Positions 1 to 64,000 of a stretch of 64,000 nucleotides of DNA are shown here, piece after piece. Below the pieces are notes generated by a model. That model did no database searches and was not told the DNA's origin. It saw only the letters and a list, made by a program, of their open reading frames with translations. The stretch covers positions 10,270 to 74,269 of the IMG/VR virus record IMGVR_UViG_3300047447_000196. One strand, written 5' to 3'. The translations under genes and the position numbers were made by a program. How positions within the stretch are numbered: position 1 is the stretch's first letter; each line of letters begins with the position of its first letter. This DNA comes from a virus (taxonomy: Duplodnaviria > Caudoviricetes).

Positions 1-109
1 GCACGGAGCTGTCGAACCAGTTGGTCGAGGCCGAGTAGGCGTCACGCGCCAGGGCGACCCAGTCGGGCGTGCTTTGCGCCGGCGCGGCGGTGTTGGTCTG
101 GTCGTCCAT
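1..109 (-). CDS. Probable portal protein, N-terminal 36 aa only (runs off the window edge)
   Basis: ATG at 109 gives MDDQTNTAAPAQSTPDWVALARDAYSASTNWFDSSV. It resembles portal N-termini of podovirus-like phages and lies downstream of terminase on the same strand. Not in the ORF track. Confidence 0.5.
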   Translation of the reverse strand, partial: MDDQTNTAAPAQSTPDWVALARDAYSASTNWFDSSV

Positions 110-118
110 GGGGCCTCG

Positions 119-475
119 TTAGCGGTCGAACACGAAGTCGCCGGCGAAGTTGGTCGCCAGCTGGGTGTACTGCGATTCGTTGAACTGGCCCCGGGACAGG
201 CGGAAGCGCTCGAGGATCTCGCCGCCGGCGCGGATCACGTCCTTCCTGAACTCGGACGCCGAGTAGATGTCCACGAGTTTCAGGCGGTAGCCCCACTGGC
301 CGGACAGCATCAGGTCGTGGATGTTGGCCACGCCGTTCGGGCCGTCGACGTTGATCGCCCACAGGTGGCCCGGGTAGTGGCTGTGCAGCGTGTCGGCGAT
401 CTCCTTGGCGAGGATCATGTCGTGCGCGCTGGTCGCCATGGCGCTGTCGTCCAGGCCGACGAGGATTTTGCTCAT
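119..475 (-). CDS. Hypothetical phage protein (118 aa) upstream of the putative portal
   Basis: Clean ORF with GC-rich codon usage, co-oriented with the structural genes. Confidence 0.75.
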   Translation of the reverse strand: MSKILVGLDDSAMATSAHDMILAKEIADTLHSHYPGHLWAINVDGPNGVANIHDLMLSGQWGYRLKLVDIYSASEFRKDVIRAGGEILERFRLSRGQFNESQYTQLATNFAGDFVFDR

Positions 476-493
476 GGGGGGTGTCCTAAAGGG

Positions 494-655
494 TCAGTCG
501 TCGTAGAAATCCGGCTCGGTCTCGCTCTGGATCAGGCGAGCCTTCTCGTAGTCGGACAGCCACTGGTATTGCTGGAAGGAGTACAGGGCGCGGATGGAGT
601 CGGGCAGCGCCTGGTACTCGCGGTAGACCAGGCTCGATTCGTTCATGGCTTCCAT
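494..655 (-). CDS. Small hypothetical protein (53 aa, MEAMNESSLVYREYQALPDSIRALYSFQQYQWLSDYEKARLIQSETEPDFYDD)
   Basis: Read manually; the start abuts the stop of the 1389-aa ORF (translational coupling). Confidence 0.7.
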   Translation of the reverse strand: MEAMNESSLVYREYQALPDSIRALYSFQQYQWLSDYEKARLIQSETEPDFYDD

Positions 656-3600
656 CTACACCACCGTGATCGTGTGGTTCAGGGCGTTGTAGCCGGTCGC
701 CGCTTCCCACAGGCCGGTGTTGGCCAGCCGGATCGCGTAGGCCGGGTTCGCGGCGAGGGTGGCATCCGCATCCGGCAGCGCCAGGAACAAGGCGTAGCTG
801 CCCGCCGCCATCCCGGCCGGCAGGAGCAAGGTCTCGTTCACGTCCGTGGTCGTGCCGGCCAGCCAGGTCCGGGGGTCGGTGCCCAAGGCCAGGCGCGTCT
901 CGGCGCCCGTCGTCGTGTTGCGCAGCACGAGGTAGACGGTGCGGCCGGAGACCGGGGCGGCGAACCCGCTGTTGTTGACCGAGAACGCCACATTGATGCT
1001 GGTGCCGCGGGTGCCGACGGTGGGGTAGCTGCCGGTCGTGAGGGCCAGGCGGTAGCCGAGGCGCTTGCTGATCGTCGCGTAGTCGCCGCTGTCCTTCCAC
1101 GACTGGATGACGAGATCCTGGTAGCCGGAATTGATGAAGGTCCAGTGGAACCGGGTCATCTCGGCGATGGCCGTCGCGCCGCTGGATCTCGGCTCGTTGT
1201 AGGTGCAGGTCTCGCCGCCCATCGGCACATAGAGGGTGTCGGCGGCCAGGAAGGCTTCTTCGGTCGGCTGGTCGTAGTAGGTGCCGGAATCGTCCGGGCC
1301 GGACAGGAAACAGTCGTTGAAGTGGCCGACGCGGGAGCGCGCGCTGCCGTCGAACGCGGTGCTGCTGGAGACCGGCGTGTTGCCGGTGTTGTACATCTTG
1401 ATCCACGGCTGGCGCACCTGCACCCAGCGGTGCGCCGGCATCACGGCCAGGGCCTTGTCGACCACGGCCTTGCGCAGCTGGCGGTTGGCGTCGGACAGGT
1501 TCGGCGGCCACGAGTCGGCGCCGAAGTTGTTGGACCCCTGGAATTCGCCCCAGCGTCCCACGAAGCCGGCCTGCATGCCGAAGATCACGTCGTCGTTGGC
1601 GGAGAGATATGGCGCCAGCTGGTCGAGGTGGCCCTGGATGCGGGTGAGCGTGGCGTCGGCGGTGTCGGTCGAGGTGTAGGCGAACCGGAGGATCGCCTTC
1701 ATGCCGAGCGAACGGATCGAGTCGAGGTGCGACTGGAAGGCGTTCAGGAACGTGGCATCCAGCGCGGCGGTCTTGTACGAGGACAGGTAGGCCTGGTACA
1801 GCACCAGGCTCATGTTCTGGGCCTTGTACTGGTTCAGGTTCGCTGCCGAAAAATCGCCGGTGTGCAGCAGGTGGACATACAGGCCGCGTTCCGGGTTGGC
1901 AAAATCGGCGGTGCTGGCGGTGTAGGTCACGCTGCTGCCGGCGCTGCTGGCGACGATGGCGGCCTGGACACTCTGGGCCTGCTTCGTCATCGCCAGGCCG
2001 CTGCTCGATTTCGCCACGGCGGCCTGGGCGCGCTGGCCCTGCTTCGTCGTGACGTTCGACAGGTTCTCGTAGCTGCCCAGCAGCGCGGCGCGCTGGCCCT
2101 GCGTCGTCGCGGCGCTGGCGCTGATGCCGGTGCCGCCCAGCAGGGCTGCACGCTGCGCCTGGCGGGTGCTGGCGGTGCTCGGGGTGGCCGTGATCGCCAG
2201 CGCGCCGGTCGACGACTGGCGGTGGTTCGTCTTGACGGTGAGATCCAGCAGCGGGGCCTTGGCGGTCTGCGCGAGGCGCGGCACCACGGCGAACTGCGCG
2301 CCGTAGCCGTAGTTCGGTTTCGTCGGGCGCGACTGGAACTTGTTCCAGGCGGTCAGGCCGCCCGGATAGCCCGCGTCGACCGTGAAGGCCAGCGCCGGCT
2401 GGTAGTCGGCCGCGAAGCCGACCGTGGAGTCCGGGTAGCCGTCGATGTCGCCCGGCAGCAGCGGCGAGCCGGCGGTGGCGAGGCGCTGCGGCGAGTCGCA
2501 GGGGTACTGCGCCTGGCTGGCCGGGATCGTGAACTGCCAGCACTGGGCCAGCGTCGGGAACATCGGCGCGGACGAGGTGGTCTTGACGCCCAGCGAGTAG
2601 GCGCAGGAATCCTGCACGCAGATCGCCGGGTCGAGCATGCGGCCGACCTGGAATTTCGCTTTCCAGTCCAGCAGGCGCTTGGCCTCGCTGTTCCCCAGCA
2701 GCTCGACGCCGTGGCCGATCGACATGGTGAAGAAGTCGTCCTGCCAGCAGGCCAGGCCGTTGGCGCTGCCGCCGTTGATGTTGTAGGCCAGCGCCTGATC
2801 CTCGATCACGCCCAGCGGGTTGCTGTTGCCGTCGACGTACTTGGCGACGTACCAGGCGATGTTGTCGGCGTAGCAGGTGGTGAAATGCGACTTCAGGTAG
2901 TGGTCGTCCGGCGTGATCGCGGCGGCCTGCGCGATCGTGCGCATGCTCCATGCCTGGCCGCGCACCTGGTCGGGGTGGACCAGCGACTTGCCGAACTCCC
3001 TGTAGTACGGGTTCCCGAAGTACATGTCGTAGGTGGCGAAGAACTGCAACTGCTCCAGATAGAAGTAGTCGCCGCTCAAGAGGTACGGCAGGTAGCAGAT
3101 GCCCGGCTGGTGCGCGCAATCGACCACGCCCTGCGTGACGGTGGTCAGGTCGGGCAGCTTCTCGTTCTTGCCGGTGGCCGGGTTGAGCGCATCGCCGGGG
3201 TTGCCGAGGATGCAGGCGTACGGGAAGTTCCTGGTCGACAGCGGCAGGCCGCGGCCCGGCCCGCTGCTGTCGTCGCGCCGGCAGATCGGCCAGGAACCGG
3301 CAATGTCGCCGGCCGCCAGCACGATCGCCTTGGCGCGGCGGTCCATGGTGAGGATCGCGGCGACGTGGGTGTCCGGCATGATGCCGATGTCGCTGCGCCC
3401 GCCGGTGGTCGGCATGTACGGCGTGAAGCGGCCGAACTTCATCGGCTCGTAGGTGCCGCCGGTGAGCCAGGTGTCGTAGCTGGCCAGCTCGCTTTCGGGG
3501 AAGGTGATGCTCTGGTCGTAGTTCGGGACCAGTTTCGACGCGATCAGGTAGGCGGTGTCGTGGCGGACGTGCAGGGTCGGCGCTTGCCCGATCCAGAACG

Positions 3601-4825
3601 TCTTCTTCCAGCGCCCGGTCGGCGTGTGGGTCAGCCCCGTCTTGCTGTAATAGGTGGTCGCACCGGCCTTGAGCGTGACGTCGTAGGTGATGTCGGTCGT
3701 CGACAGGTAGGCCTTGGTGTGCTCGACGGTGGCGTCGACGCGGACCTGGCCGCTGCTGAACACGCGCACCGAGAACTGGGCGGTCAGGGTCGGGTGCGGG
3801 CCGGCAGCGCCGACGAACGGCACGTTGAAGATGAAGTCCGAGGCGACCGGGCCGGCGAGCCAGGTGTCGTAGGCGGCGCCGGCGCAGCTGGCGGTCCAGG
3901 TGGCGCCGGCGATGACGAGCTGGGCGACCGGCAGCGTGGCCGGCATGGCGACCGCAGGCAGGCCCGGGGGAGAAGCGGCGCGGCGGATCGACAGCGTCTG
4001 CGAGCTGGATGCGGCCAGACTCGGCATCACGCCGCACAGGATCGCGTGGCGCACCGAGCCGTCCGCGTGTTTCGCCTTGACGGTGAACTGGGCCGGGACG
4101 CTGGTGCCGTCCGGCTGCACCAGGGCGACGTTCGCGCCCGCACTTGGGAGGTGGCCCGAGGCGAACGCATGGCCGAGGTAGAACGGCGCGTTGGTGACAG
4201 GCGTGGCGGCGGTGTTCTCGATCTTGAGCGTGGTGATCTCGCTGCCGAGCGGGATCGGGTCCTCGCTGCCCGGCAGCTTGCCGTCGATTCCCATCACGCT
4301 TGCTGCGTACTGGGCCTGGCGGGTGGTCACGGCGCCGGCGATCGGCGGGTTGGCGCCGTTGAGGGCGATGCCGACCTGGGTCTTCTGCGCCTGGCGGCTG
4401 GTCGCGGTGCTGTTGGTCGCCAGGTTCTCGCTGGTGATCGTGACCTGCAAGGCGCTGTGCTGGCGCTGGCGGGTCGCCACGTCGGCGTCCAGCTGCGGAT
4501 CGACACCATCGACACCGAACACGGCGGCGACCAGCTGGGCCTGCATGGACGCGGCGCTGGCGTCGGTGACGATGTTCTCGCTGGTGACGGCGGCGTCGGC
4601 GGCCACGAACTGCACCTGGCGGGTGACGACGGAAAGCGTCAGTTCCGGCGGCAGGTCGTCGCGCGGCGCGTACAGGGTCGAGTTGACGTCGGTGACGAAG
4701 GTGCGGCCGCCGAACCCATAGGCGAGCACCGGCCGCGCATCGAAGTTGGCGGCGGGATCGGCCATCCCGACTTCCTCCGACCACAGGCGGGTCGAGAAGC
4801 TCGGAATGGTGGGATCGTTACTCAT
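656..4825 (-). CDS. Large virion spike/depolymerase-like protein (1389 aa): TxQxQ repeats, PL26/PcRGLX-like lyase-type region, C-terminal DUF4874+DUF4832 glycoside-hydrolase-like region
   Basis: PFYLGHAF..G..P..Q..DGSVRHA resembles the PcRGLX-type N-terminal barrel. NPERGLY, LRFAY, QAGFVGRWGE, GHFNDCFL, GGETC and RLGYR resemble DUF4874/DUF4832. Lies in the structural gene block. Confidence 0.7.
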   Translation of the reverse strand: MSNDPTIPSFSTRLWSEEVGMADPAANFDARPVLAYGFGGRTFVTDVNSTLYAPRDDLPPELTLSVVTRQVQFVAADAAVTSENIVTDASAASMQAQLVAAVFGVDGVDPQLDADVATRQRQHSALQVTITSENLATNSTATSRQAQKTQVGIALNGANPPIAGAVTTRQAQYAASVMGIDGKLPGSEDPIPLGSEITTLKIENTAATPVTNAPFYLGHAFASGHLPSAGANVALVQPDGTSVPAQFTVKAKHADGSVRHAILCGVMPSLAASSSQTLSIRRAASPPGLPAVAMPATLPVAQLVIAGATWTASCAGAAYDTWLAGPVASDFIFNVPFVGAAGPHPTLTAQFSVRVFSSGQVRVDATVEHTKAYLSTTDITYDVTLKAGATTYYSKTGLTHTPTGRWKKTFWIGQAPTLHVRHDTAYLIASKLVPNYDQSITFPESELASYDTWLTGGTYEPMKFGRFTPYMPTTGGRSDIGIMPDTHVAAILTMDRRAKAIVLAAGDIAGSWPICRRDDSSGPGRGLPLSTRNFPYACILGNPGDALNPATGKNEKLPDLTTVTQGVVDCAHQPGICYLPYLLSGDYFYLEQLQFFATYDMYFGNPYYREFGKSLVHPDQVRGQAWSMRTIAQAAAITPDDHYLKSHFTTCYADNIAWYVAKYVDGNSNPLGVIEDQALAYNINGGSANGLACWQDDFFTMSIGHGVELLGNSEAKRLLDWKAKFQVGRMLDPAICVQDSCAYSLGVKTTSSAPMFPTLAQCWQFTIPASQAQYPCDSPQRLATAGSPLLPGDIDGYPDSTVGFAADYQPALAFTVDAGYPGGLTAWNKFQSRPTKPNYGYGAQFAVVPRLAQTAKAPLLDLTVKTNHRQSSTGALAITATPSTASTRQAQRAALLGGTGISASAATTQGQRAALLGSYENLSNVTTKQGQRAQAAVAKSSSGLAMTKQAQSVQAAIVASSAGSSVTYTASTADFANPERGLYVHLLHTGDFSAANLNQYKAQNMSLVLYQAYLSSYKTAALDATFLNAFQSHLDSIRSLGMKAILRFAYTSTDTADATLTRIQGHLDQLAPYLSANDDVIFGMQAGFVGRWGEFQGSNNFGADSWPPNLSDANRQLRKAVVDKALAVMPAHRWVQVRQPWIKMYNTGNTPVSSSTAFDGSARSRVGHFNDCFLSGPDDSGTYYDQPTEEAFLAADTLYVPMGGETCTYNEPRSSGATAIAEMTRFHWTFINSGYQDLVIQSWKDSGDYATISKRLGYRLALTTGSYPTVGTRGTSINVAFSVNNSGFAAPVSGRTVYLVLRNTTTGAETRLALGTDPRTWLAGTTTDVNETLLLPAGMAAGSYALFLALPDADATLAANPAYAIRLANTGLWEAATGYNALNHTITVV

Positions 4826-4946
4826 CTAGGTCCTCTGGAATGGGCAGCGGCTTGGGTGGCGGCGACTTGGGCGGCAGGCTGTCCAGCCAGGCCACGAAGT
4901 CCGGCGACGGCTCGAACGGCGCGGGTGGGAACGCGCCGTCCGCCAT
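4818..4946 (-). CDS. Possible small proline-rich protein (42 aa)
   Basis: ATG overlaps the stop of the upstream ORF; the stop overlaps the start of the 1389-aa ORF. Confidence 0.35.
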   Translation of the reverse strand: MADGAFPPAPFEPSPDFVAWLDSLPPKSPPPKPLPIPEDLDE

Positions 4947-5206
4947 CACATCCCCCTGCCCTTGTGCTTGGCGTGGGCCGGGATTTGGTTGGCCTGGTTG
5001 TGGGTGTCGGTGCGGACCACGCCTCTAGCGGTCGGCACGCTCGGCACCTGGCGGCTGGTCTTCGGCACTGGCGGACGCGCCATCGGCGACGGCGCGGCGC
5101 TTGGTGCCGGGACGGCAGCCGGACGGGCAGCCTTCGGCGGCAGCGGCGGCGGGTTCATGGACGGCACTTGTTCCGGCTTGGCGACAGGCTTGACGAACTT
5201 CTTCAT
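4946..5206 (-). CDS. Pro/Ala/Lys-rich hypothetical protein (86 aa, MKKFVKPVAKP...)
   Basis: ATG at 5206 preceded by GGAG; it is the C-terminal part of track ORF 4946..6235. Confidence 0.55.
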   Translation of the reverse strand: MKKFVKPVAKPEQVPSMNPPPLPPKAARPAAVPAPSAAPSPMARPPVPKTSRQVPSVPTARGVVRTDTHNQANQIPAHAKHKGRGM

Positions 5207-5260
5207 GGGAGGTCTCCGAAAGTCTTGACAGGTGGTAACGAACCGCGACAAACTGGCGCG

Positions 5261-6499
5261 ATGGATATCCAAAAAGAAACGGAACGGGCCGAAGTCCTGC
5301 TGCCGGCCCAGCTCGACGACGATGTGCTGCGCTACGTGATGGAGTGCGCGCACCTGAACAACCCGGACGGCGCGCGCCTGGTGAAGTCGATCCACCTTTT
5401 CATGCACGAGGCGCTGCGCACCAGGCCACCCGAGCCGCAGTACCACGCCACGCTGCGCGGCATGGCCGATTGCATGGACATGGTCTGGCGGGAGCTGATC
5501 GAGGCCGGGGTGATCGACCAGAAGGTGGCGCCGATGTTCGTGGCCGAGGCGGTGCTGGCCCGGCTGGATGGTCTGCGCAACGAAATGCTCGTCGTGCAAC
5601 GTCGCCTCGCCGGCGAGACCCTGCGCGCCGGTCTGGCCGAGGCGCGCGCCGCGTCGAAGTCGAAGGAGTGCATCGAGCTGCGCGAGCGCATGGCGGCAAG
5701 GCCGGCGATCCCGGCCACGCCGGAGCAGGCCATCGCCTTCATCGGCAACCAGTGCGAGGTGCGCGAGGATGCGGTGCCGCTGGACCGGACCCGCTTCCAG
5801 CTCACCGTCCACGATCTGCTGTCTGCGTTCCGCTGGTGGTTCCACGATGACGTGGCTGACGGCGCGATCTACGAGGCGGTGTCGCGCCGTGCCGATCCGG
5901 CAGCGCATGATGCGGCCGTCGCCGAGTCCATGGCCGTGCTGTCTAATTCCGCCGAATTCGACGGAATTAGAATGCCTACAGGCCGGGACCAAACCGCTGT
6001 TCCGGTGGCGACCGGAGCCGTTGAAACCCGCATGGATACTGGCTTCCAGCCTCTGCCAGAGGGTGGGCCTAATTCCCCCGAATTCGAGGGAATTAACAAA
6101 GCCGTGACTGTCACGGAAAAGGGGCCGTGGCAGGCCGAGGAAATCGCGCAACGGCTGCCCCCGCCCCGCGCTACGGTCGCTGCGGTGACGGCCGAGCTTC
6201 TGGCCGCCGGCAACGCGGTGGTCGAGCACTGGCACTCGCGCGACTGGAAAAAGCCGCCTACTGCGGATGTCATCGCCCGGCTGACGAGGGCGGTAGGCCG
6301 GGTCAAACGTGGCCGTGAGCTGTACACCTGCGTCGACAAGGGCGGCGAATACGAACTGGTTGGCGAGGCGAAGGGCGCCGGGACGTTGAAGACTTATTCG
6401 GGCTTGATCGTCTACCAGGACAGCATGACCGGGCAGATGTACTGCCGTTCGATGACGGACTTCGACAAGCGCATGCAGCGCATCAAGGAGACGCTGTGA
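5261..6499 (+). CDS. Mosaic hypothetical phage protein (412 aa); the last ~55 aa are DUF1653-like
   Basis: The real coding part of track ORF 74..6499 starts at MDIQKETE (5261). The C-terminus YTCVDKGGEYELVG...VYQD...YCRSMTDF resembles small DUF1653-type domains. Confidence 0.65.
   Translation: MDIQKETERAEVLLPAQLDDDVLRYVMECAHLNNPDGARLVKSIHLFMHEALRTRPPEPQYHATLRGMADCMDMVWRELIEAGVIDQKVAPMFVAEAVLARLDGLRNEMLVVQRRLAGETLRAGLAEARAASKSKECIELRERMAARPAIPATPEQAIAFIGNQCEVREDAVPLDRTRFQLTVHDLLSAFRWWFHDDVADGAIYEAVSRRADPAAHDAAVAESMAVLSNSAEFDGIRMPTGRDQTAVPVATGAVETRMDTGFQPLPEGGPNSPEFEGINKAVTVTEKGPWQAEEIAQRLPPPRATVAAVTAELLAAGNAVVEHWHSRDWKKPPTADVIARLTRAVGRVKRGRELYTCVDKGGEYELVGEAKGAGTLKTYSGLIVYQDSMTGQMYCRSMTDFDKRMQRIKETL
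5942..6095. repeat. Two related near-perfect palindromes inside the CDS
   Basis: TCTAATTCCGCCGAATTCGACGGAATTAGA (5942-5971) and TAATTCCCCCGAATTCGAGGGAATTA (6070-6095). Each has one mismatched pair at the same position; centres are 126 bp apart. Confidence 0.9.
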
Positions 6500-6960
6500 A
6501 CGTATTGTTTTTTGACATCGACGGCGTCGTGAATTCCGAGCGCAGCAGCCTGGGGCTGGGCGGCTACCCGCACAGCTTCGCCGAGACCGACATGCCCAAG
6601 TTCGACCACGTCGCCGTGGGCCTGATCCGCAGGCTGTGCCGCGTGACCAAGACGCAGATCGTGCTGTCGTCCACCTGGCGCATGTACCACACGCCGGGGC
6701 AGGTATCCGAGGCGCTGGACCTGCCGGTGATCGACAGGACGGCGGACCACGGCAGCTACGACACGCGGGGCAGCGAGATCGCGGCCTGGCTCGCCGAGCA
6801 TCCCGAGGTCGAGGCCTACGCGATCGTCGACGACGTGCCGGTCTGCGACGGGCATCCCGACCTGCAGGCGCGCTTCGTGCAGACCAACCCGATGACCGGC
6901 CTGTCTCTCGACGACTATCGCCAGCTGCGCCACCTGCTCGCCCCGGAGTGCTACGAATGA
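6496..6960 (+). CDS. HAD-superfamily phosphatase, HAD_SAK_2 (Swiss-Army-Knife RNA-repair-like)
   Basis: FFDIDGVVN motif I, IVLSSTWR, RGSEIAAWL, YAIVDD. Confidence 0.85.
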   Translation: MNVLFFDIDGVVNSERSSLGLGGYPHSFAETDMPKFDHVAVGLIRRLCRVTKTQIVLSSTWRMYHTPGQVSEALDLPVIDRTADHGSYDTRGSEIAAWLAEHPEVEAYAIVDDVPVCDGHPDLQARFVQTNPMTGLSLDDYRQLRHLLAPECYE

Positions 6961-7226
6961 ACTACGCTGATCACCTGCCCAATGGCTGGGCCAAAATCGC
7001 ACAACAACTGCAAGAGCGGCTGGAACCGTTCGTGGCTGCAGGAGGGCGTGTCTTGCAGGTCAAGGAAAAGTTCGGCGGCCTGCGCGTCTACACCGTAGGC
7101 CACGATGTGCCCGACCTGGACGACCTGTACGAGGCCGCCGAACAGACCTGCGTGGAGTGCGGCGCACCAGGCACCATGAGCACCCGGCACGGCTGGGTCA
7201 GCCCCCGCTGCGAGGAGCACACATGA
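6957..7226 (+). CDS. Conserved phage hypothetical protein (QVKEKFGGLRVY...CVECG family, 89 aa)
   Basis: ATGA overlap with the upstream stop; recognisable QVKEKFGGLR motif and a CxxC...C zinc finger. Confidence 0.8.
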   Translation: MNYADHLPNGWAKIAQQLQERLEPFVAAGGRVLQVKEKFGGLRVYTVGHDVPDLDDLYEAAEQTCVECGAPGTMSTRHGWVSPRCEEHT

Positions 7227-7492
7227 CGAGCCGCGCCATCGACGCCCACTACGACGCCGACTACGTGCTGACCGACGCCGACCGCGAGCGCGGCGCGGTG
7301 AAGATCGACCCGTACTTCGTGGCGCTGCAGTGGAGGACCGGGACCAGGGACCCGTCGGGCGTCCTGTTCCACCTGCTCAAGACCATCGCCCGCTTCGGCG
7401 AGAAGAACAGCCGGGAGCGCGAGATCCGCGCCCTGTACAAGAGCCTGCTGCGCCTCGCTGCACTGGAAGGCGTGGAGCTGGATCATGAGTGA
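7223..7492 (+). CDS. Hypothetical protein (89 aa, MTSRAIDAHY...)
   Basis: ATGA overlap, operon-like packing. Confidence 0.7.
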   Translation: MTSRAIDAHYDADYVLTDADRERGAVKIDPYFVALQWRTGTRDPSGVLFHLLKTIARFGEKNSREREIRALYKSLLRLAALEGVELDHE

Positions 7493-7793
7493 CCACGACT
7501 ACCAGCGCGCCGTCATCGGGATGGGCGAGATCCTGACCGGCGTGGTCAATGCCTGCCGGGGCGAGCCGCCCGAGGACTGTTCCTGGTCGACGCATGACGC
7601 TGCGGAGCTGGCCGGCAAGGCCGCGGCCGTGGCCAACGCGGCGCTGGCGGTCTACGGCCCTGATTCCGGTGACGCCGAGTCGGAGGCGTTCGTCCGCGCC
7701 CTGTACGACTGGCGTCTCGTGGTCGAGGACACCATCAGGCAGCGCGCCGAGCTGGACGAGCTGCGCGAGAACCAGGGGAGACTGGAACCATGA
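7485..7793 (+). CDS. Hypothetical protein (102 aa)
   Basis: Overlapping start and stop in the + strand cluster. Confidence 0.7.
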   Translation: MSDHDYQRAVIGMGEILTGVVNACRGEPPEDCSWSTHDAAELAGKAAAVANAALAVYGPDSGDAESEAFVRALYDWRLVVEDTIRQRAELDELRENQGRLEP

Positions 7794-7933
7794 CCAATCC
7801 GACCGCTCGCGCCCTTGCGACCGCTGCCATGGGCGGCAGCGCCGCACTCATTTCATTCGCCGCACCATCTGTCGCCATCATGGCCGTCATCGGCCTGGTG
7901 CTTGGCGTCTATTTCATCTGGGAGGGAGCATGA
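7790..7933 (+). CDS. Small membrane protein (47 aa, MTNPTARALATAAMGGSAALISFAAPSVAIMAVIGLVLGVYFIWEGA)
   Basis: Read manually; ATGA overlaps at both ends; hydrophobic C-terminal helix. Confidence 0.6.
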   Translation: MTNPTARALATAAMGGSAALISFAAPSVAIMAVIGLVLGVYFIWEGA

Positions 7934-8145
7934 CCGACACCAACGAGAACATCCAGTTCGACCCCGAGAAGATCGCCAAGCTGCAACCGTGGAAGGCGTC
8001 CGACTACCTGAACACCGACGAGGAGATCGCGGCCTACCTGGAAGCCGTGCTGGACGAGCCGGACGGCGATCCCGAGAAAGAGGTGCTGATGCTGTGCAGC
8101 GTGCTGCGCGACGTGATCGCCGCACTCAGGAAGCGCCAGGCATGA
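7930..8145 (+). CDS. Addiction-module antidote (HI1420-like) N-terminal homologue lacking the HTH (71 aa)
   Basis: PWKASDYLNTDEEIAAYLEAVLDE..GDP resembles the N-terminus of the HI1420-type antidote family; GGAG RBS upstream. Confidence 0.6.
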   Translation: MTDTNENIQFDPEKIAKLQPWKASDYLNTDEEIAAYLEAVLDEPDGDPEKEVLMLCSVLRDVIAALRKRQA

Positions 8146-8402
8146 AGCCCGACGAACCGATCCTGAAGGAGGGCGACGTCGTCCAGCTCTCGCCGCGCGT
8201 CGGCAACCCGATGTTCGCCTGCTGCATGATGACCGTCACCGAACCCAAGGCCTGGGGAGCGCAGGGCTACGTCCAGATGACCGGCGAGCACGGCCAGCCC
8301 GGCGGGCAGGCGTTCTACCGCGCCAAGTGGGACGAGATGGAGTACGTCGGCCAGTGTGTGTGGATACGGGGCCGCGGCGACGAGGACGAGGTCGGGCAGT
8401 GA
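8142..8402 (+). CDS. Hypothetical protein (86 aa, MKPDEPILKEGDVVQLSP...)
   Basis: ATGA overlap; C-terminal part of track ORF 7815..8402. Confidence 0.7.
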   Translation: MKPDEPILKEGDVVQLSPRVGNPMFACCMMTVTEPKAWGAQGYVQMTGEHGQPGGQAFYRAKWDEMEYVGQCVWIRGRGDEDEVGQ

Positions 8403-8602
8403 GCGATCCGACCCTGGTCTACGTGCCCAGCGGTCTGCCGCGCCGTTACTGCACCGAGGACAGCCCCATGCAGATGCCGGACAAGGACGCCTACCAGTGG
8501 GGGCATCCTGACGCCGGCCGCATCCGCGCCTTCTTCAACCTTGCCATCTACCAGTGCCCGCACTGCGGGCTGACCTTCCACGCACCGGAGAGACCACAAT
8601 GA
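8399..8602 (+). CDS. Small zinc-ribbon protein (67 aa, CPHC)
   Basis: GTGA overlap with the upstream stop. Confidence 0.6.
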   Translation: MSDPTLVYVPSGLPRRYCTEDSPMQMPDKDAYQWGHPDAGRIRAFFNLAIYQCPHCGLTFHAPERPQ

Positions 8603-8832
8603 GCAAGCCCATGCAGCGCGCAGTACCCTATATCCCGTTCCTCGAGTTCCTGGCCGAGGCGGGCTGCGAGTCCGACGAGGATCTGGTCGAGCTGATGGAC
8701 GGCATCGCCGACACGCTCGGCGACATGTTCGGCTTCCAGAGCGACCGCTACGAAGCGGTGGAACGCTTCGTCACCCGCCTGCAGGCAGCTGCGGATGCGG
8801 CAGCGCTGAGCCAGTCCATGGCGAAGAACTGA
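8599..8832 (+). CDS. Acidic hypothetical protein (77 aa)
   Basis: ATGA overlap, GGAG upstream. Confidence 0.65.
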   Translation: MSKPMQRAVPYIPFLEFLAEAGCESDEDLVELMDGIADTLGDMFGFQSDRYEAVERFVTRLQAAADAAALSQSMAKN

Positions 8833-8862
8833 CCCACTGCACGCCGAACCGAGGAATCGAGC

Positions 8863-9093
8863 ATGAACACCTGGAACTACCGCGTCGTCCGCTCGACCCT
8901 GATCCATCAGGGCGTTCGCTACGAGTCCTACGCCGTCCATGAAGCGTACTACGACACGCCGCTCGAATCGCCGCACTCGATCATGGAACGCCCGGTGACG
9001 ACCAGCTTCGACAGCGTGGACGATCTGCGCAGCGGCCTGACGAAGATGCTGGCCAGCCTGGACAAGCCGACCCTGAACTACGAGGACTTCTGA
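8863..9093 (+). CDS. Conserved small phage protein (WNYRV..YAVHEAYYD family, 76 aa)
   Basis: Recognisable N-terminal WNYRV motif; GAGG RBS. Confidence 0.75.
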   Translation: MNTWNYRVVRSTLIHQGVRYESYAVHEAYYDTPLESPHSIMERPVTTSFDSVDDLRSGLTKMLASLDKPTLNYEDF

Positions 9094-9095
9094 GC

Positions 9096-9449
9096 ATGGC
9101 CCGACTGACCGCCGACCAGCTCGACGACCTGACCGACCGCTGGCATGCCGGCGAAGGTGAGGGCCAGTCGCTGCGGGAGTTCCTGGGCATGTCCCGGATC
9201 GAGTACGCCGTCTACGTCCTGCACGGCATCGCGCCGGGGTCCAGGGTCCTGAGCCGCAACCTGCGGGAGGGGCAGTTCATGGGCCGATCCTCGGGCAAGG
9301 CGGTGCGGCACTGGGCACCGTTCCTTCCGACACCGCAGGCACCGTTCGCTCGGGCCTTCCACCGGGGCCAGCTTGCGCGGCAGGATGCGCGGCAGCGTGG
9401 CGTCGAGCTGGAAGTGACCCGCATGGCAGACCAGCAGGGGGCGTCATGA
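9096..9449 (+). CDS. Hypothetical protein (117 aa)
   Basis: ORF track; tight packing. Confidence 0.6.
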   Translation: MARLTADQLDDLTDRWHAGEGEGQSLREFLGMSRIEYAVYVLHGIAPGSRVLSRNLREGQFMGRSSGKAVRHWAPFLPTPQAPFARAFHRGQLARQDARQRGVELEVTRMADQQGAS

Positions 9450-9703
9450 CTAGCCGCCGGCAGCGTGACGGCTGGTACGTTGGTGCTGTGTGTGGTCGGC
9501 ATGTCCGTCGCCGTACCTTGCTGCCTGCCCTGATGCTCGGCGACACCGAGTTGTTCCCCGAGTCGGTGCCGATGGTGGACAACGGGATCGCTTGGCTGAC
9601 GCTGGTGCAGCGCGGCGTCACCCTGCTCCCGATCCCGAGACGCTTCCGCTACCGGACCAAGACCATGCAGTGCGAGGTGCGGGTCGAGGTGGCGGACGAC
9701 TGA
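9446..9703 (+). CDS. Hypothetical protein (85 aa)
   Basis: ATGA overlap; last gene of the + island. Confidence 0.5.
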   Translation: MTSRRQRDGWYVGAVCGRHVRRRTLLPALMLGDTELFPESVPMVDNGIAWLTLVQRGVTLLPIPRRFRYRTKTMQCEVRVEVADD

Positions 9704-9803
9704 CGTAGAAACGCCCCCAGCACTTAGCAAGCACCGGAGGCGTTGATCGCCCCCACCACCTACGGCAATGAGAGCGCCCCGAACGGGGTCCAGTGTAACC
9801 CGG

Positions 9804-10370
9804 TCACGCTGTCCCATCAAGGTAGCGGTACAGGGCGGTCCTGCTGATGCCGTACTCCCTGGCCAGCGAGGACTTGCAGATCGCCGGATCGGCAGCGCGT
9901 AGCCGCAGCTCCTGCGCCTGGGCACCGTTCAGGGTCGGCTTCCTGCCCTTGTACACGCCCTTTTGCTTCGCCAGGGCGATCCCCTCGGCCTGCCGCTCAC
10001 GGATCAAGGCCCGCTCGAACTGCGCCATTGCGCCCAGCATCGTCAGCAGCAGCATGTTCATGGGGCTGGCCTCGCCCGAGAAGGTGAGGGCCTGCTTGGT
10101 GAACACCACCGTGATGCCGTCCTGGGTCAGACGCTCGACCAACTGCAGGAGATCCACCGTGTTCCTGGCCAGCCGGTCCATCGAGTGCACGTAGAGCGTG
10201 TCGCCTTCGCGGATGTAGTCGAGCATGGCCTTGAGTGCGGGCCGGTTGGTGTTGCAGCCGCTGCACTTGTCCTCGAAGGTCTTGTCCAGCTCGATCCCGT
10301 CCAGCTGGCGCTCGGTGTTCTGGTCCACGCTCGACACGCGGACATAGCCGATGGTCTTGCCCTTGTTCAT
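9804..10370 (-). CDS. Small serine recombinase (resolvase/invertase family)
   Basis: IGYVRVSS..QN..RQ catalytic Ser motif, HSMDRLARN, ERALIRERQAEGI..AK..G.YKGRK, C-terminal HTH (SLAREYGISRTALYRYL). Confidence 0.95.
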   Translation of the reverse strand: MNKGKTIGYVRVSSVDQNTERQLDGIELDKTFEDKCSGCNTNRPALKAMLDYIREGDTLYVHSMDRLARNTVDLLQLVERLTQDGITVVFTKQALTFSGEASPMNMLLLTMLGAMAQFERALIRERQAEGIALAKQKGVYKGRKPTLNGAQAQELRLRAADPAICKSSLAREYGISRTALYRYLDGTA

Positions 10371-10384
10371 GGCCTGCTCCTCTC

Positions 10385-10502
10385 AACGGTGATGTGTACC
10401 GTTTGAGACTAGACCATTGGGCGTATATGTCAAGGTGACTCGTGCACCCACCCTATTGATACGGATCTGACTGGTGCTCGACCGTGTCCGTATGGGTCTA
10501 CC
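10385..10502. promoter_or_regulatory. Candidate res site / promoter region of the resolvase
   Basis: Non-coding ~120 bp directly upstream of the recombinase, with TGTACC/GTCC...TACCCTAT-type short motifs. The position is typical of res sites; subsites not resolved. Confidence 0.35.
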
Positions 10503-10697
10503 CTATCTGAGCAGGCCCCAGCGCCGCAGGTGATCCAGCTTGGCCCTGGCCAGCCTGAGCCGGCGGGCCACCACCTCGCGGGCCGCTTCCAGCTCGACGG
10601 CGGTCACGGCCACCTCGACGCTGTGGATGCCACGCACCATGCGGTAGTAGACCAGACGCCCATCCTGGCGCTTCTCGTTGCGGATCTCCATGCTCAC
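10503..10697 (-). CDS. Hypothetical protein (64 aa)
   Basis: Start overlaps the terL stop. Confidence 0.6.
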   Translation of the reverse strand: MSMEIRNEKRQDGRLVYYRMVRGIHSVEVAVTAVELEAAREVVARRLRLARAKLDHLRRWGLLR

Positions 10698-12310
10698 ACC
10701 CCGTCGGCGTAGGTCTCGGGTTCCAGCGCCCGCTCGTCGATGATGATCGGCGGCACCGGCGACATGTCGTAGATCCGGCTCACCGCGTCGATCAGGTCCT
10801 TCTTCGAGCTGAACGGGTAGGTCAGGTATTCTTCGAGGAAACCTTTGTTGAGGCTGTAGATGTTCCCCTCGTGATCCCTGCGCTGCACCGGCTTGAAGAT
10901 GCGGAAGCCCTGGCCCTGTTCCCTGATGCGCTTCTGGTTGGCGGTCTCGCCCGTCACCACGGCGGCCATATAGAAGCGGCGGCTGATGAAGTCGGGCTGC
11001 AGCCTCTGGACCCTGTCGTCCTTGGCCTGGGCACCGTCGCTGGTCCAGTTCAGTTCGAGGATCTCGAAGGCGTCCTTGTCGCGGGTCATCTGCTCCTCGA
11101 AATATTCGAGGTCCGCCTGCATCCCGTAACGCTCATAGCCGAGGTAGACGGCCTGCACGCCCGGCTGGGCCATCCAGTACCGGCGCAGGCCTTTCAGGGC
11201 CTCCCAGCGCTCTCTGAGGCCCATCTTGTGGCGGTAGCCGTCCAGCAGGTACTTGTTGCCGCCGCTGTCGATCCCGACCACGGCCATCGCGGTGTTATCG
11301 GACCCCTTCTTCTTGCTGTGCGCCGGGTCGCACATGATGTAGACGTTGAGCGTGGCCGGGCGGATGTCCAGGAACGAGAGCCATTCCTTCTTGAACATCG
11401 CCTCATTGCCCGCTGCCGGGTTCATCAATTGCTGACACGCAATCGTGGCCGGCCCCTGCGCGAGCTTCTTGTCGGTCCAGGCCTGCTGGGTCAGGAACAC
11501 AGGGCGCCCGTCGGGGGTGCCGTCATGCGTGGCCGGGTACAGGCGCACCTTGAGGATCTTGCGGTCGATGATCTCCTGGTAGGTGTCCATGTAGCTGTAG
11601 CGGGTGCCGACGTGCCATGCCCGGATGCGCCCGTCCTCGCCGCGTGCGCCCAGGTTGTCCGAGAGTTCCCAGGCCGTGGTCGTCTTGTTGACCTGATCCG
11701 GGGTGCTGACGGACTCGCGCGTGACCACGTCATCGTAGACGCGCAGCAGAAAGTGCGCGCCGGTCGGCTGGCCGTCCACCAGGCCGTGCGCCTCGACCGT
11801 GGCCTCCTTCGGGTTGCTCTTGCGCTTGACCACGATGCCCTTCTCCTCGCTCCACTTGGGCGACTGGCCGCGTGGATCGCTGTAGAAGATGTCGGGGTAG
11901 ACGCTTTGCAGGTCGCGGTTCGCTTCCAGCTCCTGCTTGATCTGCAACAGGAACTTGCGGGCCACCGGCTTGGTGTGCGAGAAGATGCCGACCGTGACTT
12001 CCGGGTTCTGGATGATCTCGTGGATGATGCCCGCGAAGGTGATGACGGTCGATTTGTAGTGCTCGCGCGCCCACAGGTCCAGGCACCCATCGGGTTCGGC
12101 CTCGACCTCGCGGCAGCGCGCGTAGATCCACGGATGGATCGCATCGAGCCGGTGCAGCAGGCGGGTCAACAGATAGAACCTGTCATGCCTGCCCAGCCAT
12201 GCCTTGCCCTCGATGCCGTAGCGCGTCTCGACCAGCTCCCACAGGTCCGCCACCGCGTCAAACGGGGCGCTGTGCAGCGTGTCGCGGAACTCGTCAGGCA
12301 GGGTCAGCAT
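10694..12310 (-). CDS. terL: Terminase large subunit
   Basis: Walker A-like WAREHYKST, GAHF..RVYDDVV Walker B, RNase-H-like nuclease CDPA...SDNTA...KDLIDA; follows an HTH-bearing small subunit. Confidence 0.9.
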   Translation of the reverse strand: MLTLPDEFRDTLHSAPFDAVADLWELVETRYGIEGKAWLGRHDRFYLLTRLLHRLDAIHPWIYARCREVEAEPDGCLDLWAREHYKSTVITFAGIIHEIIQNPEVTVGIFSHTKPVARKFLLQIKQELEANRDLQSVYPDIFYSDPRGQSPKWSEEKGIVVKRKSNPKEATVEAHGLVDGQPTGAHFLLRVYDDVVTRESVSTPDQVNKTTTAWELSDNLGARGEDGRIRAWHVGTRYSYMDTYQEIIDRKILKVRLYPATHDGTPDGRPVFLTQQAWTDKKLAQGPATIACQQLMNPAAGNEAMFKKEWLSFLDIRPATLNVYIMCDPAHSKKKGSDNTAMAVVGIDSGGNKYLLDGYRHKMGLRERWEALKGLRRYWMAQPGVQAVYLGYERYGMQADLEYFEEQMTRDKDAFEILELNWTSDGAQAKDDRVQRLQPDFISRRFYMAAVVTGETANQKRIREQGQGFRIFKPVQRRDHEGNIYSLNKGFLEEYLTYPFSSKKDLIDAVSRIYDMSPVPPIIIDERALEPETYADGV

Positions 12311-12851
12311 CGGGCGCTGGCGCTCCTACGGGCTGTTGCAGGCGCTTCTTGAAGGCGGCGCGCAGTTCGGCGAAGCCGTCCGACACTTCGACCGTCACGT
12401 TGGTGTCGCCCTCGCCCGGATCGTCCAGCTCGCGGATCTTCCTGATCGTCTCCACCGCGATCTTGTTGGCCTCGACGATGGTCTTGACATCCTTGGGGTG
12501 ATCGACGCTGTCCACCATCGTGAGCAGCTTGCCCATGCTCTTGCGCGCCACAGCCAGGCCGGTGTTCATGTCCTGTACGTCCTGGGTGGCCTCATCCAGT
12601 TGGATTTGACGAACCGCTTCGTCATTCGTCAGGTCGTTCGTCACGGCCTCGTCAGTCAGTGACATGCCTGCCATTGCTTCCCGGACAAGTTCCCGCTTAA
12701 CATCACTGCTCCCCTTGATCCAGCCTTCCCGCTTGGCATAGCGGCGCAAGGTCGGTTCGGGGATGCCGTGCTTGGTGGCCAGCGCATTGATGCTGTACCC
12801 ACCTGCCGCGTAGTCGAGCGCCGCAGCACTGAAATCGTATTGAGTGGTCAT
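12294..12851 (-). CDS. terS: Terminase small subunit
   Basis: N-terminal HTH (YSINALATKHGIPEPTLRRYAKREGW), helical body, overlaps the terL start. Confidence 0.75.
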   Translation of the reverse strand: MTTQYDFSAAALDYAAGGYSINALATKHGIPEPTLRRYAKREGWIKGSSDVKRELVREAMAGMSLTDEAVTNDLTNDEAVRQIQLDEATQDVQDMNTGLAVARKSMGKLLTMVDSVDHPKDVKTIVEANKIAVETIRKIRELDDPGEGDTNVTVEVSDGFAELRAAFKKRLQQPVGAPAPDADPA

Positions 12852-12987
12852 GAGCTGTGTCCTTTGTGCATGTGTGACGGCATGCGCAATTGTGCGCCAC
12901 TATGTAGCATCATGCTATATACTATTTGTATGGGCCTGTGCGCCTACCTGTCCTCAAGTTACTCAACCATATCGAAAGGGTCAGATC

Positions 12988-13188
12988 GTGAAACACAAGG
13001 TGAAGAAGTTAGATGATGGTGACTTTGAATATCGCGGTGTCGAATTCACCCGCGTTGATCGCTTGCGCGGGTATAGCGATCACTACCGCACCTGCCGCAA
13101 GGTCAACGGTGTGCCGGTCGTTGCCGCGACCCGCCGCGAACTGCTGGCTGCGATAGACCGCAACCTCGATGGCGAGGGGGCCTTATGA
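12988..13188 (+). CDS. Hypothetical protein (66 aa, GTG start)
   Basis: AAGGG RBS-like sequence upstream; first gene of the second + island. Confidence 0.6.
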   Translation: MKHKVKKLDDGDFEYRGVEFTRVDRLRGYSDHYRTCRKVNGVPVVAATRRELLAAIDRNLDGEGAL

Positions 13189-13385
13189 AAAAGGCTTCCG
13201 TCTTCATTTGTGCGCGCTGCGGCCTCCCGGTCACAGCATGGCGCGACGGCTGGAAGCACTGCGCGAACAGGCACGGCGCATCGTGCGGGAAGCCTCCACA
13301 CGTCATCCGGCGTGATGACCCGCGTGATGACTCCACCGAGGCGGCGCTTGCCGCTGCCCTAGGCCGGACCAACAAGCAACCCTAA
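13185..13385 (+). CDS. Small Cys/His protein (66 aa)
   Basis: ATGA overlap; CxxC...HC...C. Confidence 0.55.
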   Translation: MKKASVFICARCGLPVTAWRDGWKHCANRHGASCGKPPHVIRRDDPRDDSTEAALAAALGRTNKQP

Positions 13386-13424
13386 GCGCCGCCCCAGCGG
13401 GCTTTGTATGGAAAGGAGCTACCG

Positions 13425-13925
13425 ATGAGCAAGACCAACGTAGTCGCGTTCCCCGAGGCGCAGCCGCGCCAGGACACCCGCCGGCAGCGCGAGGATGCGA
13501 CCATCCGCCGCGCCCTGTGCATCCTGTCGAACCGCATGCGCCAGCCCGGCCCGGCGATCAACAGCCCTGCCACGGCGCGCAGCTATGTGCGCCTGTACGC
13601 GGGTGAGCTGGAACATGAAGTCTTCTTGGTGCTGTTCCTCGACGCGAAGCACTGCCTGATCGCGCGTGAGGAGATGTTCCGGGGCACCCTGGTCCAGACC
13701 AGCGTCTACCCGCGCGAGGTCGTCAAGGCGGCGCTGGCCCATAACGCGGCGGCGGTCGTGCTGGCCCATAACCATCCATCGGGCAGGCCTGAGCCAAGCG
13801 AGGCCGACAAGTTGCTCACCCGCGCGCTGTCGCAGGCCCTGGCCCTGATCGACGTGCGCGTGCTGGACCACATCATCGTCACCGCTTCCGACTCGTATTC
13901 TTTTGCCGACCACGGCCTCATCTGA
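13425..13925 (+). CDS. radC: RadC-like JAB-domain protein (short, mobile-element type)
   Basis: [50 protein letters not shown]...T...RVLDHIIV; AAGGAG RBS. Confidence 0.95.
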
Positions 13926-13937
13926 AAGGAGATCGTC

Positions 13938-14849
13938 ATGCTACAGAAACCGCTTGTCGCCGCCCTACGCGACATCATCAGCAGTTCCGACGCCAACGAC
14001 GGCGATTCGCTCGCCGAAGCGATCCAGCAGGCCCGCAAGCTGGTCGAGAACCCGCCAGCCTACGACACCGATCAGGCAATACTCGACAACTTCATCAGCG
14101 CCCTGGCCGATCTCGGCTTTGGTGACGACGACGCGCCGGTCAACGGCGGCGATTGCGTGGACGCGATCTGCGAGTATTGGGACCGGCTGGCACCCCTGGC
14201 CTCGGAGTGGCCGCTGCCGCCCGAGCTGGCCCAGGTGCGCACCGGGCTGACCGTGGGCACCCGCGTGCTCTCCATCGAGGGCGAGACCTCGGACACCGAC
14301 CACGGCGAGCGCCACACCGGCCCCAACGCGATTGGCACCATCACCGGGATCGACGACACCGTCGAGCATGGGATCTGCTTGGCGTTCGAGCCTTCCGGCG
14401 TGTCGGTGCGGCTGTCCTGCGCCGAGCTGGCGGACGACCTGAAATACGAGATCGACCCGGAGACCTACTACCTGAGCCGCGAGGACGTTGTCGAAGTGGT
14501 CGAGCGCATGCTGGGCCACGAGGGGAATCACGAGCTGGCCGCGCGCGTGGTGGCGAACATGATCGAACAGGGGCAGGTCGAGCACAGCGAACGCGGGTAC
14601 ATGATCGAGCGCGACACCAACGTGTTCGAGATCGCTGCGGACCTCAAGGACGGCCCCTACCCTGCGCATCTGGCCCGCGCCGACCATCTGCTCAGCGCCC
14701 ACGAGCTGCGCGTGAAGTACGGCACCCGCAACGGTGGCGGCGAGCATCCGCGCTACCTGCGCAAGCACTGGCGCAACCATGTCGCAATCGAATCCACGAT
14801 CCTGGGCTACTGGCCGTGGGTCGAGGAACAGCTTGCACAAGAGGACTGA
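13938..14849 (+). CDS. Mosaic acidic hypothetical protein (303 aa)
   Basis: AAGGAG RBS, clean ORF. Confidence 0.8.
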   Translation: MLQKPLVAALRDIISSSDANDGDSLAEAIQQARKLVENPPAYDTDQAILDNFISALADLGFGDDDAPVNGGDCVDAICEYWDRLAPLASEWPLPPELAQVRTGLTVGTRVLSIEGETSDTDHGERHTGPNAIGTITGIDDTVEHGICLAFEPSGVSVRLSCAELADDLKYEIDPETYYLSREDVVEVVERMLGHEGNHELAARVVANMIEQGQVEHSERGYMIERDTNVFEIAADLKDGPYPAHLARADHLLSAHELRVKYGTRNGGGEHPRYLRKHWRNHVAIESTILGYWPWVEEQLAQED

Positions 14850-14899
14850 GCCAGTCTGAGCGCCTTGTACGCAGCGCGCTCAGGCGGGGGCCGTCCCCG
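14850..14899 (+). ncRNA. Two-hairpin intergenic motif, copy 1
   Basis: GCCAGT, stem CTGAGCGC/GCGCTCAG (14856-14883), single G, stem CGGGGG/TCCCCG (14885-14899), then the RBS. Confidence 0.6.
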
Positions 14900-14921
14900 A
14901 TTACCTGCAGGAGAGCCGAAC

Positions 14922-15368
14922 ATGCCCAAGAAAACCTACCGCGTGGTCCACAACGGGGTCGAGCACACCCGCAAGACCGACCGGACCTACACCCATGTGG
15001 TGCTGGTGCGCCGCGACTATCAGACCGAGCTGGCCGACACCGTCAAGGAAGCCCGCGAACGCGCCAGGAGGGAGCACGGCTATGCCGTCGAGCGCGCCAA
15101 CCAGCCGCTGACCGGGCGTAGCTGGATGACCGCCGAGGATCTCGCCGAGGACGCGCGCATCGCGGGCCTGCCACTCGAACAGTACGAGGCCGAGGTGATC
15201 GAGAAAGCCTGCGCCTACGTCGAGACCCGGCGCGCGAAAGGCGTGTTCGACCAGCCCGGCCCGCTCACATGGTGCGGCAGGCCGGATCTGGCCGCGAAGG
15301 AAGAAGCCAACGCGCGCAAGTCCGGGTATTGGGCCGAGGTGGTCGTCGTCGAGGTGCCGCAACCCTGA
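14922..15368 (+). CDS. Hypothetical protein (148 aa, MPKKTYRVVHNG...)
   Basis: AGGAG RBS; C-terminal part of track ORF 14865..15368. Confidence 0.75.
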   Translation: MPKKTYRVVHNGVEHTRKTDRTYTHVVLVRRDYQTELADTVKEARERARREHGYAVERANQPLTGRSWMTAEDLAEDARIAGLPLEQYEAEVIEKACAYVETRRAKGVFDQPGPLTWCGRPDLAAKEEANARKSGYWAEVVVVEVPQP

Positions 15369-15372
15369 CCAT

Positions 15373-15421
15373 GCCAGTCTCAGCGTCTCCGCAAGGGGGC
15401 GCTCAGGCGGGAATGGTCCCG
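15373..15421 (+). ncRNA. Two-hairpin intergenic motif, copy 2
   Basis: GCCAGT, 12-position stem with GCAA tetraloop (15379-15406), single G, stem CGGGA/TCCCG (15408-15421), then AGGAGG. Confidence 0.65.
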
Positions 15422-15437
15422 ACTACAGGAGGATGCC

Positions 15438-15905
15438 ATGACAACAACACCGCAAGATCCGCTGGCCGAGCTGCTGCGCGTGGTGAAGCAGTACGACGAC
15501 GAGGAGATCAACCAGCCCGAAAGCTGCCCGACCGGCACGGACTACAACAACCTGTTCTCGCTGGTCACGAGCTACATCGAGCGCGTGAACGCGCCGCTGC
15601 CCTCGACCGCGCCGAAGCAGGAGCCGCTTGCGCGGACCGTCTACGAGTGCCCGGACTGCGACTGGACCGGCACGATGGACCAGCTGAACCGCCTGAGCGA
15701 GATAGAGAACATCGACGAGCGTGTCGAACCCGGCGAGCTGGTCCCGGCTGGCTGCTGCCCTAACTGCGAGAGGCTGCTGCCAGTCGAGGATTGCAACGTT
15801 CCCCACCACACCCTGTACGAAGTCGGCCTGATCATGCGCCAGCGTGGCTGGACCGTGACCGCACCCGCAGATTGCCCATCCCTTGATACCGTGAAAGGAG
15901 CCTGA
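15438..15905 (+). CDS. Zinc-finger hypothetical protein (155 aa; CPDC...CPNC)
   Basis: AGGAGG RBS; two CxxC pairs. Confidence 0.75.
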   Translation: MTTTPQDPLAELLRVVKQYDDEEINQPESCPTGTDYNNLFSLVTSYIERVNAPLPSTAPKQEPLARTVYECPDCDWTGTMDQLNRLSEIENIDERVEPGELVPAGCCPNCERLLPVEDCNVPHHTLYEVGLIMRQRGWTVTAPADCPSLDTVKGA

Positions 15906-15907
15906 CC

Positions 15908-16057
15908 ATGAAACTCGTCGTGACCGCAAAAATCTACATCGAGGCCGAGGACGACACCGAGGCCGAAGCCGTAGTCCAGGCTGCGCTTGACAATATGGTG
16001 GGTGGCGACATCGACCTGACCGAAGTGATCGCCGTCGAAGTGGAGAGCCAATCATGA
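15908..16057 (+). CDS. Small acidic protein (49 aa, MKLVVTAKIYIEAEDDTEAEAVV...)
   Basis: Read manually; AAGGAG RBS. Confidence 0.65.
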   Translation: MKLVVTAKIYIEAEDDTEAEAVVQAALDNMVGGDIDLTEVIAVEVESQS

Positions 16058-16117
16058 TGCTCGCTTCGGGGCAGATCGGCCTGTGCGATAGCTGCCAAGA
16101 CCTGAAAGGAGGCTGAC

Positions 16118-16360
16118 ATGAACCAGCAAGCCCTGCCGCCCGACCCGGACGGCCAGAACGACGAACGCGCCGAATGGGCCGCCGAGTCGATCCGCACCTT
16201 CGCGCGCGTGACCTGCATGGACACCGCAAACGAGGACGACGACACGATCCTGGGCGACCTGCTGTGCGACCTGATGCACTGGTGCGACCGCGAGGGAATC
16301 GACTTCGACGCCGTGCTGGGGGCCGCACGCGAGAACTACGGCGCGGAAACCGCCGACTGA
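16118..16360 (+). CDS. Conserved mobile-element hypothetical protein (80 aa; DLLCDLMHWCD)
   Basis: AAGGAGG RBS; recognisable motif N..RA.WA...DLL.DL.HW. Confidence 0.8.
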   Translation: MNQQALPPDPDGQNDERAEWAAESIRTFARVTCMDTANEDDDTILGDLLCDLMHWCDREGIDFDAVLGAARENYGAETAD

Positions 16361-16364
16361 CAGC

Positions 16365-16412
16365 GCCAGTGCCAGCGCCTGCGATGCGGGCGCTGGTGCG
16401 GGGATTGTCCCG
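16365..16412 (+). ncRNA. Two-hairpin intergenic motif, copy 3
   Basis: GCCAGT, 12-bp stem GCCAGCGCCTGC/GCGGGCGCTGGT (16371-16397), single G, stem CGGGG/TCCCG (16399-16412), then AAGGAG. Confidence 0.65.
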
Positions 16413-16433
16413 GCAACCGCAAGGAGAACCAGC

Positions 16434-16856
16434 ATGGATCTGAAACTGACCGCAATCACGGCGGCGTTCGTGATGAATGGCCTGCACCGCGCCGACCTCG
16501 ATTACATCATGCAGGCGTACACCGGCGACGGTGGCCAGCTCGAACTGGTCGAGGGCGTCCTGGAATGGGTTCCGGCCATTCTGGCGCTGCGCGCTGCCGC
16601 CGACAGCATCGGCGTGGACTACCCCGGCGTGTTCGAGTATGAAGTCAGCTGCGAGTTCGGCCAGTGGCTCGGTGGCAGCATCATCGACGACGGCGACCTG
16701 CCCGACCGTGGGCACGCGATGGAGATCCTGATCGACCTGGTCGAGTCCTTCTTCCGCGTGAAGGACGATCCCGTCACCGCCCGCCGCCTGCGCGCCGTGA
16801 TCGACGCGGCTGCGGACAAGCTCATGGCCCCGCAAGCCGCCAACGACGGAGCCTGA
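16434..16856 (+). CDS. Hypothetical protein (140 aa)
   Basis: AAGGAG RBS, clean ORF. Confidence 0.75.
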   Translation: MDLKLTAITAAFVMNGLHRADLDYIMQAYTGDGGQLELVEGVLEWVPAILALRAAADSIGVDYPGVFEYEVSCEFGQWLGGSIIDDGDLPDRGHAMEILIDLVESFFRVKDDPVTARRLRAVIDAAADKLMAPQAANDGA

Positions 16857-16859
16857 GCC

Positions 16860-17177
16860 ATGCGCCGCCACCCCGTACAGGTTCGTCACCCGGTGACGAA
16901 GCGTGACGAACAGTTCGTCAACCCGCGCTGGTGGACCCCGAGCGGGGACGAGCGCCGCTACATGGCCGAGCGTGACCTGCTGCGCGCACCGGCCCGGCAG
17001 GAGCGGCCCATGTGGCCGTTCGTGCTGCTGGCCGTCAGCCTGGCGCTGGTCCTCGCCATCGACGCCGCGCCGCAACTGCGCGGTATCCTCGCTGACATCC
17101 CCTGGGCCAAGCTGTTCAACTATCAGCCCGTCTCGCCGATTGATCCCGGCGACCGCAACGGCCTGCTGCACAAATGA
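16860..17177 (+). CDS. Membrane protein (105 aa, one TM helix)
   Basis: WPFVLLAVSLALVLAI hydrophobic segment. Confidence 0.65.
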   Translation: MRRHPVQVRHPVTKRDEQFVNPRWWTPSGDERRYMAERDLLRAPARQERPMWPFVLLAVSLALVLAIDAAPQLRGILADIPWAKLFNYQPVSPIDPGDRNGLLHK

Positions 17178-17187
17178 AGGAGCGGAA

Positions 17188-17556
17188 ATGAAACGACCGA
17201 GAAACTACACCCCGACCAGCATCAGCCCGCACGCGGTGGGTTCGACCCGTATCTGCCATGCCTGCGAGGCCACGCTGGCCCAGGCGCAGATGACCGAGAT
17301 CCACCCGGTGCCGGGCCTGACCATGTACCGCTGCCCGGCCTGCGTCGAGCTGCTTGCGCGCGTGCTGGCCTACGCCAAGTCGCGCTGGTGCTGGGACGAC
17401 GCCGCCATGCTGGAAGAACTGTTCGAGCGCCACTGGGTGCGCGGCGAGACGGTGGACAGCTTCGTTGACGGCTGGGCCAAAGACTACGACCTGACCGACC
17501 CGCACGACGTCGGCCTGCAACCCGAGGAGACCCCGATGAAAGGAACCAAGCAATGA
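17188..17556 (+). CDS. Zinc-finger hypothetical protein (122 aa; CHAC...CPAC)
   Basis: AAGGAG RBS; C-terminal part of track ORF 16903..17556. Confidence 0.7.
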   Translation: MKRPRNYTPTSISPHAVGSTRICHACEATLAQAQMTEIHPVPGLTMYRCPACVELLARVLAYAKSRWCWDDAAMLEELFERHWVRGETVDSFVDGWAKDYDLTDPHDVGLQPEETPMKGTKQ

Positions 17557-17744
17557 GCGGCAGAGCATCCGCCGAAGTCACCAGGGCCGTCGCCATGCTG
17601 CGCGAGAGCGGCGGCACGATGACCGCCTACGCGGCCGCGAAAGCGGTCGGCATCGCCCTGTCAACCATCTACCGCTCGCCCCTGTACAAGGCGTACCGGA
17701 CCGAGCAGGACCAGTCCACCCACAAGCCAAAGGAGGAACCATGA
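17553..17744 (+). CDS. Small HTH DNA-binding protein (63 aa)
   Basis: TAYAAAKAVGIALSTIYR helix-turn-helix pattern. Confidence 0.7.
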   Translation: MSGRASAEVTRAVAMLRESGGTMTAYAAAKAVGIALSTIYRSPLYKAYRTEQDQSTHKPKEEP

Positions 17745-18217
17745 AAAAGCGAAACCCGGAAGTCTGGCACCGTCTAACCAGTACGCACTCCAGCATGGAC
17801 GACATGATCGCCCGCTACGGCTGGGCCGTGCAGGGCGTGTTCGGCAGCGATACCAGCCCGACGTTCAGCTACACGGTCGGGCTGGCCGCGAAGGGCCTGC
17901 CCGAGATCGTGGTGTTCGGCCTGCCGGCGCAGGTTGCGCACCAGTTCCTGAACGACCTGGGCCGGCGCTTCACCAGCACCGGCGTGCCGCCGCTGGACAC
18001 CGACCTGACCGATATCGCCGAGGACTACCCGGCCCGGCTGGTGCCGGTGCCCCGCGCCGAGGCCGACAAGTACATGTTCGCCACCAAGCACCGCTACCCG
18101 GCCTACACGGCGGTGCAGCTCGTTTGGGTGGACACGAACAGCCTGTTTCCCTGGGAGTCGGGGTTCGATCCCGACCTCGCCCTGAAACAGCCGATCCTGC
18201 GGGACCGGCTTCACTGA
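17741..18217 (+). CDS. DUF4262-family protein
   Basis: IARYGWAVQGV...FSYTVGL...GLPEIVVFGL...QLVWVD...FPWE. Confidence 0.85.
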   Translation: MKKRNPEVWHRLTSTHSSMDDMIARYGWAVQGVFGSDTSPTFSYTVGLAAKGLPEIVVFGLPAQVAHQFLNDLGRRFTSTGVPPLDTDLTDIAEDYPARLVPVPRAEADKYMFATKHRYPAYTAVQLVWVDTNSLFPWESGFDPDLALKQPILRDRLH

Positions 18218-18229
18218 AAGGAGCAAGCC

Positions 18230-18580
18230 ATGAACGACTCGATCACGCGGCTCGACTACTTCGCCGCCCATGCGCCGACGGCGATTCCCGACTGGTTCAA
18301 GCCCGAAGAACCGGAGTACAACGGCCCGGCCTACCCCACCCTTCCCGCCGGCATCCCGGAGGAGGACCGCAAGATGATCGCAAGCTGGGAGAGGGACCCC
18401 TGCTTCGACCTCGACGGCGAATACGCATGGTTCCAGCAGGACGTTGAAGCCTACCGGGCGGCGATGAGGGATCACAAGGAGCGGATCGCGGTGGAGCGCT
18501 ATCTGCGGTGGCCGTGGGCCTACGCGAAAAGCATGCTGCTCTGGTGCGACGTCTACACCGTCCAGAAGGAGCCGTCATGA
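18230..18580 (+). CDS. Hypothetical phage protein (116 aa)
   Basis: AAGGAG RBS; LDYFAAHAP..IPDWF...WPWAYA motif typical of phage hypotheticals. Confidence 0.75.
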   Translation: MNDSITRLDYFAAHAPTAIPDWFKPEEPEYNGPAYPTLPAGIPEEDRKMIASWERDPCFDLDGEYAWFQQDVEAYRAAMRDHKERIAVERYLRWPWAYAKSMLLWCDVYTVQKEPS

Positions 18581-18792
18581 GCCAATCCCTCGTCACCATC
18601 ACGGCCACGATGGAGGACCCGGTGGCGTGGGAGCTGGCGCAGTTCTGCAAGCGCAGCACCTTCGACATCTTCTACGACCTGACCGAAGCCCACCTGAGCC
18701 ACGACGAGCGAACCGCCCTCGCCTACCGCATGATTCGCGGGATCGAGCTGGTCCAGCGCGCCCTGGCCGAGCAGGGCTATTCACCACGCTAA
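18577..18792 (+). CDS. Conserved small mobile-element protein (71 aa; LAQFCKR...ALAEQGYSPR)
   Basis: ATGA overlap, AAGGAG RBS. Confidence 0.75.
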   Translation: MSQSLVTITATMEDPVAWELAQFCKRSTFDIFYDLTEAHLSHDERTALAYRMIRGIELVQRALAEQGYSPR

Positions 18793-18804
18793 CAGGAGAA
18801 CAAC

Positions 18805-19365
18805 ATGACTTCAATTCTGACCATCAAGGGTTCGACCAGCACGCAGCAGATCGAGGACGCGATCCCCTACACCGACATGCGCCGCCACGCCATCGAGCGC
18901 CGCGACGACGCCGCCGCAGTGATCGCCGAGCAGGGCGACCAGGACGTGCTGGAACTGCACCAGATCGACGGCGTCGATGTGCTGTACTCGCCGACCTTCG
19001 GCTACGCCTACGTCAACGCGCAGTCGGGCGGCATCGGCGACAGCATGGTGATCGACAACGGCGAAGCCGCGTCAGCCGAACATGCCGCCCTGGTCTGGCA
19101 AACCCGGAACGCCCCGGAAGGCGCCATCTTTGAATTCACATGGCGCAACAAGTTCCTCTGCACCGACGTCGAGAGCATTGGAGGGTTCCGCGACAAGCTG
19201 GCCGAGGCCGTCGCCACACTTGACCGCTGGATGGCCGCTGGCGTAACCCTTGACGAGTTCAGTGGCATCGAGGACGACTACGCCACCTTCCAGACCACGA
19301 ACAAGGAGTTCGCGCTGGCAGAAGGCTTTCATCTGGCCCAACCGGATGAGGAGGACGACGACTGA
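18805..19365 (+). CDS. Acidic hypothetical protein (186 aa)
   Basis: AGGAG RBS; last gene before the terminator. Confidence 0.75.
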   Translation: MTSILTIKGSTSTQQIEDAIPYTDMRRHAIERRDDAAAVIAEQGDQDVLELHQIDGVDVLYSPTFGYAYVNAQSGGIGDSMVIDNGEAASAEHAALVWQTRNAPEGAIFEFTWRNKFLCTDVESIGGFRDKLAEAVATLDRWMAAGVTLDEFSGIEDDYATFQTTNKEFALAEGFHLAQPDEEDDD

Positions 19366-19383
19366 ACCGCCCCGCTCCGTGTG

Positions 19384-19407
19384 AAGCCGCCTGCGGGCGG
19401 CTTTTTT
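19384..19407 (+). terminator. Rho-independent terminator ending the radC island
   Basis: AAGCCGCC-TGCG-GGCGGCTT followed by a T-run, between convergent genes. Confidence 0.85.
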
Positions 19408-19729
19408 ACGTCCGCAGCCGGCCAACGCAGGGCATGTCCCACTGCGCGCGCAGGCCCTCGCCGGCATCGGCGACGATCCGGGCCACATAGCGCGCCCCTT
19501 CCACCAGGGCGAGCGTGAACGGCAGCGTGGCGCGGTAGACGCCGTTCGAGTCGGCCAGGTACGGCATGGCGAGGGGCCAGTCGGTCCCGGCCACAGGCAG
19601 GCCGGCGGCATCGTACAGCGCGACCGATATATTCGCATCGGTCACGTACTCGCCGCTGGTCTCGTTCTTCAGGCCCGTCACATCGACGATGCTGTTGTTG
19701 CCTAGATAAAGGATGTGGATCGTGCTCAT
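19406..19729 (-). CDS. Probable virion structural protein (107 aa, beta-sandwich-like)
   Basis: Beta-rich; coupled to the upstream fibre-like gene. Confidence 0.65.
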   Translation of the reverse strand: MSTIHILYLGNNSIVDVTGLKNETSGEYVTDANISVALYDAAGLPVAGTDWPLAMPYLADSNGVYRATLPFTLALVEGARYVARIVADAGEGLRAQWDMPCVGRLRT

Positions 19730-22203
19730 CAGTCGGGCCTCAAGTCAGCGCGCCCGGACAGGACGGCGCGCACGCGGGTCGGCGCGTCGAGCGCAGTATG
19801 GAGTTCGGTCGTACCGGCCAGCACCGGGTGCAGGCGCTTCGCCCCCAGCGTGAGCGAGCCGGGCTTCGGCACGTAGTGTTCCAGCACGCCGCGCGCGCTT
19901 TGCCGGTCCTGGGCGGTCTGGACGGCCACGTCCACGCCGACCACCAGCAGGTTGCCGTCGCCGATGTGCTGGACCTGCCCGAGCTGGATCTGGCTGTCCG
20001 CTGCCACGCCCGCCTGCAGGGCGCTGGTCTGCCCCTGCATGGTGGAGGCCGGCGCATCCGACGACAGGCCGAGCACGCCACCTGTGACCTGCGCCTGCCC
20101 GCTCTCGACCGTGTTGACGGCCTCGGCGCGCGCCTGGGCGCGCACGCGCTGGCGGTGGCCGGTGAAGGCGCTGGCTTCGATGGAGACCGCGCATTCCGCG
20201 GCGGCGCCCTGGCCCTGCCCGGTCGCCACGACGGTCGGGCTGTCCACCCCGGCCACGGCAGTGACTTGCTGGCCCTGCAGGGTCATCACCTCGGCGACGT
20301 AGGCGCTGGCAATGGCCGCGCTGGTGCGCTGGGCGCTGGCGGTGCCGGCGCTGGCGTCGAGGCTCAGGCCGAGCTGGCCGATGGCCGACTGTGCCTGGGC
20401 GCTCGTGGCGCTGGCGTCGAGGCTGACTTCGGCGGCAACTGCTGCCTGCTGGGCCTGCGAGGATGCCGCGCTGGCGGCAGCGGAGACGCCGGCCTCGGCA
20501 GTGCTGGTCTGGCCCTGGCTGGTGGCGGTCTGGCCCGGCTGGAACACGTTGGCCTGCGCGCTGCTGCTCTGGCCCTGCGCGGTGGCGGCGTTGGCGACCA
20601 GTCGGGCGCCGGCGGTGGCGGCTGCGTGCTGGCCTTGCGCGCTCGTGATCGCGGAACCGGCCCCGACCGATGCGGCGGCGCTGCTTTCCTGCGCCTGCCG
20701 GGTGCGGCCGGCCAGGCCGGTCTGGTCGGTGAGCGATGCCACGCCCATCACGCGCCGCCCGTACCCGTCGCCGGTGTAGGAGACCGGGGTCGATGCCAGG
20801 ACCGCGTTGTTGATCCGGTAGCCGTCGCAGCCGTAGCCGCCCTCGGCCTGCGTGACCGTGAACGCCGGGCTGATGGACGAGATGTAGTCGCCCCAGTCCG
20901 TCGTCGCCGCCATCGCCATGAAGCCTGCGCCGCTGGTGGCGATCGCCGGGGTGGCGATGGTGTAGCTTTCGGCGGTGTTGATCTTCGTTGCCGAGGCGTC
21001 GATCTGGGCAAGGCTCGGCGACTGGACGTAGTAGACGACCTGGTAGCGCGGGCCGAGGGTGACGCCGAATTCGACCGTGATGACGTTGGCTGTTGCCGCC
21101 GGCACGTTCAGCGCGGCGTACCAGCTGACCGACGCGCCGTGGCCGGCCACGTCCGCCACGCTGGTGATGAGCTGGTAGGTGTTGCCGGCGGTGTCCGTCA
21201 CCGACTGTGGCGTGTACCACATGCGGTTGTAGACGCCGACCAGGATCTGGGTGCCGTCCGCCACGTCGCGCGCCGGCATCACCGACTGCGTGTAGGTGTA
21301 GTCGTCGTCTTCCTGGAATACCCGATCCAGCAGCACCCACGGCGTGACCGCGCTGGCCTGCGCGCTGCTGCCCTGCGCCTGGCTGGTGCTGGCGCTGGTG
21401 GCCGAGCTGACGCTGGCGCTGGCCGCGCCGTGCTGGCCCTGGCTGGTGGCGACGCTGGCGCTGACGCCAGTCGAGGCTGCGGCGCTGGCGGTCTGGCCTT
21501 GGCGGGTGGTGGCGACGACATCGCCGACACTGGTTGCGGCGGCGCTGGCGCTGCTGCTCTGCCCCTGGCTGGTGGTGACAGTTGCCGTCACGACGTTACT
21601 GCTGGAGAACGCCTTGACCTGCCCCACCGCCGACCAGCTCTCGTTGGCGCGGGTGTACTTCGTGGTCCAGGTCGAGCCGTCGTCCGAATACTGGAGCTGG
21701 AAGTCCTTCGGCGATTCACCCGGTTGCCAGCAGGTCAGCGCGAATTCGACGACATCCTTGGCGTTGCCCGCGCCGAAGTCGTAGCCGATCCACTGCGGCA
21801 ACGCAAAGGTGCCCTGGTTGATGTACCAGGTGGTGCTGGTCGTGTCGTCGAACGCCTTCGCCGCCTCGAAGCCGCCGGTCTGGTTCGAGTAGATTGCCGT
21901 GCCGCCGACGCACTGGTCGGCCCCGCCGACACTCGCGCGGAACTCAATCTCGGACGTGTCCAGGTGGGGCGTGCCGGTGGCCGCCGTGATGTAGACGCGC
22001 CAGTAGCGGTGCGGGGTCACACCGGGGCTGGCGCTGCTCTGCGCCTGGCTGGTGGCGACAGTGGCGCTGATGCCGGTCGCGCCGACGGCCGCGCTGGACT
22101 GGGCCTGGGAGGTGGTTCCGGTCGGACTGCCCGAGGTCGATGCTGTAAGGCCTGGCTGCGCCCCGATAGGTGATTCTGAAAGGGCGCTATGACCTAACGG
22201 CAC
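19729..22203 (-). CDS. Virion fibre-like protein (824 aa): ~20 TxQ(A/G)Q repeats, discoidin/F5-8-like carbohydrate-binding domain and a second beta domain
   Basis: HRYWRVYI..EIEF...AFD....W...PQWIGYDFG...SPKDFQLQYSDDGSTWT is discoidin-like; 20-aa periodic Ala/Ser/Gln repeats. Confidence 0.8.
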   Translation of the reverse strand: MPLGHSALSESPIGAQPGLTASTSGSPTGTTSQAQSSAAVGATGISATVATSQAQSSASPGVTPHRYWRVYITAATGTPHLDTSEIEFRASVGGADQCVGGTAIYSNQTGGFEAAKAFDDTTSTTWYINQGTFALPQWIGYDFGAGNAKDVVEFALTCWQPGESPKDFQLQYSDDGSTWTTKYTRANESWSAVGQVKAFSSSNVVTATVTTSQGQSSSASAAATSVGDVVATTRQGQTASAAASTGVSASVATSQGQHGAASASVSSATSASTSQAQGSSAQASAVTPWVLLDRVFQEDDDYTYTQSVMPARDVADGTQILVGVYNRMWYTPQSVTDTAGNTYQLITSVADVAGHGASVSWYAALNVPAATANVITVEFGVTLGPRYQVVYYVQSPSLAQIDASATKINTAESYTIATPAIATSGAGFMAMAATTDWGDYISSISPAFTVTQAEGGYGCDGYRINNAVLASTPVSYTGDGYGRRVMGVASLTDQTGLAGRTRQAQESSAAASVGAGSAITSAQGQHAAATAGARLVANAATAQGQSSSAQANVFQPGQTATSQGQTSTAEAGVSAAASAASSQAQQAAVAAEVSLDASATSAQAQSAIGQLGLSLDASAGTASAQRTSAAIASAYVAEVMTLQGQQVTAVAGVDSPTVVATGQGQGAAAECAVSIEASAFTGHRQRVRAQARAEAVNTVESGQAQVTGGVLGLSSDAPASTMQGQTSALQAGVAADSQIQLGQVQHIGDGNLLVVGVDVAVQTAQDRQSARGVLEHYVPKPGSLTLGAKRLHPVLAGTTELHTALDAPTRVRAVLSGRADLRPD

Positions 22204-22215
22204 GTCAGTCTCCTA

Positions 22216-24042
22216 TCATGCCCACTCGTACTGGACTTCGCTGCTACCGTAACTGCCAGAACCAGCAATATTCAGGGTAGTTGAGGTAGTCAGCACCTGA
22301 ACATCCAGTACGTCGCCGGCCGCTACAGTGATCCACCCGCTGCTGATGGTGTTGCCGGTCTCGTCAACTCCAAACAGCGCATTGAATCGGAAGGCAACGT
22401 TGTTTTTACTGAGGCGGTGATACCTGCTACCAGTATTGTTCCCGGCCCACACGATGTAACTCGTGATGCGAACCCTGGTGTATCCGGTCGGGACGGTGAC
22501 TTGGGTCGGGGTAGAGGACGAGAACGCACCAACATCATCCTGCACGTTCGTATCGTACGAAACCTTGACCCAGGTGCCTTGCGTGATGGACTGGCTGGCG
22601 GCCAGCTTCAGGGTCGTGAGAGCAGGCAGGGTCGTATTTTTCCATGCGCTACCAACGTAGGCATAGAGAGCCTTTTTCGTCGAGTCGTAGACCATCGGGA
22701 CCGTCCCGACAGGGACGCTGGCGGGCGTGCCGGTCGGCGTGCCCGCGCAAGTCGGCAGGCAGGTAAAGCCGCCGATCGCGGTCGTCGCCAGCGCCGCGCC
22801 GGAGCCGTTGAGGACGACATTACCCGGCGTGCCGGTTCCGGTTGCCGCGCCGGGGGTCAGGGTGACGGAGCCGCCGTTCTTGTTCGTGCCAACACCCGCC
22901 GCGCCCGCAATGGCGACGGCGCCGCCATTGCCCGCCTGCGGTGCGCCGCCAGTGATGGTGACATTGCCGCCTGCGCCTGCGACATTGCCGCCCTGCCCGC
23001 CAGTGACCGTGACGGAACCGCCGCCAGCCGATTGCTGGTTTCCGCCTGCGTCACCACCCTTGACAGTCACGTTGCCCGGCACGGTCGTACCACCAACCGT
23101 GCTTTGGGTGGAGTTGCCGCCACGGATCGTTACGCTGCCGCCGCCGTTCTGGTTGCCACCGTCCCCACCACGAACGATGGCTTGACCGGGAATGATGGTA
23201 TCGCCACCAGCCACCAGCGCCGCCCCCCCCGAACCACCGGTGCTGCCTGTGCCACCCTGCACGGTTGCCTGTCCACCTTGCTGGCTAATGCCGACGCCAC
23301 CGAGCAGCTTTACCTGCCCGGCACCATTATCATTACCAATCGTGATCGTGCCTGCCGCGCTGAAGTAGGAGGAACCGCATTTGATCGTGATGTCGCCACC
23401 AGCAGCACCCGCACTGTTACCGGAGAAGCCGGACTGGATGGTGATGCTGCCGCCCCTGCCGCCGCCAGCGCTGGCATCAGCGCCGTAGAGGTAGAGGTTG
23501 CCTTGCCAGCTGGCGCCGTTGCCGACACCGGACTTGATCGTGACATCGCCACCCTGCCCGGACGAGGAACCGCCCGATCCACCCTGCACCGTGAGCGAGG
23601 TGCCGGTACTGGTGGTCGACGACGGGGCCAGGCCTTGCAGCCTGGCGCTGCCGCTGGCGGGGCCGACGTAGAGGATGTTGTTCACCCTGTCCCACGTCAG
23701 GTTCGTCGGATCGGCCAGCAGGCCCGCCTGCGATGCGGCCAGGTCGATCCAGACCTGCTTGGTGCCCGCAGCAAAGTTGACGGCGGCCCCCGCATTGCTG
23801 GAGGCCAGCACGGTCGTGCGGGTGAGGGTGTTGGCAGCCGAATAGGTGCCGAGACCGACTTCCCAGTCCCCGGTCGGTGCGCCACCGCTGTCTACCGCCT
23901 GGATGCAGTAGTAGCAGGTATCGTTCACCGAACACGCGCTGGAGAACGCCGAGAAGCCGGTCATGGCCCCGGACAGGGCCAGCGCGCCGGTGCCTGTGGT
24001 GGCAGTCGTTTCCTTGACCCTATCCTTGATCTGCAAAGTCAT
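22216..24042 (-). CDS. Tail fibre protein (608 aa) with glycine-rich repeats and a C-terminal jelly-roll-like tip
   Basis: N-terminal DRVKETT.TTGTG...WEVG.GT...TL.RTTVLASSN.G..V.F.AGTK.V anchor typical of phage fibres; about 12 GG(S/D/N)(V/I)T(I/L)xGG repeats. Confidence 0.85.
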   Translation of the reverse strand: MTLQIKDRVKETTATTGTGALALSGAMTGFSAFSSACSVNDTCYYCIQAVDSGGAPTGDWEVGLGTYSAANTLTRTTVLASSNAGAAVNFAAGTKQVWIDLAASQAGLLADPTNLTWDRVNNILYVGPASGSARLQGLAPSSTTSTGTSLTVQGGSGGSSSGQGGDVTIKSGVGNGASWQGNLYLYGADASAGGGRGGSITIQSGFSGNSAGAAGGDITIKCGSSYFSAAGTITIGNDNGAGQVKLLGGVGISQQGGQATVQGGTGSTGGSGGAALVAGGDTIIPGQAIVRGGDGGNQNGGGSVTIRGGNSTQSTVGGTTVPGNVTVKGGDAGGNQQSAGGGSVTVTGGQGGNVAGAGGNVTITGGAPQAGNGGAVAIAGAAGVGTNKNGGSVTLTPGAATGTGTPGNVVLNGSGAALATTAIGGFTCLPTCAGTPTGTPASVPVGTVPMVYDSTKKALYAYVGSAWKNTTLPALTTLKLAASQSITQGTWVKVSYDTNVQDDVGAFSSSTPTQVTVPTGYTRVRITSYIVWAGNNTGSRYHRLSKNNVAFRFNALFGVDETGNTISSGWITVAAGDVLDVQVLTTSTTLNIAGSGSYGSSEVQYEWA

Positions 24043-24089
24043 GCCCTGCCACCCATTTCTTCAGTTGTTACATAGGAAACGATAGTTTC

Positions 24090-24509
24090 CTACAGGCCAC
24101 TCGAACTGTTGAGCACGTCGTGGGTAAACGACGAACAGCTGACGGTCTGGCCGGCGCTGATCGAGGTGGTGGCGATGATCATGTTGCTGGCGCTGGTGCC
24201 GACCGAGCCGTCCATCACGACGGTGGTGCCGTCGCTCTTGAAGGCGCGAAAGAAGGTCGCGGTGCCGGTGGCGTCGGCCGACGAGTCGGCGGTGATCGCG
24301 TTGAAGGTGATGAGGCCGCCCGAGGCTGCCGGCGCGGCGGTCGCCGAGAAGCGCAGCTCGGCCAGCAGGGTGTTGCCGGACAGCGCGGTGTTGGCGGTGG
24401 CCGGCTGGGTGCCGGAATAGATGCGCAGGTAGCCGTTGCCCAGCAGTGCCGACAGGGCGTCGGCCTGGGCGTTGACGGTGGCGTCAGCCAGTTGGGTGTT
24501 CATTGCCAT
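24090..24509 (-). CDS. Conserved phage structural protein (139 aa, MAMNTQLADATVNAQADA...)
   Basis: G.LRIYSGTQPA.A.....GTLLAEL...ADA.GTATFFR...VMDGSVG motif seen in fibre-associated proteins; AAGGAG RBS. Confidence 0.8.
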   Translation of the reverse strand: MAMNTQLADATVNAQADALSALLGNGYLRIYSGTQPATANTALSGNTLLAELRFSATAAPAASGGLITFNAITADSSADATGTATFFRAFKSDGTTVVMDGSVGTSASNMIIATTSISAGQTVSCSSFTHDVLNSSSGL

Positions 24510-24551
24510 GATGGATCTCCTTGCCAGCGCCTGGGCTGGACAGTCAAGACG

Positions 24552-24577
24552 AAAAAAAACCCGCCGGTGGGCGGGTT
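24552..24577 (-). terminator. Rho-independent terminator early in the late operon
   Basis: Minus strand AACCCGCC-CACC-GGCGGGTT followed by a T-run (8 T in total). Confidence 0.8.
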
Positions 24578-24643
24578 GTAGAAAAAGGTTGCGGATGACG
24601 GGCCGGCGCCAAGCGCCGGGGCGGCCCCGTACCTCCGCAGAAA

Positions 24644-24919
24644 TCAGTCGGCGGCTTCGGTGAAGGTGACGTAATACTTCTTGCCGACGGCGAGCTTGTC
24701 GATGACGGCCTGGTTCATGATCGTCGCCTCGAAGCTGGCGCATGGGGTCCAGTGGCCGAAGATGGCGTTTTCGCTCATCGCCTGGTTCTCGCTGGACCCT
24801 TCCCATACGGCGCCGAAGCGCACCTGGTTGCAGGGCAGCTGGTTGTTGTCCTTGTCAAAGCCGTGGCCGCGCGGGCCGATGAAGTTGAGTTGCAGCTTGC
24901 AGACCATGACATCGCTCAT
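24644..24919 (-). CDS. Conserved phage hypothetical protein (91 aa; ENAIFGHWTP...KYYVTFT)
   Basis: GAGGA RBS; EN..F...TP motif family. Confidence 0.8.
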   Translation of the reverse strand: MSDVMVCKLQLNFIGPRGHGFDKDNNQLPCNQVRFGAVWEGSSENQAMSENAIFGHWTPCASFEATIMNQAVIDKLAVGKKYYVTFTEAAD

Positions 24920-25150
24920 GATGTTTCCTCTATATATAGACAGGGATAGAGGGGCTGGGTCTTACAGTCTTGCACCCCGAAATTTAATCTTGGTAACTAC
25001 AGGGCGGGTGGCGGGGAGCGAGGGTCGCCGTCCGCTGCTGCACGGTTTGTCGCTGACACCCCGAATAACGCCGGGTGTTTCGCCCGAGTTATGCTGTTTC
25101 AAAAGGGCCAGTGTTCAGCCATTACAACCCAATTGCCCAGCAGTGCCGCT

Positions 25151-25179
25151 AGGATACGAAACAAGGGCGCGCAATTCAA
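25151..25179 (-). promoter_or_regulatory. Candidate late promoter (pR'-like)
   Basis: Minus strand TTGAAT (25179-25174), 17 bp, TATCCT (25156-25151), overlapping the stop of the Q-like gene. Confidence 0.6.
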
Positions 25180-25694
25180 GCCATTTTTACCTCGGCGTCC
25201 TCGCGGTCGCTGCGCAGCTTCTTGTTGGCGCGGAACATTCCGCGGCGTTCGTACGCTTCCAGTTCCTCGACCATGTCGAGCACGTAGTCGCGGATCGTCT
25301 TGTCGCAGCGCAGCTCGGCCTTGCCAGTGCCCTGGCACAGCGGGCAATCGCGCTCGGACAGCACCGGCGCGCCCAGCTCCTTGACCTTGCCGTGCCCGGT
25401 GCAGGCCGGGCACACCGAATTGAGCCAGTAGCGCAGCGAGAAGTGCGCCACCGAGTCGACCCGGACGTGTTCCGGCCAGCTGCGCAGCCCGGCCTTGCGC
25501 GACACCATCCAGGTCCACTCGTCGAGGGTGCGCCGGTAGCTGGGCGCGTCCAGCGCGTATTTCAGGCGGATGATCTTGGAACTGAACCCGCCGGCCAGCG
25601 CGACCGCCATCAGCACCTCGGGCGCGGTATGCAGCGCGTCGTTGCGCAGGTTGCCGGACAGGGTCGCGCAGGCGTAGCGTTCGGCCAGGGACAT
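25176..25694 (-). CDS. Antitermination protein Q-like, zinc-finger type
   Basis: CPACTGHG...CPLCQGTG zinc finger; last early gene before the late promoter and structural genes. Confidence 0.7.
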   Translation of the reverse strand: MSLAERYACATLSGNLRNDALHTAPEVLMAVALAGGFSSKIIRLKYALDAPSYRRTLDEWTWMVSRKAGLRSWPEHVRVDSVAHFSLRYWLNSVCPACTGHGKVKELGAPVLSERDCPLCQGTGKAELRCDKTIRDYVLDMVEELEAYERRGMFRANKKLRSDREDAEVKMA

Positions 25695-25704
25695 GGGATC
25701 TTCC

Positions 25705-25896
25705 TCAGACGAGTTTCAGGGTATTGAGGACATGGTCGATGGCGCGGTCGACCTGCTGCGGGGTCGGATTGCCGCCGATGATCGGGTCGATCAGGGCGGC
25801 GATCTCGTCCTGGCGCTCCTCGCTGGCGCACAGCATCAGGCGCAGCATGCGGTAGCGCCTGGCATCGCGCTCGTTCTCTTGGGCTTGGGTAATCAC
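25705..25896 (-). CDS. Small hypothetical protein (63 aa, DARRYR motif)
   Basis: ORF track; DAxRYR motif common in phage small proteins. Confidence 0.6.
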   Translation of the reverse strand: MITQAQENERDARRYRMLRLMLCASEERQDEIAALIDPIIGGNPTPQQVDRAIDHVLNTLKLV

Positions 25897-26237
25897 TTGG
25901 TCTCCAGGATGTCGATGTTGTACTTGTGCTTCATCAGGTGCCGCTTAATTCTGTAGACGGGAGTCAACATTCCTTTGACGTCCTCGATCACCTGGCGGCC
26001 CTCGGCGGTCAGGTAGGCAAAATCGGCCACGTAGCGGATCGCCGGGGTGGCGCGCTTCGATCCCAGCAAACGCACCGGCGGCACCAGCTCGAACGACACC
26101 TGGCGGCGCAGCTGCGAGATCTGGCCGTCCTCCTCCTGCAGGCGCAGCACCAGGTAGCGCCGCGCCTCGGCCTGCGAGTCGAACAGGACGCCGTTCACCT
26201 CGGTACGCTTGTTGCGGTACTTGGGCTGGCGCATCAA
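25893..26237 (-). CDS. DUF1064-family endonuclease (putative Holliday junction resolvase-like)
   Basis: KYRNKRT...FDSQAEARRY..L...ISQL..Q..FEL...YVADF.Y...VIEDVKG. Confidence 0.9.
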   Translation of the reverse strand: MMRQPKYRNKRTEVNGVLFDSQAEARRYLVLRLQEEDGQISQLRRQVSFELVPPVRLLGSKRATPAIRYVADFAYLTAEGRQVIEDVKGMLTPVYRIKRHLMKHKYNIDILETK

Positions 26238-26452
26238 TAGTCCTCCCCTGCCAGGCGCCGGAAGCGCGCCGTCGGCAGGACCACCACCTCGGCCAGCTGG
26301 CGCGGCTGCTTGAGGCGCTGTTCGCGGCGGTTGATCTCGGCGATCGCGCGGGTTCTGGCGCGGGCGCGCACGCTCGGGTCGCTCGACATGGCCTCGGCCA
26401 GGTTGCGCGCTTGCCGGGCGGCGCGCACCCTGGCGATCTGGATCACGCCCAT
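26234..26452 (-). CDS. Basic hypothetical protein (72 aa)
   Basis: Overlapping start and stop with neighbours. Confidence 0.55.
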   Translation of the reverse strand: MGVIQIARVRAARQARNLAEAMSSDPSVRARARTRAIAEINRREQRLKQPRQLAEVVVLPTARFRRLAGEDY

Positions 26453-26850
26453 CACGCGGTCTCCCTGGTGCAGCGGCCGTAGTGGCTGGGCACGCCTTTC
26501 AGGTCGTTGCTGCCCTCCCTCTGGCCGCGCGAGGACGGCATGTTCTGGCGCGAGAGCGGTTTGAATGGCGGCATCGTGCGCGGCGGCACGCGCGGCGCGT
26601 TCGGGTCTTCGGCCGGCTGGATCAGGCCGTAGCGCACCAGCAGCGCCTCGCTGGCGTGGTAGCGCTGGCCGACCTTCACCGCGCAGCCACGCATGACCAG
26701 GTCCTCGTACAACGACTCGATCTCGGCCAGCGACAGGTTCATGGTGCCGAGGGTGCCGATGCCCTCCTGCGGCGTGACGCAGGCGCCGGCCAGCAGCAGG
26801 TTGGTGATCTTGCGCTGGTTCGAGTTCGAGGGCGGCATCTTCATCTTCAT
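26452..26850 (-). CDS. Hypothetical protein (132 aa), possibly winged-helix
   Basis: AAGGAG RBS; operon packing. Confidence 0.65.
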   Translation of the reverse strand: MKMKMPPSNSNQRKITNLLLAGACVTPQEGIGTLGTMNLSLAEIESLYEDLVMRGCAVKVGQRYHASEALLVRYGLIQPAEDPNAPRVPPRTMPPFKPLSRQNMPSSRGQREGSNDLKGVPSHYGRCTRETA

Positions 26851-27272
26851 GGTGCTTCTCCTTCGCTGTAGACCGGGTCCAGGCCGTGCTCGGCCATCCA
26901 GAGGGCCAGGCGCTGGTGGTTGTTGTCAGGGGTCTGGCGGTAGCCGTGCTGCACGGCGCGCGCCAGGTTGAGGACGTACTCGCGGCCGGGGCCGGGGTGG
27001 CGCAGCTCGCGCCGCCACTCGGCCATGTCCTCATAGGTCCAGCCGTACTGCCTTGCCACCACTTCCAGCGCCCGCACCACGCGCGCCATGCGCGGGATGT
27101 CCTCGAGCGCGGCGCGCTTGATGCGGATGCGCGTCTTCTCGAGGTCGATGTCGGCCTTCTCCCAGTCGAAGAACCAGGCGACCTTGTTGAAATCCTTCTC
27201 GTAGTCACGCGAGACGCGGATCTTGGTCGTGGCCGGCTCCACCGGGCGCGGGGCGCGGGGCAGGTATCCCAT
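26847..27272 (-). CDS. Hypothetical protein (141 aa)
   Basis: TGATG coupling with the vWA gene. Confidence 0.7.
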   Translation of the reverse strand: MGYLPRAPRPVEPATTKIRVSRDYEKDFNKVAWFFDWEKADIDLEKTRIRIKRAALEDIPRMARVVRALEVVARQYGWTYEDMAEWRRELRHPGPGREYVLNLARAVQHGYRQTPDNNHQRLALWMAEHGLDPVYSEGEAP

Positions 27273-27844
27273 CAGGCGCCGGTGCGGATGCTGGTGCTGT
27301 ACATCGACATGTTCCCGTAGGCCTCGGCCACGCCGGCGCTGCTGGCGGCCACGCCGCGGGTGTTGGCGCCGCTGATGCCGAACGTCTCGGCGGCCTTGAA
27401 GGCGTCGATGCCGGCGCCCTGGAACAGGACCGCCCAGCCCTTGTCGTCCTCGTACAGCTTGATCAGGGCCTTGGCGCCCTCGACCGTGAACTTGCGGCTG
27501 GCGTTCTCCTCGCCGTCGGTGAAGATGTTGACGATCACCTTGTCGGTCCAGGCCTCGCGCGCGATGCGCTCGCCCTGTTTCATGAAGGTCATGCCGATCG
27601 CGTCGGCCAGCGCGGTGCTGCCGATCGTGACGTACTGGGCCTGCGTCAGGTTGCCCAGGTGGGCGATGTTGACGCCCTCGTACACGGTCTCGATCTCGCT
27701 GTTGAACAGGATCAGCGTGGCGCGAGCATGGCCCGGCAGGGTGCGCTGTTCCATCAGGTAGCCGTTCAGGCCGCCGATGGTGTCGGTGCGCAGCTTTTCC
27801 ATCGAGCCGCTGCGGTCCAGGATGTTGATGATTTCTACGTTCAT
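27272..27844 (-). CDS. von Willebrand factor A (vWA) domain protein (190 aa)
   Basis: ILDRSGSM MIDAS motif, GSTALADAIG, IFTDGEENAS; start MNVEII at 27844. Confidence 0.9.
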   Translation of the reverse strand: MNVEIINILDRSGSMEKLRTDTIGGLNGYLMEQRTLPGHARATLILFNSEIETVYEGVNIAHLGNLTQAQYVTIGSTALADAIGMTFMKQGERIAREAWTDKVIVNIFTDGEENASRKFTVEGAKALIKLYEDDKGWAVLFQGAGIDAFKAAETFGISGANTRGVAASSAGVAEAYGNMSMYSTSIRTGA

Positions 27845-28161
27845 AAAGCCCCTTCGTGGTTGACCATCTAAAACCGTGCGCCCAGCAGGGTCCAAAGGTG
27901 AGAGGGAGCAGGCAGGCTGCTACTGGCTCTCACCTGCGCCATGCCACCGCTGTTCTGGGGCACCACGCCGCTCGCTGGAGTCCGAATTTCCTCGACCTGG
28001 CGTTGTCTCACCCCCTTGGCACCAGGTCTTGCTGCGATCGCTTCGGCAACGTCGCGTCGGCGCGCCTGCAAGGTTGGGCAGGGGCCGGTCTTTTTGCGGT
28101 GGGGACCGATCCAGGTCCATGCACGTTTGATCAGGGTGTCGTCCGCGCCACCCGGGCTTGC

Positions 28162-29052
28162 CTACCGGATCACCGGCCGCGCCGCCCGCATCAGTTCCAT
28201 GCGCAGCCGGCGCGGGCCGGCTTCTCCCCATTCCAGCAGCGCGTCGGCCCAGTCCGTGCCGATGATGTTGGCCGGGTAGGCCACGCCACAGCCGAGCAGC
28301 GCGGCCGCTTCCTTCGCCTTCTCGATGCCGGGGTTGAAGCCGCGCCGGGCCTCGGTCTCCCAGTCGTTGTCGGCGCACACCACGGCCAGGCCTTCGACGC
28401 GCGCGTTCTCGGCCACGACGACCAGGTTGCCGGCGTCCAGGCAGATCTCGACGGCCGCGTTCGGCAGGTTCTGGAACACCGCCAGGCCGGTCGCAAACCC
28501 TTCGGTGAAGCCGTGCAGCACGCTGCCGGGGCGGGCCAGCACCAGGGACGCGCCCTTGGTCGAGCAGCCGGGATAGTTCTTCTTGGTCCCGTCCGGCCAG
28601 ATCCGCTGCACGGTGGCCAGGCGCCCTTCGCGGTACAAAGGCCAGACCAGGATCTCGCCGTCCACGCGCAGCTGCGAGCAGCCGAGCATCGACAGGCCCT
28701 TGGCGGCGAGGTACGGGTGGCCGCCTTCCAGGCGCGGCAGGCCGTGGAAGTAGGACGCCATGTCCCCATAGGCGCGCGCCGCCCTGGCCCGCTCGCGCTG
28801 GCGGCGCGCGGCGTTGTCGCGCTCGATCTTCTTGCGCTCGACCGGGGTGATCGGGGTGTCGTCGGACCACTCGATCCACTCCTCGTCGACCGCGTAATCC
28901 TTGAAGTAGCCACGGCGGCCGCCCACGCGCAGCATGTAGACGCCGTTCTTCTTCTTCGGCTTGTCGACCGTGGCGCAGCGATACCAGACGCCGTTCGGGG
29001 CGACCTCGCCCGGAATGAAGCCGGCGGCCAGCAGCGTGTTATAGAAATCCAT
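28162..29052 (-). CDS. Toprim-domain DNA primase (296 aa)
   Basis: KKKNG.Y, HPYLAAKGL, LVWPLY...VQRI..DG.KK, EGFATG, DAGNL, CADND Toprim motifs; start MDFYN at 29052. Confidence 0.9.
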   Translation of the reverse strand: MDFYNTLLAAGFIPGEVAPNGVWYRCATVDKPKKKNGVYMLRVGGRRGYFKDYAVDEEWIEWSDDTPITPVERKKIERDNAARRQRERARAARAYGDMASYFHGLPRLEGGHPYLAAKGLSMLGCSQLRVDGEILVWPLYREGRLATVQRIWPDGTKKNYPGCSTKGASLVLARPGSVLHGFTEGFATGLAVFQNLPNAAVEICLDAGNLVVVAENARVEGLAVVCADNDWETEARRGFNPGIEKAKEAAALLGCGVAYPANIIGTDWADALLEWGEAGPRRLRMELMRAARPVIR

Positions 29053-30551
29053 TACCGGCCTCCCCTGCCGAAGCCGCGGGCCTTGCCGATGGCGATGTCG
29101 ATCGACTTGAGTTTTCCGCGCACCCAGTCCTTCGGTTCGACCGGCTCGACCTCGGCCAGCGGGATGCGCGGCGCCGGATAGCCGGTCATCTTGGTATAGC
29201 GGTCGCGCACCCACTTCTCGGCGACGTCGGCCGGCTTCTTGCGGCGCAGCGCCTCGTGCACCAGCTGCGGGTACAGGTCGGCCTCGACCTCGGTGCGCGA
29301 GAACGCGGCCAGCAGCTCGACCATGCTGCCCGGCTCGTGGCGTACGGCTTCGCGCGGCGGGTAGACGTGGCCGCAGGTCGGGCAGAACGGCTGCGGGTGG
29401 TGCAGGCACTTGCAGGCCGGGCACTTGACCGGCCTGGCCTCGCCCTTCTCGCGGCTCTTGCCGGCGGCGTTCTTGCGCCCGCGCACGAAGTCGAGCGCGC
29501 CTTCCTCGAAGAAACGGTTCCAGTCGTCCCAGAAGCGCTCGCTGTTGCCCGAGTGGTCGAGCACGATCAGGTCGTCCTTCCCCGGGCTGGTGCGCAGGCC
29601 CCGGCCGAACAGCTGGATGTACTCGGCGAGGGAGTTGGCCAGCGGGCGCGCCATGATGACCACGCCAATGTCGGGCACATCGAACCCTTTGCTGGCGGCC
29701 GTCACGGTGATCAGGCCCCGGATCGACGAGTCCGGGCGGCGGAATTCCTCGACCACGTCGGCGCGCTCGACGTCGCCCTCGCGGTAGGTGTAGGCCCGGG
29801 TCATGATATTGGCGGCCAGGAACTGGCGTTCCAGCTCCTGCACATGGGCCGTGTCGACCGCCGAGCAGATGAACTTGCGGTCCTGGCCCAGGCGCAGGTA
29901 CTCGGCCACGCAATCGCCGACGACTTTACGGGCGCGGTCGCTGGTGGCGGCGGTGTCGAACTCGCCATTGACGATCGGCACGCCGGTCATGTCCGGCTCG
30001 CGCGCGGCGAAGATGCGAAACGGCGCCAGGTAGCCGCGGCGGATCAGGTCGTTGGTGGTGGCGACGTTGATCAGGACCTCGTACATCTTGTCCAGGCCGC
30101 GCGTGAAGGGGGTGGCGGTCAGGCCGATGAAGATGGTCGAGCCGTCGTCGTCCAGCATGCGCTTTTTGACGGCCTGGCTGATGGTGTGGCACTCGTCGAC
30201 CAGGATCACGACGGCCGACGGCCATTTTCGCCGGCCCACGGTCTGGATCGAGCAGACCTGGACACGCTCCCACGGCGCCGCGCGCGGATGCACGCCCTGG
30301 ATCACGCCGTGCGGGATGCCCTCGGCATCGAACACCATCGAGGTCTGGTCGATCAGGTTGATGCGATCGCACACGAACGCGGCGCGGTGCATCTTTTTCA
30401 GGGTCTGGCGCACCATGAACGCGCCGATCTTGGTTTTACCCGAGCCGGTCGGGGCCACCAGGCAGATGCGGCGGTAGCCGGCGCGGATCGCGTTGCGGAT
30501 GGATTCGATCGCGTCGATCTGGTAGTCGCGCAGGTCGCCGAAGTTCTCCAT
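29052..30551 (-). CDS. SF2 DEAD/DEAH-box helicase (499 aa) with C-terminal zinc finger
   Basis: LRDYQ Q-motif, APTGSGKT, DECH, GLTATP, KGFDVP, QLFGRGLR, CPAC...CPTC. Confidence 0.95.
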   Translation of the reverse strand: MENFGDLRDYQIDAIESIRNAIRAGYRRICLVAPTGSGKTKIGAFMVRQTLKKMHRAAFVCDRINLIDQTSMVFDAEGIPHGVIQGVHPRAAPWERVQVCSIQTVGRRKWPSAVVILVDECHTISQAVKKRMLDDDGSTIFIGLTATPFTRGLDKMYEVLINVATTNDLIRRGYLAPFRIFAAREPDMTGVPIVNGEFDTAATSDRARKVVGDCVAEYLRLGQDRKFICSAVDTAHVQELERQFLAANIMTRAYTYREGDVERADVVEEFRRPDSSIRGLITVTAASKGFDVPDIGVVIMARPLANSLAEYIQLFGRGLRTSPGKDDLIVLDHSGNSERFWDDWNRFFEEGALDFVRGRKNAAGKSREKGEARPVKCPACKCLHHPQPFCPTCGHVYPPREAVRHEPGSMVELLAAFSRTEVEADLYPQLVHEALRRKKPADVAEKWVRDRYTKMTGYPAPRIPLAEVEPVEPKDWVRGKLKSIDIAIGKARGFGRGGR

Positions 30552-30884
30552 TCAGACGCCCCGCACCAGCTTGCGCACGCGCTCGAGCAGGTCGTGCTCG
30601 CTCGGCGCACCGACCAGGGCCACCAGGTCGCCGAGCAGCCGGCGGTGGTGCTGCAACTGGCGCTTATGGTTGTCGCGCTCGCGGGTCAGCTCGATCACCC
30701 GGGCCAGCTCCTGGTCGAGGCGGCGCTTGATGCCGAAGCGCGCGCGGATCTCGGCCGCCAGCAGGTCGCCGCGGTGGCCGGCATTGAGCGCGTCGAGCTG
30801 GGCGGTCAGGATCTCGACCTCCTCGTTCAGGAGGTCGATCATTTCCTCGGCGGATGGCGCGCCCAGGTCGTCGTCGGCGCTCAT
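30552..30884 (-). CDS. Coiled-coil hypothetical protein (110 aa)
   Basis: ATGA overlap; C-terminal part of track ORF 30552..31466. Confidence 0.65.
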   Translation of the reverse strand: MSADDDLGAPSAEEMIDLLNEEVEILTAQLDALNAGHRGDLLAAEIRARFGIKRRLDQELARVIELTRERDNHKRQLQHHRRLLGDLVALVGAPSEHDLLERVRKLVRGV

Positions 30885-31312
30885 TTGCACACCTGCCAGT
30901 GGTAGCCGCGGCGGCGGTGGCGGTCCTCGATGCTCGCTTGTTCCAGCTGGCTGCGCTTGGTCCTCTCGGCGTCGGTGCGGTAAAAGCTCTTGCGCGCCTC
31001 GTTGATATAGCCGCGGCTCTGGCCGTTGAACACGAACGCCTCGACCTGCGGGGCCAGCGCCAGGCGTGCCCGGTCGTCGGCGGCATCCCATAGCGCATCC
31101 GACAGCGGCCGGTTCGATTCGGCCAAGTAGGTGCGGACGGTACGCCGGCGCCCTTTGAACGCCCACTGGCCGAGCCAGGGGTACAGGGAGTGCGCATCGG
31201 CGAACTCGATCCGCGGCCCGTCCTCGGCCAGCACCTGCAGGTAGGTGAGCAGGGACCAGTCCTTGACCCAGGCGACGATGAAATACTGCGCGGCTTTCCG
31301 GCGGTCCATCAT
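30881..31312 (-). CDS. Hypothetical protein (143 aa)
   Basis: ATGA-type overlap with the Ref-like gene. Confidence 0.6.
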   Translation of the reverse strand: MMDRRKAAQYFIVAWVKDWSLLTYLQVLAEDGPRIEFADAHSLYPWLGQWAFKGRRRTVRTYLAESNRPLSDALWDAADDRARLALAPQVEAFVFNGQSRGYINEARKSFYRTDAERTKRSQLEQASIEDRHRRRGYHWQVCK

Positions 31313-31713
31313 GGCGCGACCCCCAGGCGTTCGTTGCACAGCGCGCGCAGTTCCTGCTGGGTGCCGTACAGCTTCTCGAAGCGCGCCTTGTTCGGATGGA
31401 CGGCCACCAGGCTCTTGTCGTTGCCGGTGCCCTGCTGGTGGTGGCCGGCGCATAAAGGCAAGACATTCATGTGGCAGCCCGGTTTCGTGCGGCCGTCGAT
31501 GTGGTGGATCGACACGTAGTCGGAGGTCGGCAGGCCGGCCACGCGGCAGGCGATGCAGCCGATCTCGCGCGCCAGGCGGTCCCAGTACGCCGCTTCCTGC
31601 GCCGAGACGGCGCGCTGGCGGCTTTTACCGAGGCCGCTCTTGCGGGTGGCCGGCGCCTTGGCGCGGGCGCGGCGGACAAAGCCGGTGCGCTGCAGGATCG
31701 CGGTGCGCTTCAT
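31309..31713 (-). CDS. Ref-family (RecA-dependent, HNH-type) recombination-enhancement nuclease
   Basis: GCIACR...IHHIDGR.....VLPLC..HHQ....VH..K.RFE..YG.Q.EL. Confidence 0.8.
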   Translation of the reverse strand: MKRTAILQRTGFVRRARAKAPATRKSGLGKSRQRAVSAQEAAYWDRLAREIGCIACRVAGLPTSDYVSIHHIDGRTKPGCHMNVLPLCAGHHQQGTGNDKSLVAVHPNKARFEKLYGTQQELRALCNERLGVAP

Positions 31714-32282
31714 TTGAGCGAACTCGCCCTGACCACGCGCATGCCCAGCTGGCGCGCCAGGTAGACCTCGGTGCTGGCGCCCTTCGAGCGCTCCCAGCCA
31801 GGCAGGGTCCCGACGGTGTCGCAGTGTTCCAGCATGTCGGCCAGGTCGATGCGCATGAACTCGGCCCAGTCGCTGTCGGGCGGCAGGTCGACCTCGGCCG
31901 GATTGATCACGCGCAGACCCAGGTTGCGCAGGCGCGCGGCCTCGGCGTTAAATGCGGGAAAATTCAGCTCGGGCTTGCCGGTCATCGGCCCGGACAGGTA
32001 GATCGCGTCACGCGGCGGGCGCTGGCGGAACGGCCGCGGCTCGTTCAGGTTGTAGTCCTCGCGCAGCTGCTCGCACTGGACCGCCCCTTCGGTGGCGGTC
32101 TCGACGGCGGCGCAGCGCGCGATCGGCAGGCGTTTATGACGCCACTGCAGCACGGCCTGGGGCGAGACGCCCAGCTTGCGGGCCAGGCTGCTGGCCGAAC
32201 CGACGGTGGCGATCGCGGTGTCGAGGGTGGCCTGTTCGCGGCGGCGGGTGGCCGCCCGGGTCCGTGCGGAAAGTTTTTTCAT
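31710..32282 (-). CDS. cro: Cro-like (YdaS/P22-Cro-type) repressor fused to a DUF4406 nucleoside-deoxyribosyltransferase-like domain
   Basis: N-terminus SASSLARKLGVSPQAVLQW...VETAT.G.V..EQLR.D; C-terminus IYLSGPMTG.P..NFPAF...NPA...W..FMR.DL..ML.CD....LPGWERSKGA..E; divergent from cI. Confidence 0.85.
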   Translation of the reverse strand: MKKLSARTRAATRRREQATLDTAIATVGSASSLARKLGVSPQAVLQWRHKRLPIARCAAVETATEGAVQCEQLREDYNLNEPRPFRQRPPRDAIYLSGPMTGKPELNFPAFNAEAARLRNLGLRVINPAEVDLPPDSDWAEFMRIDLADMLEHCDTVGTLPGWERSKGASTEVYLARQLGMRVVRASSLK

Positions 32283-32289
32283 GTGGCCT

Positions 32290-32329
32290 ATTCTACAAGC
32301 AACACTTTAAAACTCAAGCAAAACTTTAA
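32290..32329 (-). promoter_or_regulatory. pR-like promoter and operators for cro
   Basis: Minus strand TTGAGT-16 bp-TAGAAT. Direct repeats CAAGCAACACTTTAA (32296-32310) and CAAGCAAAACTTTAA (32315-32329). Confidence 0.7.
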
Positions 32330-32407
32330 CGAATCAAGCGCCCCTTAAACTTCCGCTGTGATATGTTGCCACTTGTGAATATTCACGACTTTGAGACGGG
32401 ACCTACC

Positions 32408-33037
32408 ATGCCAACCATTCACGAACGGATTAAACGCTTGCGCGAGAAGAAGGGAATGAGCCGCGCAGATCTTGCAGAGAGGGTGAAGGTCACACAACAG
32501 GCCGTGCACGGCTGGGAACAAAAAGGCGCCGTGCCGTCGCATAGTCGGCTGCGAACACTTGCCGAAGTCTTAAATACAACAACGGAATACTTGTCCGCTG
32601 GAATTGATGTTAATGTTCCGTTAGCACAAAAATATACTTTGGTAAGGTTGCTAGGGACGGACAAAGAAGGAGGCTCGGCAGTGAATTTCCATGATGAAGT
32701 CGGCGGCCTCGTCGACGATGTACACAGCTATGCCTACCGCAGGGACTTCCTGCTGCGGCTGGGCGTGGCGCCCGAGCATTGCCGCGTCTACATGGCGGAA
32801 AACAGCGGCATGAACCTGGGCGAGCAGCTGCTCGTCGACACCAGCCAGACCGAGATCGAGAACGACAAGGTATTCCTGCTCGACACCCCGGCCGGCGTCC
32901 AGGTGCGGCGCCTGCACATCCAGCTGGACGGGTCGGTGCGGGTCATCGCCGACAGCCCGGCCGTGCCGCAGCAGGTGGTGCCGGCCGGCGTGGTCAAGCT
33001 GATCGGCAAGGTCGTCGCGCACCAGGGCGCATTGTAG
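32408..33037 (+). CDS. cI: CI-like repressor: Xre HTH plus degenerate S24 peptidase domain (209 aa)
   Basis: IHERIKRLREKKGMSRADLAERVKVTQQAVHGWE HTH; S24-like C-terminus with LLVDTS...VRRL...DGSVRVIADS; between divergent promoters. Confidence 0.9.
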   Translation: MPTIHERIKRLREKKGMSRADLAERVKVTQQAVHGWEQKGAVPSHSRLRTLAEVLNTTTEYLSAGIDVNVPLAQKYTLVRLLGTDKEGGSAVNFHDEVGGLVDDVHSYAYRRDFLLRLGVAPEHCRVYMAENSGMNLGEQLLVDTSQTEIENDKVFLLDTPAGVQVRRLHIQLDGSVRVIADSPAVPQQVVPAGVVKLIGKVVAHQGAL

Positions 33038-33056
33038 TTATTTCAACACACCAACC

Positions 33057-33086
33057 GGGCCGGCTTTTACGCCGGCCCTTTTTTTT
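33057..33086 (+). terminator. Rho-independent terminator after cI
   Basis: GGGCCGGC-TTTTAC-GCCGGCCC followed by T8. Confidence 0.9.
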
Positions 33087-33125
33087 GCCCTCTCCCCAAG
33101 CGCGCTCGAGGAGGTCTCAAAGCAT

Positions 33126-33165
33126 TGATCAGAGATGATCAGAGATGACCAGAGATCGCCAGATG
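33126..33165. repeat. Four degenerate 10-bp tandem repeats
   Basis: TGATCAGAGA TGATCAGAGA TGACCAGAGA TCGCCAGATG. Confidence 0.8.
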
Positions 33166-33220
33166 CACATGCAGAACGCTTAACATTGCGTTTCCACAAC
33201 AAAGTGTAATGGAATGTAGA

Positions 33221-33282
33221 TTAAAGTCCGACTCAAAACTTTAAAGTTTCGCTTGTACATTAAAGCCAAACTTTAATAGACT
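33221..33282 (+). promoter_or_regulatory. pL-like promoter and operators
   Basis: TTGTAC-18 bp-TAGACT. TTAAAGTTTCGCTTG (33241-33255) is the reverse complement of the OR repeat. Palindromes AAACTTTAAAGTTT (33236-33249) and ATTAAAG-CCAAA-CTTTAAT (33259-33277). Confidence 0.7.
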
Positions 33283-33317
33283 GGTTTCTGTTGCCTCACA
33301 ACAAACAGGAGCCGCCG

Positions 33318-33731
33318 TTGGACCATACCGCCTACATCACGCTGCCCGAACTTTCCCTGCCGCTCGGCCCCAACGGGGCGGTGCTGATGCACCTGGCCGG
33401 GCCGATCCTGCTGGAAGTCGAGTTCACCTACGAGCCGGGCTACCCGGGCCGTCCGGCCAGTGCCAGCGGCGACCCGGGCGACCCCGGCCTGCCCGAGGAA
33501 TTCGACTTCAAGCATGTGCGCACCCAGCACCCGCTGGTGCTGACCTCCCCGGACAGCGACATCCGCACCGTGATCTCGGCCGGCCATGACCTGTTCGAGC
33601 ACCTGACCGCGCTGCAGCTGCTGGCGATCGAGACCGAGCTGGTCCAGCGCCGCCGCGACAGCCGCCTGGACGCGAAGGTCGACGAGGCGATCGTGGCCCG
33701 CGCGATGGGCTACCTGGGGGACGTGGCATGA
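33318..33731 (+). CDS. Hypothetical early protein (137 aa, TTG start)
   Basis: AGGAG 7 nt upstream of TTG; first gene after pL. Confidence 0.7.
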   Translation: MDHTAYITLPELSLPLGPNGAVLMHLAGPILLEVEFTYEPGYPGRPASASGDPGDPGLPEEFDFKHVRTQHPLVLTSPDSDIRTVISAGHDLFEHLTALQLLAIETELVQRRRDSRLDAKVDEAIVARAMGYLGDVA

Positions 33732-34240
33732 ACGCGCCGGCCGTGAAAACCCACTGGAAGCAGCTGATCGACCCCCGCTTCGTCGGCGTCTACGCCCTGC
33801 CGAACGGCGAGGACATGACGGTGACGATCAAGTACGTCCAGAAGGAAACCATCACCATGATGGGCGGCAAGAAGGAAGACCACTCGCTGGCCTACCTGGT
33901 CGAAACCAAGCCCCTCATCCTCAACAGCACCAACAGCAAGACGATCGAGAAGCTGTACGGTCCCTACATCGAGGACTGGGCCGGCCGCAAGATCACGCTG
34001 TACGCCAGCACGACGAAACTCGGCAGCGAAATGGTCGAGTGCCTGCGCATCCGCGCCAAGGTCCCGGCCGAGGTGAAGGCGGCGCTGCCGGGGCCGCGCA
34101 TGAACGCGGCGCTGCAGGCGGTCAGGGAGGGCAAGTATTCGGCCGAGTCGCTGCGCGTGAAATACGCGCTCACCCCGGACCAGGAGGCCAGCCTGGCCGC
34201 GCTCGAGCTTGAACTGGCCGCCAAACCGGAGGGTGCCTGA
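33728..34240 (+). CDS. Conserved phage protein in the recombination module (170 aa), candidate ssDNA-binding/annealing partner
   Basis: THWK....PRF.G...L...D..VTI...KPLILN.TN.K.I..LYG..IEDW.G..ITLY motif family; located just upstream of the exonuclease. Confidence 0.7.
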   Translation: MNAPAVKTHWKQLIDPRFVGVYALPNGEDMTVTIKYVQKETITMMGGKKEDHSLAYLVETKPLILNSTNSKTIEKLYGPYIEDWAGRKITLYASTTKLGSEMVECLRIRAKVPAEVKAALPGPRMNAALQAVREGKYSAESLRVKYALTPDQEASLAALELELAAKPEGA

Positions 34241-34560
34241 TGCGCCCCGCCCGCGAGCTGGGCATGCAGGCCGCCATCGCCCACGCTGGCGACGACTGGC
34301 GCGATCAGGCGACCCGCGAATTGGTCCGGTTCGCGCGCGAGCACGGCGCCGCGTTCCTGGTCGAGGCGGCGCGGCACGCCGCAGCGGAACGGGGCCTGGA
34401 AGCGCCGCCGGACAGCCGCGCCTGGGGCGCCGTGACCAAACGGGCGCACCGCGCCGGCCTGATCGAGCCAGCCGGGTTTGCACAAGGCTCCAACGGCAGC
34501 CCGAAACCGATGTGGCGCGCCAGCCGCTGCCGCGATTGGCCACTGCGGGAAGGCGCATGA
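34240..34560 (+). CDS. Hypothetical protein (106 aa)
   Basis: TGATG coupling; RAWGAV..RA...GLIE motif. Confidence 0.7.
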   Translation: MRPARELGMQAAIAHAGDDWRDQATRELVRFAREHGAAFLVEAARHAAAERGLEAPPDSRAWGAVTKRAHRAGLIEPAGFAQGSNGSPKPMWRASRCRDWPLREGA

Positions 34561-35291
34561 TCCCGGACTTCCGCATCCGCTGTTCCTCGCTGGCCACGAT
34601 CATGACCGATCCGCGCTCGATCGACCCGGCCCTCCTTAGCGACCCGGAGCTGGCCGCGATCGCGGCCAAGAAGGTCAAGACCGACGAGGACAAGGCGATC
34701 CTGGCGCCGCTGTTCGACAGCAGCTTATCCAGCGGCGCCAAGACCTACCTCGACAGCCTGGCCAAGGAGTACCTGTACGGCTACAACAACGTCGTGTCCA
34801 GCAAGTACACCGAGAAGGGCCAGATCGTCGAGGACGAGTCGATCCGGCTCTACAACGAGCTGTTCTTCACCAGCTACACGAAGAACACCGAGCGCAAGGT
34901 CAACGCCTGGCTGACCGGCGAGTGCGACATCGACACCGGCGAGGAGATCATCGACATCAAGTCGTCCTGGTCGATGGTGACGTTCCCCGAGCTGCCCGAG
35001 GACGGCCACGACAACGACTACGAATGGCAGGTGCGCGGCTACATGATGCTGTGGAACCGCCCGCGCGCGAAAGTCGCGTACTGCCTGGTCGACACCCCGG
35101 ACGAACTGATCGGCCGCGAGAACCCCGAGATTCACCTGATGGACCGGCTGCCGCTCGACCTGCGCATCACGATCGTCGAGTACGAGCGCGACCGCGCCAA
35201 GGAGCAACGCATCATCCGCCGCGTCGAGGCCGCCCGCCTCTACGTGGCCGACCGCATCGAGCGCGTCCAGCTCGCCCACCGCTACCACTGA
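34557..35291 (+). CDS. Lambda-exonuclease/YqaJ-like PD-(D/E)XK exonuclease (244 aa)
   Basis: IRCSSL..IMT, SKYTEKG..VEDESI, TGECDI, IIDIKSSW, YEWQVRGYMML. Confidence 0.85.
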   Translation: MIPDFRIRCSSLATIMTDPRSIDPALLSDPELAAIAAKKVKTDEDKAILAPLFDSSLSSGAKTYLDSLAKEYLYGYNNVVSSKYTEKGQIVEDESIRLYNELFFTSYTKNTERKVNAWLTGECDIDTGEEIIDIKSSWSMVTFPELPEDGHDNDYEWQVRGYMMLWNRPRAKVAYCLVDTPDELIGRENPEIHLMDRLPLDLRITIVEYERDRAKEQRIIRRVEAARLYVADRIERVQLAHRYH

Positions 35292-35295
35292 CCCC

Positions 35296-35637
35296 ATGAA
35301 CCTGACCATCACCGTCGACAACGTCGAGCAGGCCGACCAGATCATCGAGATCCTGAGCCGCTACACCCGGTTCGAGCAGGCCGATCTCAGTCCGGCGCCG
35401 GCCGAGCAAGCGGGCAGCCGCACCCCGATCACCGACCTCGAACTGGGCAGGCGCGCCTGCAATGTCCTGCGCAGAGCGGGCATCGAGACGATCGAGGAAC
35501 TGCTTTGCTACACGCGCTGGGAACTGCGCCGCATGCCCAACGTGGGCGTGCACACCGTGGACGAAATCACCGAAGTGCTCAGCGACCGCGGCCTGTCGCT
35601 GGGCCAGCCGTACCGCCGCATCCTCATCCCTACCTGA
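35296..35637 (+). CDS. Stand-alone RNA polymerase alpha-subunit C-terminal domain (alpha-CTD) protein
   Basis: [28 protein letters not shown]...[23 protein letters not shown] aligns by eye with the RpoA CTD. Confidence 0.85.
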
Positions 35638-35656
35638 AAGAAAGGAATCCCTAGAC

Positions 35657-36097
35657 ATGGCATCCGTAAACAAGGTCCTGATCATTGGCAACCTCGGCCG
35701 CGACCCCGAAATGCGCTACATGCCCAGCGGCGATGCGATCGCCAACATCGCCGTGGCCACCTCGTACAAGAGCAAGGACAAGCAGACCGGCGAGGCCAAG
35801 GAGCTGACCGAGTGGCACCGGATCTCGTTCTTCGGCAAGCTCGCCGAGATCGTCGGCCAGTACCTGAAAAAAGGGTCGGCGGTGTATGTCGAGGGCCGCC
35901 TGCAGACCCGCAAGTACACGGACAAGGACGGCGTCGAGCGCTACGCCACCGACATCATCGCGGAAAACATGCAGATGCTCGGCGGCCGCGGCGATGGCGC
36001 GGGACAGGGCAGCGCACCGGCCGCGCGCCCGGCGCCGCAGCAGCAGGGACGCCCGGCGGCCCAGCCGGCTTTCGATGACCAGGACGTGCCGTTCTAG
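35657..36097 (+). CDS. ssb: Single-stranded DNA-binding protein
   Basis: [18 protein letters not shown]...[32 protein letters not shown]; acidic tail DDQDVPF. Confidence 0.97.
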
Positions 36098-36106
36098 GAG
36101 GCCACC

Positions 36107-36700
36107 ATGCGCGATCTGACCCCCATCGAACAATTCCTGTCCGAGAACCTGGCCAAGCTGTCGGCCCTGCACCGGGACCCCTTCGATTACGACGCCGCCG
36201 CCGGCTACTTCATGGCCGACGTGGCGCGCGCGGTCGCCCAGGTGCTGGGCGAATCGGCGCCGCCGGCCCGCAAGATGCAGTTCACGAACGAGTTCTACAG
36301 GGTGCTGACCTGGTTCGAGGCAGGCAACGTCGCAGAACGGCGCCTGACGCCGTTCGCGCCGCCGGCGCCGCCCCTGCCGCCGCCCGAGGAGCACCCGGCC
36401 TGGGTGCAGCAGTTCCTCCTGGACTCCGACGTCGACCTCACGCCCGCACAGATGATCGCGGCGCGCCGCACGCTGCCGCTGCGCCAGAAGGACGTGGCCA
36501 GGCAGATCAACGTCAGCCAGTGGTGGATCAGCCGCTGGGAGCTGGGCGAGGACAAGCCGACCCGCGAGCAGCTGGTCGCGCTGCGCAAGGCGCTGGAACT
36601 GCCGCCGACCGGCTTCCCGCCGGAACGCATGAACGCCCCCGAGGGCAAGCTGGTGCGCAATCCCCGGCGCCCCGACCAGGCCCCACAGCAGGCCGACTGA
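36107..36700 (+). CDS. Xre-type HTH protein (197 aa, C-terminal HTH)
   Basis: MIAARRTLPLRQKDVARQINVSQWWISRWELGEDKP. Confidence 0.8.
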   Translation: MRDLTPIEQFLSENLAKLSALHRDPFDYDAAAGYFMADVARAVAQVLGESAPPARKMQFTNEFYRVLTWFEAGNVAERRLTPFAPPAPPLPPPEEHPAWVQQFLLDSDVDLTPAQMIAARRTLPLRQKDVARQINVSQWWISRWELGEDKPTREQLVALRKALELPPTGFPPERMNAPEGKLVRNPRRPDQAPQQAD

Positions 36701-36711
36701 CAGGAGACCCC

Positions 36712-37065
36712 ATGAGCGAGCACAACCTGGATGATGCCCCGGGCATCGTCTACCACCCCGAGGACGACGGCAAGCCCTGCCTGGGCTGCTTCGTCGGCGC
36801 GATCTTCGATTCGCTGACCGAGACCGACCTGGTCAACCTGCCGACCGCCGTCGACGACATGGACGGCGTGGAGGACGAGGACCCGCGCGACGTCGAATTC
36901 GCGCGCAAGCTCGGCGCGACCTTCGCCATCGTCGCCGACAAGCTGGCCGCGCTGGCGGTGCAGCTGGTGGGCGACGACGCCGAGGTGCTGATCGAGCCGT
37001 TCCACGAACGCCTGGACCACATGATCGTGCTGATCAACTCCAAAGGAGAAGGCCATGTCCACTGA
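36712..37065 (+). CDS. Acidic hypothetical protein, paralog A (117 aa)
   Basis: AGGAG RBS; DDGKPCLGCF..AIFDSL. Confidence 0.75.
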   Translation: MSEHNLDDAPGIVYHPEDDGKPCLGCFVGAIFDSLTETDLVNLPTAVDDMDGVEDEDPRDVEFARKLGATFAIVADKLAALAVQLVGDDAEVLIEPFHERLDHMIVLINSKGEGHVH

Positions 37066-37453
37066 CCTGCACTGCCCGAGCTTTCACAGCGGCTTCTTCG
37101 TGCGCCACGAGAAAGGCGGCCACCCGGAAGACCTGGTCACGATCGAGCGCGACGACAACGGCATGCCGTGCTTCGCCTGCTTCTTCGAGGCCATGTTCGA
37201 GTCGCTGCCCCTCGACAAGTACAAGGAGCTGGCCAGGATCGACGTCAGCGGCCTGGAAGACGACATCGGGGCGCTCGCGGTGCGTACCGGCGCGACGTTC
37301 GCCTACTTGGCCGACGCGATCGCCTGGGTGCTGGCGCGCGGCCTGTCGGTCCCGGAGGAGACCGTGCCGCTGCTGGTCGACCGCCTGTACAAGGCCATCA
37401 AGATCGCGGTCGACGACATGCAGGCGGAAGGCGTGGAGCCGCTGGTTCGCTGA
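37055..37453 (+). CDS. Acidic hypothetical protein, paralog B (132 aa)
   Basis: DDNGMPCFACF..AMFESL. Confidence 0.75.
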   Translation: MSTDLHCPSFHSGFFVRHEKGGHPEDLVTIERDDNGMPCFACFFEAMFESLPLDKYKELARIDVSGLEDDIGALAVRTGATFAYLADAIAWVLARGLSVPEETVPLLVDRLYKAIKIAVDDMQAEGVEPLVR

Positions 37454-37845
37454 TGCAGCGCCTGTTCGTCCTGCGCGAAGCCGCGCACCTGGCCAGCCTG
37501 GTCGCGTTCCTGGGCGCGAACTGGCAGGCCTTCGCGCGCGAGGGCAGGTTCCTTGCCGTGACGGTCACGCTATATAAGAGCAAACGTTCGCTCGACCAGA
37601 ACCGGCGCTATTTCGGGCCGGCCGTCCTCGGCGCGATCGAGGAACAGGCCTGGATCGACGGGCGCCAGTACAGCAAAGAGGTGTGGCACGAGCAGTTCAA
37701 ACGCCAGTTCATCGGCACCATCGACCTGCCGGACGGCTCGACGATGGCCATGTCCTCGACCGACCTGTCGGTCGAGGAGTTCAGCCGGTTCATGCAGGAG
37801 GTCGAAGTCTACGCCGCCAGCATGCTCGGCGTGCAGTTCCCCTGA
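37453..37845 (+). CDS. ninB: NinB/Orf-family recombination protein (130 aa)
   Basis: KRSLDQNRRY...WHEQFK..F...STDLSVEEFS.FM..VE..A...GV.F. Confidence 0.85.
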   Translation: MQRLFVLREAAHLASLVAFLGANWQAFAREGRFLAVTVTLYKSKRSLDQNRRYFGPAVLGAIEEQAWIDGRQYSKEVWHEQFKRQFIGTIDLPDGSTMAMSSTDLSVEEFSRFMQEVEVYAASMLGVQFP

Positions 37846-37863
37846 AACCCTATAGGAGGTCCC

Positions 37864-38121
37864 ATGCCCCGCAAGAAACCCGACCCGCGCCAACAGAACG
37901 CCAACAACCTGCTCGACAAGCTGCTCGAAGTCCTGGGCTGCAAGAACGACGCCGCCATGTGCCGCGTGATGTCGATCGCGCCGCCGGTGATCAGCAAGAT
38001 GCGCCACCTGCACCTGCCGGTGTCGGCCAACTTCCTGATCGCCGCGCACGACGCCAGCGGCCTGTCGATCAACGAGCTGCGCGCGCTGCTGTACGCGCCG
38101 CTCGAGACCGCCCCGGCCTGA
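37864..38121 (+). CDS. Small HTH protein resembling an Oxalobacteraceae family (85 aa)
   Basis: N.LLD.L...L..KNDAA..R...IAPPVISK.RH..LPV.A.FLI..H..SGLSI.ELR.L. Confidence 0.75.
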   Translation: MPRKKPDPRQQNANNLLDKLLEVLGCKNDAAMCRVMSIAPPVISKMRHLHLPVSANFLIAAHDASGLSINELRALLYAPLETAPA

Positions 38122-38675
38122 TGGGCGAGAGCAGCCTGCCGGCACGGCGTGTCATCACGATCGTGCCCGTCACCGACCTGGCCCTGGTGCAGCGCGCGGC
38201 CGAAATGACCACGCACGGCCAGCCGGTCAAGGCCCCGCTCAAGGCCTGGTATCGCACCGAGCACAGCCCAATCCGGGCGCGCGTGTTCTGGATCGAGCTG
38301 GCCGCGATCCCGACCTTCGTGTCGGTCCACCTGGTCCGGCACAAGCATGGTGTCGAGCACTTCGTGCAGAGCATGCGCGACGACCGCGGCGGGGCGGGCG
38401 ATGATGTCGTCAACCGCAACACCCCAGTCAACCACGGCATGCTGGTCAACGCCCAGGCCCTCATCACCATGAGCCGAAAACGCCTGTGCTACAACGCCTC
38501 CGGCAAGACGGTCGCCACCTGGCGCCGCGTGCGCAAGGAAATGATCGAGGTCGACGCCGACCTGGCGCGCTACATGGTGCCCGAGTGCGTCTACCGCAAC
38601 GGCATCTGCCCGGAGTTCAGGGAGTGCAAGCCGGGCCTTGAACGGGTATTGCGGGCCTACCGCGAGCATGGCTGA
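38121..38675 (+). CDS. ThyX-like flavin-dependent thymidylate synthase, phage type (184 aa)
   Basis: EHSPIR, VSVHLVRH..G..HFVQS.R.DR, NAQALI.MSRKRLC, VPECVYRNG.CPE. Confidence 0.7.
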   Translation: MGESSLPARRVITIVPVTDLALVQRAAEMTTHGQPVKAPLKAWYRTEHSPIRARVFWIELAAIPTFVSVHLVRHKHGVEHFVQSMRDDRGGAGDDVVNRNTPVNHGMLVNAQALITMSRKRLCYNASGKTVATWRRVRKEMIEVDADLARYMVPECVYRNGICPEFRECKPGLERVLRAYREHG

Positions 38676-38682
38676 GAGAGGG

Positions 38683-38705
38683 GGGGTGTAATAGTATTAC
38701 ACCCC
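38683..38705. promoter_or_regulatory. Candidate parS centromere site 1
   Basis: Perfect palindrome GGGGTGTAATA-G-TATTACACCCC upstream of parA. Confidence 0.75.
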
Positions 38706-38778
38706 TCGTTTTATCCAAGTGGTAATTTTCGCTGATCCGTGGGATAATTTCCTTTTCCCAACCACGGAGCAGTGAAAA

Positions 38779-39591
38779 ATGGCGAAAACCGCAGCGGTGG
38801 TCAACCACAAGGGCGGCGTCAACAAGACGTTCGTTGTCACCTCCGGGGCGGACGCCCTGGCGCGCGAAGGGCTGGACGTGCTGGTGGTCGACCTCGATCC
38901 GCAGGCGCACGCGACGGCCCTGATCTACAGCTTCACCGAAGTGCCAAAGGTGCCGGTCGAGCGCGTGCTGGCTGGCCAGGCCTCGATCGCCGAGGCGATC
39001 ATTACCGAGACCCGGATTCCGGGCGTGCACCTGCTCGGCTCGACGCTGAAACTGGCGAACCTGGAACGTGAGCTGCTGTACGCGAACCCGTTCAACGCCA
39101 CGCGCCTGCTGGCCGAGAAGCTGGCCTTGGTGGCCGACGCCTACGACGTGATCCTGATCGACTGTCCGCCGTCGCTGGGCCTGCTCAGCGCCAACGCGCT
39201 GGCCAGTGCCGACATGGTGATGGTGCCGGTCGAATCCGGCTCGAAGCTGTCCCTGATCGGTTCGGACGACATCCTGGGCTTCATCCGCCAGGCCAAGACC
39301 ATCAACCAGAAGCTGCAGTTCGGCGGCGCGATCCTCACCAAGCACGATGGCCGCAAGCAGGTGTGCCGGATCGTCGCCAACGAGGTCAAGGCCTGCTTCG
39401 GCGACGTGTTCGAGACGGCGCTGCCGGAAAGCACCGACGTCAGGAAGGCGCAGCTGATCGGCAAGACCATCCTGCAGCTGGACAAGGACCACACCGTCTC
39501 GCGCGTGACCGTGCGGCTGATGCGCGAGCTGATGGGCAAGCTGGACATTGTCGCGCGCCGCAAGCAGGAGGAGCTGGCCCATGCCGAGTAA
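38779..39591 (+). CDS. parA: ParA partition ATPase (270 aa)
   Basis: VNHKGGVNKT deviant Walker A, VLVVDLDPQAHAT, YDVILIDCPPSLG, ANALASAD...VP. Confidence 0.95.
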   Translation: MAKTAAVVNHKGGVNKTFVVTSGADALAREGLDVLVVDLDPQAHATALIYSFTEVPKVPVERVLAGQASIAEAIITETRIPGVHLLGSTLKLANLERELLYANPFNATRLLAEKLALVADAYDVILIDCPPSLGLLSANALASADMVMVPVESGSKLSLIGSDDILGFIRQAKTINQKLQFGGAILTKHDGRKQVCRIVANEVKACFGDVFETALPESTDVRKAQLIGKTILQLDKDHTVSRVTVRLMRELMGKLDIVARRKQEELAHAE

Positions 39592-40483
39592 GCTGGAAAA
39601 GGAACTGATGGCCGGCGCCGCCGACCGCCGCACCCCGGAACAGGTCGACACCCTGCTCGCGGGCACCATTTTCGGCAAGATGGGCAACGACACGGTGCCG
39701 CCGCAGCTGCTCAAACTGACCTCGCTGGTCGCCTCGCGCTTCCAGAGCCGCGGCAGCAAGGACAAGGCGCACATCGAGGTGCTGGCCGAGAGCATCCGCA
39801 CCGAGGGCCTGCACGACCCGATCATCGTGCGCCCGGTCGCGGCCCCGGAGGGGTGTAATAGTATTACACCCTGGTTCGAGATCGTGGCCGGCCACAACCG
39901 GGTCGACGCCTACAAGGCGCTGGGCTGGACCGAGATCCCCGCGTTCGTGCGCAACTACAGCGACACCGAGGCGGCGCGCACGCTGACCACCGAGAACACC
40001 CACCGCAAGGGCCTGGACGACTGGGAGCTGTACAAGCACATGGTCATGCTGCGCGAGGCCGGCGTGGCCACCACCAGTACCGAACTGGGCCGCCTGCTCA
40101 ACGTCAACCGCGTCGTGGTCACGTACCTTGACGCCTTTGGCGTGCTGCCCGAGGCCGCGCAGCAGCTGCTCGATGCCCATTTCAACCTGGTCGGCTACAA
40201 CCTGGCGCAAAAGCTCAAGCCGTACTGCCCGCAGCATGCGCTGCTGGTGTTCGATGCCCTGGTCCTGCTGGCCAAGGGCAAGCTGACGCAGGCCGGCGTG
40301 CCGGCGTGGATCGAGGAGAAGGCCAACCCGCGCGCGACCAAACCGAGGAAGGACCTCGAGCTGGGCGGCGGCGTGCGCCTGATCGTCACCGCCGACACCG
40401 CCCGCTTTTCCGGCAATCTCGACTTCGACGCCCTGCACAAGCTGGTCGAGGAGAACTTGCCGCGGCTGCTTAAAAGTCACTAA
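39581..40483 (+). CDS. parB: ParB/RepB/Spo0J-family partition protein (300 aa)
   Basis: LAESIRTEGLHDPIIVRP...EIVAGHNR..AYK.LG..EIPA.V...EN..RK.L. Confidence 0.9.
   Translation: MPSKLEKELMAGAADRRTPEQVDTLLAGTIFGKMGNDTVPPQLLKLTSLVASRFQSRGSKDKAHIEVLAESIRTEGLHDPIIVRPVAAPEGCNSITPWFEIVAGHNRVDAYKALGWTEIPAFVRNYSDTEAARTLTTENTHRKGLDDWELYKHMVMLREAGVATTSTELGRLLNVNRVVVTYLDAFGVLPEAAQQLLDAHFNLVGYNLAQKLKPYCPQHALLVFDALVLLAKGKLTQAGVPAWIEEKANPRATKPRKDLELGGGVRLIVTADTARFSGNLDFDALHKLVEENLPRLLKSH
39851..39871. promoter_or_regulatory. Candidate parS centromere site 2, inside parB
   Basis: GGGTGTAATA-G-TATTACACCC, identical core to site 1. Confidence 0.75.
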
Positions 40484-40584
40484 AAGTCACACATTCTCAC
40501 GCTACGCGCGACACATAAAAACGCTTGCGGTCATTGATAACACTCAATAATAATGATGTATGTTCCATACCGTCAATTACAACC

Positions 40585-40956
40585 ATGATCAAAGTCCCTG
40601 AACGTTTTCGCGTCACCAGCGGCACCTACGGCACCACCAGCGAGGCCGGCTGCAACGGCCTGTTCATGGTCAAGCTCGCGCGCAACCAGACGCTGCGCGT
40701 GATCTGCTCGGACAAACTTGGTTGGGAGCATGTGTCGGTCTCGCGCCAGGACCGTTGCCCGACGTGGGAAGAAATGTGCGCGGTAAAGGAATTGTTCTGG
40801 GACCCGGAGGACACGGTGATGCAGCTGCATGTGCCGCGCTCGTCATGGATCTCGAACCACTCGTTCTGCCTTCATCTTTGGCGGCCGCTCGACCTCGAGA
40901 TCCCGCGCCCGCCGGACATCTTCGTCGGCGTGGCCAGCCTGGGCACCATCAAATGA
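40585..40956 (+). CDS. Conserved phage protein (123 aa; GWEHVSVS...PTWEEMC.VK.LFW...CLHLW)
   Basis: Recognisable motif family; start at MIKVPE. Confidence 0.85.
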   Translation: MIKVPERFRVTSGTYGTTSEAGCNGLFMVKLARNQTLRVICSDKLGWEHVSVSRQDRCPTWEEMCAVKELFWDPEDTVMQLHVPRSSWISNHSFCLHLWRPLDLEIPRPPDIFVGVASLGTIK

Positions 40957-41105
40957 ACATCCCCGAACCCGACGTCGACATGACGCTCACCATGCCCTGG
41001 CCCTTGATCTGCCGGCTGGCCTGCCAGGCGCGCGTGCGCGGCATCAGCCTGGGCCAGCTGGTCGGCGAAGCGCTGGCCGAGCATCTGGCGCGGAGCGCGG
41101 CATGA
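40953..41105 (+). CDS. Small ribbon-helix-helix-like protein (50 aa)
   Basis: MTLTMP..L..RL...A...GISLGQLV.EAL..HL pattern. Confidence 0.6.
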   Translation: MNIPEPDVDMTLTMPWPLICRLACQARVRGISLGQLVGEALAEHLARSAA

Positions 41106-41524
41106 GCGACGACCAGCTGGAGCGCATGCGCCGCATCGCCTACCTGCACGGCGTAGTCGCGGTGCTGATCGACGAGCTGGACCGGATCTACAAGCCCGGC
41201 CGCTTCATCCTCTGGCAGATGCTGGAGAACGGGCGCGGCAAGCGCCTGCTGTTCCAGGCAGACGCGGTGCTGTCCGAGATCGCGCGCCTGGAAGGCGTCG
41301 AGCGCACGCCGCTTGAGCCGATCAGCGTCAGGATGCCATGGTTCCACCCGCTGACCTGGCTGGGCCTGCAGTGGGGACTCGGAATCTTCCAGGCCTACAT
41401 GGCGATCGACTACGCGCTGGACGGGCGCTGGGGCTGGGCCGCGTTCAACGCCAGCGGCGTGCTGGCCTGCCTGTGCTGGCGCCTGCCCTCATTCAAACTG
41501 GCCAAACAAGGAAGATGGATATGA
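41102..41524 (+). CDS. Membrane protein (140 aa, two C-terminal TM helices)
   Basis: ATGA overlap; Trp-rich hydrophobic C-terminus. Confidence 0.65.
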   Translation: MSDDQLERMRRIAYLHGVVAVLIDELDRIYKPGRFILWQMLENGRGKRLLFQADAVLSEIARLEGVERTPLEPISVRMPWFHPLTWLGLQWGLGIFQAYMAIDYALDGRWGWAAFNASGVLACLCWRLPSFKLAKQGRWI

Positions 41525-41805
41525 CGCACGAATTCATGACACGCAAGCTGGCCAAGAAGGAGCACGAGTTCCTGATCGCCGTGGTCGACCTGGCGCAGAA
41601 GCACGGCCTGTCGCCGGCCGATGCGCTGCCGCTGTTCGGCCACGTCGCGCGCATGGCCGCGATGAGCCGGCACCAACGGCACGGCACCCCACTGGACGAG
41701 GCGACCATCACCGCGCTCGAAATGGTGCTGGCCGGCGCCGGCGCGGTCGCCGACCGCATCATGCTGGCCGACCCCGCCACCACCCCCGAAAGGAACGCGC
41801 ACTGA
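41521..41805 (+). CDS. Helical hypothetical protein, paralog family B1 (94 aa)
   Basis: FLIAVVDLAQKHGLSPADALPLFGHVAR. Confidence 0.7.
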   Translation: MTHEFMTRKLAKKEHEFLIAVVDLAQKHGLSPADALPLFGHVARMAAMSRHQRHGTPLDEATITALEMVLAGAGAVADRIMLADPATTPERNAH

Positions 41806-42125
41806 TGAACAAGAAAAAAGAACGCACCCCCCACGAGCTGGCCGAGGACGCGCAGAAGTTCCTGGAAGCGATCGCCGACCAGATGAAGCGCCTGGAGATC
41901 CAGCCGGGCCTGGTGTTCAGCCTGTTCGGCTACTTCGCGCGCAGCATGGTCGACTACAAGGTCGACGAGGAAGGCGTCGACCGCGACCAGATCACCATCG
42001 CGGTCCTGAAGGACTTCACCAATGGCCTCGGGGTCAAGGGCGGCTTCGTCGAGATGCGCGGCGAAATGGCCGAGCAGGTCAAGGCGCAGTTCGAGCGGCA
42101 GCACGACGACAAACCACTACAGTGA
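41805..42125 (+). CDS. Helical hypothetical protein, paralog family B2 (106 aa)
   Basis: FLEAIADQMKRLEIQPGLVFSLFGYFAR. Confidence 0.7.
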   Translation: MNKKKERTPHELAEDAQKFLEAIADQMKRLEIQPGLVFSLFGYFARSMVDYKVDEEGVDRDQITIAVLKDFTNGLGVKGGFVEMRGEMAEQVKAQFERQHDDKPLQ

Positions 42126-42132
42126 GGACACC

Positions 42133-42618
42133 ATGAACGATGGAATGATTGTCTCGCGCTGGATCATCGGCGCGACCTGCGACGACGAGCACCTGGCCAA
42201 GATCCGCGAGGCCAACCCGGACATGCCGCCGCACGCCGTGGTGAGCCTGTCGGTGATGGAGACGACCGCCTCGCGCGGCGCGCGTTCCAGGCGCGTGCTG
42301 TGCTGCTGGGCCGGGGGCGATGTCACGGACAAGGGCGAGATCCTGATCTCGCTGATCGGCGAGGCGGCCGTCAACGCCCTCATGCGCCTGCCGGCCTGCA
42401 TGGACGACCAGCTGACCAAGAAGGGCACGCTGGTGTTCCGCCAGGTGAAACTCGGCAAGACGCCGCTGCGCGACAAGGTGATCGACGCGGTGCTGGAAGC
42501 CAAGCCGGGCGAGCGCCTGTGCTTCATCGGCGACCTGGCCAAGGAACTCGACGGGCAGATGGCGCCGACCTTCAACATCATGGACGGCGAACCGATCATT
42601 TTGGAGGACAACCTGTGA
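42133..42618 (+). CDS. Hypothetical protein (161 aa)
   Basis: GAGG RBS; C-terminal part of track ORF 42022..42618. Confidence 0.7.
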   Translation: MNDGMIVSRWIIGATCDDEHLAKIREANPDMPPHAVVSLSVMETTASRGARSRRVLCCWAGGDVTDKGEILISLIGEAAVNALMRLPACMDDQLTKKGTLVFRQVKLGKTPLRDKVIDAVLEAKPGERLCFIGDLAKELDGQMAPTFNIMDGEPIILEDNL

Positions 42619-42866
42619 TGAGCGGACCACGCCCCGAGGTCGAGAGGAAGTTCGGCTCCGACGTGATCGACCTGGCGCAGGCCGCCGGCATGTCGCCGGA
42701 GCAGATGCTGGTGGCGTTCGGCCGCATGGCCCGGCATGTCGCGCAGCTGCAGGTCGAGGACGGCCGCACGCACGGCGACGCGATGCACCAGGTGCTCAGC
42801 CAGCTGATGATCGGCCTGGGCTTCCACATGGAGAAGATCGACGGCGACGAGGGGCCAGTCCATTGA
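42618..42866 (+). CDS. Helical hypothetical protein, paralog family B3 (82 aa)
   Basis: FGSDVIDLAQAAGMSPEQMLVAFGRMAR. Confidence 0.7.
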   Translation: MSGPRPEVERKFGSDVIDLAQAAGMSPEQMLVAFGRMARHVAQLQVEDGRTHGDAMHQVLSQLMIGLGFHMEKIDGDEGPVH

Positions 42867-43042
42867 ACCCGGTCCTGCAAACCAAGCTACTGCTCATCGT
42901 GGTCCTGGCCGGCGCCGTGATCTCGACCGCCGCATGGCAGTGGACCGGCGCCTGGGCCAGCGTGGCCACCTTCGGCGGCGCACTGGCGGCCGGCATGGCG
43001 GCCGGGCGTGTCACCCGCATCGTGATCCGGGCCACCGAATGA
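42863..43042 (+). CDS. Small two-TM membrane protein (59 aa, TTG start)
   Basis: Read manually: LNPVLQTKLLLIVVLAGAVISTAAWQWTGAWASVATFGGALAAG...; overlaps both neighbours by 4 nt. Confidence 0.55.
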   Translation: MNPVLQTKLLLIVVLAGAVISTAAWQWTGAWASVATFGGALAAGMAAGRVTRIVIRATE

Positions 43043-43272
43043 GCGGGCTGAACCTGCTGTCCGTCTGGACCGTCTACGACCACCCGAAAGACTACCCCGA
43101 CAGCTGGGTAGCGCGCCGGCATGAGGTACGGGCCGGCGGCCAGACAGTCGCCACCATGGACGCCGTGTTCGGCACCAGCCTGGACGACGTGCGCGCCAAG
43201 CTGCCGCCCGACCTGTACTGCCTGCCGCGCCAACCCGATGACGAACCCCACATTGTAGAGAGCTGGATTTGA
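43039..43272 (+). CDS. Conserved small phage protein (77 aa; WTVYDHP.DYP..VARR...LPP.L..LPR.P.D.P.IVESW)
   Basis: Recognisable motif; ATGA overlap. Confidence 0.75.
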   Translation: MSGLNLLSVWTVYDHPKDYPDSWVARRHEVRAGGQTVATMDAVFGTSLDDVRAKLPPDLYCLPRQPDDEPHIVESWI

Positions 43273-43538
43273 AGCCGAACGACCTGCCCATCTGCCCCGG
43301 CTGCGACGAACCGATCGCCGACACCGACCAGCTGGCCCCAAGCTATTCCCAGCCGATGCACTACGAGTGCGGCCTGCGCGCCGTGCTCGGCTCGCTCGGC
43401 CATCAGAGAAAGCGCTGTTCCTGCTATGGCGGGAACGAAGAAGACCCGCCGGGCCTGACGCGCCGGCAGGCCGCGATGGCCGCTACCTTGTACTTCCACC
43501 TGGGCCGCGTGCCCGCCGACCAACCCCTAGACCATTAA
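43269..43538 (+). CDS. Cys/His-rich zinc-binding protein (89 aa)
   Basis: CPGC...HYEC...H..RCSC. Confidence 0.7.
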   Translation: MKPNDLPICPGCDEPIADTDQLAPSYSQPMHYECGLRAVLGSLGHQRKRCSCYGGNEEDPPGLTRRQAAMAATLYFHLGRVPADQPLDH

Positions 43539-43540
43539 AC

Positions 43541-43891
43541 ATGAGCCGCATCACACCCCACCAGGCCGCGCTGGCCGACGTACTGCCTTTGATTGAATCG
43601 CTTGAACTTCCCTACCTGGAAGCCCTGCAAGGCCTGCTGGCCGAACACGTTGAGAAGCGCCGCTGCGAACGGCTGGCCCATGCGCGCGAGCAGGTCCTGC
43701 GCATCGCCCGCAACATCGGCATGACGCCCGAGCAGCTGATGGACGGCATCCCGCAGCGCGTGTTCCCCAACGCCGGCAAGCCGAAGTATCGCAACCCCGA
43801 GACCGGCAAGACCTGGAGCGGCTACGGCACCGTGCCTATGTGGATCAGGGGCAAGGACCGGACACCGTTCCTGATTGGGGATGAGGAATGA
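43541..43891 (+). CDS. H-NS-family protein 1 (116 aa)
   Basis: KPKYRNPETGKTWSGYGTVPMWI; N-terminal coiled coil. Confidence 0.85.
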   Translation: MSRITPHQAALADVLPLIESLELPYLEALQGLLAEHVEKRRCERLAHAREQVLRIARNIGMTPEQLMDGIPQRVFPNAGKPKYRNPETGKTWSGYGTVPMWIRGKDRTPFLIGDEE

Positions 43892-44379
43892 GCGACTTGC
43901 ACGCCAATTATCAGCAGTATCTGAGCCTGCAGGATCAGATCAAGAAGCTGCAGGAGCAGGCCACGCTGCTGATGATGGAGGGCCGCAACAAGGCGCTCGA
44001 GGACATCAAGGCCCTGGTCTCGGTCTACGAGATCCGCGCCGAGGAACTGGGCTACCCGGCCCCGCCAAGCCCGCCCAAGCGCGAGCGCAGGCCCGAGAAG
44101 AAGCGCGACCGCACGCCGAAGGGCGCGCCGAAGTACCGCGACCCCGCGACTGGCGCCACCTGGACCGGCACCGGCCGCACCCCGAACTGGATCATCGACA
44201 AGAACTGGGACGAGTTCCTGATCGAAAAACCCGCACCGGCGCCGACGCCCCAGTACGCGCCCACGCCGTCGCCGGCGGTGGAGGCCAGTCACGCGGTGCA
44301 TCAGATGGCGTCCAGCGGCCCGGCCCAGCCGGCGGCGGCCTGGCCGGGCGGTGCGCCGGACTTTGGCCGGCATCGGTAA
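43888..44379 (+). CDS. H-NS-family protein 2 (163 aa, Bv3F-like, Pro/Ala-rich tail)
   Basis: Y..L..QI..L..QA...AL..IK.L...Y.I...EL; APKYRDPATGATWTGTGRTPNWI. Confidence 0.9.
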   Translation: MSDLHANYQQYLSLQDQIKKLQEQATLLMMEGRNKALEDIKALVSVYEIRAEELGYPAPPSPPKRERRPEKKRDRTPKGAPKYRDPATGATWTGTGRTPNWIIDKNWDEFLIEKPAPAPTPQYAPTPSPAVEASHAVHQMASSGPAQPAAAWPGGAPDFGRHR

Positions 44380-44406
44380 AGTAAATCCGACACGACAGGA
44401 TGCGAC

Positions 44407-45486
44407 ATGAGTGATACGACTCCGCAGCAGCGCGCGGTTGAGCAGAAGGTCAAGGCCAAGTCGATGGAGGCGGCCTTGAAGGTCTACGCCCCGCAGCAGC
44501 TGCCGTTCTGGCACGACGAGACCCGCGCGATCGCCAACGAGCTGACGCGCTGCGGGCTGATCTCGTGCCGCAGCGGCGGGGTCCCGCGCCGCTACTTCGA
44601 CAACGAGAAGCTGTTCTCGACCGGCAAATCGACGGTCTTCTACAAGGGCGAGGAGCTGCGCGGCAACGACGAGGAGACCTTCTTGACGCTGGTGCACATG
44701 CTGCGCGAGGCAAAGGCCGGCAAGCTGGTCGTCAGGACCACCAGTGCCGAGCTGTGCCGCCTGAACGGCTGGGAATCGCGCCAGGTCTACTACAACGAGA
44801 TCTACAAGTCGGTCCAGCGCCTGTCGGCGGGGTCGCTGACGATCTACTCGCGGCGGATCAGCAAGATGCGGCGCTACCAGAAGGCGCGCGATGCCGGCGT
44901 CAACGAGGCCGAGCTGGCCCGCCTGTGGGACGAGATCCGCCAGGAGGAAGACGACAGGCCGGACGACGAGGACGACGGCCAGCCCGGCAACGACGAAGCC
45001 GAGGGCGAAGGCCTGATCGTCTCGATGGTCGGCAGCCGGATCAAGTTCGAGGGATCGACCGGGCTGGTCAACAAGATCCCGCAGGGGAACCTGACCTGGG
45101 AGATCCCGCTCGAGGAGGAGATGGTGTTCCTGTTCGCCAAGCAATGGCTGACCCTGATGCCGCAGCCGTCACGCCGGAAGCTCAGCACTGGCGGGCGCCG
45201 CCTGCAGGCCTACTACATGGGCCACCGGAAGCCGTATGCCGTGCTGGTGAGCACGCTCGCGGGCGTGCTGCAGCTGGACGACAGCAAGGGCAGGATCAAG
45301 GAGAACAAGCGCATCGTCAAGAAGCGCCTGCAGGAGCTGGTCGACGCCAGGGTGCTCGACTCGTTCGAGCTGGACGAAGGCCTGGGCGACGTCCGCGTGC
45401 ACGTCAAGCGCGGCGCCATGATCGACCAGGCGCGGCTGGAGATCGACGCCGCCACCGAAAACGACACACCGGAGCAGGCCGGATGA
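44407..45486 (+). CDS. Plasmid replication initiator, TrfA-like (359 aa)
   Basis: QLPFW.D..RAIANEL.RC.L...R.Y.....V.YKGEELRG.DE..FL.LVH; followed directly by iterons. Confidence 0.8.
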   Translation: MSDTTPQQRAVEQKVKAKSMEAALKVYAPQQLPFWHDETRAIANELTRCGLISCRSGGVPRRYFDNEKLFSTGKSTVFYKGEELRGNDEETFLTLVHMLREAKAGKLVVRTTSAELCRLNGWESRQVYYNEIYKSVQRLSAGSLTIYSRRISKMRRYQKARDAGVNEAELARLWDEIRQEEDDRPDDEDDGQPGNDEAEGEGLIVSMVGSRIKFEGSTGLVNKIPQGNLTWEIPLEEEMVFLFAKQWLTLMPQPSRRKLSTGGRRLQAYYMGHRKPYAVLVSTLAGVLQLDDSKGRIKENKRIVKKRLQELVDARVLDSFELDEGLGDVRVHVKRGAMIDQARLEIDAATENDTPEQAG

Positions 45487-45828
45487 GCCTACTTATCCAC
45501 AGAAAACGACACACCGGCCACCGAAAACGACACACCTGGGCGCGCAAGGCGACCGAAAACGACACACCGGCACCAGAAAACGACCCACCCTTTACCGATA
45601 ACGACACACCGTTTACCGATAACGACACACCGGGGGGTGTGAATAACGGACAAGATATCAACAACTTAGGCAACTTATCCACAAGCGTTAACCTTCTTTT
45701 GAACCTTCTTTTAAACCAAAGAGGGGGTAGCAGTAAAAAAGCGCTGCCAACCAACATGCACGGTGGGTCGTTTCCTTAAAGTTGACTTTACAAATTGTTT
45801 AACTGCGGCTTGACGTAAACGACACACC
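45457..45828 (+). repeat. Iteron array of the plasmid origin (oriV)
   Basis: G(A/T)(A/T)AACGAC(A/C)CACC 14-mers start at 45457, 45502, 45523, 45555, 45576, 45597, 45618 and 45815; mostly 21-bp period. Confidence 0.9.
45493..45712 (+). promoter_or_regulatory. DnaA boxes and AT-rich unwinding element of oriV
   Basis: Perfect TTATCCACA at 45493-45501 and 45675-45683, flanking most iterons; AACCTTCTTTT x2 (45690-45712). Confidence 0.85.
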
Positions 45829-46067
45829 TTCGTGAAATTCCACCCCGTCTGTAGGAACGAACCTACAAAAAATCACAGATTCTCACACAAGAAATTTTAC
45901 AGACCAAAAGCAAGGCGTTGATTGGACAGAAAATTCCTTGTAACCGGCATGTTGTAGCAAGTAACCACCTGGCAACAACATACTTACAGGCCGACTTAAA
46001 AAAAACAAACAAATAGATTGGAAAGCTGTAAGGATTTCGTTAGGATAAGATTCCAAACAGCAAACTT

Positions 46068-48314
46068 GTGACGGCCATGACCAAACGATTCTGGAGCGAA
46101 CGTGAGCTGGACGACCTGGCCCGCGCCTTGCTGGTGCAGTACCCAAGCCGGGGGCTTGCGAAGGCGCGACAGCCCTACGACATCACGCTGACGGACATTG
46201 AATTCACGCCGGTGATGCAAAGCTGCCTCCCCCCTGACCGGCATGGCCTGCGCCCGAAGCTCCCGCGCCTGAAACGCGACCTGGCCAAGGCGTTCGTCCG
46301 CATCGCCAAGCGCGACAGTGTCGAGAGCGAGTCAGCAGAGCAGGAAAAGCAGGAACAGGAGCAGGGCGCCGCCCGGGTCCGTTGGAGCGATGCCGAGTGG
46401 GAGCAGTTCGCTTTCGCCCTGCATGAGCTGTGCCCCGAGCTGCACCTGGTGAACGCGGTCAACATGTCCGACGTCGCCCTGCACAAGATCAACCAGGCCG
46501 CGGCCACCATGCCCGAAGGCCGGCGCCGCACTTTCAAGCGCCCGGGTGGCGTCACCGAGCGCCTGGCCGCGATCTACAAGGCGGCGCGCATCGGCCACGA
46601 CCCGCGCTACTTCAGCGCCGAGACCGACGCCAGGCCGCGCGATGAAACCGACGAGACACCGGGCGTCGTCACCGAACGCATGCTCAAGACCGGCATCTTC
46701 TGGACCGCCGAGGAGTACCGCGCGATCGCCGCCGAACTGGTGCCGAACTACCCGCGCGCCCTCGTCGATGGCACCCTGCCGGACCTGAACATCACCGATC
46801 TGAACCAGGCCATCAGGCGCGCGCTGCCGGAAGACCGCCAGCGCCGCATGGCCAACCAGGCGCACATCCGCTCGTTCGGCCGGCGCCTGCGCGACACGCT
46901 CGACGGCAAGCCGCTGTGGCGCGCCGAGGACTTCGCCGCCCACGCCCAGCATATCGAACCGGAACAGCCAGCCCCGGCACCGGCGGTCGTGGAGGAGAAG
47001 CCCTGGGCGGCCAAGCTGCGCGAGATCGTGGTGCCGGCGGCCGTGGAGAAGGCGGCGCCAGCCGCGGCCGAGGCGCCACGCGACCACAGGAGCGGGCCGC
47101 GGGTGCTGTGGTCGAGCGCCGAGTGGGACGCCCTGGTGCGCGAACTGTACCGGCTCGACCCGCTGCTCGAGGCGAGCTTCGCGGCCCTGACCCTGGGACA
47201 GCTGAACTCGGCCGCCGAGCGCATGGCGCGGCCGCGCCGCTTCTTCTCGGTCTCGGCCACCCGCAAGTACCTGGACACGGCGCGCGCGCGCGTGGCGGCC
47301 GCCCCGGCGCCGACGCCCACGCCCGCCCCGGCCCCGATCGAAGCCGTGGCCGCCACCACGCAGGCGCAGAAGACCACGAGCGCGGCCGACAAGCTGTTCG
47401 CCCGGATCGAATGGACGCGCGAGGAGTGGCTGCTGCTGGCCGAGGAAATCCACCGCCTGCACAAGATCCAGAACTACCCGTACGGCCAGAGCCTGGTCGG
47501 GCTGGAAACCGAGGACGTCGCGTTCGCCCAGGAACGGGTGCTGCCGCTCGAACGCCAGCGCCGCTTCCTGAAAGCGGTCTCGTTTTCGACGCTGAAACCG
47601 GACCTGCGGCGCGCCTTCGACGACCTGCGCTTCAAGCTCGACGGCCTGGCCACGCCGCCGGCACCGGCGCCGCAACCCGAACCGGAACCGGCGCCCGTCG
47701 CGGTCGAGGTCGCGGCGCCGGTGGTCCCGACCGCAGCGCCGGCAGCGGCCGTGCCGCCGGAAGGCCTGGACCCGTACCGCGCCGCGTTCGCCCCGCTGGT
47801 GGCCCTGCTGGGCGCCGAGGTGGCGAAACACCTGGCCCCGATGATCCAGTCGATGGTCGACCAGGCGCTGGCCGCGCACACGGTCATGGCCGCGCCGGCC
47901 GTGAACGACCCGGTGCCGGACGCGCCGCCGCACCTGGCCGAGCCGGCGGACTACACGCCGCCGCAGCTGGTCGCGCGCCGCCCGTCCACCAGGTCCGCGC
48001 CGGCCGCCCCGCGCAAGCTGGTGGTGGGCGTGATGGTGAACCGTGGCAAGCAGTACCAGGACGAACTGGAGAAAACGTTCCCGATGGTCTCGATCAGGGT
48101 CGGCGACGTCTCGAAGCGCGGCGCCACCGACAGCCTGGTCAACTGCGACCGGGTCTGGTCGATGACGCGCTTCATCGACCATTCCGTTGAGGCCAAGCTG
48201 AAAAAGCTGGTGGGCGATCGCTACGTGGCCTGCAACGGCGGCATGACTGACCTGAAACGCAACATCTCCGTGTGGTTGCGCAGCCAGGGTCTCGAGGTGG
48301 AACTGGCCGCGTGA
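46068..48314 (+). CDS. 748-aa protein with five W(S/T)xxE(W/Y/L) helical repeats and a C-terminal DUF2325-like small alpha/beta domain
   Basis: Repeats begin FWSERE, RWSDAEW, FWTAEEY, LWSSAEW, EWTREEW; C-terminal VWSMTRFIDHSV...CNGGMTDLKR. Confidence 0.8.
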   Translation: MTAMTKRFWSERELDDLARALLVQYPSRGLAKARQPYDITLTDIEFTPVMQSCLPPDRHGLRPKLPRLKRDLAKAFVRIAKRDSVESESAEQEKQEQEQGAARVRWSDAEWEQFAFALHELCPELHLVNAVNMSDVALHKINQAAATMPEGRRRTFKRPGGVTERLAAIYKAARIGHDPRYFSAETDARPRDETDETPGVVTERMLKTGIFWTAEEYRAIAAELVPNYPRALVDGTLPDLNITDLNQAIRRALPEDRQRRMANQAHIRSFGRRLRDTLDGKPLWRAEDFAAHAQHIEPEQPAPAPAVVEEKPWAAKLREIVVPAAVEKAAPAAAEAPRDHRSGPRVLWSSAEWDALVRELYRLDPLLEASFAALTLGQLNSAAERMARPRRFFSVSATRKYLDTARARVAAAPAPTPTPAPAPIEAVAATTQAQKTTSAADKLFARIEWTREEWLLLAEEIHRLHKIQNYPYGQSLVGLETEDVAFAQERVLPLERQRRFLKAVSFSTLKPDLRRAFDDLRFKLDGLATPPAPAPQPEPEPAPVAVEVAAPVVPTAAPAAAVPPEGLDPYRAAFAPLVALLGAEVAKHLAPMIQSMVDQALAAHTVMAAPAVNDPVPDAPPHLAEPADYTPPQLVARRPSTRSAPAAPRKLVVGVMVNRGKQYQDELEKTFPMVSIRVGDVSKRGATDSLVNCDRVWSMTRFIDHSVEAKLKKLVGDRYVACNGGMTDLKRNISVWLRSQGLEVELAA

Positions 48315-48377
48315 TCCATTTGTGCCCCTGGCCGCGCGCCAGTTTGCTATGCTGTGCGCCGACCTTTGGAGAGCAAG

Positions 48378-49004
48378 ATGGCAGACCTGGCAAAAATCCG
48401 CGCGCGGGAGAACGATCCGGCGATGTTCGAGCACGCCGAACGCATGGCGATGCAGCTGAACCAGCGCATCGACAGCGCCGGCATGAGGGCGCTCGGCCTG
48501 CAGGCCAAGGCGGCGAAAAGCCCCAAGGCGAAGGTGATCCTCTTGCGGCAGATGGCCGACAAGCTGGGCGAGGCCGCGCAGGGCCTGGTGCCGTGCAGGA
48601 AGGGCTGCAACCACTGCTGCCACATGGCGACCATGATCCACCTCGGGGAGGCCGAGGCGATCGCCAAGGCCACCGGCACGAAGATGACGATGCCGAAGGC
48701 GTTCAACGTCGACCTGGCCAACGTCGAGAAGCTGCGCAACCGCTACGACGGCGTGCCGTGCCGGTTCCTGGTGGCCGGCAGCTGCTCGATCTACGCCGAG
48801 CGCCCGCTGGCCTGCCGCCTGCACATCGTGGTCGACCGCGACAACACCCTGTGCGAGATCGTGCCGGGCGAGAAGATCCGCGTGCCGATGGTCGACACGA
48901 TCAAGTACGACTGGGCGATCTCCGATGCCTGGGGCGGCCCGCTCGAAATGCGCTACGCCGACATCCGCGAGTTCTTCCCGCCCAAACCCAACAAGAGTAA
49001 ATGA
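48378..49004 (+). CDS. YkgJ-family cysteine-cluster (CxxxCxxCC) protein (208 aa)
   Basis: PCRKGCNHCCH...PCRFL..G.CSIYAERPLACR. Confidence 0.9.
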   Translation: MADLAKIRARENDPAMFEHAERMAMQLNQRIDSAGMRALGLQAKAAKSPKAKVILLRQMADKLGEAAQGLVPCRKGCNHCCHMATMIHLGEAEAIAKATGTKMTMPKAFNVDLANVEKLRNRYDGVPCRFLVAGSCSIYAERPLACRLHIVVDRDNTLCEIVPGEKIRVPMVDTIKYDWAISDAWGGPLEMRYADIREFFPPKPNKSK

Positions 49005-49222
49005 TGCTGCACACAGAACATAATCCGGGGAAATACGACACCCTGTGCACCGAGGTGCGCGCGAAGGCCGAGGCGGTCGCCGCCGTGGTCATCATCCTGA
49101 GCGGCAACAAGGGCCATGGGTTTTCCGTCCAGGCGCCGCCCGAGGCGCTGTTCATGCTGCCCGGGATGCTGGAAACCATGGCCGCCGAGATCCGGCGCGA
49201 CCTGAAAGCGAAAACCTCGTGA
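49001..49222 (+). CDS. Hypothetical protein (73 aa)
   Basis: ATGA overlap. Confidence 0.65.
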   Translation: MMLHTEHNPGKYDTLCTEVRAKAEAVAAVVIILSGNKGHGFSVQAPPEALFMLPGMLETMAAEIRRDLKAKTS

Positions 49223-49596
49223 GCGACGGCTACAAGGTGCGGCGCGAGCACGACTGTATCGTGATCGAGGGCTGGATTCCCGTCACCGACCTGGTCGCGC
49301 TGACCCGCGAGTGGGACAAGACCCGCGGCGACGGCGAGGCGGCCTGGATCGTCGACAGCCTGCTGGCCTCGCACCTGCAGGTCAACATGGTGCTGGGCAC
49401 GCCCCAGGCCTGCCTCGCGTGGCGCCAGCAGCTGGGGATCGCGGTGCCGGACAGCGCCGCGCGGCCGCGCTACCGGCTGGTCGACCAGCCGTACCCCGGG
49501 ATCGTCTGCGGCAAGTGCGGAATGACCTCGTACAACCGCAACGACATCACGCACCGCTACTGCGGCAACTGCAACATCTATCTGGACAACACATGA
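49219..49596 (+). CDS. Hypothetical protein with C-terminal zinc ribbon (125 aa; CGKCG.TSYN.ND..HRYCGNC)
   Basis: GTGA overlap; two CxxC pairs. Confidence 0.7.
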   Translation: MSDGYKVRREHDCIVIEGWIPVTDLVALTREWDKTRGDGEAAWIVDSLLASHLQVNMVLGTPQACLAWRQQLGIAVPDSAARPRYRLVDQPYPGIVCGKCGMTSYNRNDITHRYCGNCNIYLDNT

Positions 49597-49865
49597 ACAT
49601 GCGAGACAAGAAGCGCGCCCTGATCGCGCGCCCGCTGGCGGCCTGGATGCCGCCGTCCGAGGCCGAGCTGGAACTGCTGGCGGCCCTGACCCAGGTGCGC
49701 CACGCGCGCGTGGCCTTGCTGCGCAAGCCCGGCATGCTGGACCAGCTCAAGGGACAGATCAAGCTGATGAACAAGGGCGCGGCCAAGTCGATGCGCAAGA
49801 TGCTGGCCGAGGACCTGAAACTGATGCTGCTGCTGGACCGCCAGGAGAGGAGGCGCAGGACATGA
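49593..49865 (+). CDS. Basic hypothetical protein (90 aa)
   Basis: ATGA overlap. Confidence 0.6.
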   Translation: MNMRDKKRALIARPLAAWMPPSEAELELLAALTQVRHARVALLRKPGMLDQLKGQIKLMNKGAAKSMRKMLAEDLKLMLLLDRQERRRRT

Positions 49866-50053
49866 ATGTCGGGAAGTACCCGTCCGAGGTGCGGGCCGCG
49901 ATTGTGAGCCGACATCGGCGCGGCGGCCTGACGCATGTGCAACTGGCCGCGCTGTTCGGCGTCAGCCGGGCCACCGTGGGCAAGATCGTGCGGGAAGCGC
50001 GGGCGCGGACAATCCCCGTCCGGCTTGACCAACAGGAAGGGAGACACGCATGA
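49862..50053 (+). CDS. Small HTH protein (63 aa)
   Basis: LTHVQLAALFGVSRATVGKIVR. Confidence 0.75.
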   Translation: MNVGKYPSEVRAAIVSRHRRGGLTHVQLAALFGVSRATVGKIVREARARTIPVRLDQQEGRHA

Positions 50054-50448
50054 GTGAGGAATCCGTGCTCGAGGTGTGGGACTATGGCGGCGGCACGTTC
50101 GGTGGCCGCCTGGTGCGCCAGGGCGTCGAGCCGCGCCGCTACGAGGGCTGCGTGAGCGCCGAGAACGTGCGCCAGCTGGCGGTCGCCCTCGGCGAGAAGG
50201 TCGACCAGGTGGTGATGCTCGACGCGCCGGTGCCCTGGCCATTTCTTGCCGCCGCGTCAGGCCCGGCCGCCGGCGCGCCCGACCTGGAAAGGCAGCTGCT
50301 GGAGTGCATCCTGCGGCTGAACACCGGCCAGCGCAAGCGGCTGCTCGGCCTGCTGGCGACCCGCCCGCTGGAACAGCGCGTGCAGTTCGCCGAGCACTGC
50401 AACGACCTGGCGGCGGGCGCGGCCCGCACGCTGCTGGGGCGGCGCTGA
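50050..50448 (+). CDS. Hypothetical protein (132 aa)
   Basis: ATGA overlap, AAGGGAG RBS. Confidence 0.65.
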   Translation: MSEESVLEVWDYGGGTFGGRLVRQGVEPRRYEGCVSAENVRQLAVALGEKVDQVVMLDAPVPWPFLAAASGPAAGAPDLERQLLECILRLNTGQRKRLLGLLATRPLEQRVQFAEHCNDLAAGAARTLLGRR

Positions 50449-50543
50449 TGCCACCAATCCATAACTATTGCCCGCGCGCATAATTAGCATTATGTCAAAT
50501 ACATTCCCAACAAATCTATTTCCAGACACCATCGAGGTGTCCC

Positions 50544-50951
50544 TTGACTGACCGCGAAAAAATCAAATCACAATCGACGTTGTATGAACTTGGCGGCGTG
50601 CCGGCCGACAAGACAGCCCTGCTCGTCGTTCTCAAAGGCGAGCACTACACGCCGAATAAGCGATCTACCCAAGTGCTGTTTGACGTGCGTCCGCCCATGA
50701 TCGAGCTGCGGCGGCGCGGCCCACAGCAGACCGAGGACATGACCGGCCGCAAGCTGGGACGCCTGGAAGTTGTCGGCTACTGGGGTAGCACCGGCGTCGG
50801 AGCTGCCGGTCAAAAATGGGTATGCCGTTGCCGTTGCGGGATGTACGTGATTCGGGCTGCCAAGACGATACGTTTGGCGCGCGACCCTGACGACAAATGC
50901 GAGCACTGCCGCCACCTTGAATACATCAAGAAGCAAGGACGCAAGGTATGA
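50544..50951 (+). CDS. Protein carrying the DxTGxxxGRLxV...WxCxCxCG zinc module usually found N-terminal to HNH/AP2 endonucleases (135 aa)
   Basis: DMTGRKLGRLEVVG...KWVCRCRCG...CEHC; no HNH core follows. Confidence 0.65.
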   Translation: MTDREKIKSQSTLYELGGVPADKTALLVVLKGEHYTPNKRSTQVLFDVRPPMIELRRRGPQQTEDMTGRKLGRLEVVGYWGSTGVGAAGQKWVCRCRCGMYVIRAAKTIRLARDPDDKCEHCRHLEYIKKQGRKV

Positions 50952-51277
50952 CGACCCACCTCAACGGGCCGGAACATCCGGCGCAGATCCTCGTGGCCGC
51001 CCGGCTCGGTCACGCCGCATGGGACCAGATCCGGCCCGGCCGGCTCGCCAGCGCGGCCGAACGCGAACAGTTCACGGCCTGGCGCAAGCGACAGGTCGGC
51101 CGCGTCACCGGCTGGCAGGTCTTCCAGGGCTGGCTGCGCGAGCACATGGTCTCGATCGACCCCGGCGAGACGCGCGGCTCGTTCGATGCCTGGCTGCTGG
51201 AGGCGCGCTACCACGAATGGGATCTGCTCGATGCCTGGATGGCCGCGAAGCAGTTCGCCGCCTGGGCCGGCTGGTAA
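50948..51277 (+). CDS. Trp-rich hypothetical protein (109 aa)
   Basis: ATGA overlap. Confidence 0.65.
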   Translation: MTTHLNGPEHPAQILVAARLGHAAWDQIRPGRLASAAEREQFTAWRKRQVGRVTGWQVFQGWLREHMVSIDPGETRGSFDAWLLEARYHEWDLLDAWMAAKQFAAWAGW

Positions 51278-51664
51278 ATGCGCGTGCTCGTCACCGGCGG
51301 GCGCAAGTACGCCAACCGGGCGCGGGTCTACTCGGCCCTCGACGCGGTGCACGCCAAGCACGGCATCACCCTCCTGATCGAAGGCGGCGCGACCGGCGCC
51401 GACCGCCTGGCGCGCCACTGGGCGCAGCTGCGCGGCGTCCCCTTCCAGACCTGTGACGCCGACTGGGACCGCTACGGCAACGTGGCCGGCCTGCTGCGCA
51501 ACAGCCAGATGCTGGCCGACTGGAAGCCGGAGGCGGTCGTCGCCTTCAAGGGCAACAACGGCACCGCCGACATGGTGGCCAAGGCGGAAGCGGCGAAGGT
51601 GCCGGTGTGGCGCGTGCCCGAGTTCGCATCATCGCCGATACCCCCAAAAATACCCCCAAAATGA
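51278..51664 (+). CDS. DUF2493 / YspA-related SLOG-family protein
   Basis: MRVLVTGGR, IEGGATGAD..A..WA, ADWDRYG..AG..RN.QML, VAF.G..GTADM. Confidence 0.9.
   Translation: MRVLVTGGRKYANRARVYSALDAVHAKHGITLLIEGGATGADRLARHWAQLRGVPFQTCDADWDRYGNVAGLLRNSQMLADWKPEAVVAFKGNNGTADMVAKAEAAKVPVWRVPEFASSPIPPKIPPK
51638..51661. repeat. 12-bp tandem repeat ATACCCCCAAAA x2
   Basis: Seen directly at the end of the SLOG gene. Confidence 0.85.
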
Positions 51665-51759
51665 AAAATGCAACTAACCAATATGTAACGCTGCTGGCCT
51701 ACCGGGTGCCGCTGTCCTGCCGGATGCGCTATACTGGCTGCATTCCATAGGAGCAAATC

Positions 51760-51939
51760 GTGAACGCCCTGATCCTCAAGGCAAACAAGTACGGCGTGGT
51801 CATCAAGACCCGCAGGCCGAAGCAGAAGCCGGTCCAGATGGACCTGTCCGGCGAACAAGGCTCGCGCGTGGTCCTGAACAGCGCCAAGCGCGTGATGACG
51901 ACCCACGCGAAGGTCATCAAGGCCCTGGCCAACCGCTGA
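51760..51939 (+). CDS. Probable antitoxin partner of Doc (59 aa, GTG start)
   Basis: AGGAG RBS; VNALILKANKYG...SAKRVMTTHAKVIKALANR, 3 nt upstream of doc. Not in the ORF track. Confidence 0.7.
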   Translation: MNALILKANKYGVVIKTRRPKQKPVQMDLSGEQGSRVVLNSAKRVMTTHAKVIKALANR

Positions 51940-51942
51940 TCC

Positions 51943-52308
51943 ATGATCTCGGCGGACAAGGTTCTTGAGATCCACGACTTCATCCTGAGCCAGGAACCTG
52001 GCTTGCAGGGCGACCACGGCCGCGCCGCGCTCGAGGGCGCCCTGTCCCGCATCGACACAGCCATCCACTACGGCGGCCTCGACGACGTGTTCGAGATCGC
52101 CGCCATGTACGCGGTGGCCATCGCGCGCGGCCACGTCTTCAACGACGCCAACAAGCGCACCGCCCTGGTGACGGCCCTGACCTACCTCGACACGCAGGGG
52201 ATCGAGATCGAGCGCACCGACGCGCTCGAGGAGATCATGGTCGACGTTGCCGAGGGCACCGTCACGGTCGAGGAACTGGCCGCCCTGCTCGACTCCCTGG
52301 CACCATGA
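51943..52308 (+). CDS. doc: Doc (death-on-curing) Fic-family toxin
   Basis: HVFNDANKRTA Doc-type Fic motif; ALEGALSR, AAMYAVAIARGH. Confidence 0.92.
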   Translation: MISADKVLEIHDFILSQEPGLQGDHGRAALEGALSRIDTAIHYGGLDDVFEIAAMYAVAIARGHVFNDANKRTALVTALTYLDTQGIEIERTDALEEIMVDVAEGTVTVEELAALLDSLAP

Positions 52309-52628
52309 ACCTCGATTCCCCCGACCTGCTGGCCCAGGAGCTGGCCACTGTGCGCGCCAACTGGGACCCGTACCTGCTCGACATCACCGTCAAGCACGGC
52401 CGCATCTGCGGCATCCAGAAATTCATGTACACCTGGGCGATCCTGGCCGACCTGACGCCGTGGGGCTACGCGCGCAACGGCCGCTGGTGCTACGGCAGCT
52501 ACGAGAAGGCGAAGGCCGCGCTCGATGCCTGGTCCGGCGAGGACGGCACCGACCCCGAGGGCTGGCACCGGCATCCCGATTCTGGCCGCCGCCGCGAGCC
52601 GGACGGCCGCGAGTACGTGATGCCATGA
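52305..52628 (+). CDS. Hypothetical protein (107 aa)
   Basis: ATGA overlap; Trp/Tyr-rich. Confidence 0.7.
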   Translation: MNLDSPDLLAQELATVRANWDPYLLDITVKHGRICGIQKFMYTWAILADLTPWGYARNGRWCYGSYEKAKAALDAWSGEDGTDPEGWHRHPDSGRRREPDGREYVMP

Positions 52629-52864
52629 ACACGACCTACAAGCGCGGCAAGTTCGTGCAGGTCGACTACCACGGCCAGAGCGTCAAAGCCATGATCCTGC
52701 TGGTCTCCCCCAACGGCCGCAGCCTGATGCTGGGATTCTCGGGCGCCCTGCGCACGCCCAGCGGCGGCATGATGGTCAGCAACATCCCGCTGCTGATGGA
52801 CGACGATGGCGTGTACCGCGACCTGGTCGAGAACGCGCCGGCCACGCTAAAGCCGTTAACGTAA
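52625..52864 (+). CDS. Hypothetical protein (79 aa)
   Basis: ATGA overlap; C-terminal part of track ORF 52247..52864. Confidence 0.65.
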   Translation: MNTTYKRGKFVQVDYHGQSVKAMILLVSPNGRSLMLGFSGALRTPSGGMMVSNIPLLMDDDGVYRDLVENAPATLKPLT

Positions 52865-52896
52865 AAAAAGCCCGCCCACCGCGAAGGTGGACGGGC
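52863..52896 (-). terminator. Rho-independent terminator oriented for minus-strand (lysis) transcription
   Basis: GCCCG(C)CCACC-GCGAA-GGTGG(A)CGGGC preceded by A7 on the + strand. Confidence 0.7.
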
Positions 52897-52909
52897 GACT
52901 CACAACAAG

Positions 52910-53305
52910 ATGACCATCTACTACTACATCCTCGACGAGAACAAGCAGGCCCAGCCGGTCCACGACGTGTACGTGTGGGCCGACTACCAGGACGCGCACA
53001 AGCGGGTCGCCTCGACCCGGCGCGGCAAGGTATGGGTCTCGACCGTCTTCCTCGGCATCGACCACCAGTTCGGCGACGGCCCGCCGCTGGTCTTCGAGAG
53101 CATGGTGTTCGGCGGCCCGAAGGACCAGTACATGGACCGTTACAGCAGCTACGACGACGCCCTCATGGGCCACCGGCGCATGTGCCGGATCGCGTTCCCG
53201 CCGGTGGCGCCGACCGCCAGCCGCAACCTGCGCGAGGGCCGCTACCTCGACCGCACGATCTCGCGCCGGCTGGCGGCCGGCCTGCTGCAACGACTGGCGC
53301 CTTAG
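52910..53305 (+). CDS. Conserved phage hypothetical protein (131 aa; VSTVFLGIDH.FG.GPPL.FESMVFGG)
   Basis: Recognisable motif family. Confidence 0.8.
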   Translation: MTIYYYILDENKQAQPVHDVYVWADYQDAHKRVASTRRGKVWVSTVFLGIDHQFGDGPPLVFESMVFGGPKDQYMDRYSSYDDALMGHRRMCRIAFPPVAPTASRNLREGRYLDRTISRRLAAGLLQRLAP

Positions 53306-53736
53306 CCGCCCTCGAACATCCTTCTCTCCGCGGCGCGGCGCAGCACCAGGCCGCGTAGCTCGCGCCCACCGGCGAAGCGCCACTTCGGAAATTCCGCGGC
53401 GGCCCCGCTCCAGTCCTTGCGGCGGATTTTTCTCCTGAGCGTGCTGGCCGTGAGGCTCCCGAGGCCCAGGTTGTACGCGAACGAGGTCACGGCCGCGAGC
53501 CGGGCCGGGTACGGCGCCAGCTCCGGGCACAGCTGCAACACGCGCAGCATGAACCCGCCGGCCTCGCTGGCCAGCAGCATGTCGCACTGGGTCTGCGTGG
53601 CCGTGTCGCCCTCCTTCACCCCGCGCGTCGATCCCCAGCATATTGTCCAGATCGAGACAGCGTCCTTGTAGGCCCGCAGCCGGCAGCCCTCGAACGCCCG
53701 GATCAGGCGCAGGGCCAGTTCGAGCGCATCGTTCAT
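53302..53736 (-). CDS. Endolysin, GH24 lysozyme
   Basis: IRAFEGCRLRAYKD...WTICWGST (E-x8-D-x5-T triad), SFAYNLG, FPKW..AGG..L.GL..RR.AE. Confidence 0.95.
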   Translation of the reverse strand: MNDALELALRLIRAFEGCRLRAYKDAVSIWTICWGSTRGVKEGDTATQTQCDMLLASEAGGFMLRVLQLCPELAPYPARLAAVTSFAYNLGLGSLTASTLRRKIRRKDWSGAAAEFPKWRFAGGRELRGLVLRRAAERRMFEGG

Positions 53737-54551
53737 GTGATGTATCTATAGGTTTGGCCTTTGTAGGGCCGTTGCTTCTGAATTGATGTGAGATTTACGA
53801 CCACTCCGTATTCCTCCTTGATCCACTTCTTCCATTCGGTCGCGCTCGTCCAGGTCTGTCCGGTCTCGACGCACTCCACCGCTTTCTGGCAGGCAGCCCG
53901 ACAGAGCGCGATGCGCCGATCGGTGAATTCCTGATCCTGGTGCTTGATGCGAAGCGCCTCAAGCCGGGCCTGCTGCTGATCTTCATTTGCCCGGTGCCGG
54001 GCCACGCCAGCACGATGAGCTTCTTTGAACTCCGGCTCCTGGTGCAGCCGTGTGCGGAGTTCGGCCTGCATCGCGCGGTTCTCCGGCGTACGTCTGGCGG
54101 CCAGCGCCTTCGCCCGCACCTTCGGGTCGAGCACGTTCCTAGTGTTCATGCCAATGCAGTTGCGCAGCGCATTGGTGCCATTGGCCCAGCTTTCTTTCCC
54201 TTGGCGCCGTTTTGTTTCGCGCTCCTCGGCAGTAGCCGCCCGCCCGCGGGCTGGACAATCGGCATACCTAGCGAGGTTCAAGCAGAGCGGGCGGCCATAG
54301 TGCTCGTCCAGATACATCTGTTCGGCGCTGTTTAGGTCTGATGCATCGCACAGACATTCCACGCGCAGGCATGGCGGCCCGTATTTTTTGAACACGGCCA
54401 GCATCCATTTGTTGTCGTGCGTGCCTTTGCGCAGCTTGCTCAGGTGGGCGGCCTCTCGATAACGCAGTCGTTCTGACTGGCCGAAGTAGTAGTGTCCGCT
54501 CGGAAAAACGAGGCAATAAACGCCGACCAATGGCCTACTCCACTCGCTCAT
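53733..54551 (-). CDS. Free-standing GIY-YIG homing endonuclease (272 aa)
   Basis: VGVYCL...YYFGQS..L..R...H...L..G.H.N...EQMYLD...LN; C-terminal KAVECVETGQTW.SATE NUMOD-like module; visibly lower GC. Confidence 0.85.
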   Translation of the reverse strand: MSEWSRPLVGVYCLVFPSGHYYFGQSERLRYREAAHLSKLRKGTHDNKWMLAVFKKYGPPCLRVECLCDASDLNSAEQMYLDEHYGRPLCLNLARYADCPARGRAATAEERETKRRQGKESWANGTNALRNCIGMNTRNVLDPKVRAKALAARRTPENRAMQAELRTRLHQEPEFKEAHRAGVARHRANEDQQQARLEALRIKHQDQEFTDRRIALCRAACQKAVECVETGQTWTSATEWKKWIKEEYGVVVNLTSIQKQRPYKGQTYRYIT

Positions 54552-54570
54552 TGCCCCGCTCCCTTCCTGT

Positions 54571-55056
54571 TTATTTGATTAAGCCTTTATTCCGGTCAAC
54601 GGATCTCCCGACGAACCAGAAACTGACGATCCCGCCGAGGATCGCCCTGTCCTCATCATCATAAACCTTGAGGATCGCTTCCCAGCCGCTGGTGCCGTGC
54701 GCGATGGCGATCTGGTACATCGCCAGCTTGACCAGGCCGTATATTGCTAGCAGGTAATACGTGCTCATCGGCCTGACCGCGAAGTTCAGGGCGTCGATGA
54801 ACCACATGTTGGTTAGTTGCATCTGCCCTTTGAGCGCTTCGCCCAGTGCGGTCATCTGCGCCAGGTTCATGTCGGCCTCGCCCTGCGTGCGGATCTCGTC
54901 CTGGCGCATCGCGCTGCGGGTCTGCTCGAGCGCCAGCTGCTTGTCCAGCATGGCCAGCTCGTGGGCGTTGTCGTTCTTCTGCTTGAACAGCGCGAACACT
55001 TCCGGCAGCAGGCGCATCAGGCCGCCGCCCAGCATGGAAATGAGAGTGAGCATCAT
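54571..55056 (-). CDS. Holin-like membrane protein (161 aa, 3TM gene-transfer-holin-like)
   Basis: N-terminal LLGG..R..PE, coiled coil, VRP..TY, FWF.GRS; in the lysis cassette. Confidence 0.7.
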   Translation of the reverse strand: MMLTLISMLGGGLMRLLPEVFALFKQKNDNAHELAMLDKQLALEQTRSAMRQDEIRTQGEADMNLAQMTALGEALKGQMQLTNMWFIDALNFAVRPMSTYYLLAIYGLVKLAMYQIAIAHGTSGWEAILKVYDDEDRAILGGIVSFWFVGRSVDRNKGLIK

Positions 55057-55520
55057 GACTTGTCTCCTTCGAGGACCTCGAACGGTTGCGATTCCCAGGC
55101 TACCTCGTGCTGGGCGAAGAAGCCGTGCACGGTGGCGCGGCCGGTGACGCGGTAGCGCCCCGGCGTGGTGCCGGCCGGGATCACGTTCAGGCGGCTGATC
55201 GCCGTCGTGCAGCCCGGCTCGATCATCACCAGCGCGTCCGGCAGGATCGTGACCATCCCGGTATCAAGGTTTCTCAGCTGATGTGATACCAGGTAGCCGC
55301 GCGTGCGCGAGCCGTCGTTGCAGCGTTCGACCACCAGCTGCACTGCCTCCCCTGCCTTGACCGGGCCGGCCGCCGGGAAGGGGGAGTTGACGTAGCGCAG
55401 GTAGGGCTTCTCGGCCACGCTGCCGAACCACTGGCCGCCGAGCACCAGCGCCCCCAGCGCCGCCAGCAGGATCGCCAGCGAGTGGAACACCCGCATGTCG
55501 AACAGGTGGCGGGGTCTCAT
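55053..55520 (-). CDS. Membrane-anchored periplasmic beta-sandwich protein (155 aa)
   Basis: N-terminal TM LAILLAALGALVLGG, two Cys; in the lysis cassette. Confidence 0.65.
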   Translation of the reverse strand: MRPRHLFDMRVFHSLAILLAALGALVLGGQWFGSVAEKPYLRYVNSPFPAAGPVKAGEAVQLVVERCNDGSRTRGYLVSHQLRNLDTGMVTILPDALVMIEPGCTTAISRLNVIPAGTTPGRYRVTGRATVHGFFAQHEVAWESQPFEVLEGDKS

Positions 55521-55699
55521 TTCAGGTGCTCCCTGAAATAGGTCGAGATCCAGGAGAGCAGGCCGACGACGGCCGAGCCGAGCGTCAAGATCCCCCATTT
55601 CAAGGCCTGGTCGCGGTCGGCGCTGAGCCGGGCGACCTTTTCCTCGAGCGCCGCGATGCGTTGCTCGGCCAGTGCGTTGTGCGTTTCCTGTGATGGCAT
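55517..55699 (-). CDS. Small coiled-coil plus TM protein (60 aa; XhlA/holin-antiholin-like)
   Basis: RIAALEEKV coiled coil followed by WGILTLGSAVVGLLSWI. Confidence 0.65.
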   Translation of the reverse strand: MPSQETHNALAEQRIAALEEKVARLSADRDQALKWGILTLGSAVVGLLSWISTYFREHLK

Positions 55700-55759
55700 G
55701 GCTGTTCCCTGGTTAGAGTGGTAAAACAACCCCGCAAGCCGCGGGGGGCTTGCGCTGCA

Positions 55760-58700
55760 TCAGTCCTCGCCGTCGGCGAACGCCCCGGCCTGGCGCGCAT
55801 CCATCCCGCGCTTGACCGGCAGGTACAGTCCATCTTTCGCCTGCAGCCGGTGCTGCAGGCGCGAGCGGATCGCGTGCTGCAGGTGCAGCCCGGCGATGAC
55901 CCGGTTCGGGTGCGCCTGGTTGAACGCGCGAATCGCTTCCATCTCCTCGGCCGGGCTTTCCTTGGCCAGCATCTTGCGCGCGTACTGGTCGAGCAGCTGC
56001 TGGCGCCGGCGCTGCAGGGCCAGGTCGCGGTCGTAGACGGCCGCCTTGGCCTCCTGCTTCTCGCGCACCGGGCCGCTCGAGAAGCCCAGCACCTGGCTCG
56101 CGTAGTCCCAGCCGTCGATGTCCTCGTCGATCATGATGCCGTTGCGGTCCTTGGCCCCGCCCTCGATGGCGTAGCGCCTGCCGCGCGCTGGCCCCTTGAG
56201 CACGGCCGGCAGCGCCGTCTCGACCGCGCGGCCGGTGTCGCCGCGGCCGTACTGCTGCAGCGCGCGCGCCCAGTTCGCGCCGATGCCGACCACCGGCCCC
56301 AGCAGGCCGGCCAGGAAGGCGTCGAACGAACGCTCGCCCTGTAATCCTTCCTGCAGGTCCGGGAAGATCAGGTGATCGGCGCCGACCCTGCCCGAGATAT
56401 CGAACGGGGTCGGGCGCGTGATGCCGTGCGCCAGCACCTGGCCGGCCGTCTCGCCGAACAGGTCGGCCAGCAGGTTGCGCAGCGCGATCTCGGCGTCCCA
56501 CGGCTCATCGTCGCCGCCGCCGATCATCGAGGCCGCGCCCAGCAGGGTCGTCACCAGCGGCAGGCCGAGGATGCCGGCCGCCAGCGCGTGCGTGACCACC
56601 AGGCCCGCCAGCGTCTTCTGCGCCTCGCGGTCGCCCTTGAACGAGCGCGCCGCGTTCCGCGCGAACGTATAGATCAGGTTCTGCGCGTACTGCTTGAACA
56701 GGAACACCACCTGCGCCACCGGCCCCTGCATGAAGCGGGGCCTGTTTCCGGCCGAGTAATCGAAATGCGCCGCCTTGGTCAGCTCGACCGAGGTGCGGTA
56801 GGCCTCCTCGTAGCTCTGGCCGTCCTGGCGCGCCAGCCGGAACGCCGCCAGCGCGGTCGCCTGGCGGTTGAAGCGCTCGGCGTGGTGGAACATGAAGGAC
56901 GCGACCTTCATCACCTTGCGCATGTTGCCGCGCAGCTGGTTGTCGCGCCCCGAGGCCACGCCGGCCAGGTCGTGCACCATGGTCAGGTCGATCAGGCCGG
57001 TGCGGACCCAGTCCTCGTAGGCGCGCTTCTCGTCGCCGCTGAGGATCTTGCCCATGTCGTTGTGGCCGGACATCGCCTGCCTGGACGCCTCGACCAGCGC
57101 GGCCGCGGCCTGCGTGTAGCCGAACTTGCCGCCCAGCAGCGGGTAGGCAACGGTCGGGGTCTGCAGCAGGTTGGTCAGGGCCGAGGCCGGGGAGGCGCCC
57201 AGGAACCACACGAAGCCGAACGAGGTCAGCTTGGTCGACAGCGCATTGCCCTTCGGGTTCAGGTAGTTGTCGTGGCGCTTGGTCATCTCGTCGATGACCT
57301 GCTGCGCCTTGACCTGGTCGTAGTCCGGGTCGGTGCTGTTGTCGTTGGCGATCTTCTGCATCCGCTCGAGCACCTCGGTCAGCTGGTCCGAGTAGTTCAG
57401 CTTGGCCAGGTAGGACACGCCGTGGAACATGTGGTGGGCAAAAGCCCGGCGCGCGTCCTGCGAGAAGCCCGGCATGCCGGTGCGGTGGATGCCGCTCTTG
57501 GCCCAGGACAGGTCCGGCATGCTCATCAGGATCAGCTGGTTGATGGTGTCCTGCAGCGACGGGTCTTTCACCCCGGCGTCGTCGAGCGCGGCGAACAGCT
57601 TTTTCACGAAGCCGCGCGAGACCGAATCGCGCGCCGCGTTGTACTCGGCCGCCTTCATCACCGGCATCACCTGGTAGCCCTTCTCCGGCGGGTAGGCTTT
57701 CAGCAGGCGCGCGCGGGTTTCCTCGGCTTCCTGCAGGGTCTCGGCGCGCTCGACCGCCTCGCGCACCACGGCCTGGCCGGGCGGCGGGTTCTTGCCGACG
57801 AAGCGCACGGTGACGATGTAGTCGCCGAAGCGCGCCAGCGGGAAATAGATCCCCTTGATCTGCTTGCCGAAGAATTCCTGTTCCAGCCGGCGGATCAGGG
57901 CGGCCCGGCCCTTGTGCGCGGTCAGGTTGCGCTTGATCCGCTCCTGCACCGCCTTCCTCACGTTGGCGTAGTGGGACTCGTAGGCGGTGGCGGCCGCGCT
58001 GAACACCTTCTGCGCCTCGGGCGACAGGGCGTTCCAGCGCGCGTTCAGCTCCTTCCACTTCTTGTAGTCGTCGCCGGTGACGTAGCCCTTCCGCGGGTCG
58101 ATCTCGGCGCGCGTGCTGTCATGCGCCAGCGTGGCCATCTCCTTCTCCTGCGGCAGCTTGGCCCAGTCGTCGACGATCCTGTCGGCCATGCTGCCGCCCT
58201 CGGTCTTCTCGGCGTCCATGCGCGCGGCCAGGTCGCTGTAGACCTGCATCATGTTCGGCTGGGTTCCCTGCGGGAACAGGTGGCCGTACAGCTCGGTGAG
58301 CTGCAGTCGGCCCAGGAACTGCAGCAGGACCGAACGGTAGTGCCCCAGCATGTTGCCCAGCTTCGTCACCGTGTTGCTCTTGATGGTGCCGCCGACCTGG
58401 CGCGCCAGCTGCTGCGGGGTGGCGCGCGACAGGCGCAGGCTGCCCGGGTCGCTGGCCACCGGCAGCGGGCCGTTGTCGCCGTTCTGGCGCGAGAACAGCG
58501 GCAGGCCGCCTTTTACACGCTCGCGCATGGCGTCGGTGATGTCGATCGCCGGCTGGGTGCTCCAGCCCTTGCTGCCGTAGTAGTTGTCCTTGCCGAAGTT
58601 CGAGTCGGTGGTGACGCCATGGCTGGAATAGCGCAGCTGGCCATCCTCGTCGACGTACTGGGTCACGCCGGGGCGCGGGTCGTACGGTTCGCTGTGGATG

Positions 58701-61700
58701 ATGTCGGCCTGGTCCATCCGGCCGCCGCCCAGCTGCTTCGTCAGGGCGTTGACGGCGTTCGGCACGATCTTGTCGTAGAACGCGCGCATGCCGTGCCCGC
58801 CCAGGTTCAGGTTGTCGCCGGCGAAGCGGGCGCGGCTGAACGGATCGGCCTTGATCTGCTCGACCGCCTTGCTGGCCAGCTCCTTGCCCATCAGGTTGAC
58901 CAGGTCACGGTCATCGTTGGCCCAGGTCTCGTGCGGCTCGCCGTCCAGCAGCGTGATGTCGACGCGGTAGCCCGGTTCGTCGACCGCCTTCTCGACCTCG
59001 ACCGCCTTGACCTGCTGCGACAGCTGGAAGCGGTCGACCGCCTGCTGGCCGGTGACGAACGAGACGCGGTCATAGCCGTTCTCGGCGGCGTAGGTCAGCA
59101 CGCGCTTGAGGGCCAGCGTCAGCCAGGCGTCGGTCTTGCCGACGAACGGCGCCTGCGGCACGGCGTTCGGGTTGTCGATCAGGCCGACCAGGTCCGGGTT
59201 CTGTTCGCGCCAGACGGCCGCGCTCGTGGTCGGGTTGTCCTTCATCCACTGCGCGAAGCTGCGCTTGGCTTCGGCCACGCGCGGGTCCCTGAAGCCGTCG
59301 CGCTTGCCGATCTGCCCCCAGTCGCTCTGCAGCTCCTCGACGTGCAGGACGCGGCGGCCATCGCTGTCGACCCGGTCGTTGAAGCGGATGTGCGCCAGCA
59401 CGTTTTTCTCGTACCAGTGGTTCGAGTGGAACACGCTGCGCGCGCGCTCGTCCTCCTCGAGCACTTCTTCGTTCGTCAGCCGGTTCAGCTTGTCGAGTTC
59501 CTCCGCGGTCAGGTCGGCCTCGGTCCAGCCGGGACGACGGAAGTTGCCCGCGACGTGCCAGCCGTACTTGTCGCTCAGCTCGCCGATGTAGTCGTCCAGC
59601 TTGAACGACGGCTCGCGCAGCGGCAGCGTCAGCAGCAGCTCGGTGTAGTTCTGGCCGCCCGGCAGCGTGTAGGCGTTGTACCTCGTGCTGTTCTCGTTGT
59701 TGCGCAGGTATTCCCGGGCTTCCTCCCGGGTCATCCCTTCGCCGGCCTCGTCGTCGAGAAGGACGTCGATGTCGTCCTCGGTCGGCTCCCGGCGCATCGT
59801 TTCCGTGACGCGCACGCCATTTTCAGCCAGGTAGTCGAGCAGCTCGGCCTTCGTGAACTTCTCCTTCGGGCGCGTATTCAGGTAGTCGAGGATGCCGGAC
59901 CAGTAGATCTCGTCCTGTTTCACCCCTTTCTGGGCGAAGCCGCTGGCCATGATCGTCTCGGCCCACTGCAGGGCCGGGGCCGACTTCATCGGCAGCTGCT
60001 CGATTCTCCGCGCCAGCTGCGAGTACCAGTGCGGCTGCGCGCCGTCGGAGAAGCGGGCGGCCTCGAACTGGCCGAAGGTGCGCGGGGTGCGCTTGCCCTC
60101 GACCGCTTCGCGTGCCCGCGCCAGCAGGGCCATGGTCTCGGCCTGGCTGTGGCTTTCGATCCAGTCGGCAACCCGGTCCAGGCCGATCGCGCGCAGGGCC
60201 TGCTGCACCAGCCCGATGAACTTCTGCCAGCCCTTGATCTGCTGGCCGCTGCCGACGATGTCGGCCAGCGCCTCCTCGGTGGCGCGCTCGAGCTTGTAGC
60301 CGAACGTGGCGGCCTGGTATTGCGCGGCCTTGGCCAGCGCCGGATTGATCAGGCGCAGGCGGTTCAGCTCCTGCTTGAGCGCTTTTTCGCCCAGGATCGC
60401 CGACAGGCCCAGGTGGCCCAGCGCCTCGTGCGCCAGCACGAACTGCACCTCGCCGGCGTGCGCCAGATTGTCGGCCACCAGGAACGCCTGGCCGCGCCAG
60501 GCGGCGCCGCGGGTGTCGGGCTTGGCCTCGAACGGCAGCTCGTTCACCGACTGGACCACGGTCACGCGCGGGGCGTTGTGCCAGCCCTGCAGGATCGGCG
60601 CGACCACCCGCTGCACGTCCGCTTTCGCCATGCCCTGCGCGGCCGCGCCGCGCGAGAACTCGGCCTCCTCGTCCTCCTTGCCCTCGCCCGGCTTGCCCAG
60701 CTCGACCAGCGGCTTGTATTCGAGCAGTTTCGTGAGCAGCTGGACGCCCTTCTCGCCGGTCGGGATGAAGGTGCGCTCGGCCCAGTTGATGCGCTCGACG
60801 AACGCGCCGAGGTTGGTCAGCATTTCCCGCTCGGAACGGTTGTACTGCAGGGACTGGCCGGTGATCTCGATCCGGTTGTCGTTCGAGACGCGCACCTTCT
60901 GCAGCAGCCAGCCGTTGGCCAGGATGCCGCGCTGGCCATCCATCAGGCGCTTGAGCACCTCGGCCGCCGGCAGTTTCGACAGGTTGTTGCCCACGCCCAG
61001 GTTCTTGAGGGTCTGGTCGAGGTTGCGTTCGGACACCACGCGGCCGAGCATGCGCTCGCCGTCGACGGTCTGCGTGCGCACCACGCGCGGGTCGCCCGGC
61101 AGGCGGTCCCAGATCGGCAGCAGCATCCCGGTCAAGAGGTGCGTCTTGTCGGTGTAGGTCGGCGCGGTGGCGGCGATCTCGGCCTCCCAGGCCGTCTTGG
61201 CCTGTTCCGGGGTCAGCTTCTGGAACGCGGGAATCGCGCGCTCGGCCTCGCTCTCCTTCAGGTGCGGCCGCATCCGGTCGAGCAGGCGCCGGAAGGCGTC
61301 ACGCTCGGGGCCGGGCGGCCCGGCCTCGATGGTCTGCTCGACCCGGTCCAGGCCGCGCTGGGCCAGCAGGCCGGCCAGGCGGGCGTCGGTGACGTCGACC
61401 GGCTTGCCGGCGGCCGTCACGTAGCTTTCGATCATGATGTCCGACGTCGGCCGGGTGTAGACGGCGGCCTGGATCTTCTTGTTGACGGTGGTCTCGCCGC
61501 GCGCGCCCTTGAGGATCTTGTCGACCTCGTCGCCATAGCGCAGGCCGCCGGTGGTGCGGATCTGCACCCCGCGCGAGATCACCTGCCCGGTTTTGGCGTC
61601 GGTCGAGGTCCCGGTCCGCGCCAGCGCGAACACTTTATTCGTGCGCTCGTTGCGGAAGAAGCCCAGGAAGCGCTCGCCGAAGCTGGCCGCGTGGCGCTGC

Positions 61701-64000
61701 GCCTCGTCGAAACGGTTGATGTGGGTCGGGTGCGTCAGTTCCAGCTCGACGTAGCGGGTCCTGGCGCCCGTTCTCTTGTCCTCGAACACGACCTCGTCGC
61801 GCAGTTTCTCGACCTTCTCGGCGCGCAGCGTTTCCATGCCGGCGTCGAAGGTGCCCTGCGCCTTGGCGCGCGCGATCGTTTCTTCGAGCCGCTTGAAGAA
61901 CTCCTCGAACACCTCGTCCTGGCGCTTCGTTTCCAGCGACAGCAGGCGGTTCAGGAACTGCGGCACCTCGGGCAGCTTGCCGTAGTTCAGCGCCCCGGTC
62001 TCCGCATTGATCAGGCCGTTCAGGCCGAGGGCGCGGGTGGTCTCGTGGAAGTTGAGCGCGGCCTGGCCGTTGTACATGTCGACGAACAGGTTGTGCAGCG
62101 CGTCGGAGGCGTACTGGGATTCCAGGTTGTCGGTGGCCGAGAACATGCCCTGGCCGCCGGTCTCGCGCTGGCCCTTGGTCAGCGCGCCCAGCTGGTCCAG
62201 CCTGCGCGCGATCGACGAAATAAAGCGCTTCTGCGCTTTCAGGTTCGTGGTCGGCAGCACGTAGTGCGGCTGGTTCGCCTCGTTCGAGCGGTGCGTGCGG
62301 CCGAAGCCCTGCACCGCGTTGTTGGCGCGCCAGCCCGGCTGCACCAGGTAGTGGATGCGGCGCCGCTGGTTGGCCGCGTTCAGGTCGGACTGGAACGAGT
62401 AGCCGGTGCCGCCGGCGTCGGAGAACACCAGGACCCGCTTCTTGTCGGCCATGAAGGCGTCGGCGTCGGCCGGCACCGAGGATGCCGGGCGCTTCTCCTC
62501 GACGACAGTAAAACCGCCGGTCCTGGTGTCCTGCACCTGGACGAAGCGGCGCTTCCTGCCGGTGATCTCGGCGACGTTGTTGGTGCCGAACGCGCGCAGG
62601 ATCATATCCAGCGGGTTGTCCGGCACGCGGATCTGCTCGAGGTTCTTCACCAGCTGGTCGCGCAGCGCCACCATTTCCTTGTTGAACACCGGGTTGCCCT
62701 TGGAGTCGACCACCGGGCGGGTCTGCTTGTGGCCCTCGGCGTCGGTGTACTCCTCGTGCTGCTGCACCGGGAAGCTGTTGCGCACGTAGTTCAGCAGCGT
62801 CTCGCGCGGGGTGAAGTCGAAGTCCTCGGCCACCGCGTCGTCGTCGTTGGCCAGCTTGGCGGCCTGTCTCTCCTGCTCGGCCTCGTTGGTATTGACCAGC
62901 TGCATGACCACGGCGTGGCCCTCGGCCAGGTCGCGCTCGGCGGCCTCGACGATCGACGGCATCTGCATGGCCGTGATGACGTGGTTGAAGAAACGCTGGT
63001 GGCTGCCCCAGAACTGGGCCAGCGCCGCGCTTTTCGCCTTCGGGTTGTCCTTCTGGCCGGTCGCTTCCAGCGCCGTGTCGATGTTCTGCAGGACGGTCTG
63101 CCAGGCGCGCGCCAGCTCGTTGTAGATGTCGGTCTGCAGCGGGGTCAGCTCGTGCTCGAGGCGGTCATACGTCACGCCGTCGAACGACAGACTACGCGCC
63201 AGGTACGAACCCTGCGCCTTCATGTCGCGCGAGACCAGTTCCATCGCCGCCACGCCGCCGGATTCGATGCCGCCGATGAAATCCGTGACCTTGGCGAACG
63301 CGCTGCCCTCGCCCCACAGGCCGAGGCGGGTCGCGTAGCCCAGGTTGTGGACCTCGGTGGCGCCGGTGGCCGAGACGTAGACGATGCGGGCGTTCGGCAG
63401 CAGGCGCTGCAGCTCGACGCCGGCGAGCGCCTTGGCGGCCGGCTTGGTCTTGCCGCGCTTGCCCTTCCGCTCGACCACGTTGCCCATGTTGTGGGCTTCG
63501 TCGAAGGCGATCACGCCGTCGAAGTCCTTGCCCAGCCAGTCGACGATCTGCTGCAGGCGGCTCTTGGTCGTCTGCGTCTTGCCGGCGGCCCTGTCCTTGG
63601 CCGACAGCTCGCCCATCTTGAGCGTGTCGTAGGTCGTGAACAGGATGCCGCTCCTGGCGTCGATCGGCGCGCCGGCCTTGATCTTGTTGTGCGCCATGAG
63701 CACGTCGGGGTTGCCGGACACGCCGGCAAAATCGCGCTTGGCGTCACGCAGCAGGCCCTGTTTCGCACTCAGCCAGACCGCCCTGGTGCGGCCCTGTCTC
63801 TGGTTGTCGAGCAGGATGCCGGCGATCTCGCGGCCCTTGCCGACACCCGTCCCGTCGCCGATGAAGAAGCCGCGCCGTTCCTTGTCGCCCGGCAGCATCT
63901 CGCTGTGGGCCTGGCCGGCGTAGACCACCGCCTCGAGCTGGGCCAGCGACAGCAGGCCCTTCTCGATCACGGTCTTCGGCAGGTTCGGGGTGTAGTTCGG
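55760..64000 (-). CDS. Giant polyvalent virion/ejection protein (>2746 aa, 5' end outside the window): Strawberry-notch helicase, zincin metallopeptidase, uncharacterised module, PLxRFG domain, helical C-terminus
   Basis: GFFIGDGTGVGKGRE, FDEAHN, YVSATGA, AEITGRK, FSDAGGTG, QGFGRTHRSN (AAA_34/Helicase_C_4); AHEALGH...EEALAD; YFPLARFGDY. The frame stays open from 63970 to 64000. Confidence 0.9.
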   Translation of the reverse strand, partial: PNYTPNLPKTVIEKGLLSLAQLEAVVYAGQAHSEMLPGDKERRGFFIGDGTGVGKGREIAGILLDNQRQGRTRAVWLSAKQGLLRDAKRDFAGVSGNPDVLMAHNKIKAGAPIDARSGILFTTYDTLKMGELSAKDRAAGKTQTTKSRLQQIVDWLGKDFDGVIAFDEAHNMGNVVERKGKRGKTKPAAKALAGVELQRLLPNARIVYVSATGATEVHNLGYATRLGLWGEGSAFAKVTDFIGGIESGGVAAMELVSRDMKAQGSYLARSLSFDGVTYDRLEHELTPLQTDIYNELARAWQTVLQNIDTALEATGQKDNPKAKSAALAQFWGSHQRFFNHVITAMQMPSIVEAAERDLAEGHAVVMQLVNTNEAEQERQAAKLANDDDAVAEDFDFTPRETLLNYVRNSFPVQQHEEYTDAEGHKQTRPVVDSKGNPVFNKEMVALRDQLVKNLEQIRVPDNPLDMILRAFGTNNVAEITGRKRRFVQVQDTRTGGFTVVEEKRPASSVPADADAFMADKKRVLVFSDAGGTGYSFQSDLNAANQRRRIHYLVQPGWRANNAVQGFGRTHRSNEANQPHYVLPTTNLKAQKRFISSIARRLDQLGALTKGQRETGGQGMFSATDNLESQYASDALHNLFVDMYNGQAALNFHETTRALGLNGLINAETGALNYGKLPEVPQFLNRLLSLETKRQDEVFEEFFKRLEETIARAKAQGTFDAGMETLRAEKVEKLRDEVVFEDKRTGARTRYVELELTHPTHINRFDEAQRHAASFGERFLGFFRNERTNKVFALARTGTSTDAKTGQVISRGVQIRTTGGLRYGDEVDKILKGARGETTVNKKIQAAVYTRPTSDIMIESYVTAAGKPVDVTDARLAGLLAQRGLDRVEQTIEAGPPGPERDAFRRLLDRMRPHLKESEAERAIPAFQKLTPEQAKTAWEAEIAATAPTYTDKTHLLTGMLLPIWDRLPGDPRVVRTQTVDGERMLGRVVSERNLDQTLKNLGVGNNLSKLPAAEVLKRLMDGQRGILANGWLLQKVRVSNDNRIEITGQSLQYNRSEREMLTNLGAFVERINWAERTFIPTGEKGVQLLTKLLEYKPLVELGKPGEGKEDEEAEFSRGAAAQGMAKADVQRVVAPILQGWHNAPRVTVVQSVNELPFEAKPDTRGAAWRGQAFLVADNLAHAGEVQFVLAHEALGHLGLSAILGEKALKQELNRLRLINPALAKAAQYQAATFGYKLERATEEALADIVGSGQQIKGWQKFIGLVQQALRAIGLDRVADWIESHSQAETMALLARAREAVEGKRTPRTFGQFEAARFSDGAQPHWYSQLARRIEQLPMKSAPALQWAETIMASGFAQKGVKQDEIYWSGILDYLNTRPKEKFTKAELLDYLAENGVRVTETMRREPTEDDIDVLLDDEAGEGMTREEAREYLRNNENSTRYNAYTLPGGQNYTELLLTLPLREPSFKLDDYIGELSDKYGWHVAGNFRRPGWTEADLTAEELDKLNRLTNEEVLEEDERARSVFHSNHWYEKNVLAHIRFNDRVDSDGRRVLHVEELQSDWGQIGKRDGFRDPRVAEAKRSFAQWMKDNPTTSAAVWREQNPDLVGLIDNPNAVPQAPFVGKTDAWLTLALKRVLTYAAENGYDRVSFVTGQQAVDRFQLSQQVKAVEVEKAVDEPGYRVDITLLDGEPHETWANDDRDLVNLMGKELASKAVEQIKADPFSRARFAGDNLNLGGHGMRAFYDKIVPNAVNALTKQLGGGRMDQADIIHSEPYDPRPGVTQYVDEDGQLRYSSHGVTTDSNFGKDNYYGSKGWSTQPAIDITDAMRERVKGGLPLFSRQNGDNGPLPVASDPGSLRLSRATPQQLARQVGGTIKSNTVTKLGNMLGHYRSVLLQFLGRLQLTELYGHLFPQGTQPNMMQVYSDLAARMDAEKTEGGSMADRIVDDWAKLPQEKEMATLAHDSTRAEIDPRKGYVTGDDYKKWKELNARWNALSPEAQKVFSAAATAYESHYANVRKAVQERIKRNLTAHKGRAALIRRLEQEFFGKQIKGIYFPLARFGDYIVTVRFVGKNPPPGQAVVREAVERAETLQEAEETRARLLKAYPPEKGYQVMPVMKAAEYNAARDSVSRGFVKKLFAALDDAGVKDPSLQDTINQLILMSMPDLSWAKSGIHRTGMPGFSQDARRAFAHHMFHGVSYLAKLNYSDQLTEVLERMQKIANDNSTDPDYDQVKAQQVIDEMTKRHDNYLNPKGNALSTKLTSFGFVWFLGASPASALTNLLQTPTVAYPLLGGKFGYTQAAAALVEASRQAMSGHNDMGKILSGDEKRAYEDWVRTGLIDLTMVHDLAGVASGRDNQLRGNMRKVMKVASFMFHHAERFNRQATALAAFRLARQDGQSYEEAYRTSVELTKAAHFDYSAGNRPRFMQGPVAQVVFLFKQYAQNLIYTFARNAARSFKGDREAQKTLAGLVVTHALAAGILGLPLVTTLLGAASMIGGGDDEPWDAEIALRNLLADLFGETAGQVLAHGITRPTPFDISGRVGADHLIFPDLQEGLQGERSFDAFLAGLLGPVVGIGANWARALQQYGRGDTGRAVETALPAVLKGPARGRRYAIEGGAKDRNGIMIDEDIDGWDYASQVLGFSSGPVREKQEAKAAVYDRDLALQRRRQQLLDQYARKMLAKESPAEEMEAIRAFNQAHPNRVIAGLHLQHAIRSRLQHRLQAKDGLYLPVKRGMDARQAGAFADGED

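Follow-up and report, generated by a model that had tools for sequence, protein, structure and literature searches.

Does a plasmid-type replicon lying among the genes of a tailed phage keep that phage as a plasmid, or does it serve phage replication in some other way? The question is raised by a 64,000-nucleotide stretch (hereafter the window) of IMG/VR record IMGVR_UViG_3300047447_000196 (G000), a 74,269-bp contig whose ends do not overlap. From profile searches, gene anatomy and comparison with related contigs, we consider it likely that the window comes from a temperate, uncultured tailed phage that persists as a low-copy plasmid prophage (phage-plasmid) in a host probably belonging to the Oxalobacteraceae. 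The phage-plasmid lifestyle itself is already known; the phage family and its TrfA-type replicon are undescribed in the papers searched. Neither the 50,697 phage records and 72,556 plasmids nor the literature searched contained such a phage, and no phage or plasmid record showed nucleotide or TerL/portal similarity to it.

The original prediction placed the window in a single circular genome whose late operon wraps around outside it. Circular relatives favor this, but the contig is unclosed, without end overlap, and about 26 kb short by comparison with them; the window plus the 10 kb outside it fails to complete a circle. Both contig ends cut minus-strand genes, and a simple join puts them one base out of frame. 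The record would represent about three quarters of a ~99-kb genome and the window ~65%.

The plasmid-type features, together with a recombinase, are as follows.

44407-45486, plus strand: trfA, plasmid-type replication initiator (PF07042, 65.9 bits; cut-off 22)
45456-46060, no strand: oriV, with eight direct iterons and one inverted copy, three DnaA boxes and an AT-rich tract
43367-44379, plus strand: tandem pair of H-NS-like genes immediately upstream of trfA (Histone_HNS, 33 and 38 bits)
38684-40483, plus strand: partition cassette including the parS copies
38684-38704: parS copy 1, 21-nt palindrome
38779-39591, plus strand: parA (AAA_31, 129.5 bits)
39548-40483, plus strand: parB (ParB_N, 55 bits)
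39851-39871: parS copy 2, 21-nt palindrome, inside parB
51760-52308, plus strand: Phd-like 59-aa ORF and Doc toxin (Doc 51943-52308; Fic/DOC, 44.3 bits, cut-off 24)
9804-10370, minus strand: small serine recombinase, resolvase/invertase type, 188 aa (Resolvase, 131 bits, and HTH_7)

The TrfA score is threefold its Pfam cut-off. No TrfA homolog was found in the 50,697 phage records; the protein shares 41% identity with the TrfA encoded on Herbaspirillum huttiense plasmid NZ_CP103873.1, and the closest TrfA genes sit on real circular plasmids of Oxalobacteraceae. The 16-nt iteron, with core CGAAAACGACACACC, occurs eight times in direct orientation (45456-45632 and 45814), mostly 21 bp apart, and once inverted at 45762. 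Only three DnaA-box matches occur in the 64 kb (45493, 45638 and 45675; 0.89 expected window-wide), followed by the AT-rich tract at 45640-46060. The PF07042 match, the eight phased iterons and the three boxes bear out the TrfA-like rep that had been proposed, and parA, parB, doc and the resolvase were likewise confirmed by their Pfam matches. Just two copies of the parS palindrome lie within the window (0.00 expected). The Phd-like ORF and doc are absent from all seven relatives compared, and we regard them as a putative strain-specific addiction module. The serine recombinase gene, the sole one of its type detected, is accessory, present in G005 and G008 and absent from the complete G001 and G007.

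Iteron-binding initiators can serve phage lytic replication, the classic case being lambda O, and TrfA alone is therefore no proof of plasmid maintenance. The comparison among relatives is more telling. The trfA-oriV and parAB segments are syntenic in five relatives, in which the same oriV plan recurs, each TrfA-bearing relative having 6-8 iterons at 21-bp phasing with a sequence of its own, and the iteron sequences change together with TrfA. parS is found exactly twice per genome at two kept positions, while one symmetric discriminator base pair takes all four states. G001 and G016 match at ~99% identity over ~50 kb but differ in their iterons and have trfA genes of 71.5% identity. Judged from this comparison, the oriV and parS sites behave as putative functional specificity determinants across the relatives, and their diversification looks like incompatibility avoidance. 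In G004 and G007, two relatives that lack TrfA, the corresponding position is occupied by different genes, of ParA type and RepL-like, which matches the pattern of conserved phage genes and variable plasmid genes in described phage-plasmids (PMC7969092).

G001, G004, G005 and G007 give circular maps of 98.6-101.3 kb without an integrase and without host DNA. Please note that virion DNA which is circularly permuted or terminally redundant also yields circular assemblies in metagenomes, and that the G005 assembly is visibly a two-strain wrap-around. The relatives occur almost only as free metagenome contigs. One was binned in a Janthinobacterium MAG; only 1 MAG among 401 sampled Oxalobacteraceae genomes has one, and none of the isolates among them does. 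Together with the Oxalobacteraceae plasmids bearing the closest TrfA genes, the Janthinobacterium bin supports the suggestion of an undescribed group in Oxalobacteraceae-like hosts.

The center of the window contains the lysis-lysogeny switch and its neighboring genes, as follows.

32363-33078, plus strand: cI/LexA-fold repressor gene with its own terminator (HTH_3, 47.6 bits; gene 32363-33037, likely start 32409)
33057-33078, plus strand: terminator of the repressor gene
32283-32362, no strand: divergent control region, with a leftward sigma70-like promoter (32317->32290) and three direct CAAGC..CTTTAA repeats
31710-32282, minus strand: Cro/YdaS-type HTH fused to DUF4406 (YdaS_toxin, 66 bits; P22_Cro, 36.8, cut-off 30.2; DUF4406, 90.6 bits)
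28162-31713, minus strand: lytic replication module, made up of the next four entries
31309-31713, minus strand: HNH/Ref-like nuclease (phrog_1588/2321, from the evidence for the module)
30552-31466, minus strand: 304-aa ORF
29052-30551, minus strand: helicase (phrog_16, 248 bits)
28162-29052, minus strand: primase (phrog_2249, 126 bits; start with a GGGAGG site)
25893-26237, minus strand: Holliday-junction resolvase (phrog_190, 147 bits)
within 25176-26237, minus strand: 63-aa ORF between the resolvase and Q entries
25176-25694, minus strand: Q-type antiterminator (structure comparison; four invariant Cys)
24558-24577, minus strand: terminator-like hairpin separating the Q region from the first virion gene
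33291-36700, plus strand: rightward early genes, including the next three entries
34209-35291, plus strand: exonuclease (phrog_5715, 208 bits)
35462-36097, plus strand: SSB (SSB, 130 bits)
36107-36700, plus strand: HTH protein (HTH_3)

The repressor HTH profile is nearest P22 C2 and 434 (E 5e-10), and the AF2 model (pLDDT 81) matches lambda-186 repressor (2e-7), lambda cI (4e-5) and LexA in Foldseek. Its S24-like domain seems to be without catalytic residues: Gly stands at the Ser column and Arg where LexA has Lys, and the dyad looks degenerate. The CAAGC..CTTTAA repeats are candidate operators. The Cro-type HTH gene heads the leftward lytic operon, toward whose end the Q-type protein gives VIA Z values of 9.7 and 9.0 to lambda Q and 7.6 to AlpA (next unrelated chain, <=2.8); the hairpin at 24558-24577 is a candidate antitermination target. 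The cI, cro and Q assignments thus hold at the level of fold, and a temperate switch is present, consisting of a divergent cI/LexA-fold repressor and Cro-type HTH plus a Q-fold antiterminator.

The element has a full complement of virion, packaging and lysis genes.

1-6235, minus strand: left-edge virion region (portal start, small virion genes, spike, 429-aa ORF)
1-109, minus strand: first 36 codons of a 1,101-aa portal fusion (phrog_1216 portal, 80 bits)
656-4825, minus strand: 1,389-aa spike with DUF4874 (132 bits) and DUF4832 (209 bits)
6496-9703, plus strand: second plus-strand island of small genes (GC3 gene call)
10694-12851, minus strand: terminase small and large subunits, TerS and TerL (phrog_1206, 53 bits; phrog_38, 151 bits)
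13404-19365, plus strand: island of ~11 small genes inside the late region (GC3 gene call)
19406-24806, minus strand: tail and virion proteins (phrog_3758, phrog_11660, phrog_10304; matches within 19729-24806)
52861-52896, minus strand: terminator-like hairpin plus T-run (11-bp stem, 9 GC pairs; hairpin 52896->52870)
53302-55598, minus strand: lysis region, made up of the next four entries
53302-53736, minus strand: endolysin (Phage_lysozyme, 121 bits)
53733-54551, minus strand: homing-endonuclease-like insert (phrog_314, E 5e-9)
54571-55056, minus strand: 161-aa hydrophobic protein (hydrophobicity)
55053-55598, minus strand: 181-aa protein with one TM-like segment (hydrophobicity)
55760-64000, minus strand: giant polyvalent protein, C-terminal 2,746 residues (Strawberry-notch-type helicase and LPD39)

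Terminase, tail proteins, endolysin and giant protein were all recovered by profile search in the same element, as had been predicted. The claim that all late genes read leftward is contradicted by the two GC3-supported plus-strand islands, the one at 13404-19365 being mostly conserved in G001, G005 and G008 with PHROGs all of unknown function. The terminator placed near 52863 is indeed there; endolysin and giant protein do read leftward toward it, but a plus-strand gene (52910-53305) stands between endolysin and terminator. The label podovirus-like is unproven: it draws on distant TerL relatives and on the lack of sheath and tape-measure families among the profile matches. A 608-aa tail protein (22216-24042) is strain-specific, without a homolog in the relatives, and no homolog of the homing-endonuclease-like ORF was found in them either. 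The giant gene, its 5' end cut by the contig end, matches AAA_34 (357 bits, from profile position 21), Helicase_C_4 (287) and LPD39 (92); full-length homologs have 7,199 aa in G001 and 7,099 aa in G004.

Taken together, we propose the following model. In the prophage state, the repressor would shut the divergent leftward promoter, TrfA would bind the oriV iterons and, with host DnaA, open the adjoining AT-rich tract, and ParB on the two parS palindromes would segregate the copies with ParA; Phd/Doc in this strain would kill cells losing the element. On induction, the leftward operon would be expressed in lambda-like order (Cro-type HTH, helicase-primase, Holliday-junction resolvase, Q-type protein), the helicase-primase serving lytic replication, and the Q-type protein would allow RNA polymerase to pass the terminator and transcribe the virion genes. 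The late operon would continue past the contig into more virion genes, the ~7,000-aa polyvalent protein, probably packaged and ejected, and then the lysis genes.

Could the element instead be a virulent or pseudolysogenic phage, in which TrfA/oriV is an ordinary phage origin, ParAB acts in a transient carrier state or in some other way, and no stable plasmid prophage exists? The lytic use of iteron initiators by phages such as lambda would fit, as would the lack of a known lysogen and the relatives being nearly all free contigs. However, the separate helicase-primase module in the Cro/Q operon leaves TrfA free for maintenance, and a repressor with its own terminator, a partition cassette with a conserved centromere of variable specificity, a Phd/Doc addiction module and the apparent incompatibility avoidance all argue against it; we consider it unlikely. 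We think it quite improbable that the element has decayed into a plasmid with a phage gene set that no longer makes infectious particles: the degenerate-looking repressor dyad and the insert in the lysis region could be read so, but all large virion ORFs are intact, including those of 7,099-7,199 codons in relatives, and structural proteins are highly conserved over many independent contigs (MCP 86-91%, TerL 79-91%), which implies purifying selection. An integrating temperate phage, its integration enzyme unrecognized or encoded in the missing 26 kb, is very improbable. IMG/VR classes two relatives as "provirus" and the contig is incomplete, but both of those records break off within phage genes and contain no host DNA, and the complete G001 has nothing but virion genes and the giant gene in the region missing from G000. 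The original statement that no integrase is present stood: the search for tyrosine integrase (PF00589) was empty in the window, in all of G000 and in four nearly complete relatives, and neither G001 nor G007 has PF00239. An assembly chimera joining a phage contig to a plasmid contig can practically be dismissed, metagenome assembly and the two-strain G005 notwithstanding, as the plasmid module is embedded between phage modules in the same gene order in six independent contigs from different samples.

The plasmid prophage that we favor resembles P1 (known generally and from PMC5512222) in an iteron-type initiator with DnaA boxes, ParAB/parS, Phd/Doc, a separate lytic replication module and large anti-restriction-type virion proteins (DarB in P1). 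It differs in having TrfA where P1 has RepA and a cI/Cro/Q-type switch where P1 has C1, and in lacking Cre/lox; no P1-type sequences are among its TerL or portal matches, and no sheath family was detected. With RK2/RP4 (IncP-1) it shares the PF07042 family, clustered and isolated iterons, DnaA boxes and an AT-rich tract, whereas the replicon sits here in a phage, with 21-bp iteron phasing, and there in a conjugative plasmid. Its TrfA forms a distant subfamily (best plasmid match 41% identical, most ~26%), the closest genes, at 41-42% identity, being those of NZ_CP103873.1 and the 54-kb circular plasmid contig G218:C16, both Oxalobacteraceae. The parA-parB-...-trfA order recurs in the Herbaspirillum plasmid; in contrast, that plasmid is F-type conjugative with a MobF relaxase and without virion genes, and no similarity of its ParA/ParB to those here was detectable.

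Lambda, P22 and 434 share the repressor HTH and S24-like fold, the divergently transcribed Cro-type HTH, the Q-fold antiterminator and the order cro, replication, Holliday-junction resolvase, Q, terminator, late genes. Unlike them, this element has no integrase or att site, its Cro is fused to DUF4406, the dyad appears degenerate, a helicase-primase pair replaces O/P and the virion genes are unrelated. The polyvalent-protein class (Iyer et al. 2017, PMC5512222) is matched by LPD39 and the Sbno-type helicase here, by ART-PolyVal and InPase in G001 and by the giant gene's place in the late operon; the difference is size, ~7,100-7,200 aa and ~22% of the genome, and the domains vary among close relatives, the Sbno helicase not being found in G001. 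Described phage-plasmid groups include P1, N15, SSU5, AB, pMT1, pCAV, pSLy3 and pKpn (Pfeifer et al. 2021, PMC7969092), a study that makes no mention of TrfA or IncP and in which few phage-plasmids are podoviruses. The element described here resembles these groups as the same kind of element with the same conserved and variable parts.

The initiator gene trfA (44407-45486, plus strand) of the putative phage-plasmid encodes a TrfA domain (PF07042; score 65.9 bits, cut-off 22), and the same domain is carried by 53 of the 53 database relatives of the protein. Beside it lies an origin with the layout of a TrfA replicon: eight direct copies of a 16-nt iteron, the first inside the last trfA codons and mostly at 21-bp spacing, with one more copy inverted; three DnaA-box matches, the only ones in the 64-kb window and all lying in this origin within 190 bp of one another (0.89 would be expected for the whole 64 kb); and, beyond iterons and boxes, a tract of up to 63% A+T. 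Taken together, these features make up a plasmid-type initiator and origin, at which initiation is predicted to depend on both TrfA and DnaA. The nearest TrfA genes come from Herbaspirillum huttiense, where the carrier is an F-type conjugative plasmid (41% identical), and from a 54-kb circular plasmid contig of another Oxalobacteraceae genome, which supports the original prediction of an Oxalobacteraceae-like host. Two tandem H-NS-like genes (43367-44379, plus strand) stand directly upstream of trfA and might act in silencing of the element or in modulation of the origin. On the other side, a 748-aa protein (46068-48314, plus strand) without Pfam or PHROG family adjoins oriV; it is kept in all relatives, including those that lack TrfA, at 29-51% identity.

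The window contains exactly two copies of a 21-nt palindrome, GGGTGTAATAGTATTACACCC, where none would be expected by chance: one lies 75 bp upstream of parA and the other inside parB. ParA, ParB and these two parS palindromes per genome thus form a partition system with its centromere. A TerL search matched 39 IMG/VR contigs (50-91% identity) plus one contig of a Janthinobacterium MAG, and seven long relatives were analysed over their whole length. Relatives that bear trfA and parAB have exactly two parS copies each, at the two equivalent places, and one discriminator position is A, T, G or C depending on the phage, always matched by the complementary base in the opposite half-site, in the two parS copies alike. 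In the related contigs G001, G005, G008, G006 and G016, trfA, parA and parB are syntenic and the plan of the origin is common, the iterons having a sequence particular to each. Among relatives with identities of 79-91% in TerL and 86-91% in the capsid protein, the identity of TrfA is 38-52%. G001 and G016 share ~99% identity over ~50 kb, yet their trfA genes are 71.5% identical, the flanks cannot be aligned and the iterons differ. G004 and G007 are without TrfA and ParAB and have a different small ParA at the equivalent place, where G004 additionally carries a RepL-like winged-helix protein. The accessory region of G004 also holds an HlyD-family membrane-fusion-like gene (G004:36501-37727).

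Selection on the specificity of replication and partition would be expected of plasmids meeting in one cell, and a purely lytic origin would explain it poorly. TrfA-iteron units have been swapped between 99%-identical backbones, the parS base pair has four states and the TrfA/ParAB cassettes are replaced in some members. On these grounds we tentatively propose, with slightly less than even confidence, that the family is a natural setting where determinants of plasmid incompatibility diversify and the rest of the phage genome stays stable. If this is true, frequent co-residence and competition among related plasmid prophages are implied, and incompatibility-driven phage divergence becomes directly testable. 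Unusually clean comparative evidence of working plasmid functions comes from the co-variation of the iterons and from the four states of the parS discriminator, and replicon swapping is visible here at near-strain resolution. The trfA-oriV unit of ~2.7 kb and the parAB-parS cassette, with its natural specificity variants, are reagents for incompatibility and host-range tests of a phage-borne replicon.

The contig behind the window (window, bases 10270-74269 of 74,269 bp) is listed in IMG/VR as a "linear" virus record with a CheckV completeness of 74%. End-to-end comparison of the contig found no terminal overlap. Both ends truncate minus-strand genes: on the left a phrog_399 structural gene runs off, and on the right the giant ORF does, starting in the middle of a helicase domain (AAA_34 is matched from profile position 21). 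A simple join of the ends puts these two genes one base out of frame. Because the overlap is missing and both end genes are cut and out of frame across the join, the record is a fragment and not a closed circle; closure is seen solely in relatives. The ends of G001 overlap by 5,276 bp (99.9% identity), so that its unit is 98,898 bp; in G005 the first and the last 20 kb are strain variants of each other (75-88%; unit ~98.6 kb); G007 has an exact 127-bp end overlap and G004 a 130-bp one, each unit being ~101 kb. G001 is collinear with our record along the whole of it and indicates that ~26 kb are missing, namely the rest of the adaptor gene, the genes for the head-closure protein and for four virion proteins, and the part of the giant gene that encodes its N-terminal ~4,450 residues. 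The proposed wrap of the late operon around the circle is borne out in G001, where the giant ORF reads across the overlap junction; in our record the wrap passes through DNA that is absent from it.

No PF00589 integrase was found in the record under study or in G001, G005, G007 and G008. The search with PF00239 matched solely a 188-aa recombinase, an accessory that G001 and G007, both complete, do not carry. The circular maps of the relatives contain no host DNA. Two records are labelled "provirus" in IMG/VR; we reject the label as a sign of integration, because both end inside phage genes and include no host DNA. With no integrase found and no chromosomal flanks, the element agrees with a phage-plasmid. 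Among 401 Oxalobacteraceae genomes sampled no isolate carries it, and one MAG alone has a relative.

Genes were called by codon-position GC (the genome has 66% GC) and annotated with Pfam and PHROGs. The landmarks are as follows.

Landmarks of the gene map (window positions)
6496-9703, plus strand: second island of small genes, within the leftward late region
13404-19365, plus strand: island of ~11 small genes, within the leftward late region
24806-19406, leftward: virion and tail genes
24577->24558, leftward: terminator-like hairpin between the Q region with its 91-aa gene and the virion genes
25176-25694, leftward: Q-type protein, then the 91-aa gene
32283-32362: divergent control region, start of the leftward and rightward gene series
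33057-33078: strong terminator of the repressor's own, after the cI-like repressor gene
52896->52870, leftward: terminator-like hairpin beyond the endolysin

The leftward series starts with a Cro/YdaS-type HTH protein fused to DUF4406 and continues with an HNH/Ref-like nuclease, a 304-aa ORF, a helicase with a translationally coupled primase, several small genes and a Holliday-junction resolvase before the Q-type gene. After the virion and tail genes come TerS, TerL and a small serine recombinase. Beyond the second island follows a spike of 1,389 aa that has DUF4874/DUF4832, and the portal fusion, capsid and adaptor genes lie further left, outside the window. The rightward series runs from the cI-like repressor through an exonuclease, SSB and an HTH protein to parA-parB, and then through the two H-NS-like genes, trfA, oriV and the 748-aa protein, its accessory genes including an SLOG (YAcAr) protein and Phd-like/Doc. 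In from the right edge, the giant protein, two small hydrophobic proteins, a homing-endonuclease-like insert and the endolysin read leftward. The tailed-phage set is thus present (TerS, TerL, portal, MCP, tail proteins and endolysin), and G001, which is complete and collinear, has the other virion genes. The original inventory of genes was right; its claim of an entirely leftward set of late genes was wrong, given the two plus-strand islands.

Most genes of these islands are kept in close relatives and match PHROGs of unknown function only. The homing-endonuclease-like ORF (53733-54551, minus strand; 272 aa, with a low GC3 of 0.70) separates the holin-like gene from the endolysin and is probably a recent mobile insert, because none of the seven relatives has a homolog. 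A 608-aa tail protein (22216-24042, minus strand), with a C-terminal match to phrog_11660 and atypical GC3, likewise has no homolog among the seven relatives compared and is likely a strain-specific receptor-binding protein. The virion region of G006 contains a tandem array (G006:61150-63610) with a ~210-bp period and copies 71-83% identical. In the Janthinobacterium MAG (G017:C204:55169-57772), the TerL homolog is 74% identical and one 903-aa open frame, the homology being split into residues 3-87 and 65-537 by ~310 aa inserted in frame, which may be an intein. No Rfam family reached the gathering score in the whole window. A tRNA-Ser(GCT) called by ARAGORN (59008-59099, plus strand, 92 nt) lies antisense inside the giant ORF, has no Rfam support and is probably spurious. 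As for an invertible segment for the small recombinase, the sole inverted repeat that looked promising, 22 nt on either side of the gene, is not kept in G005 or G008 and is probably due to chance.

The lysogeny switch is of a familiar type. The repressor (32409-33037, plus strand) combines a cro/C1-type HTH, whose profile most resembles P22 C2 and the 434 repressor (E 5e-10), with an S24 LexA-like C-terminal domain. Its AlphaFold model (pLDDT 81) matches lambda-186 repressor (2e-7), lambda cI (4e-5) and LexA (5e-5) in Foldseek, and also the full-length 186 repressor; the C-terminal half aligns to LexA C-domains with a TM of 0.68-0.71. By sequence alignment, the Ser motif is NSGM here and DDSM in most relatives, and the catalytic Ser column of the S24-like domain holds Gly here and His or Ala in two relatives. 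All family members have VRRL at the presumed position of LexA VKRL, with Arg in place of the LexA Lys. With NSGM in place of DDSM and VRRL for VKRL, self-cleavage appears doubtful, and the protein is possibly a non-cleavable cI-type repressor. The 80-bp intergenic region between the repressor and the divergent Cro-type gene holds a leftward promoter-like site; this gene heads the lytic operon (P22_Cro, 36.8 bits against a cut-off of 30.2; YdaS, 66 bits) and, unlike Cro, its product is fused to DUF4406. Searches by sequence placed just 32 residues of the Q-like protein, in a zinc-ribbon match, and found nothing similar among PDB sequences. Its model (pLDDT 76) found lambda Q in all of the best 7 of 350,542 chains in Foldseek (E 4e-3, probability 1.0), and VIA-align gave Z scores of 9.7 (3.8 A, 125 residues) and 9.0 to lambda Q, 7.6 to AlpA and <=2.8 to unrelated chains; the four zinc-ribbon Cys are invariant in 30 homologs. 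By its modeled fold it is a Q-family protein upstream of the late genes, for which antitermination is predicted.

The giant gene, located between virion and lysis genes, is a single ORF of 7,199 codons in G001 (stretches L052:14751-20000 and L048:2-17449) and of 7,099 codons in G004 (G004:2848-24147), ~22% of the genome in both. The protein here has LPD39, AAA_34 and Helicase_C_4 (an Sbno-type helicase) and the G001 homolog InPase, ART-PolyVal and LPD39; domain content therefore varies between close relatives, no Sbno helicase being found by Pfam in G001. Very large, multidomain, with polyvalent-associated domains and in a phage late-gene context, it is a polyvalent protein in the sense of PMC5512222; from the same work and its late-operon position, packaging into virions and entry together with the DNA are predicted. 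As for the virion, the distant relatives of TerL are VpV262/SIO1-type phages, but the head-closure protein matches Pseudomonas "vB_PaeM" phages; tail sheath and tape measure families (PF04984, PF10145) were not found in 5 records, nor was any positive podovirus marker. The podovirus-like virion first suggested is thus at most a possibility.

Megablast against 50,697 phage and 72,556 plasmid records gave no match at the nucleotide level; no TrfA homolog occurs in those phage records, and the TerL of the element is on no plasmid record. TerL and portal matches are <=43% identical and only to unrelated Vibrio, Streptomyces and roseophage-type phages. Phage-plasmids are known mostly from enterobacteria, Acinetobacter, Vibrio and a few other cultured hosts, and the family would extend them to environmental Betaproteobacteria. 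The founding survey of phage-plasmids makes no mention of TrfA or IncP and includes few short-tailed members (PMC7969092), and a TrfA-type phage of this kind was not found in the literature searched. The element reveals nothing new in mechanism; its chief value is clean natural variation in incompatibility determinants.

Compared with known systems, the element does not have the phage core genes shared within the P1-, N15- and SSU5-type groups. The lambda operon order of cro, replication, resolvase, Q, terminator and late genes is mirrored here. The likeness to lambdoid phages is confined to this control logic, no integrase having been found for an integrase/att-based lysogeny like theirs. The phage-plasmid kind, the replicon type, the switch type and the class of polyvalent proteins are all already known; new are the family and the combination.

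Follow-up and report, generated by a model that had tools for sequence, protein, structure and literature searches.

The genes of the accessory operon analysed here are separated by three copies of a repeated sequence, and our results support the view that this repeat is a cis element of the sense strand, uncatalogued and constrained by its structure, at which related phages have swapped genes. The copies, their fold and its strand, the stop codon embedded in the helix and the mosaic junctions are direct observations on the DNA of the window (the whole stretch analysed, 64,000 nucleotides) and of related viral contigs. By analogy with the RNase III signals of phage T7, the element might serve both as a signal for mRNA processing or stability between cistrons and as a portable cassette junction, a reading to which we give a probability of about 0.45. 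A processing or stabilising signal and a recombination handle are also the best fits among the alternatives offered by the original prediction, which had described the repeat as two adjacent hairpins under selection as single-stranded structure.

That prediction had placed three co-oriented copies in the operon, and reading of the sequence, an exact pattern search and a covariance model all recovered them there (Table 1). The pattern search covered the 74-kb record and returned the three copies and no others, with none in the reversed control, while the covariance model gave the three copies E values of about 1e-11 to 1e-14, the next-best match in the window having an E value of 0.06. The sequence GCCAGT begins 0, 4 and 4 nt past the upstream stop codon in copies 1, 2 and 3, respectively. 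As had been supposed, the element matches no named RNA family: a search of the whole window against Rfam at gathering thresholds, with the radC and Mu-gpT-DE families included, returned nothing, and at E≤10 the region 12200-19800 gave two sub-threshold matches, neither of them at an element. Sequence inspection and a terminator scan found no U-run after either hairpin, bearing out the earlier remark on the missing U-tail, and a sigma-70 consensus scan of 12200-19800 gave no promoter-like site, with no -35/-10 hexamers in the stem. Lacking both promoter hexamers and a U-tail, the elements appear to be neither terminators nor promoters.

Table 1. Positions of the element copies and of neighbouring features in the window; element coordinates include the stop-codon region.
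Feature	Position	Strand	Remarks
Divergent gap	12852..12988	.	AT-richer; between terminase small-subunit-like gene (minus strand) and accessory operon
303-aa ORF	13938..14849	+	Last codon (GAC) and stop inside copy 1; function not assigned
Element copy 1	14844..14899	+	Model match 55.5 bits, E 5e-11; GAC 14844-46; upstream stop UGA 14847-49; CCAGU 14851-55; upper stem 14856-14883; GCGGG 14884-88; GUC 14893-95; next start codon 14922
Copy 1, alternative small hairpin	14885-14899		
148-aa ORF	14922..15368	+	Cassette between copies 1 and 2
Element copy 2	15367..15421	+	67.2 bits; stop UGA 15366-68 overlapping GAC 15367-69; CCAGU 15374-78; GCGGG 15407-11; next start codon 15438
Cassette between copies 2 and 3	15438..16360	+	Three ORFs
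155-aa Cys-rich, zinc-ribbon-like ORF	15438-15905	+	Invariant Cys pairs; weak leads only
49-aa ORF	within 15438..16360	+	
80-aa ORF	16118-16360	+	
Element copy 3	16359..16412	+	71.2 bits; stop UGA 16358-60 overlapping GAC 16359-61; CCAGU 16366-70; upper stem 16371-16397; GCGGG 16398-16402; GUC 16407-09; next start codon 16434
140-aa ORF	16434..16856	+	Downstream of copy 3

Homologues were plentiful, as the covariance model found 53 copies (47 of them distinct) across about 25 related viral contigs, and these allowed the fold to be examined pair by pair. The upper hairpin stood as proposed, with two-sided compensatory changes in 9 of its 12 pairs and 93% of cells paired, values that were reached in none of 500 shuffles; in copy 2 it is closed by a GCAA loop. 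The second hairpin, CGGGR...YCCCG, had likewise been thought to be under selection, but not one of its pairs was changed on both sides among the 47 distinct copies. Instead, its supposed loop and 3' arm covary with the conserved GAC and the two bases that follow, which lie on or adjoin the upstream stop codon (pair 10-74: AU 18, UA 8, CG 5, UG 3, GC 2; pair 11-73: GU 21, GC 13, AU 9; pair 9-75: CG 40, UA 4, AU 1). In copy 2, for example, GACCAU (15367-72) is complementary to AUGGUC (15413-18). The G that had been described as unpaired between two stems is the partner of the U of CCAGU in this extended fold, in which CC.GU pairs with GC.GG around a fixed A.G mismatch.

The element is thus seen as a single irregular hairpin of about 21 bp (5 + 2 + 2 + 12 bp). 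From the base upwards it comprises a helix of 5 bp, a small internal loop, the CC.GU/GC.GG segment with its mismatch, and an upper stem of 12 bp with a freely variable tip; the apical part tolerates insertions of 20 nt. RNAalifold independently returned one extended hairpin, and this fold was more stable than the two-hairpin fold in all 47 copies (means of -37.5 and -30.7 kcal/mol). Among the copies of the window the energies were -30.4 versus -25.7 kcal/mol for copy 1, where the extended hairpin is also the minimum-free-energy structure, -34.3 versus -28.2 for copy 2, and -39.3 versus -34.2 for copy 3. Over the whole extended fold, 13 of 22 pairs carry two-sided changes, a value reached by none of 500 shuffles, and pairing was 90.5% for the true partners compared with 35-44% for slid partners. 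Prolonging the basal helix into the upstream codons was inconsistent with the copy alignment on inspection. Within this helix, the 47 distinct copies show no variation at C15, A16 and G17 of CCAGU, anywhere in GCGGG or at the A.G mismatch (C14 differs in one copy), whereas the neighbouring helix positions covary freely. Conservation also exceeds 90% in the CCCG sequence, although it is not part of the long helix, and this agrees with a second fold; the small CGGG...CCCG hairpin is possibly an alternative structure, formed once a terminating ribosome has melted the 5' strand.

G.U pairs far outnumber A.C pairs (134 versus 10, or 48 versus 9 when two fixed U.G columns are left out), which indicates that the fold forms on the mRNA-sense strand, and all copies share the orientation of the flanking ORFs. 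The GAC triplet occupies positions -7 to -5 from CCAGU in 36-38 of 42 copies. The upstream gene ends within the hairpin's 5' strand, its stop codon falling in one of two registers, either 1-2 or 5-7 nt before CCAGU; UGA is used 28 times, UAG 9 times and UAA 4 times. Only 16-31 nt separate the helix from the next start codon, and this gap contains the ribosome-binding site (RBS). Three other roles were considered and set aside. Selenocysteine insertion, read-through and ribosome bypassing do not agree with the use of all three stops and with downstream genes that have their own RBS and start codon; a CRISPR-repeat mimic (an RNA anti-CRISPR) does not agree with stems that vary within one genome, nor with a would-be handle that pairs with the stop-codon region; and the spacing is unsuited to a sigma-54 promoter on the opposite strand. 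The proposal of selection on single-stranded structure therefore holds for an uncatalogued sense-strand cis element at cassette boundaries, while the two-stem form and the antiterminator and hairpin-promoter readings attached to it are not supported.

The element belongs to an uncultured, high-GC phage-plasmid lineage, in which each genome has 3-5 copies confined to one accessory-gene operon beside the terminase genes, as seen in four complete genomes of 98-118 kb. Orthologous elements are on average 93% identical, with flanking coding DNA at 80% (upstream) and 74% (downstream), and three other contigs contain copy 2 unchanged within flanks that are only about 78% identical. A looser pattern applied to the viral contigs gave mostly chance matches and added one divergent copy (on L240). 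Even with filters off, no element was found in L153, whose terminase is 82% identical, or in more distant terminase relatives; the equivalent region of L153 carries ordinary U-tailed terminators. A pattern scan of representative bacterial genomes gave no credible copy among the at least 120 matches listed; among them the covariance model scored only two, weakly and below threshold (32.2 and 27.1 bits, compared with 39-75 bits for real copies), and we have therefore treated them as chance matches. The operon had no BLAST match among plasmids and isolated phages, and terminase relatives among isolated phages were at most 31% identical.

As for the genes themselves, the 303-aa ORF matched no Pfam or NCBIfam family, a family search with the zinc-ribbon-like ORF recovered only the same lineage, and no RNA-binding family was found among the operon proteins. 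The divergent gap upstream of the operon is the only candidate promoter region, 1.9-3.5 kb from the elements; as the consensus scan detected no sigma-70 site there at the threshold applied, the presence of a promoter is inferred. The operon has 5 terminator-like sites, with 4.0 expected by chance.

Gain and loss of genes at the elements, which the original prediction had envisaged, is what comparison of the relatives revealed. At least 10 gene families sit directly downstream of copies, the gene order varies, and the slot between copies 1 and 2 holds other genes in relatives. Homology blocks begin or end at elements, and junctions of insertions, deletions and replacements between related phages fall there. 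Per kb, there were 33 breakpoints at elements, compared with 22 at other gene boundaries and 7.5 in the remaining sequence; these counts are not independent, however, and the excess over other gene junctions is only about 1.5-fold. As the same sequence of about 70 nt brackets unrelated genes, it would provide a site for homologous exchange by which cassettes of one to three genes could be shuffled among related phages.

According to the reading that we favour, the operon would be transcribed through the elements into a polycistronic mRNA, on which each copy would act as a cis-acting hairpin separating one cassette from the next as a processing and stability signal. At about two helical turns, the hairpin has the size of an RNase III substrate, and cleavage might take place there. 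To terminate at the stop codon inside the helix, a ribosome would have to melt the hairpin's 5' strand, and the freed 3' strand might then form the small CGGG...CCCG hairpin immediately before the next RBS, so that the element could be bistable. RNase III itself has little sequence specificity, and it therefore leaves the invariance of CCAGU, GCGGG and the A.G mismatch in 47 copies unexplained; the need to satisfy two folds, or a sequence-specific binding protein, would explain the invariant motif better.

A bolder version of the same idea, which we hold only tentatively and regard as considerably less probable, makes the element a ribosome-actuated bistable junction that supplies its own stop codon, a recombinase-free counterpart of an integron boundary working at the RNA level and perhaps the representative of a wider, undescribed class. 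In its ground state the long hairpin would hide the upstream stop codon; the terminating ribosome would flip it to the small hairpin, and the flip would decide whether the message is cut, or how the downstream cistron is protected or loaded. Since the module carries its own stop, in either of two registers, termination would be correct for any ORF that recombination placed ahead of it. Translational coupling through simple unmasking of the RBS was also modelled, and the predicted RBS accessibility did not change when the 5' strand was masked (0.50 versus 0.52); the simplest translational benefit of such a switch was therefore not seen.

The invariant motif raises the question of whether the element is instead an operator for a sequence-specific RNA-binding protein, of phage or host, that reads CC-A-GU/GC-G-GG and co-regulates all cassettes, by analogy with T4 RegA or the coat proteins of RNA phages either as a translational repressor or as a stabiliser. 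Such a trans-acting factor would account for an internal motif that hardly varies within a covarying helix, for orthologous copies that are better conserved than the genes flanking them, and for apical insertions that would be harmless to recognition at the base. However, the operon proteins offer no RNA-binding family, the zinc-ribbon-like ORF giving weak leads only, and two alternative folds could impose the same invariance; we consider an operator a possibility, though not a likely one. Somewhat less likely still is a module that works mainly in DNA recombination, in the manner of the PeSL elements, and has little function as RNA. The differing gene content and order between copies and the homology blocks bounded by copies speak for it, and identical copies within flanks of 78% identity fit recent exchange. 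Homologous exchange, however, requires identity and not a fold, which leaves the compensatory changes and the wobble bias unaccounted for; in addition, the five genomes searched encode neither a tyrosine recombinase nor a Y1 transposase, and breakpoint enrichment over ordinary gene junctions is modest.

The two remaining possibilities, the first raised by the original prediction and the second raised there in part, are now very improbable. An antiterminator RNA like HK022 put, which needs no factor and rides on RNA polymerase, was suggested by the look of two stems one base apart in an early-type operon with no U-tail. Covariation, however, favours one long hairpin and leaves the second stem without support, the 3-5 copies lie far from the only candidate promoter region, and terminator-like sites occur at chance level. 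The least probable reading is that of a site active in single-stranded DNA, which could be a recombination site resembling integron attC or REP, or else a promoter hairpin such as those of Frpo and N4. The conserved base, the variable tip and the location at the 3' end of genes that are co-oriented and promoterless do resemble attC. Yet the tyrosine recombinase (PF00589) and the Y1 (RAYT) transposase (PF01797) families are absent from five genomes, four of them complete (PF00589 matched 14 of 14 control genomes), there are no promoter hexamers, copies occur in one operon only, and the bacterial matches listed, at least 120, gave no sign of spread through hosts. The strand is also the wrong one: attC is active as the bottom strand and promoter hairpins fold on the template strand, whereas the wobble bias of the element marks the coding (top) strand.

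In phage genomes nothing changes faster than the arrays of accessory and anti-defence genes, and outside T4, with its PeSLs, and T7, with its RNase III sites, it is poorly understood how such genes can be expressed jointly and yet be exchanged singly. The element offers a clean and testable case, with a supported fold, a stop codon in the helix, a plausible second conformation and cassette turnover. Should either the switch or the cleavage prove real, the element would be a compact module with which to insulate cistrons in synthetic operons, and it would help in recognising cassette boundaries in metagenomic phages.

Several known systems share some of these features. Like attC, the element is an imperfect hairpin, conserved at the base and variable at the tip, that lies at the 3' end of cassettes which share one orientation and vary in order, and it often overlaps the stop codon, but it has no integrase, its copy alignment has no RYYYAAC/GTTRRRY core sites, and its fold is on the opposite strand. 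Frpo and N4-type hairpin promoters carry promoter determinants in a hairpin of the template strand, whereas the fold of the element is on the coding strand and holds no hexamers. REP sequences near stop codons in E. coli reportedly stabilise the upstream mRNA, and stall ribosomes when within about 15 nt of the stop; hundreds of copies are spread over host chromosomes, in association with RAYT transposases. The element resembles them as a stable post-stop hairpin in an operon, met by the terminating ribosome, but is restricted to one phage operon and has no RAYT. HK022 put RNA binds the zinc-binding domain of the RNA polymerase beta-prime subunit and suppresses termination. There is one put site per early promoter, located immediately or about 270 nt downstream, with a range of at least 10 kb (PMC9378689). 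Put and the element are both structured RNAs of about 70 nt, nascent in the case of put and presumably so here, in an early-type operon of a temperate phage; put, however, has two stem-loops and is single and promoter-proximal, whereas the element is one long hairpin in many promoter-distant copies.

The PeSLs of T4-type phages combine a strong sigma-70-like promoter with a terminating stem-loop (PMC2839356, PMC4122927). The element is like them in being a short conserved repeat between small non-essential genes of a variable region, at which insertions, deletions and replacements between related phages occur, and unlike them in having neither promoter hexamers nor a U-tract and in being constrained as a sense-strand fold. 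The early region of T7 carries the RNase III signals R0.3, R0.5, R1, R1.1 and R1.3. Both these signals and the element are repeated irregular hairpins of about two helical turns with internal loops, intercistronic and on the sense strand of a long early-type message (for the element, a presumed transcript), and neither kind appears to be a promoter or a terminator. The two are unrelated in sequence, and the element is set apart by the stop codon in its helix, its invariant central motif and the small alternative hairpin that it encodes.

The three copies of the element are not chance occurrences: an exact pattern search of the whole virus record recovered only the three copies originally described (reversed control, 0). 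The same pattern matches 18 further viral contigs, where a covariance model built from the pattern copies finds 45 copies; with eight more that the model finds near terminase homologues, the distinct element sequences number 47 in total. Four complete genomes and a fifth that is 82% complete each have 3 to 5 copies by the model, all within about 3 kb on one strand, and none elsewhere. Both flanking ORFs are co-oriented with the element at every copy. In one related contig (L010:5148-5207, minus strand), CACAGT replaces GCCAGT, and three overlapping TGAC units 5' of the element provide stop codons in all three frames. Another (L153, IMGVR_UViG_3300046474_000370), with an 82% identical terminase, lacks the element and has ordinary U-tailed terminators between the genes of the equivalent operon, upstream of terminase, making it a natural "without" comparison.

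The element had been described as two hairpins. The upper hairpin, the first stem after GCCAGT, is borne out, as compensatory changes occur at 9 of the 12 pairs and 93% of cells are paired, dropping to 38-48% in slid controls. This is not the case for the second hairpin (CGGG...CCCG), in which none of the five pairs changes on both sides. A GAC at -7 to -5 relative to CCAGU is conserved in 36-38 of 42 copies, and the upstream stop codon lies within this conserved stretch in two registers, either immediately 3' of GAC or sharing bases with it (U-GA-C). The two registers account for the spacing between stop codon and CCAGU, which is always 1-2 or 5-7 nt. In A5, a 90-column alignment of the 47 distinct copies, GAC together with the two bases after it is paired with the "loop" and 3' arm that had been assigned to the second hairpin. 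Five types occur at pair 10-74 (AU18, UA8, CG5, UG3, GC2), and pairs 11-73 (GU21/GC13/AU9), 9-75 (CG40/UA4/AU1/UG1) and 7-77 (GC41/CG2/AU1) also vary. CC.GU pairs with GC.GG about a fixed A.G mismatch in columns that hardly vary (C14 differs in one copy, and U18 is replaced by C in four). RNAalifold, given no hint, returned just this extended hairpin, which is more stable than the two-hairpin fold in 47 of 47 copies (means -37.5 vs -30.7 kcal/mol) and is essentially the MFE structure. These results establish that the element is one irregular hairpin of about 70 nt and about 21 bp, enclosing the stop codon. Three copies in relatives (L006:6462-6539, L149:7394-7471 and L149:6185-6262) carry a 20-nt insertion with its own helix on top of the upper stem, so the apex can vary freely. 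The insertion loop contains ACAGG (within ACAGGAG twice and ACAGGCA once), resembling the ribosome-site region downstream of other copies.

Within the helices, G.U pairs outnumber A.C 134 to 10 overall, and 48 to 9 when two fixed U.G columns are removed. This excess indicates that selection acts on the coding-strand fold, most simply in the mRNA and less simply in single-stranded DNA of the top strand. Hairpin promoters and attC-type sites act on the other strand, and both are therefore ruled out, including the proposed Frpo-like single-stranded DNA promoter. The reported lack of a U-tail holds, and with no U-run at the elements they are not terminators; the operon has 5 terminator-like sites vs 4.0 expected. 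They carry no sigma-70-like site and are thus not promoters, and no Rfam family includes the element. A host-wide repeat was rejected, as the representative-genome matches fail the covariance model, among the matches listed. No dedicated recombinase (PF00589 or PF01797 protein) was found in five genomes.

A sense-strand fold of the size of an RNase III substrate, at cistron junctions, favors a processing and stability signal. We give a probability of about 45% to an intercistronic signal like those in the early region of phage T7. On this reading, the terminating ribosome would have to open the long hairpin and might thereby drive a switch to the small one, and cassette exchange would result from the shared element sequence. 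CCCG, the would-be 3' arm of the small hairpin, is more than 90% conserved outside the long helix, consistent with the small hairpin being a second fold, and CCAGU and GCGGG are invariant, as would be expected if each had to serve two mutually exclusive pairings. A switch that unmasks the downstream ribosome site was not supported, as its predicted accessibility is unchanged when the 5' strand is masked (0.50 vs 0.52). The invariant central motif argues that something reads the sequence, and the main rival is a specific RNA-binding protein; no candidate was found for this element, and we consider such a reader unlikely.

The copies lie at cassette boundaries, where gene content varies among relatives. 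The genes that directly follow a copy belong to at least 10 families. Between the first and second copies, the window has a single gene; two relatives have this gene and one more, three relatives have two different genes instead, and one relative carries the window's genes in another order. Many blocks of homology with relatives start or stop at, or only a few bases from, an element, and breakpoints per kb number 33 at elements, 22 at other gene junctions and 7.5 elsewhere, an excess that is real but modest, the counts being non-independent. Orthologous elements are 93% identical, against 80% for the coding DNA upstream and 74% for that downstream, and one copy has the same sequence in four contigs that share about 78% identity in its flanks; these comparisons indicate purifying selection on sequence, recent exchange, or both. 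A purely DNA-level recombination module would leave the compensatory changes and the strand bias unexplained, and is less probable still than a protein reader.

The virus record (74 kb, 66% G+C, estimated 74% complete; the window is its bases 10270-74269) is a phage, with a large terminase and tail proteins. It looks like a phage-plasmid, encoding as plasmid-type functions ParA, ParB_N, a resolvase, Fic/Doc and a TrfA-domain protein with 21-bp iterons after it, and no tyrosine integrase; ParA/ParB, resolvase and Fic/Doc lie away from the TrfA locus. The giant Strawberry-notch/LPD39 ORF encodes a polyvalent protein, a class that is delivered along with phage or conjugative DNA. Other window ORFs (alignment A4) include a RecA-dependent nuclease and carry the C-terminal domains of RNA polymerase alpha and of H-NS, as well as a HAD domain known from "Swiss Army Knife" RNA-repair proteins. 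Complete records of relatives measure 98-118 kb, and two of these have terminal repeats; no close isolated phage or plasmid was found for this phage. The accessory operon has two small ORFs and a RadC-like JAB protein, followed by a series of small ORFs of which just one, a DUF4262 protein, has a known family. The 155-aa ORF belongs to the family most common directly downstream of an element; as to function, it shows only a weak and unreliable Atlas similarity to Lar-type restriction-alleviation proteins. The Rfam Mu-gpT-DE resemblance is sub-threshold (18 bits vs 49 required, E 2.1) and probably due to chance.

Positions of the element copies and other features in the window
Feature	Position	Strand	Remarks
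Large terminase	10694-12310	minus	phage gene
AT-richer gap	12852-12988		between terminase genes and operon; only candidate promoter gap
Accessory operon	from gap 12852-12988 to near 19365	plus	diverges from terminase genes
Element copies	14844-14899, 15367-15421, 16359-16412		gene junctions
155-aa ORF	15438-15905	plus	two invariant Cys pairs, zinc-ribbon-like
Mu-gpT-DE resemblance	18761-18807	plus	small hairpin, then ribosome site and start of ORF at 18805
Tail proteins	19729-24042		phage genes
TrfA locus	44407-45635		TrfA-domain ORF, then four to seven 21-bp iterons
Giant ORF	55760-64000	minus	>2736 aa; Strawberry-notch-type helicase (AAA_34 + Helicase_C_4) and LPD39 domain

Neither a catalogued family nor a literature match was found for the element, and its sequence family is new by these comparisons. 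The put antiterminator, to which it had been likened, is a two-stem RNA with one copy for each early promoter, immediately after it or about 270 nt downstream (PMC9378689), whereas the element has one hairpin recurring in several copies, 1.9-3.5 kb away from the sole candidate promoter gap, and the analogy fails. With T7 RNase III sites and PeSL cassette junctions, the design of the element is alike in kind but unlike in defining features.
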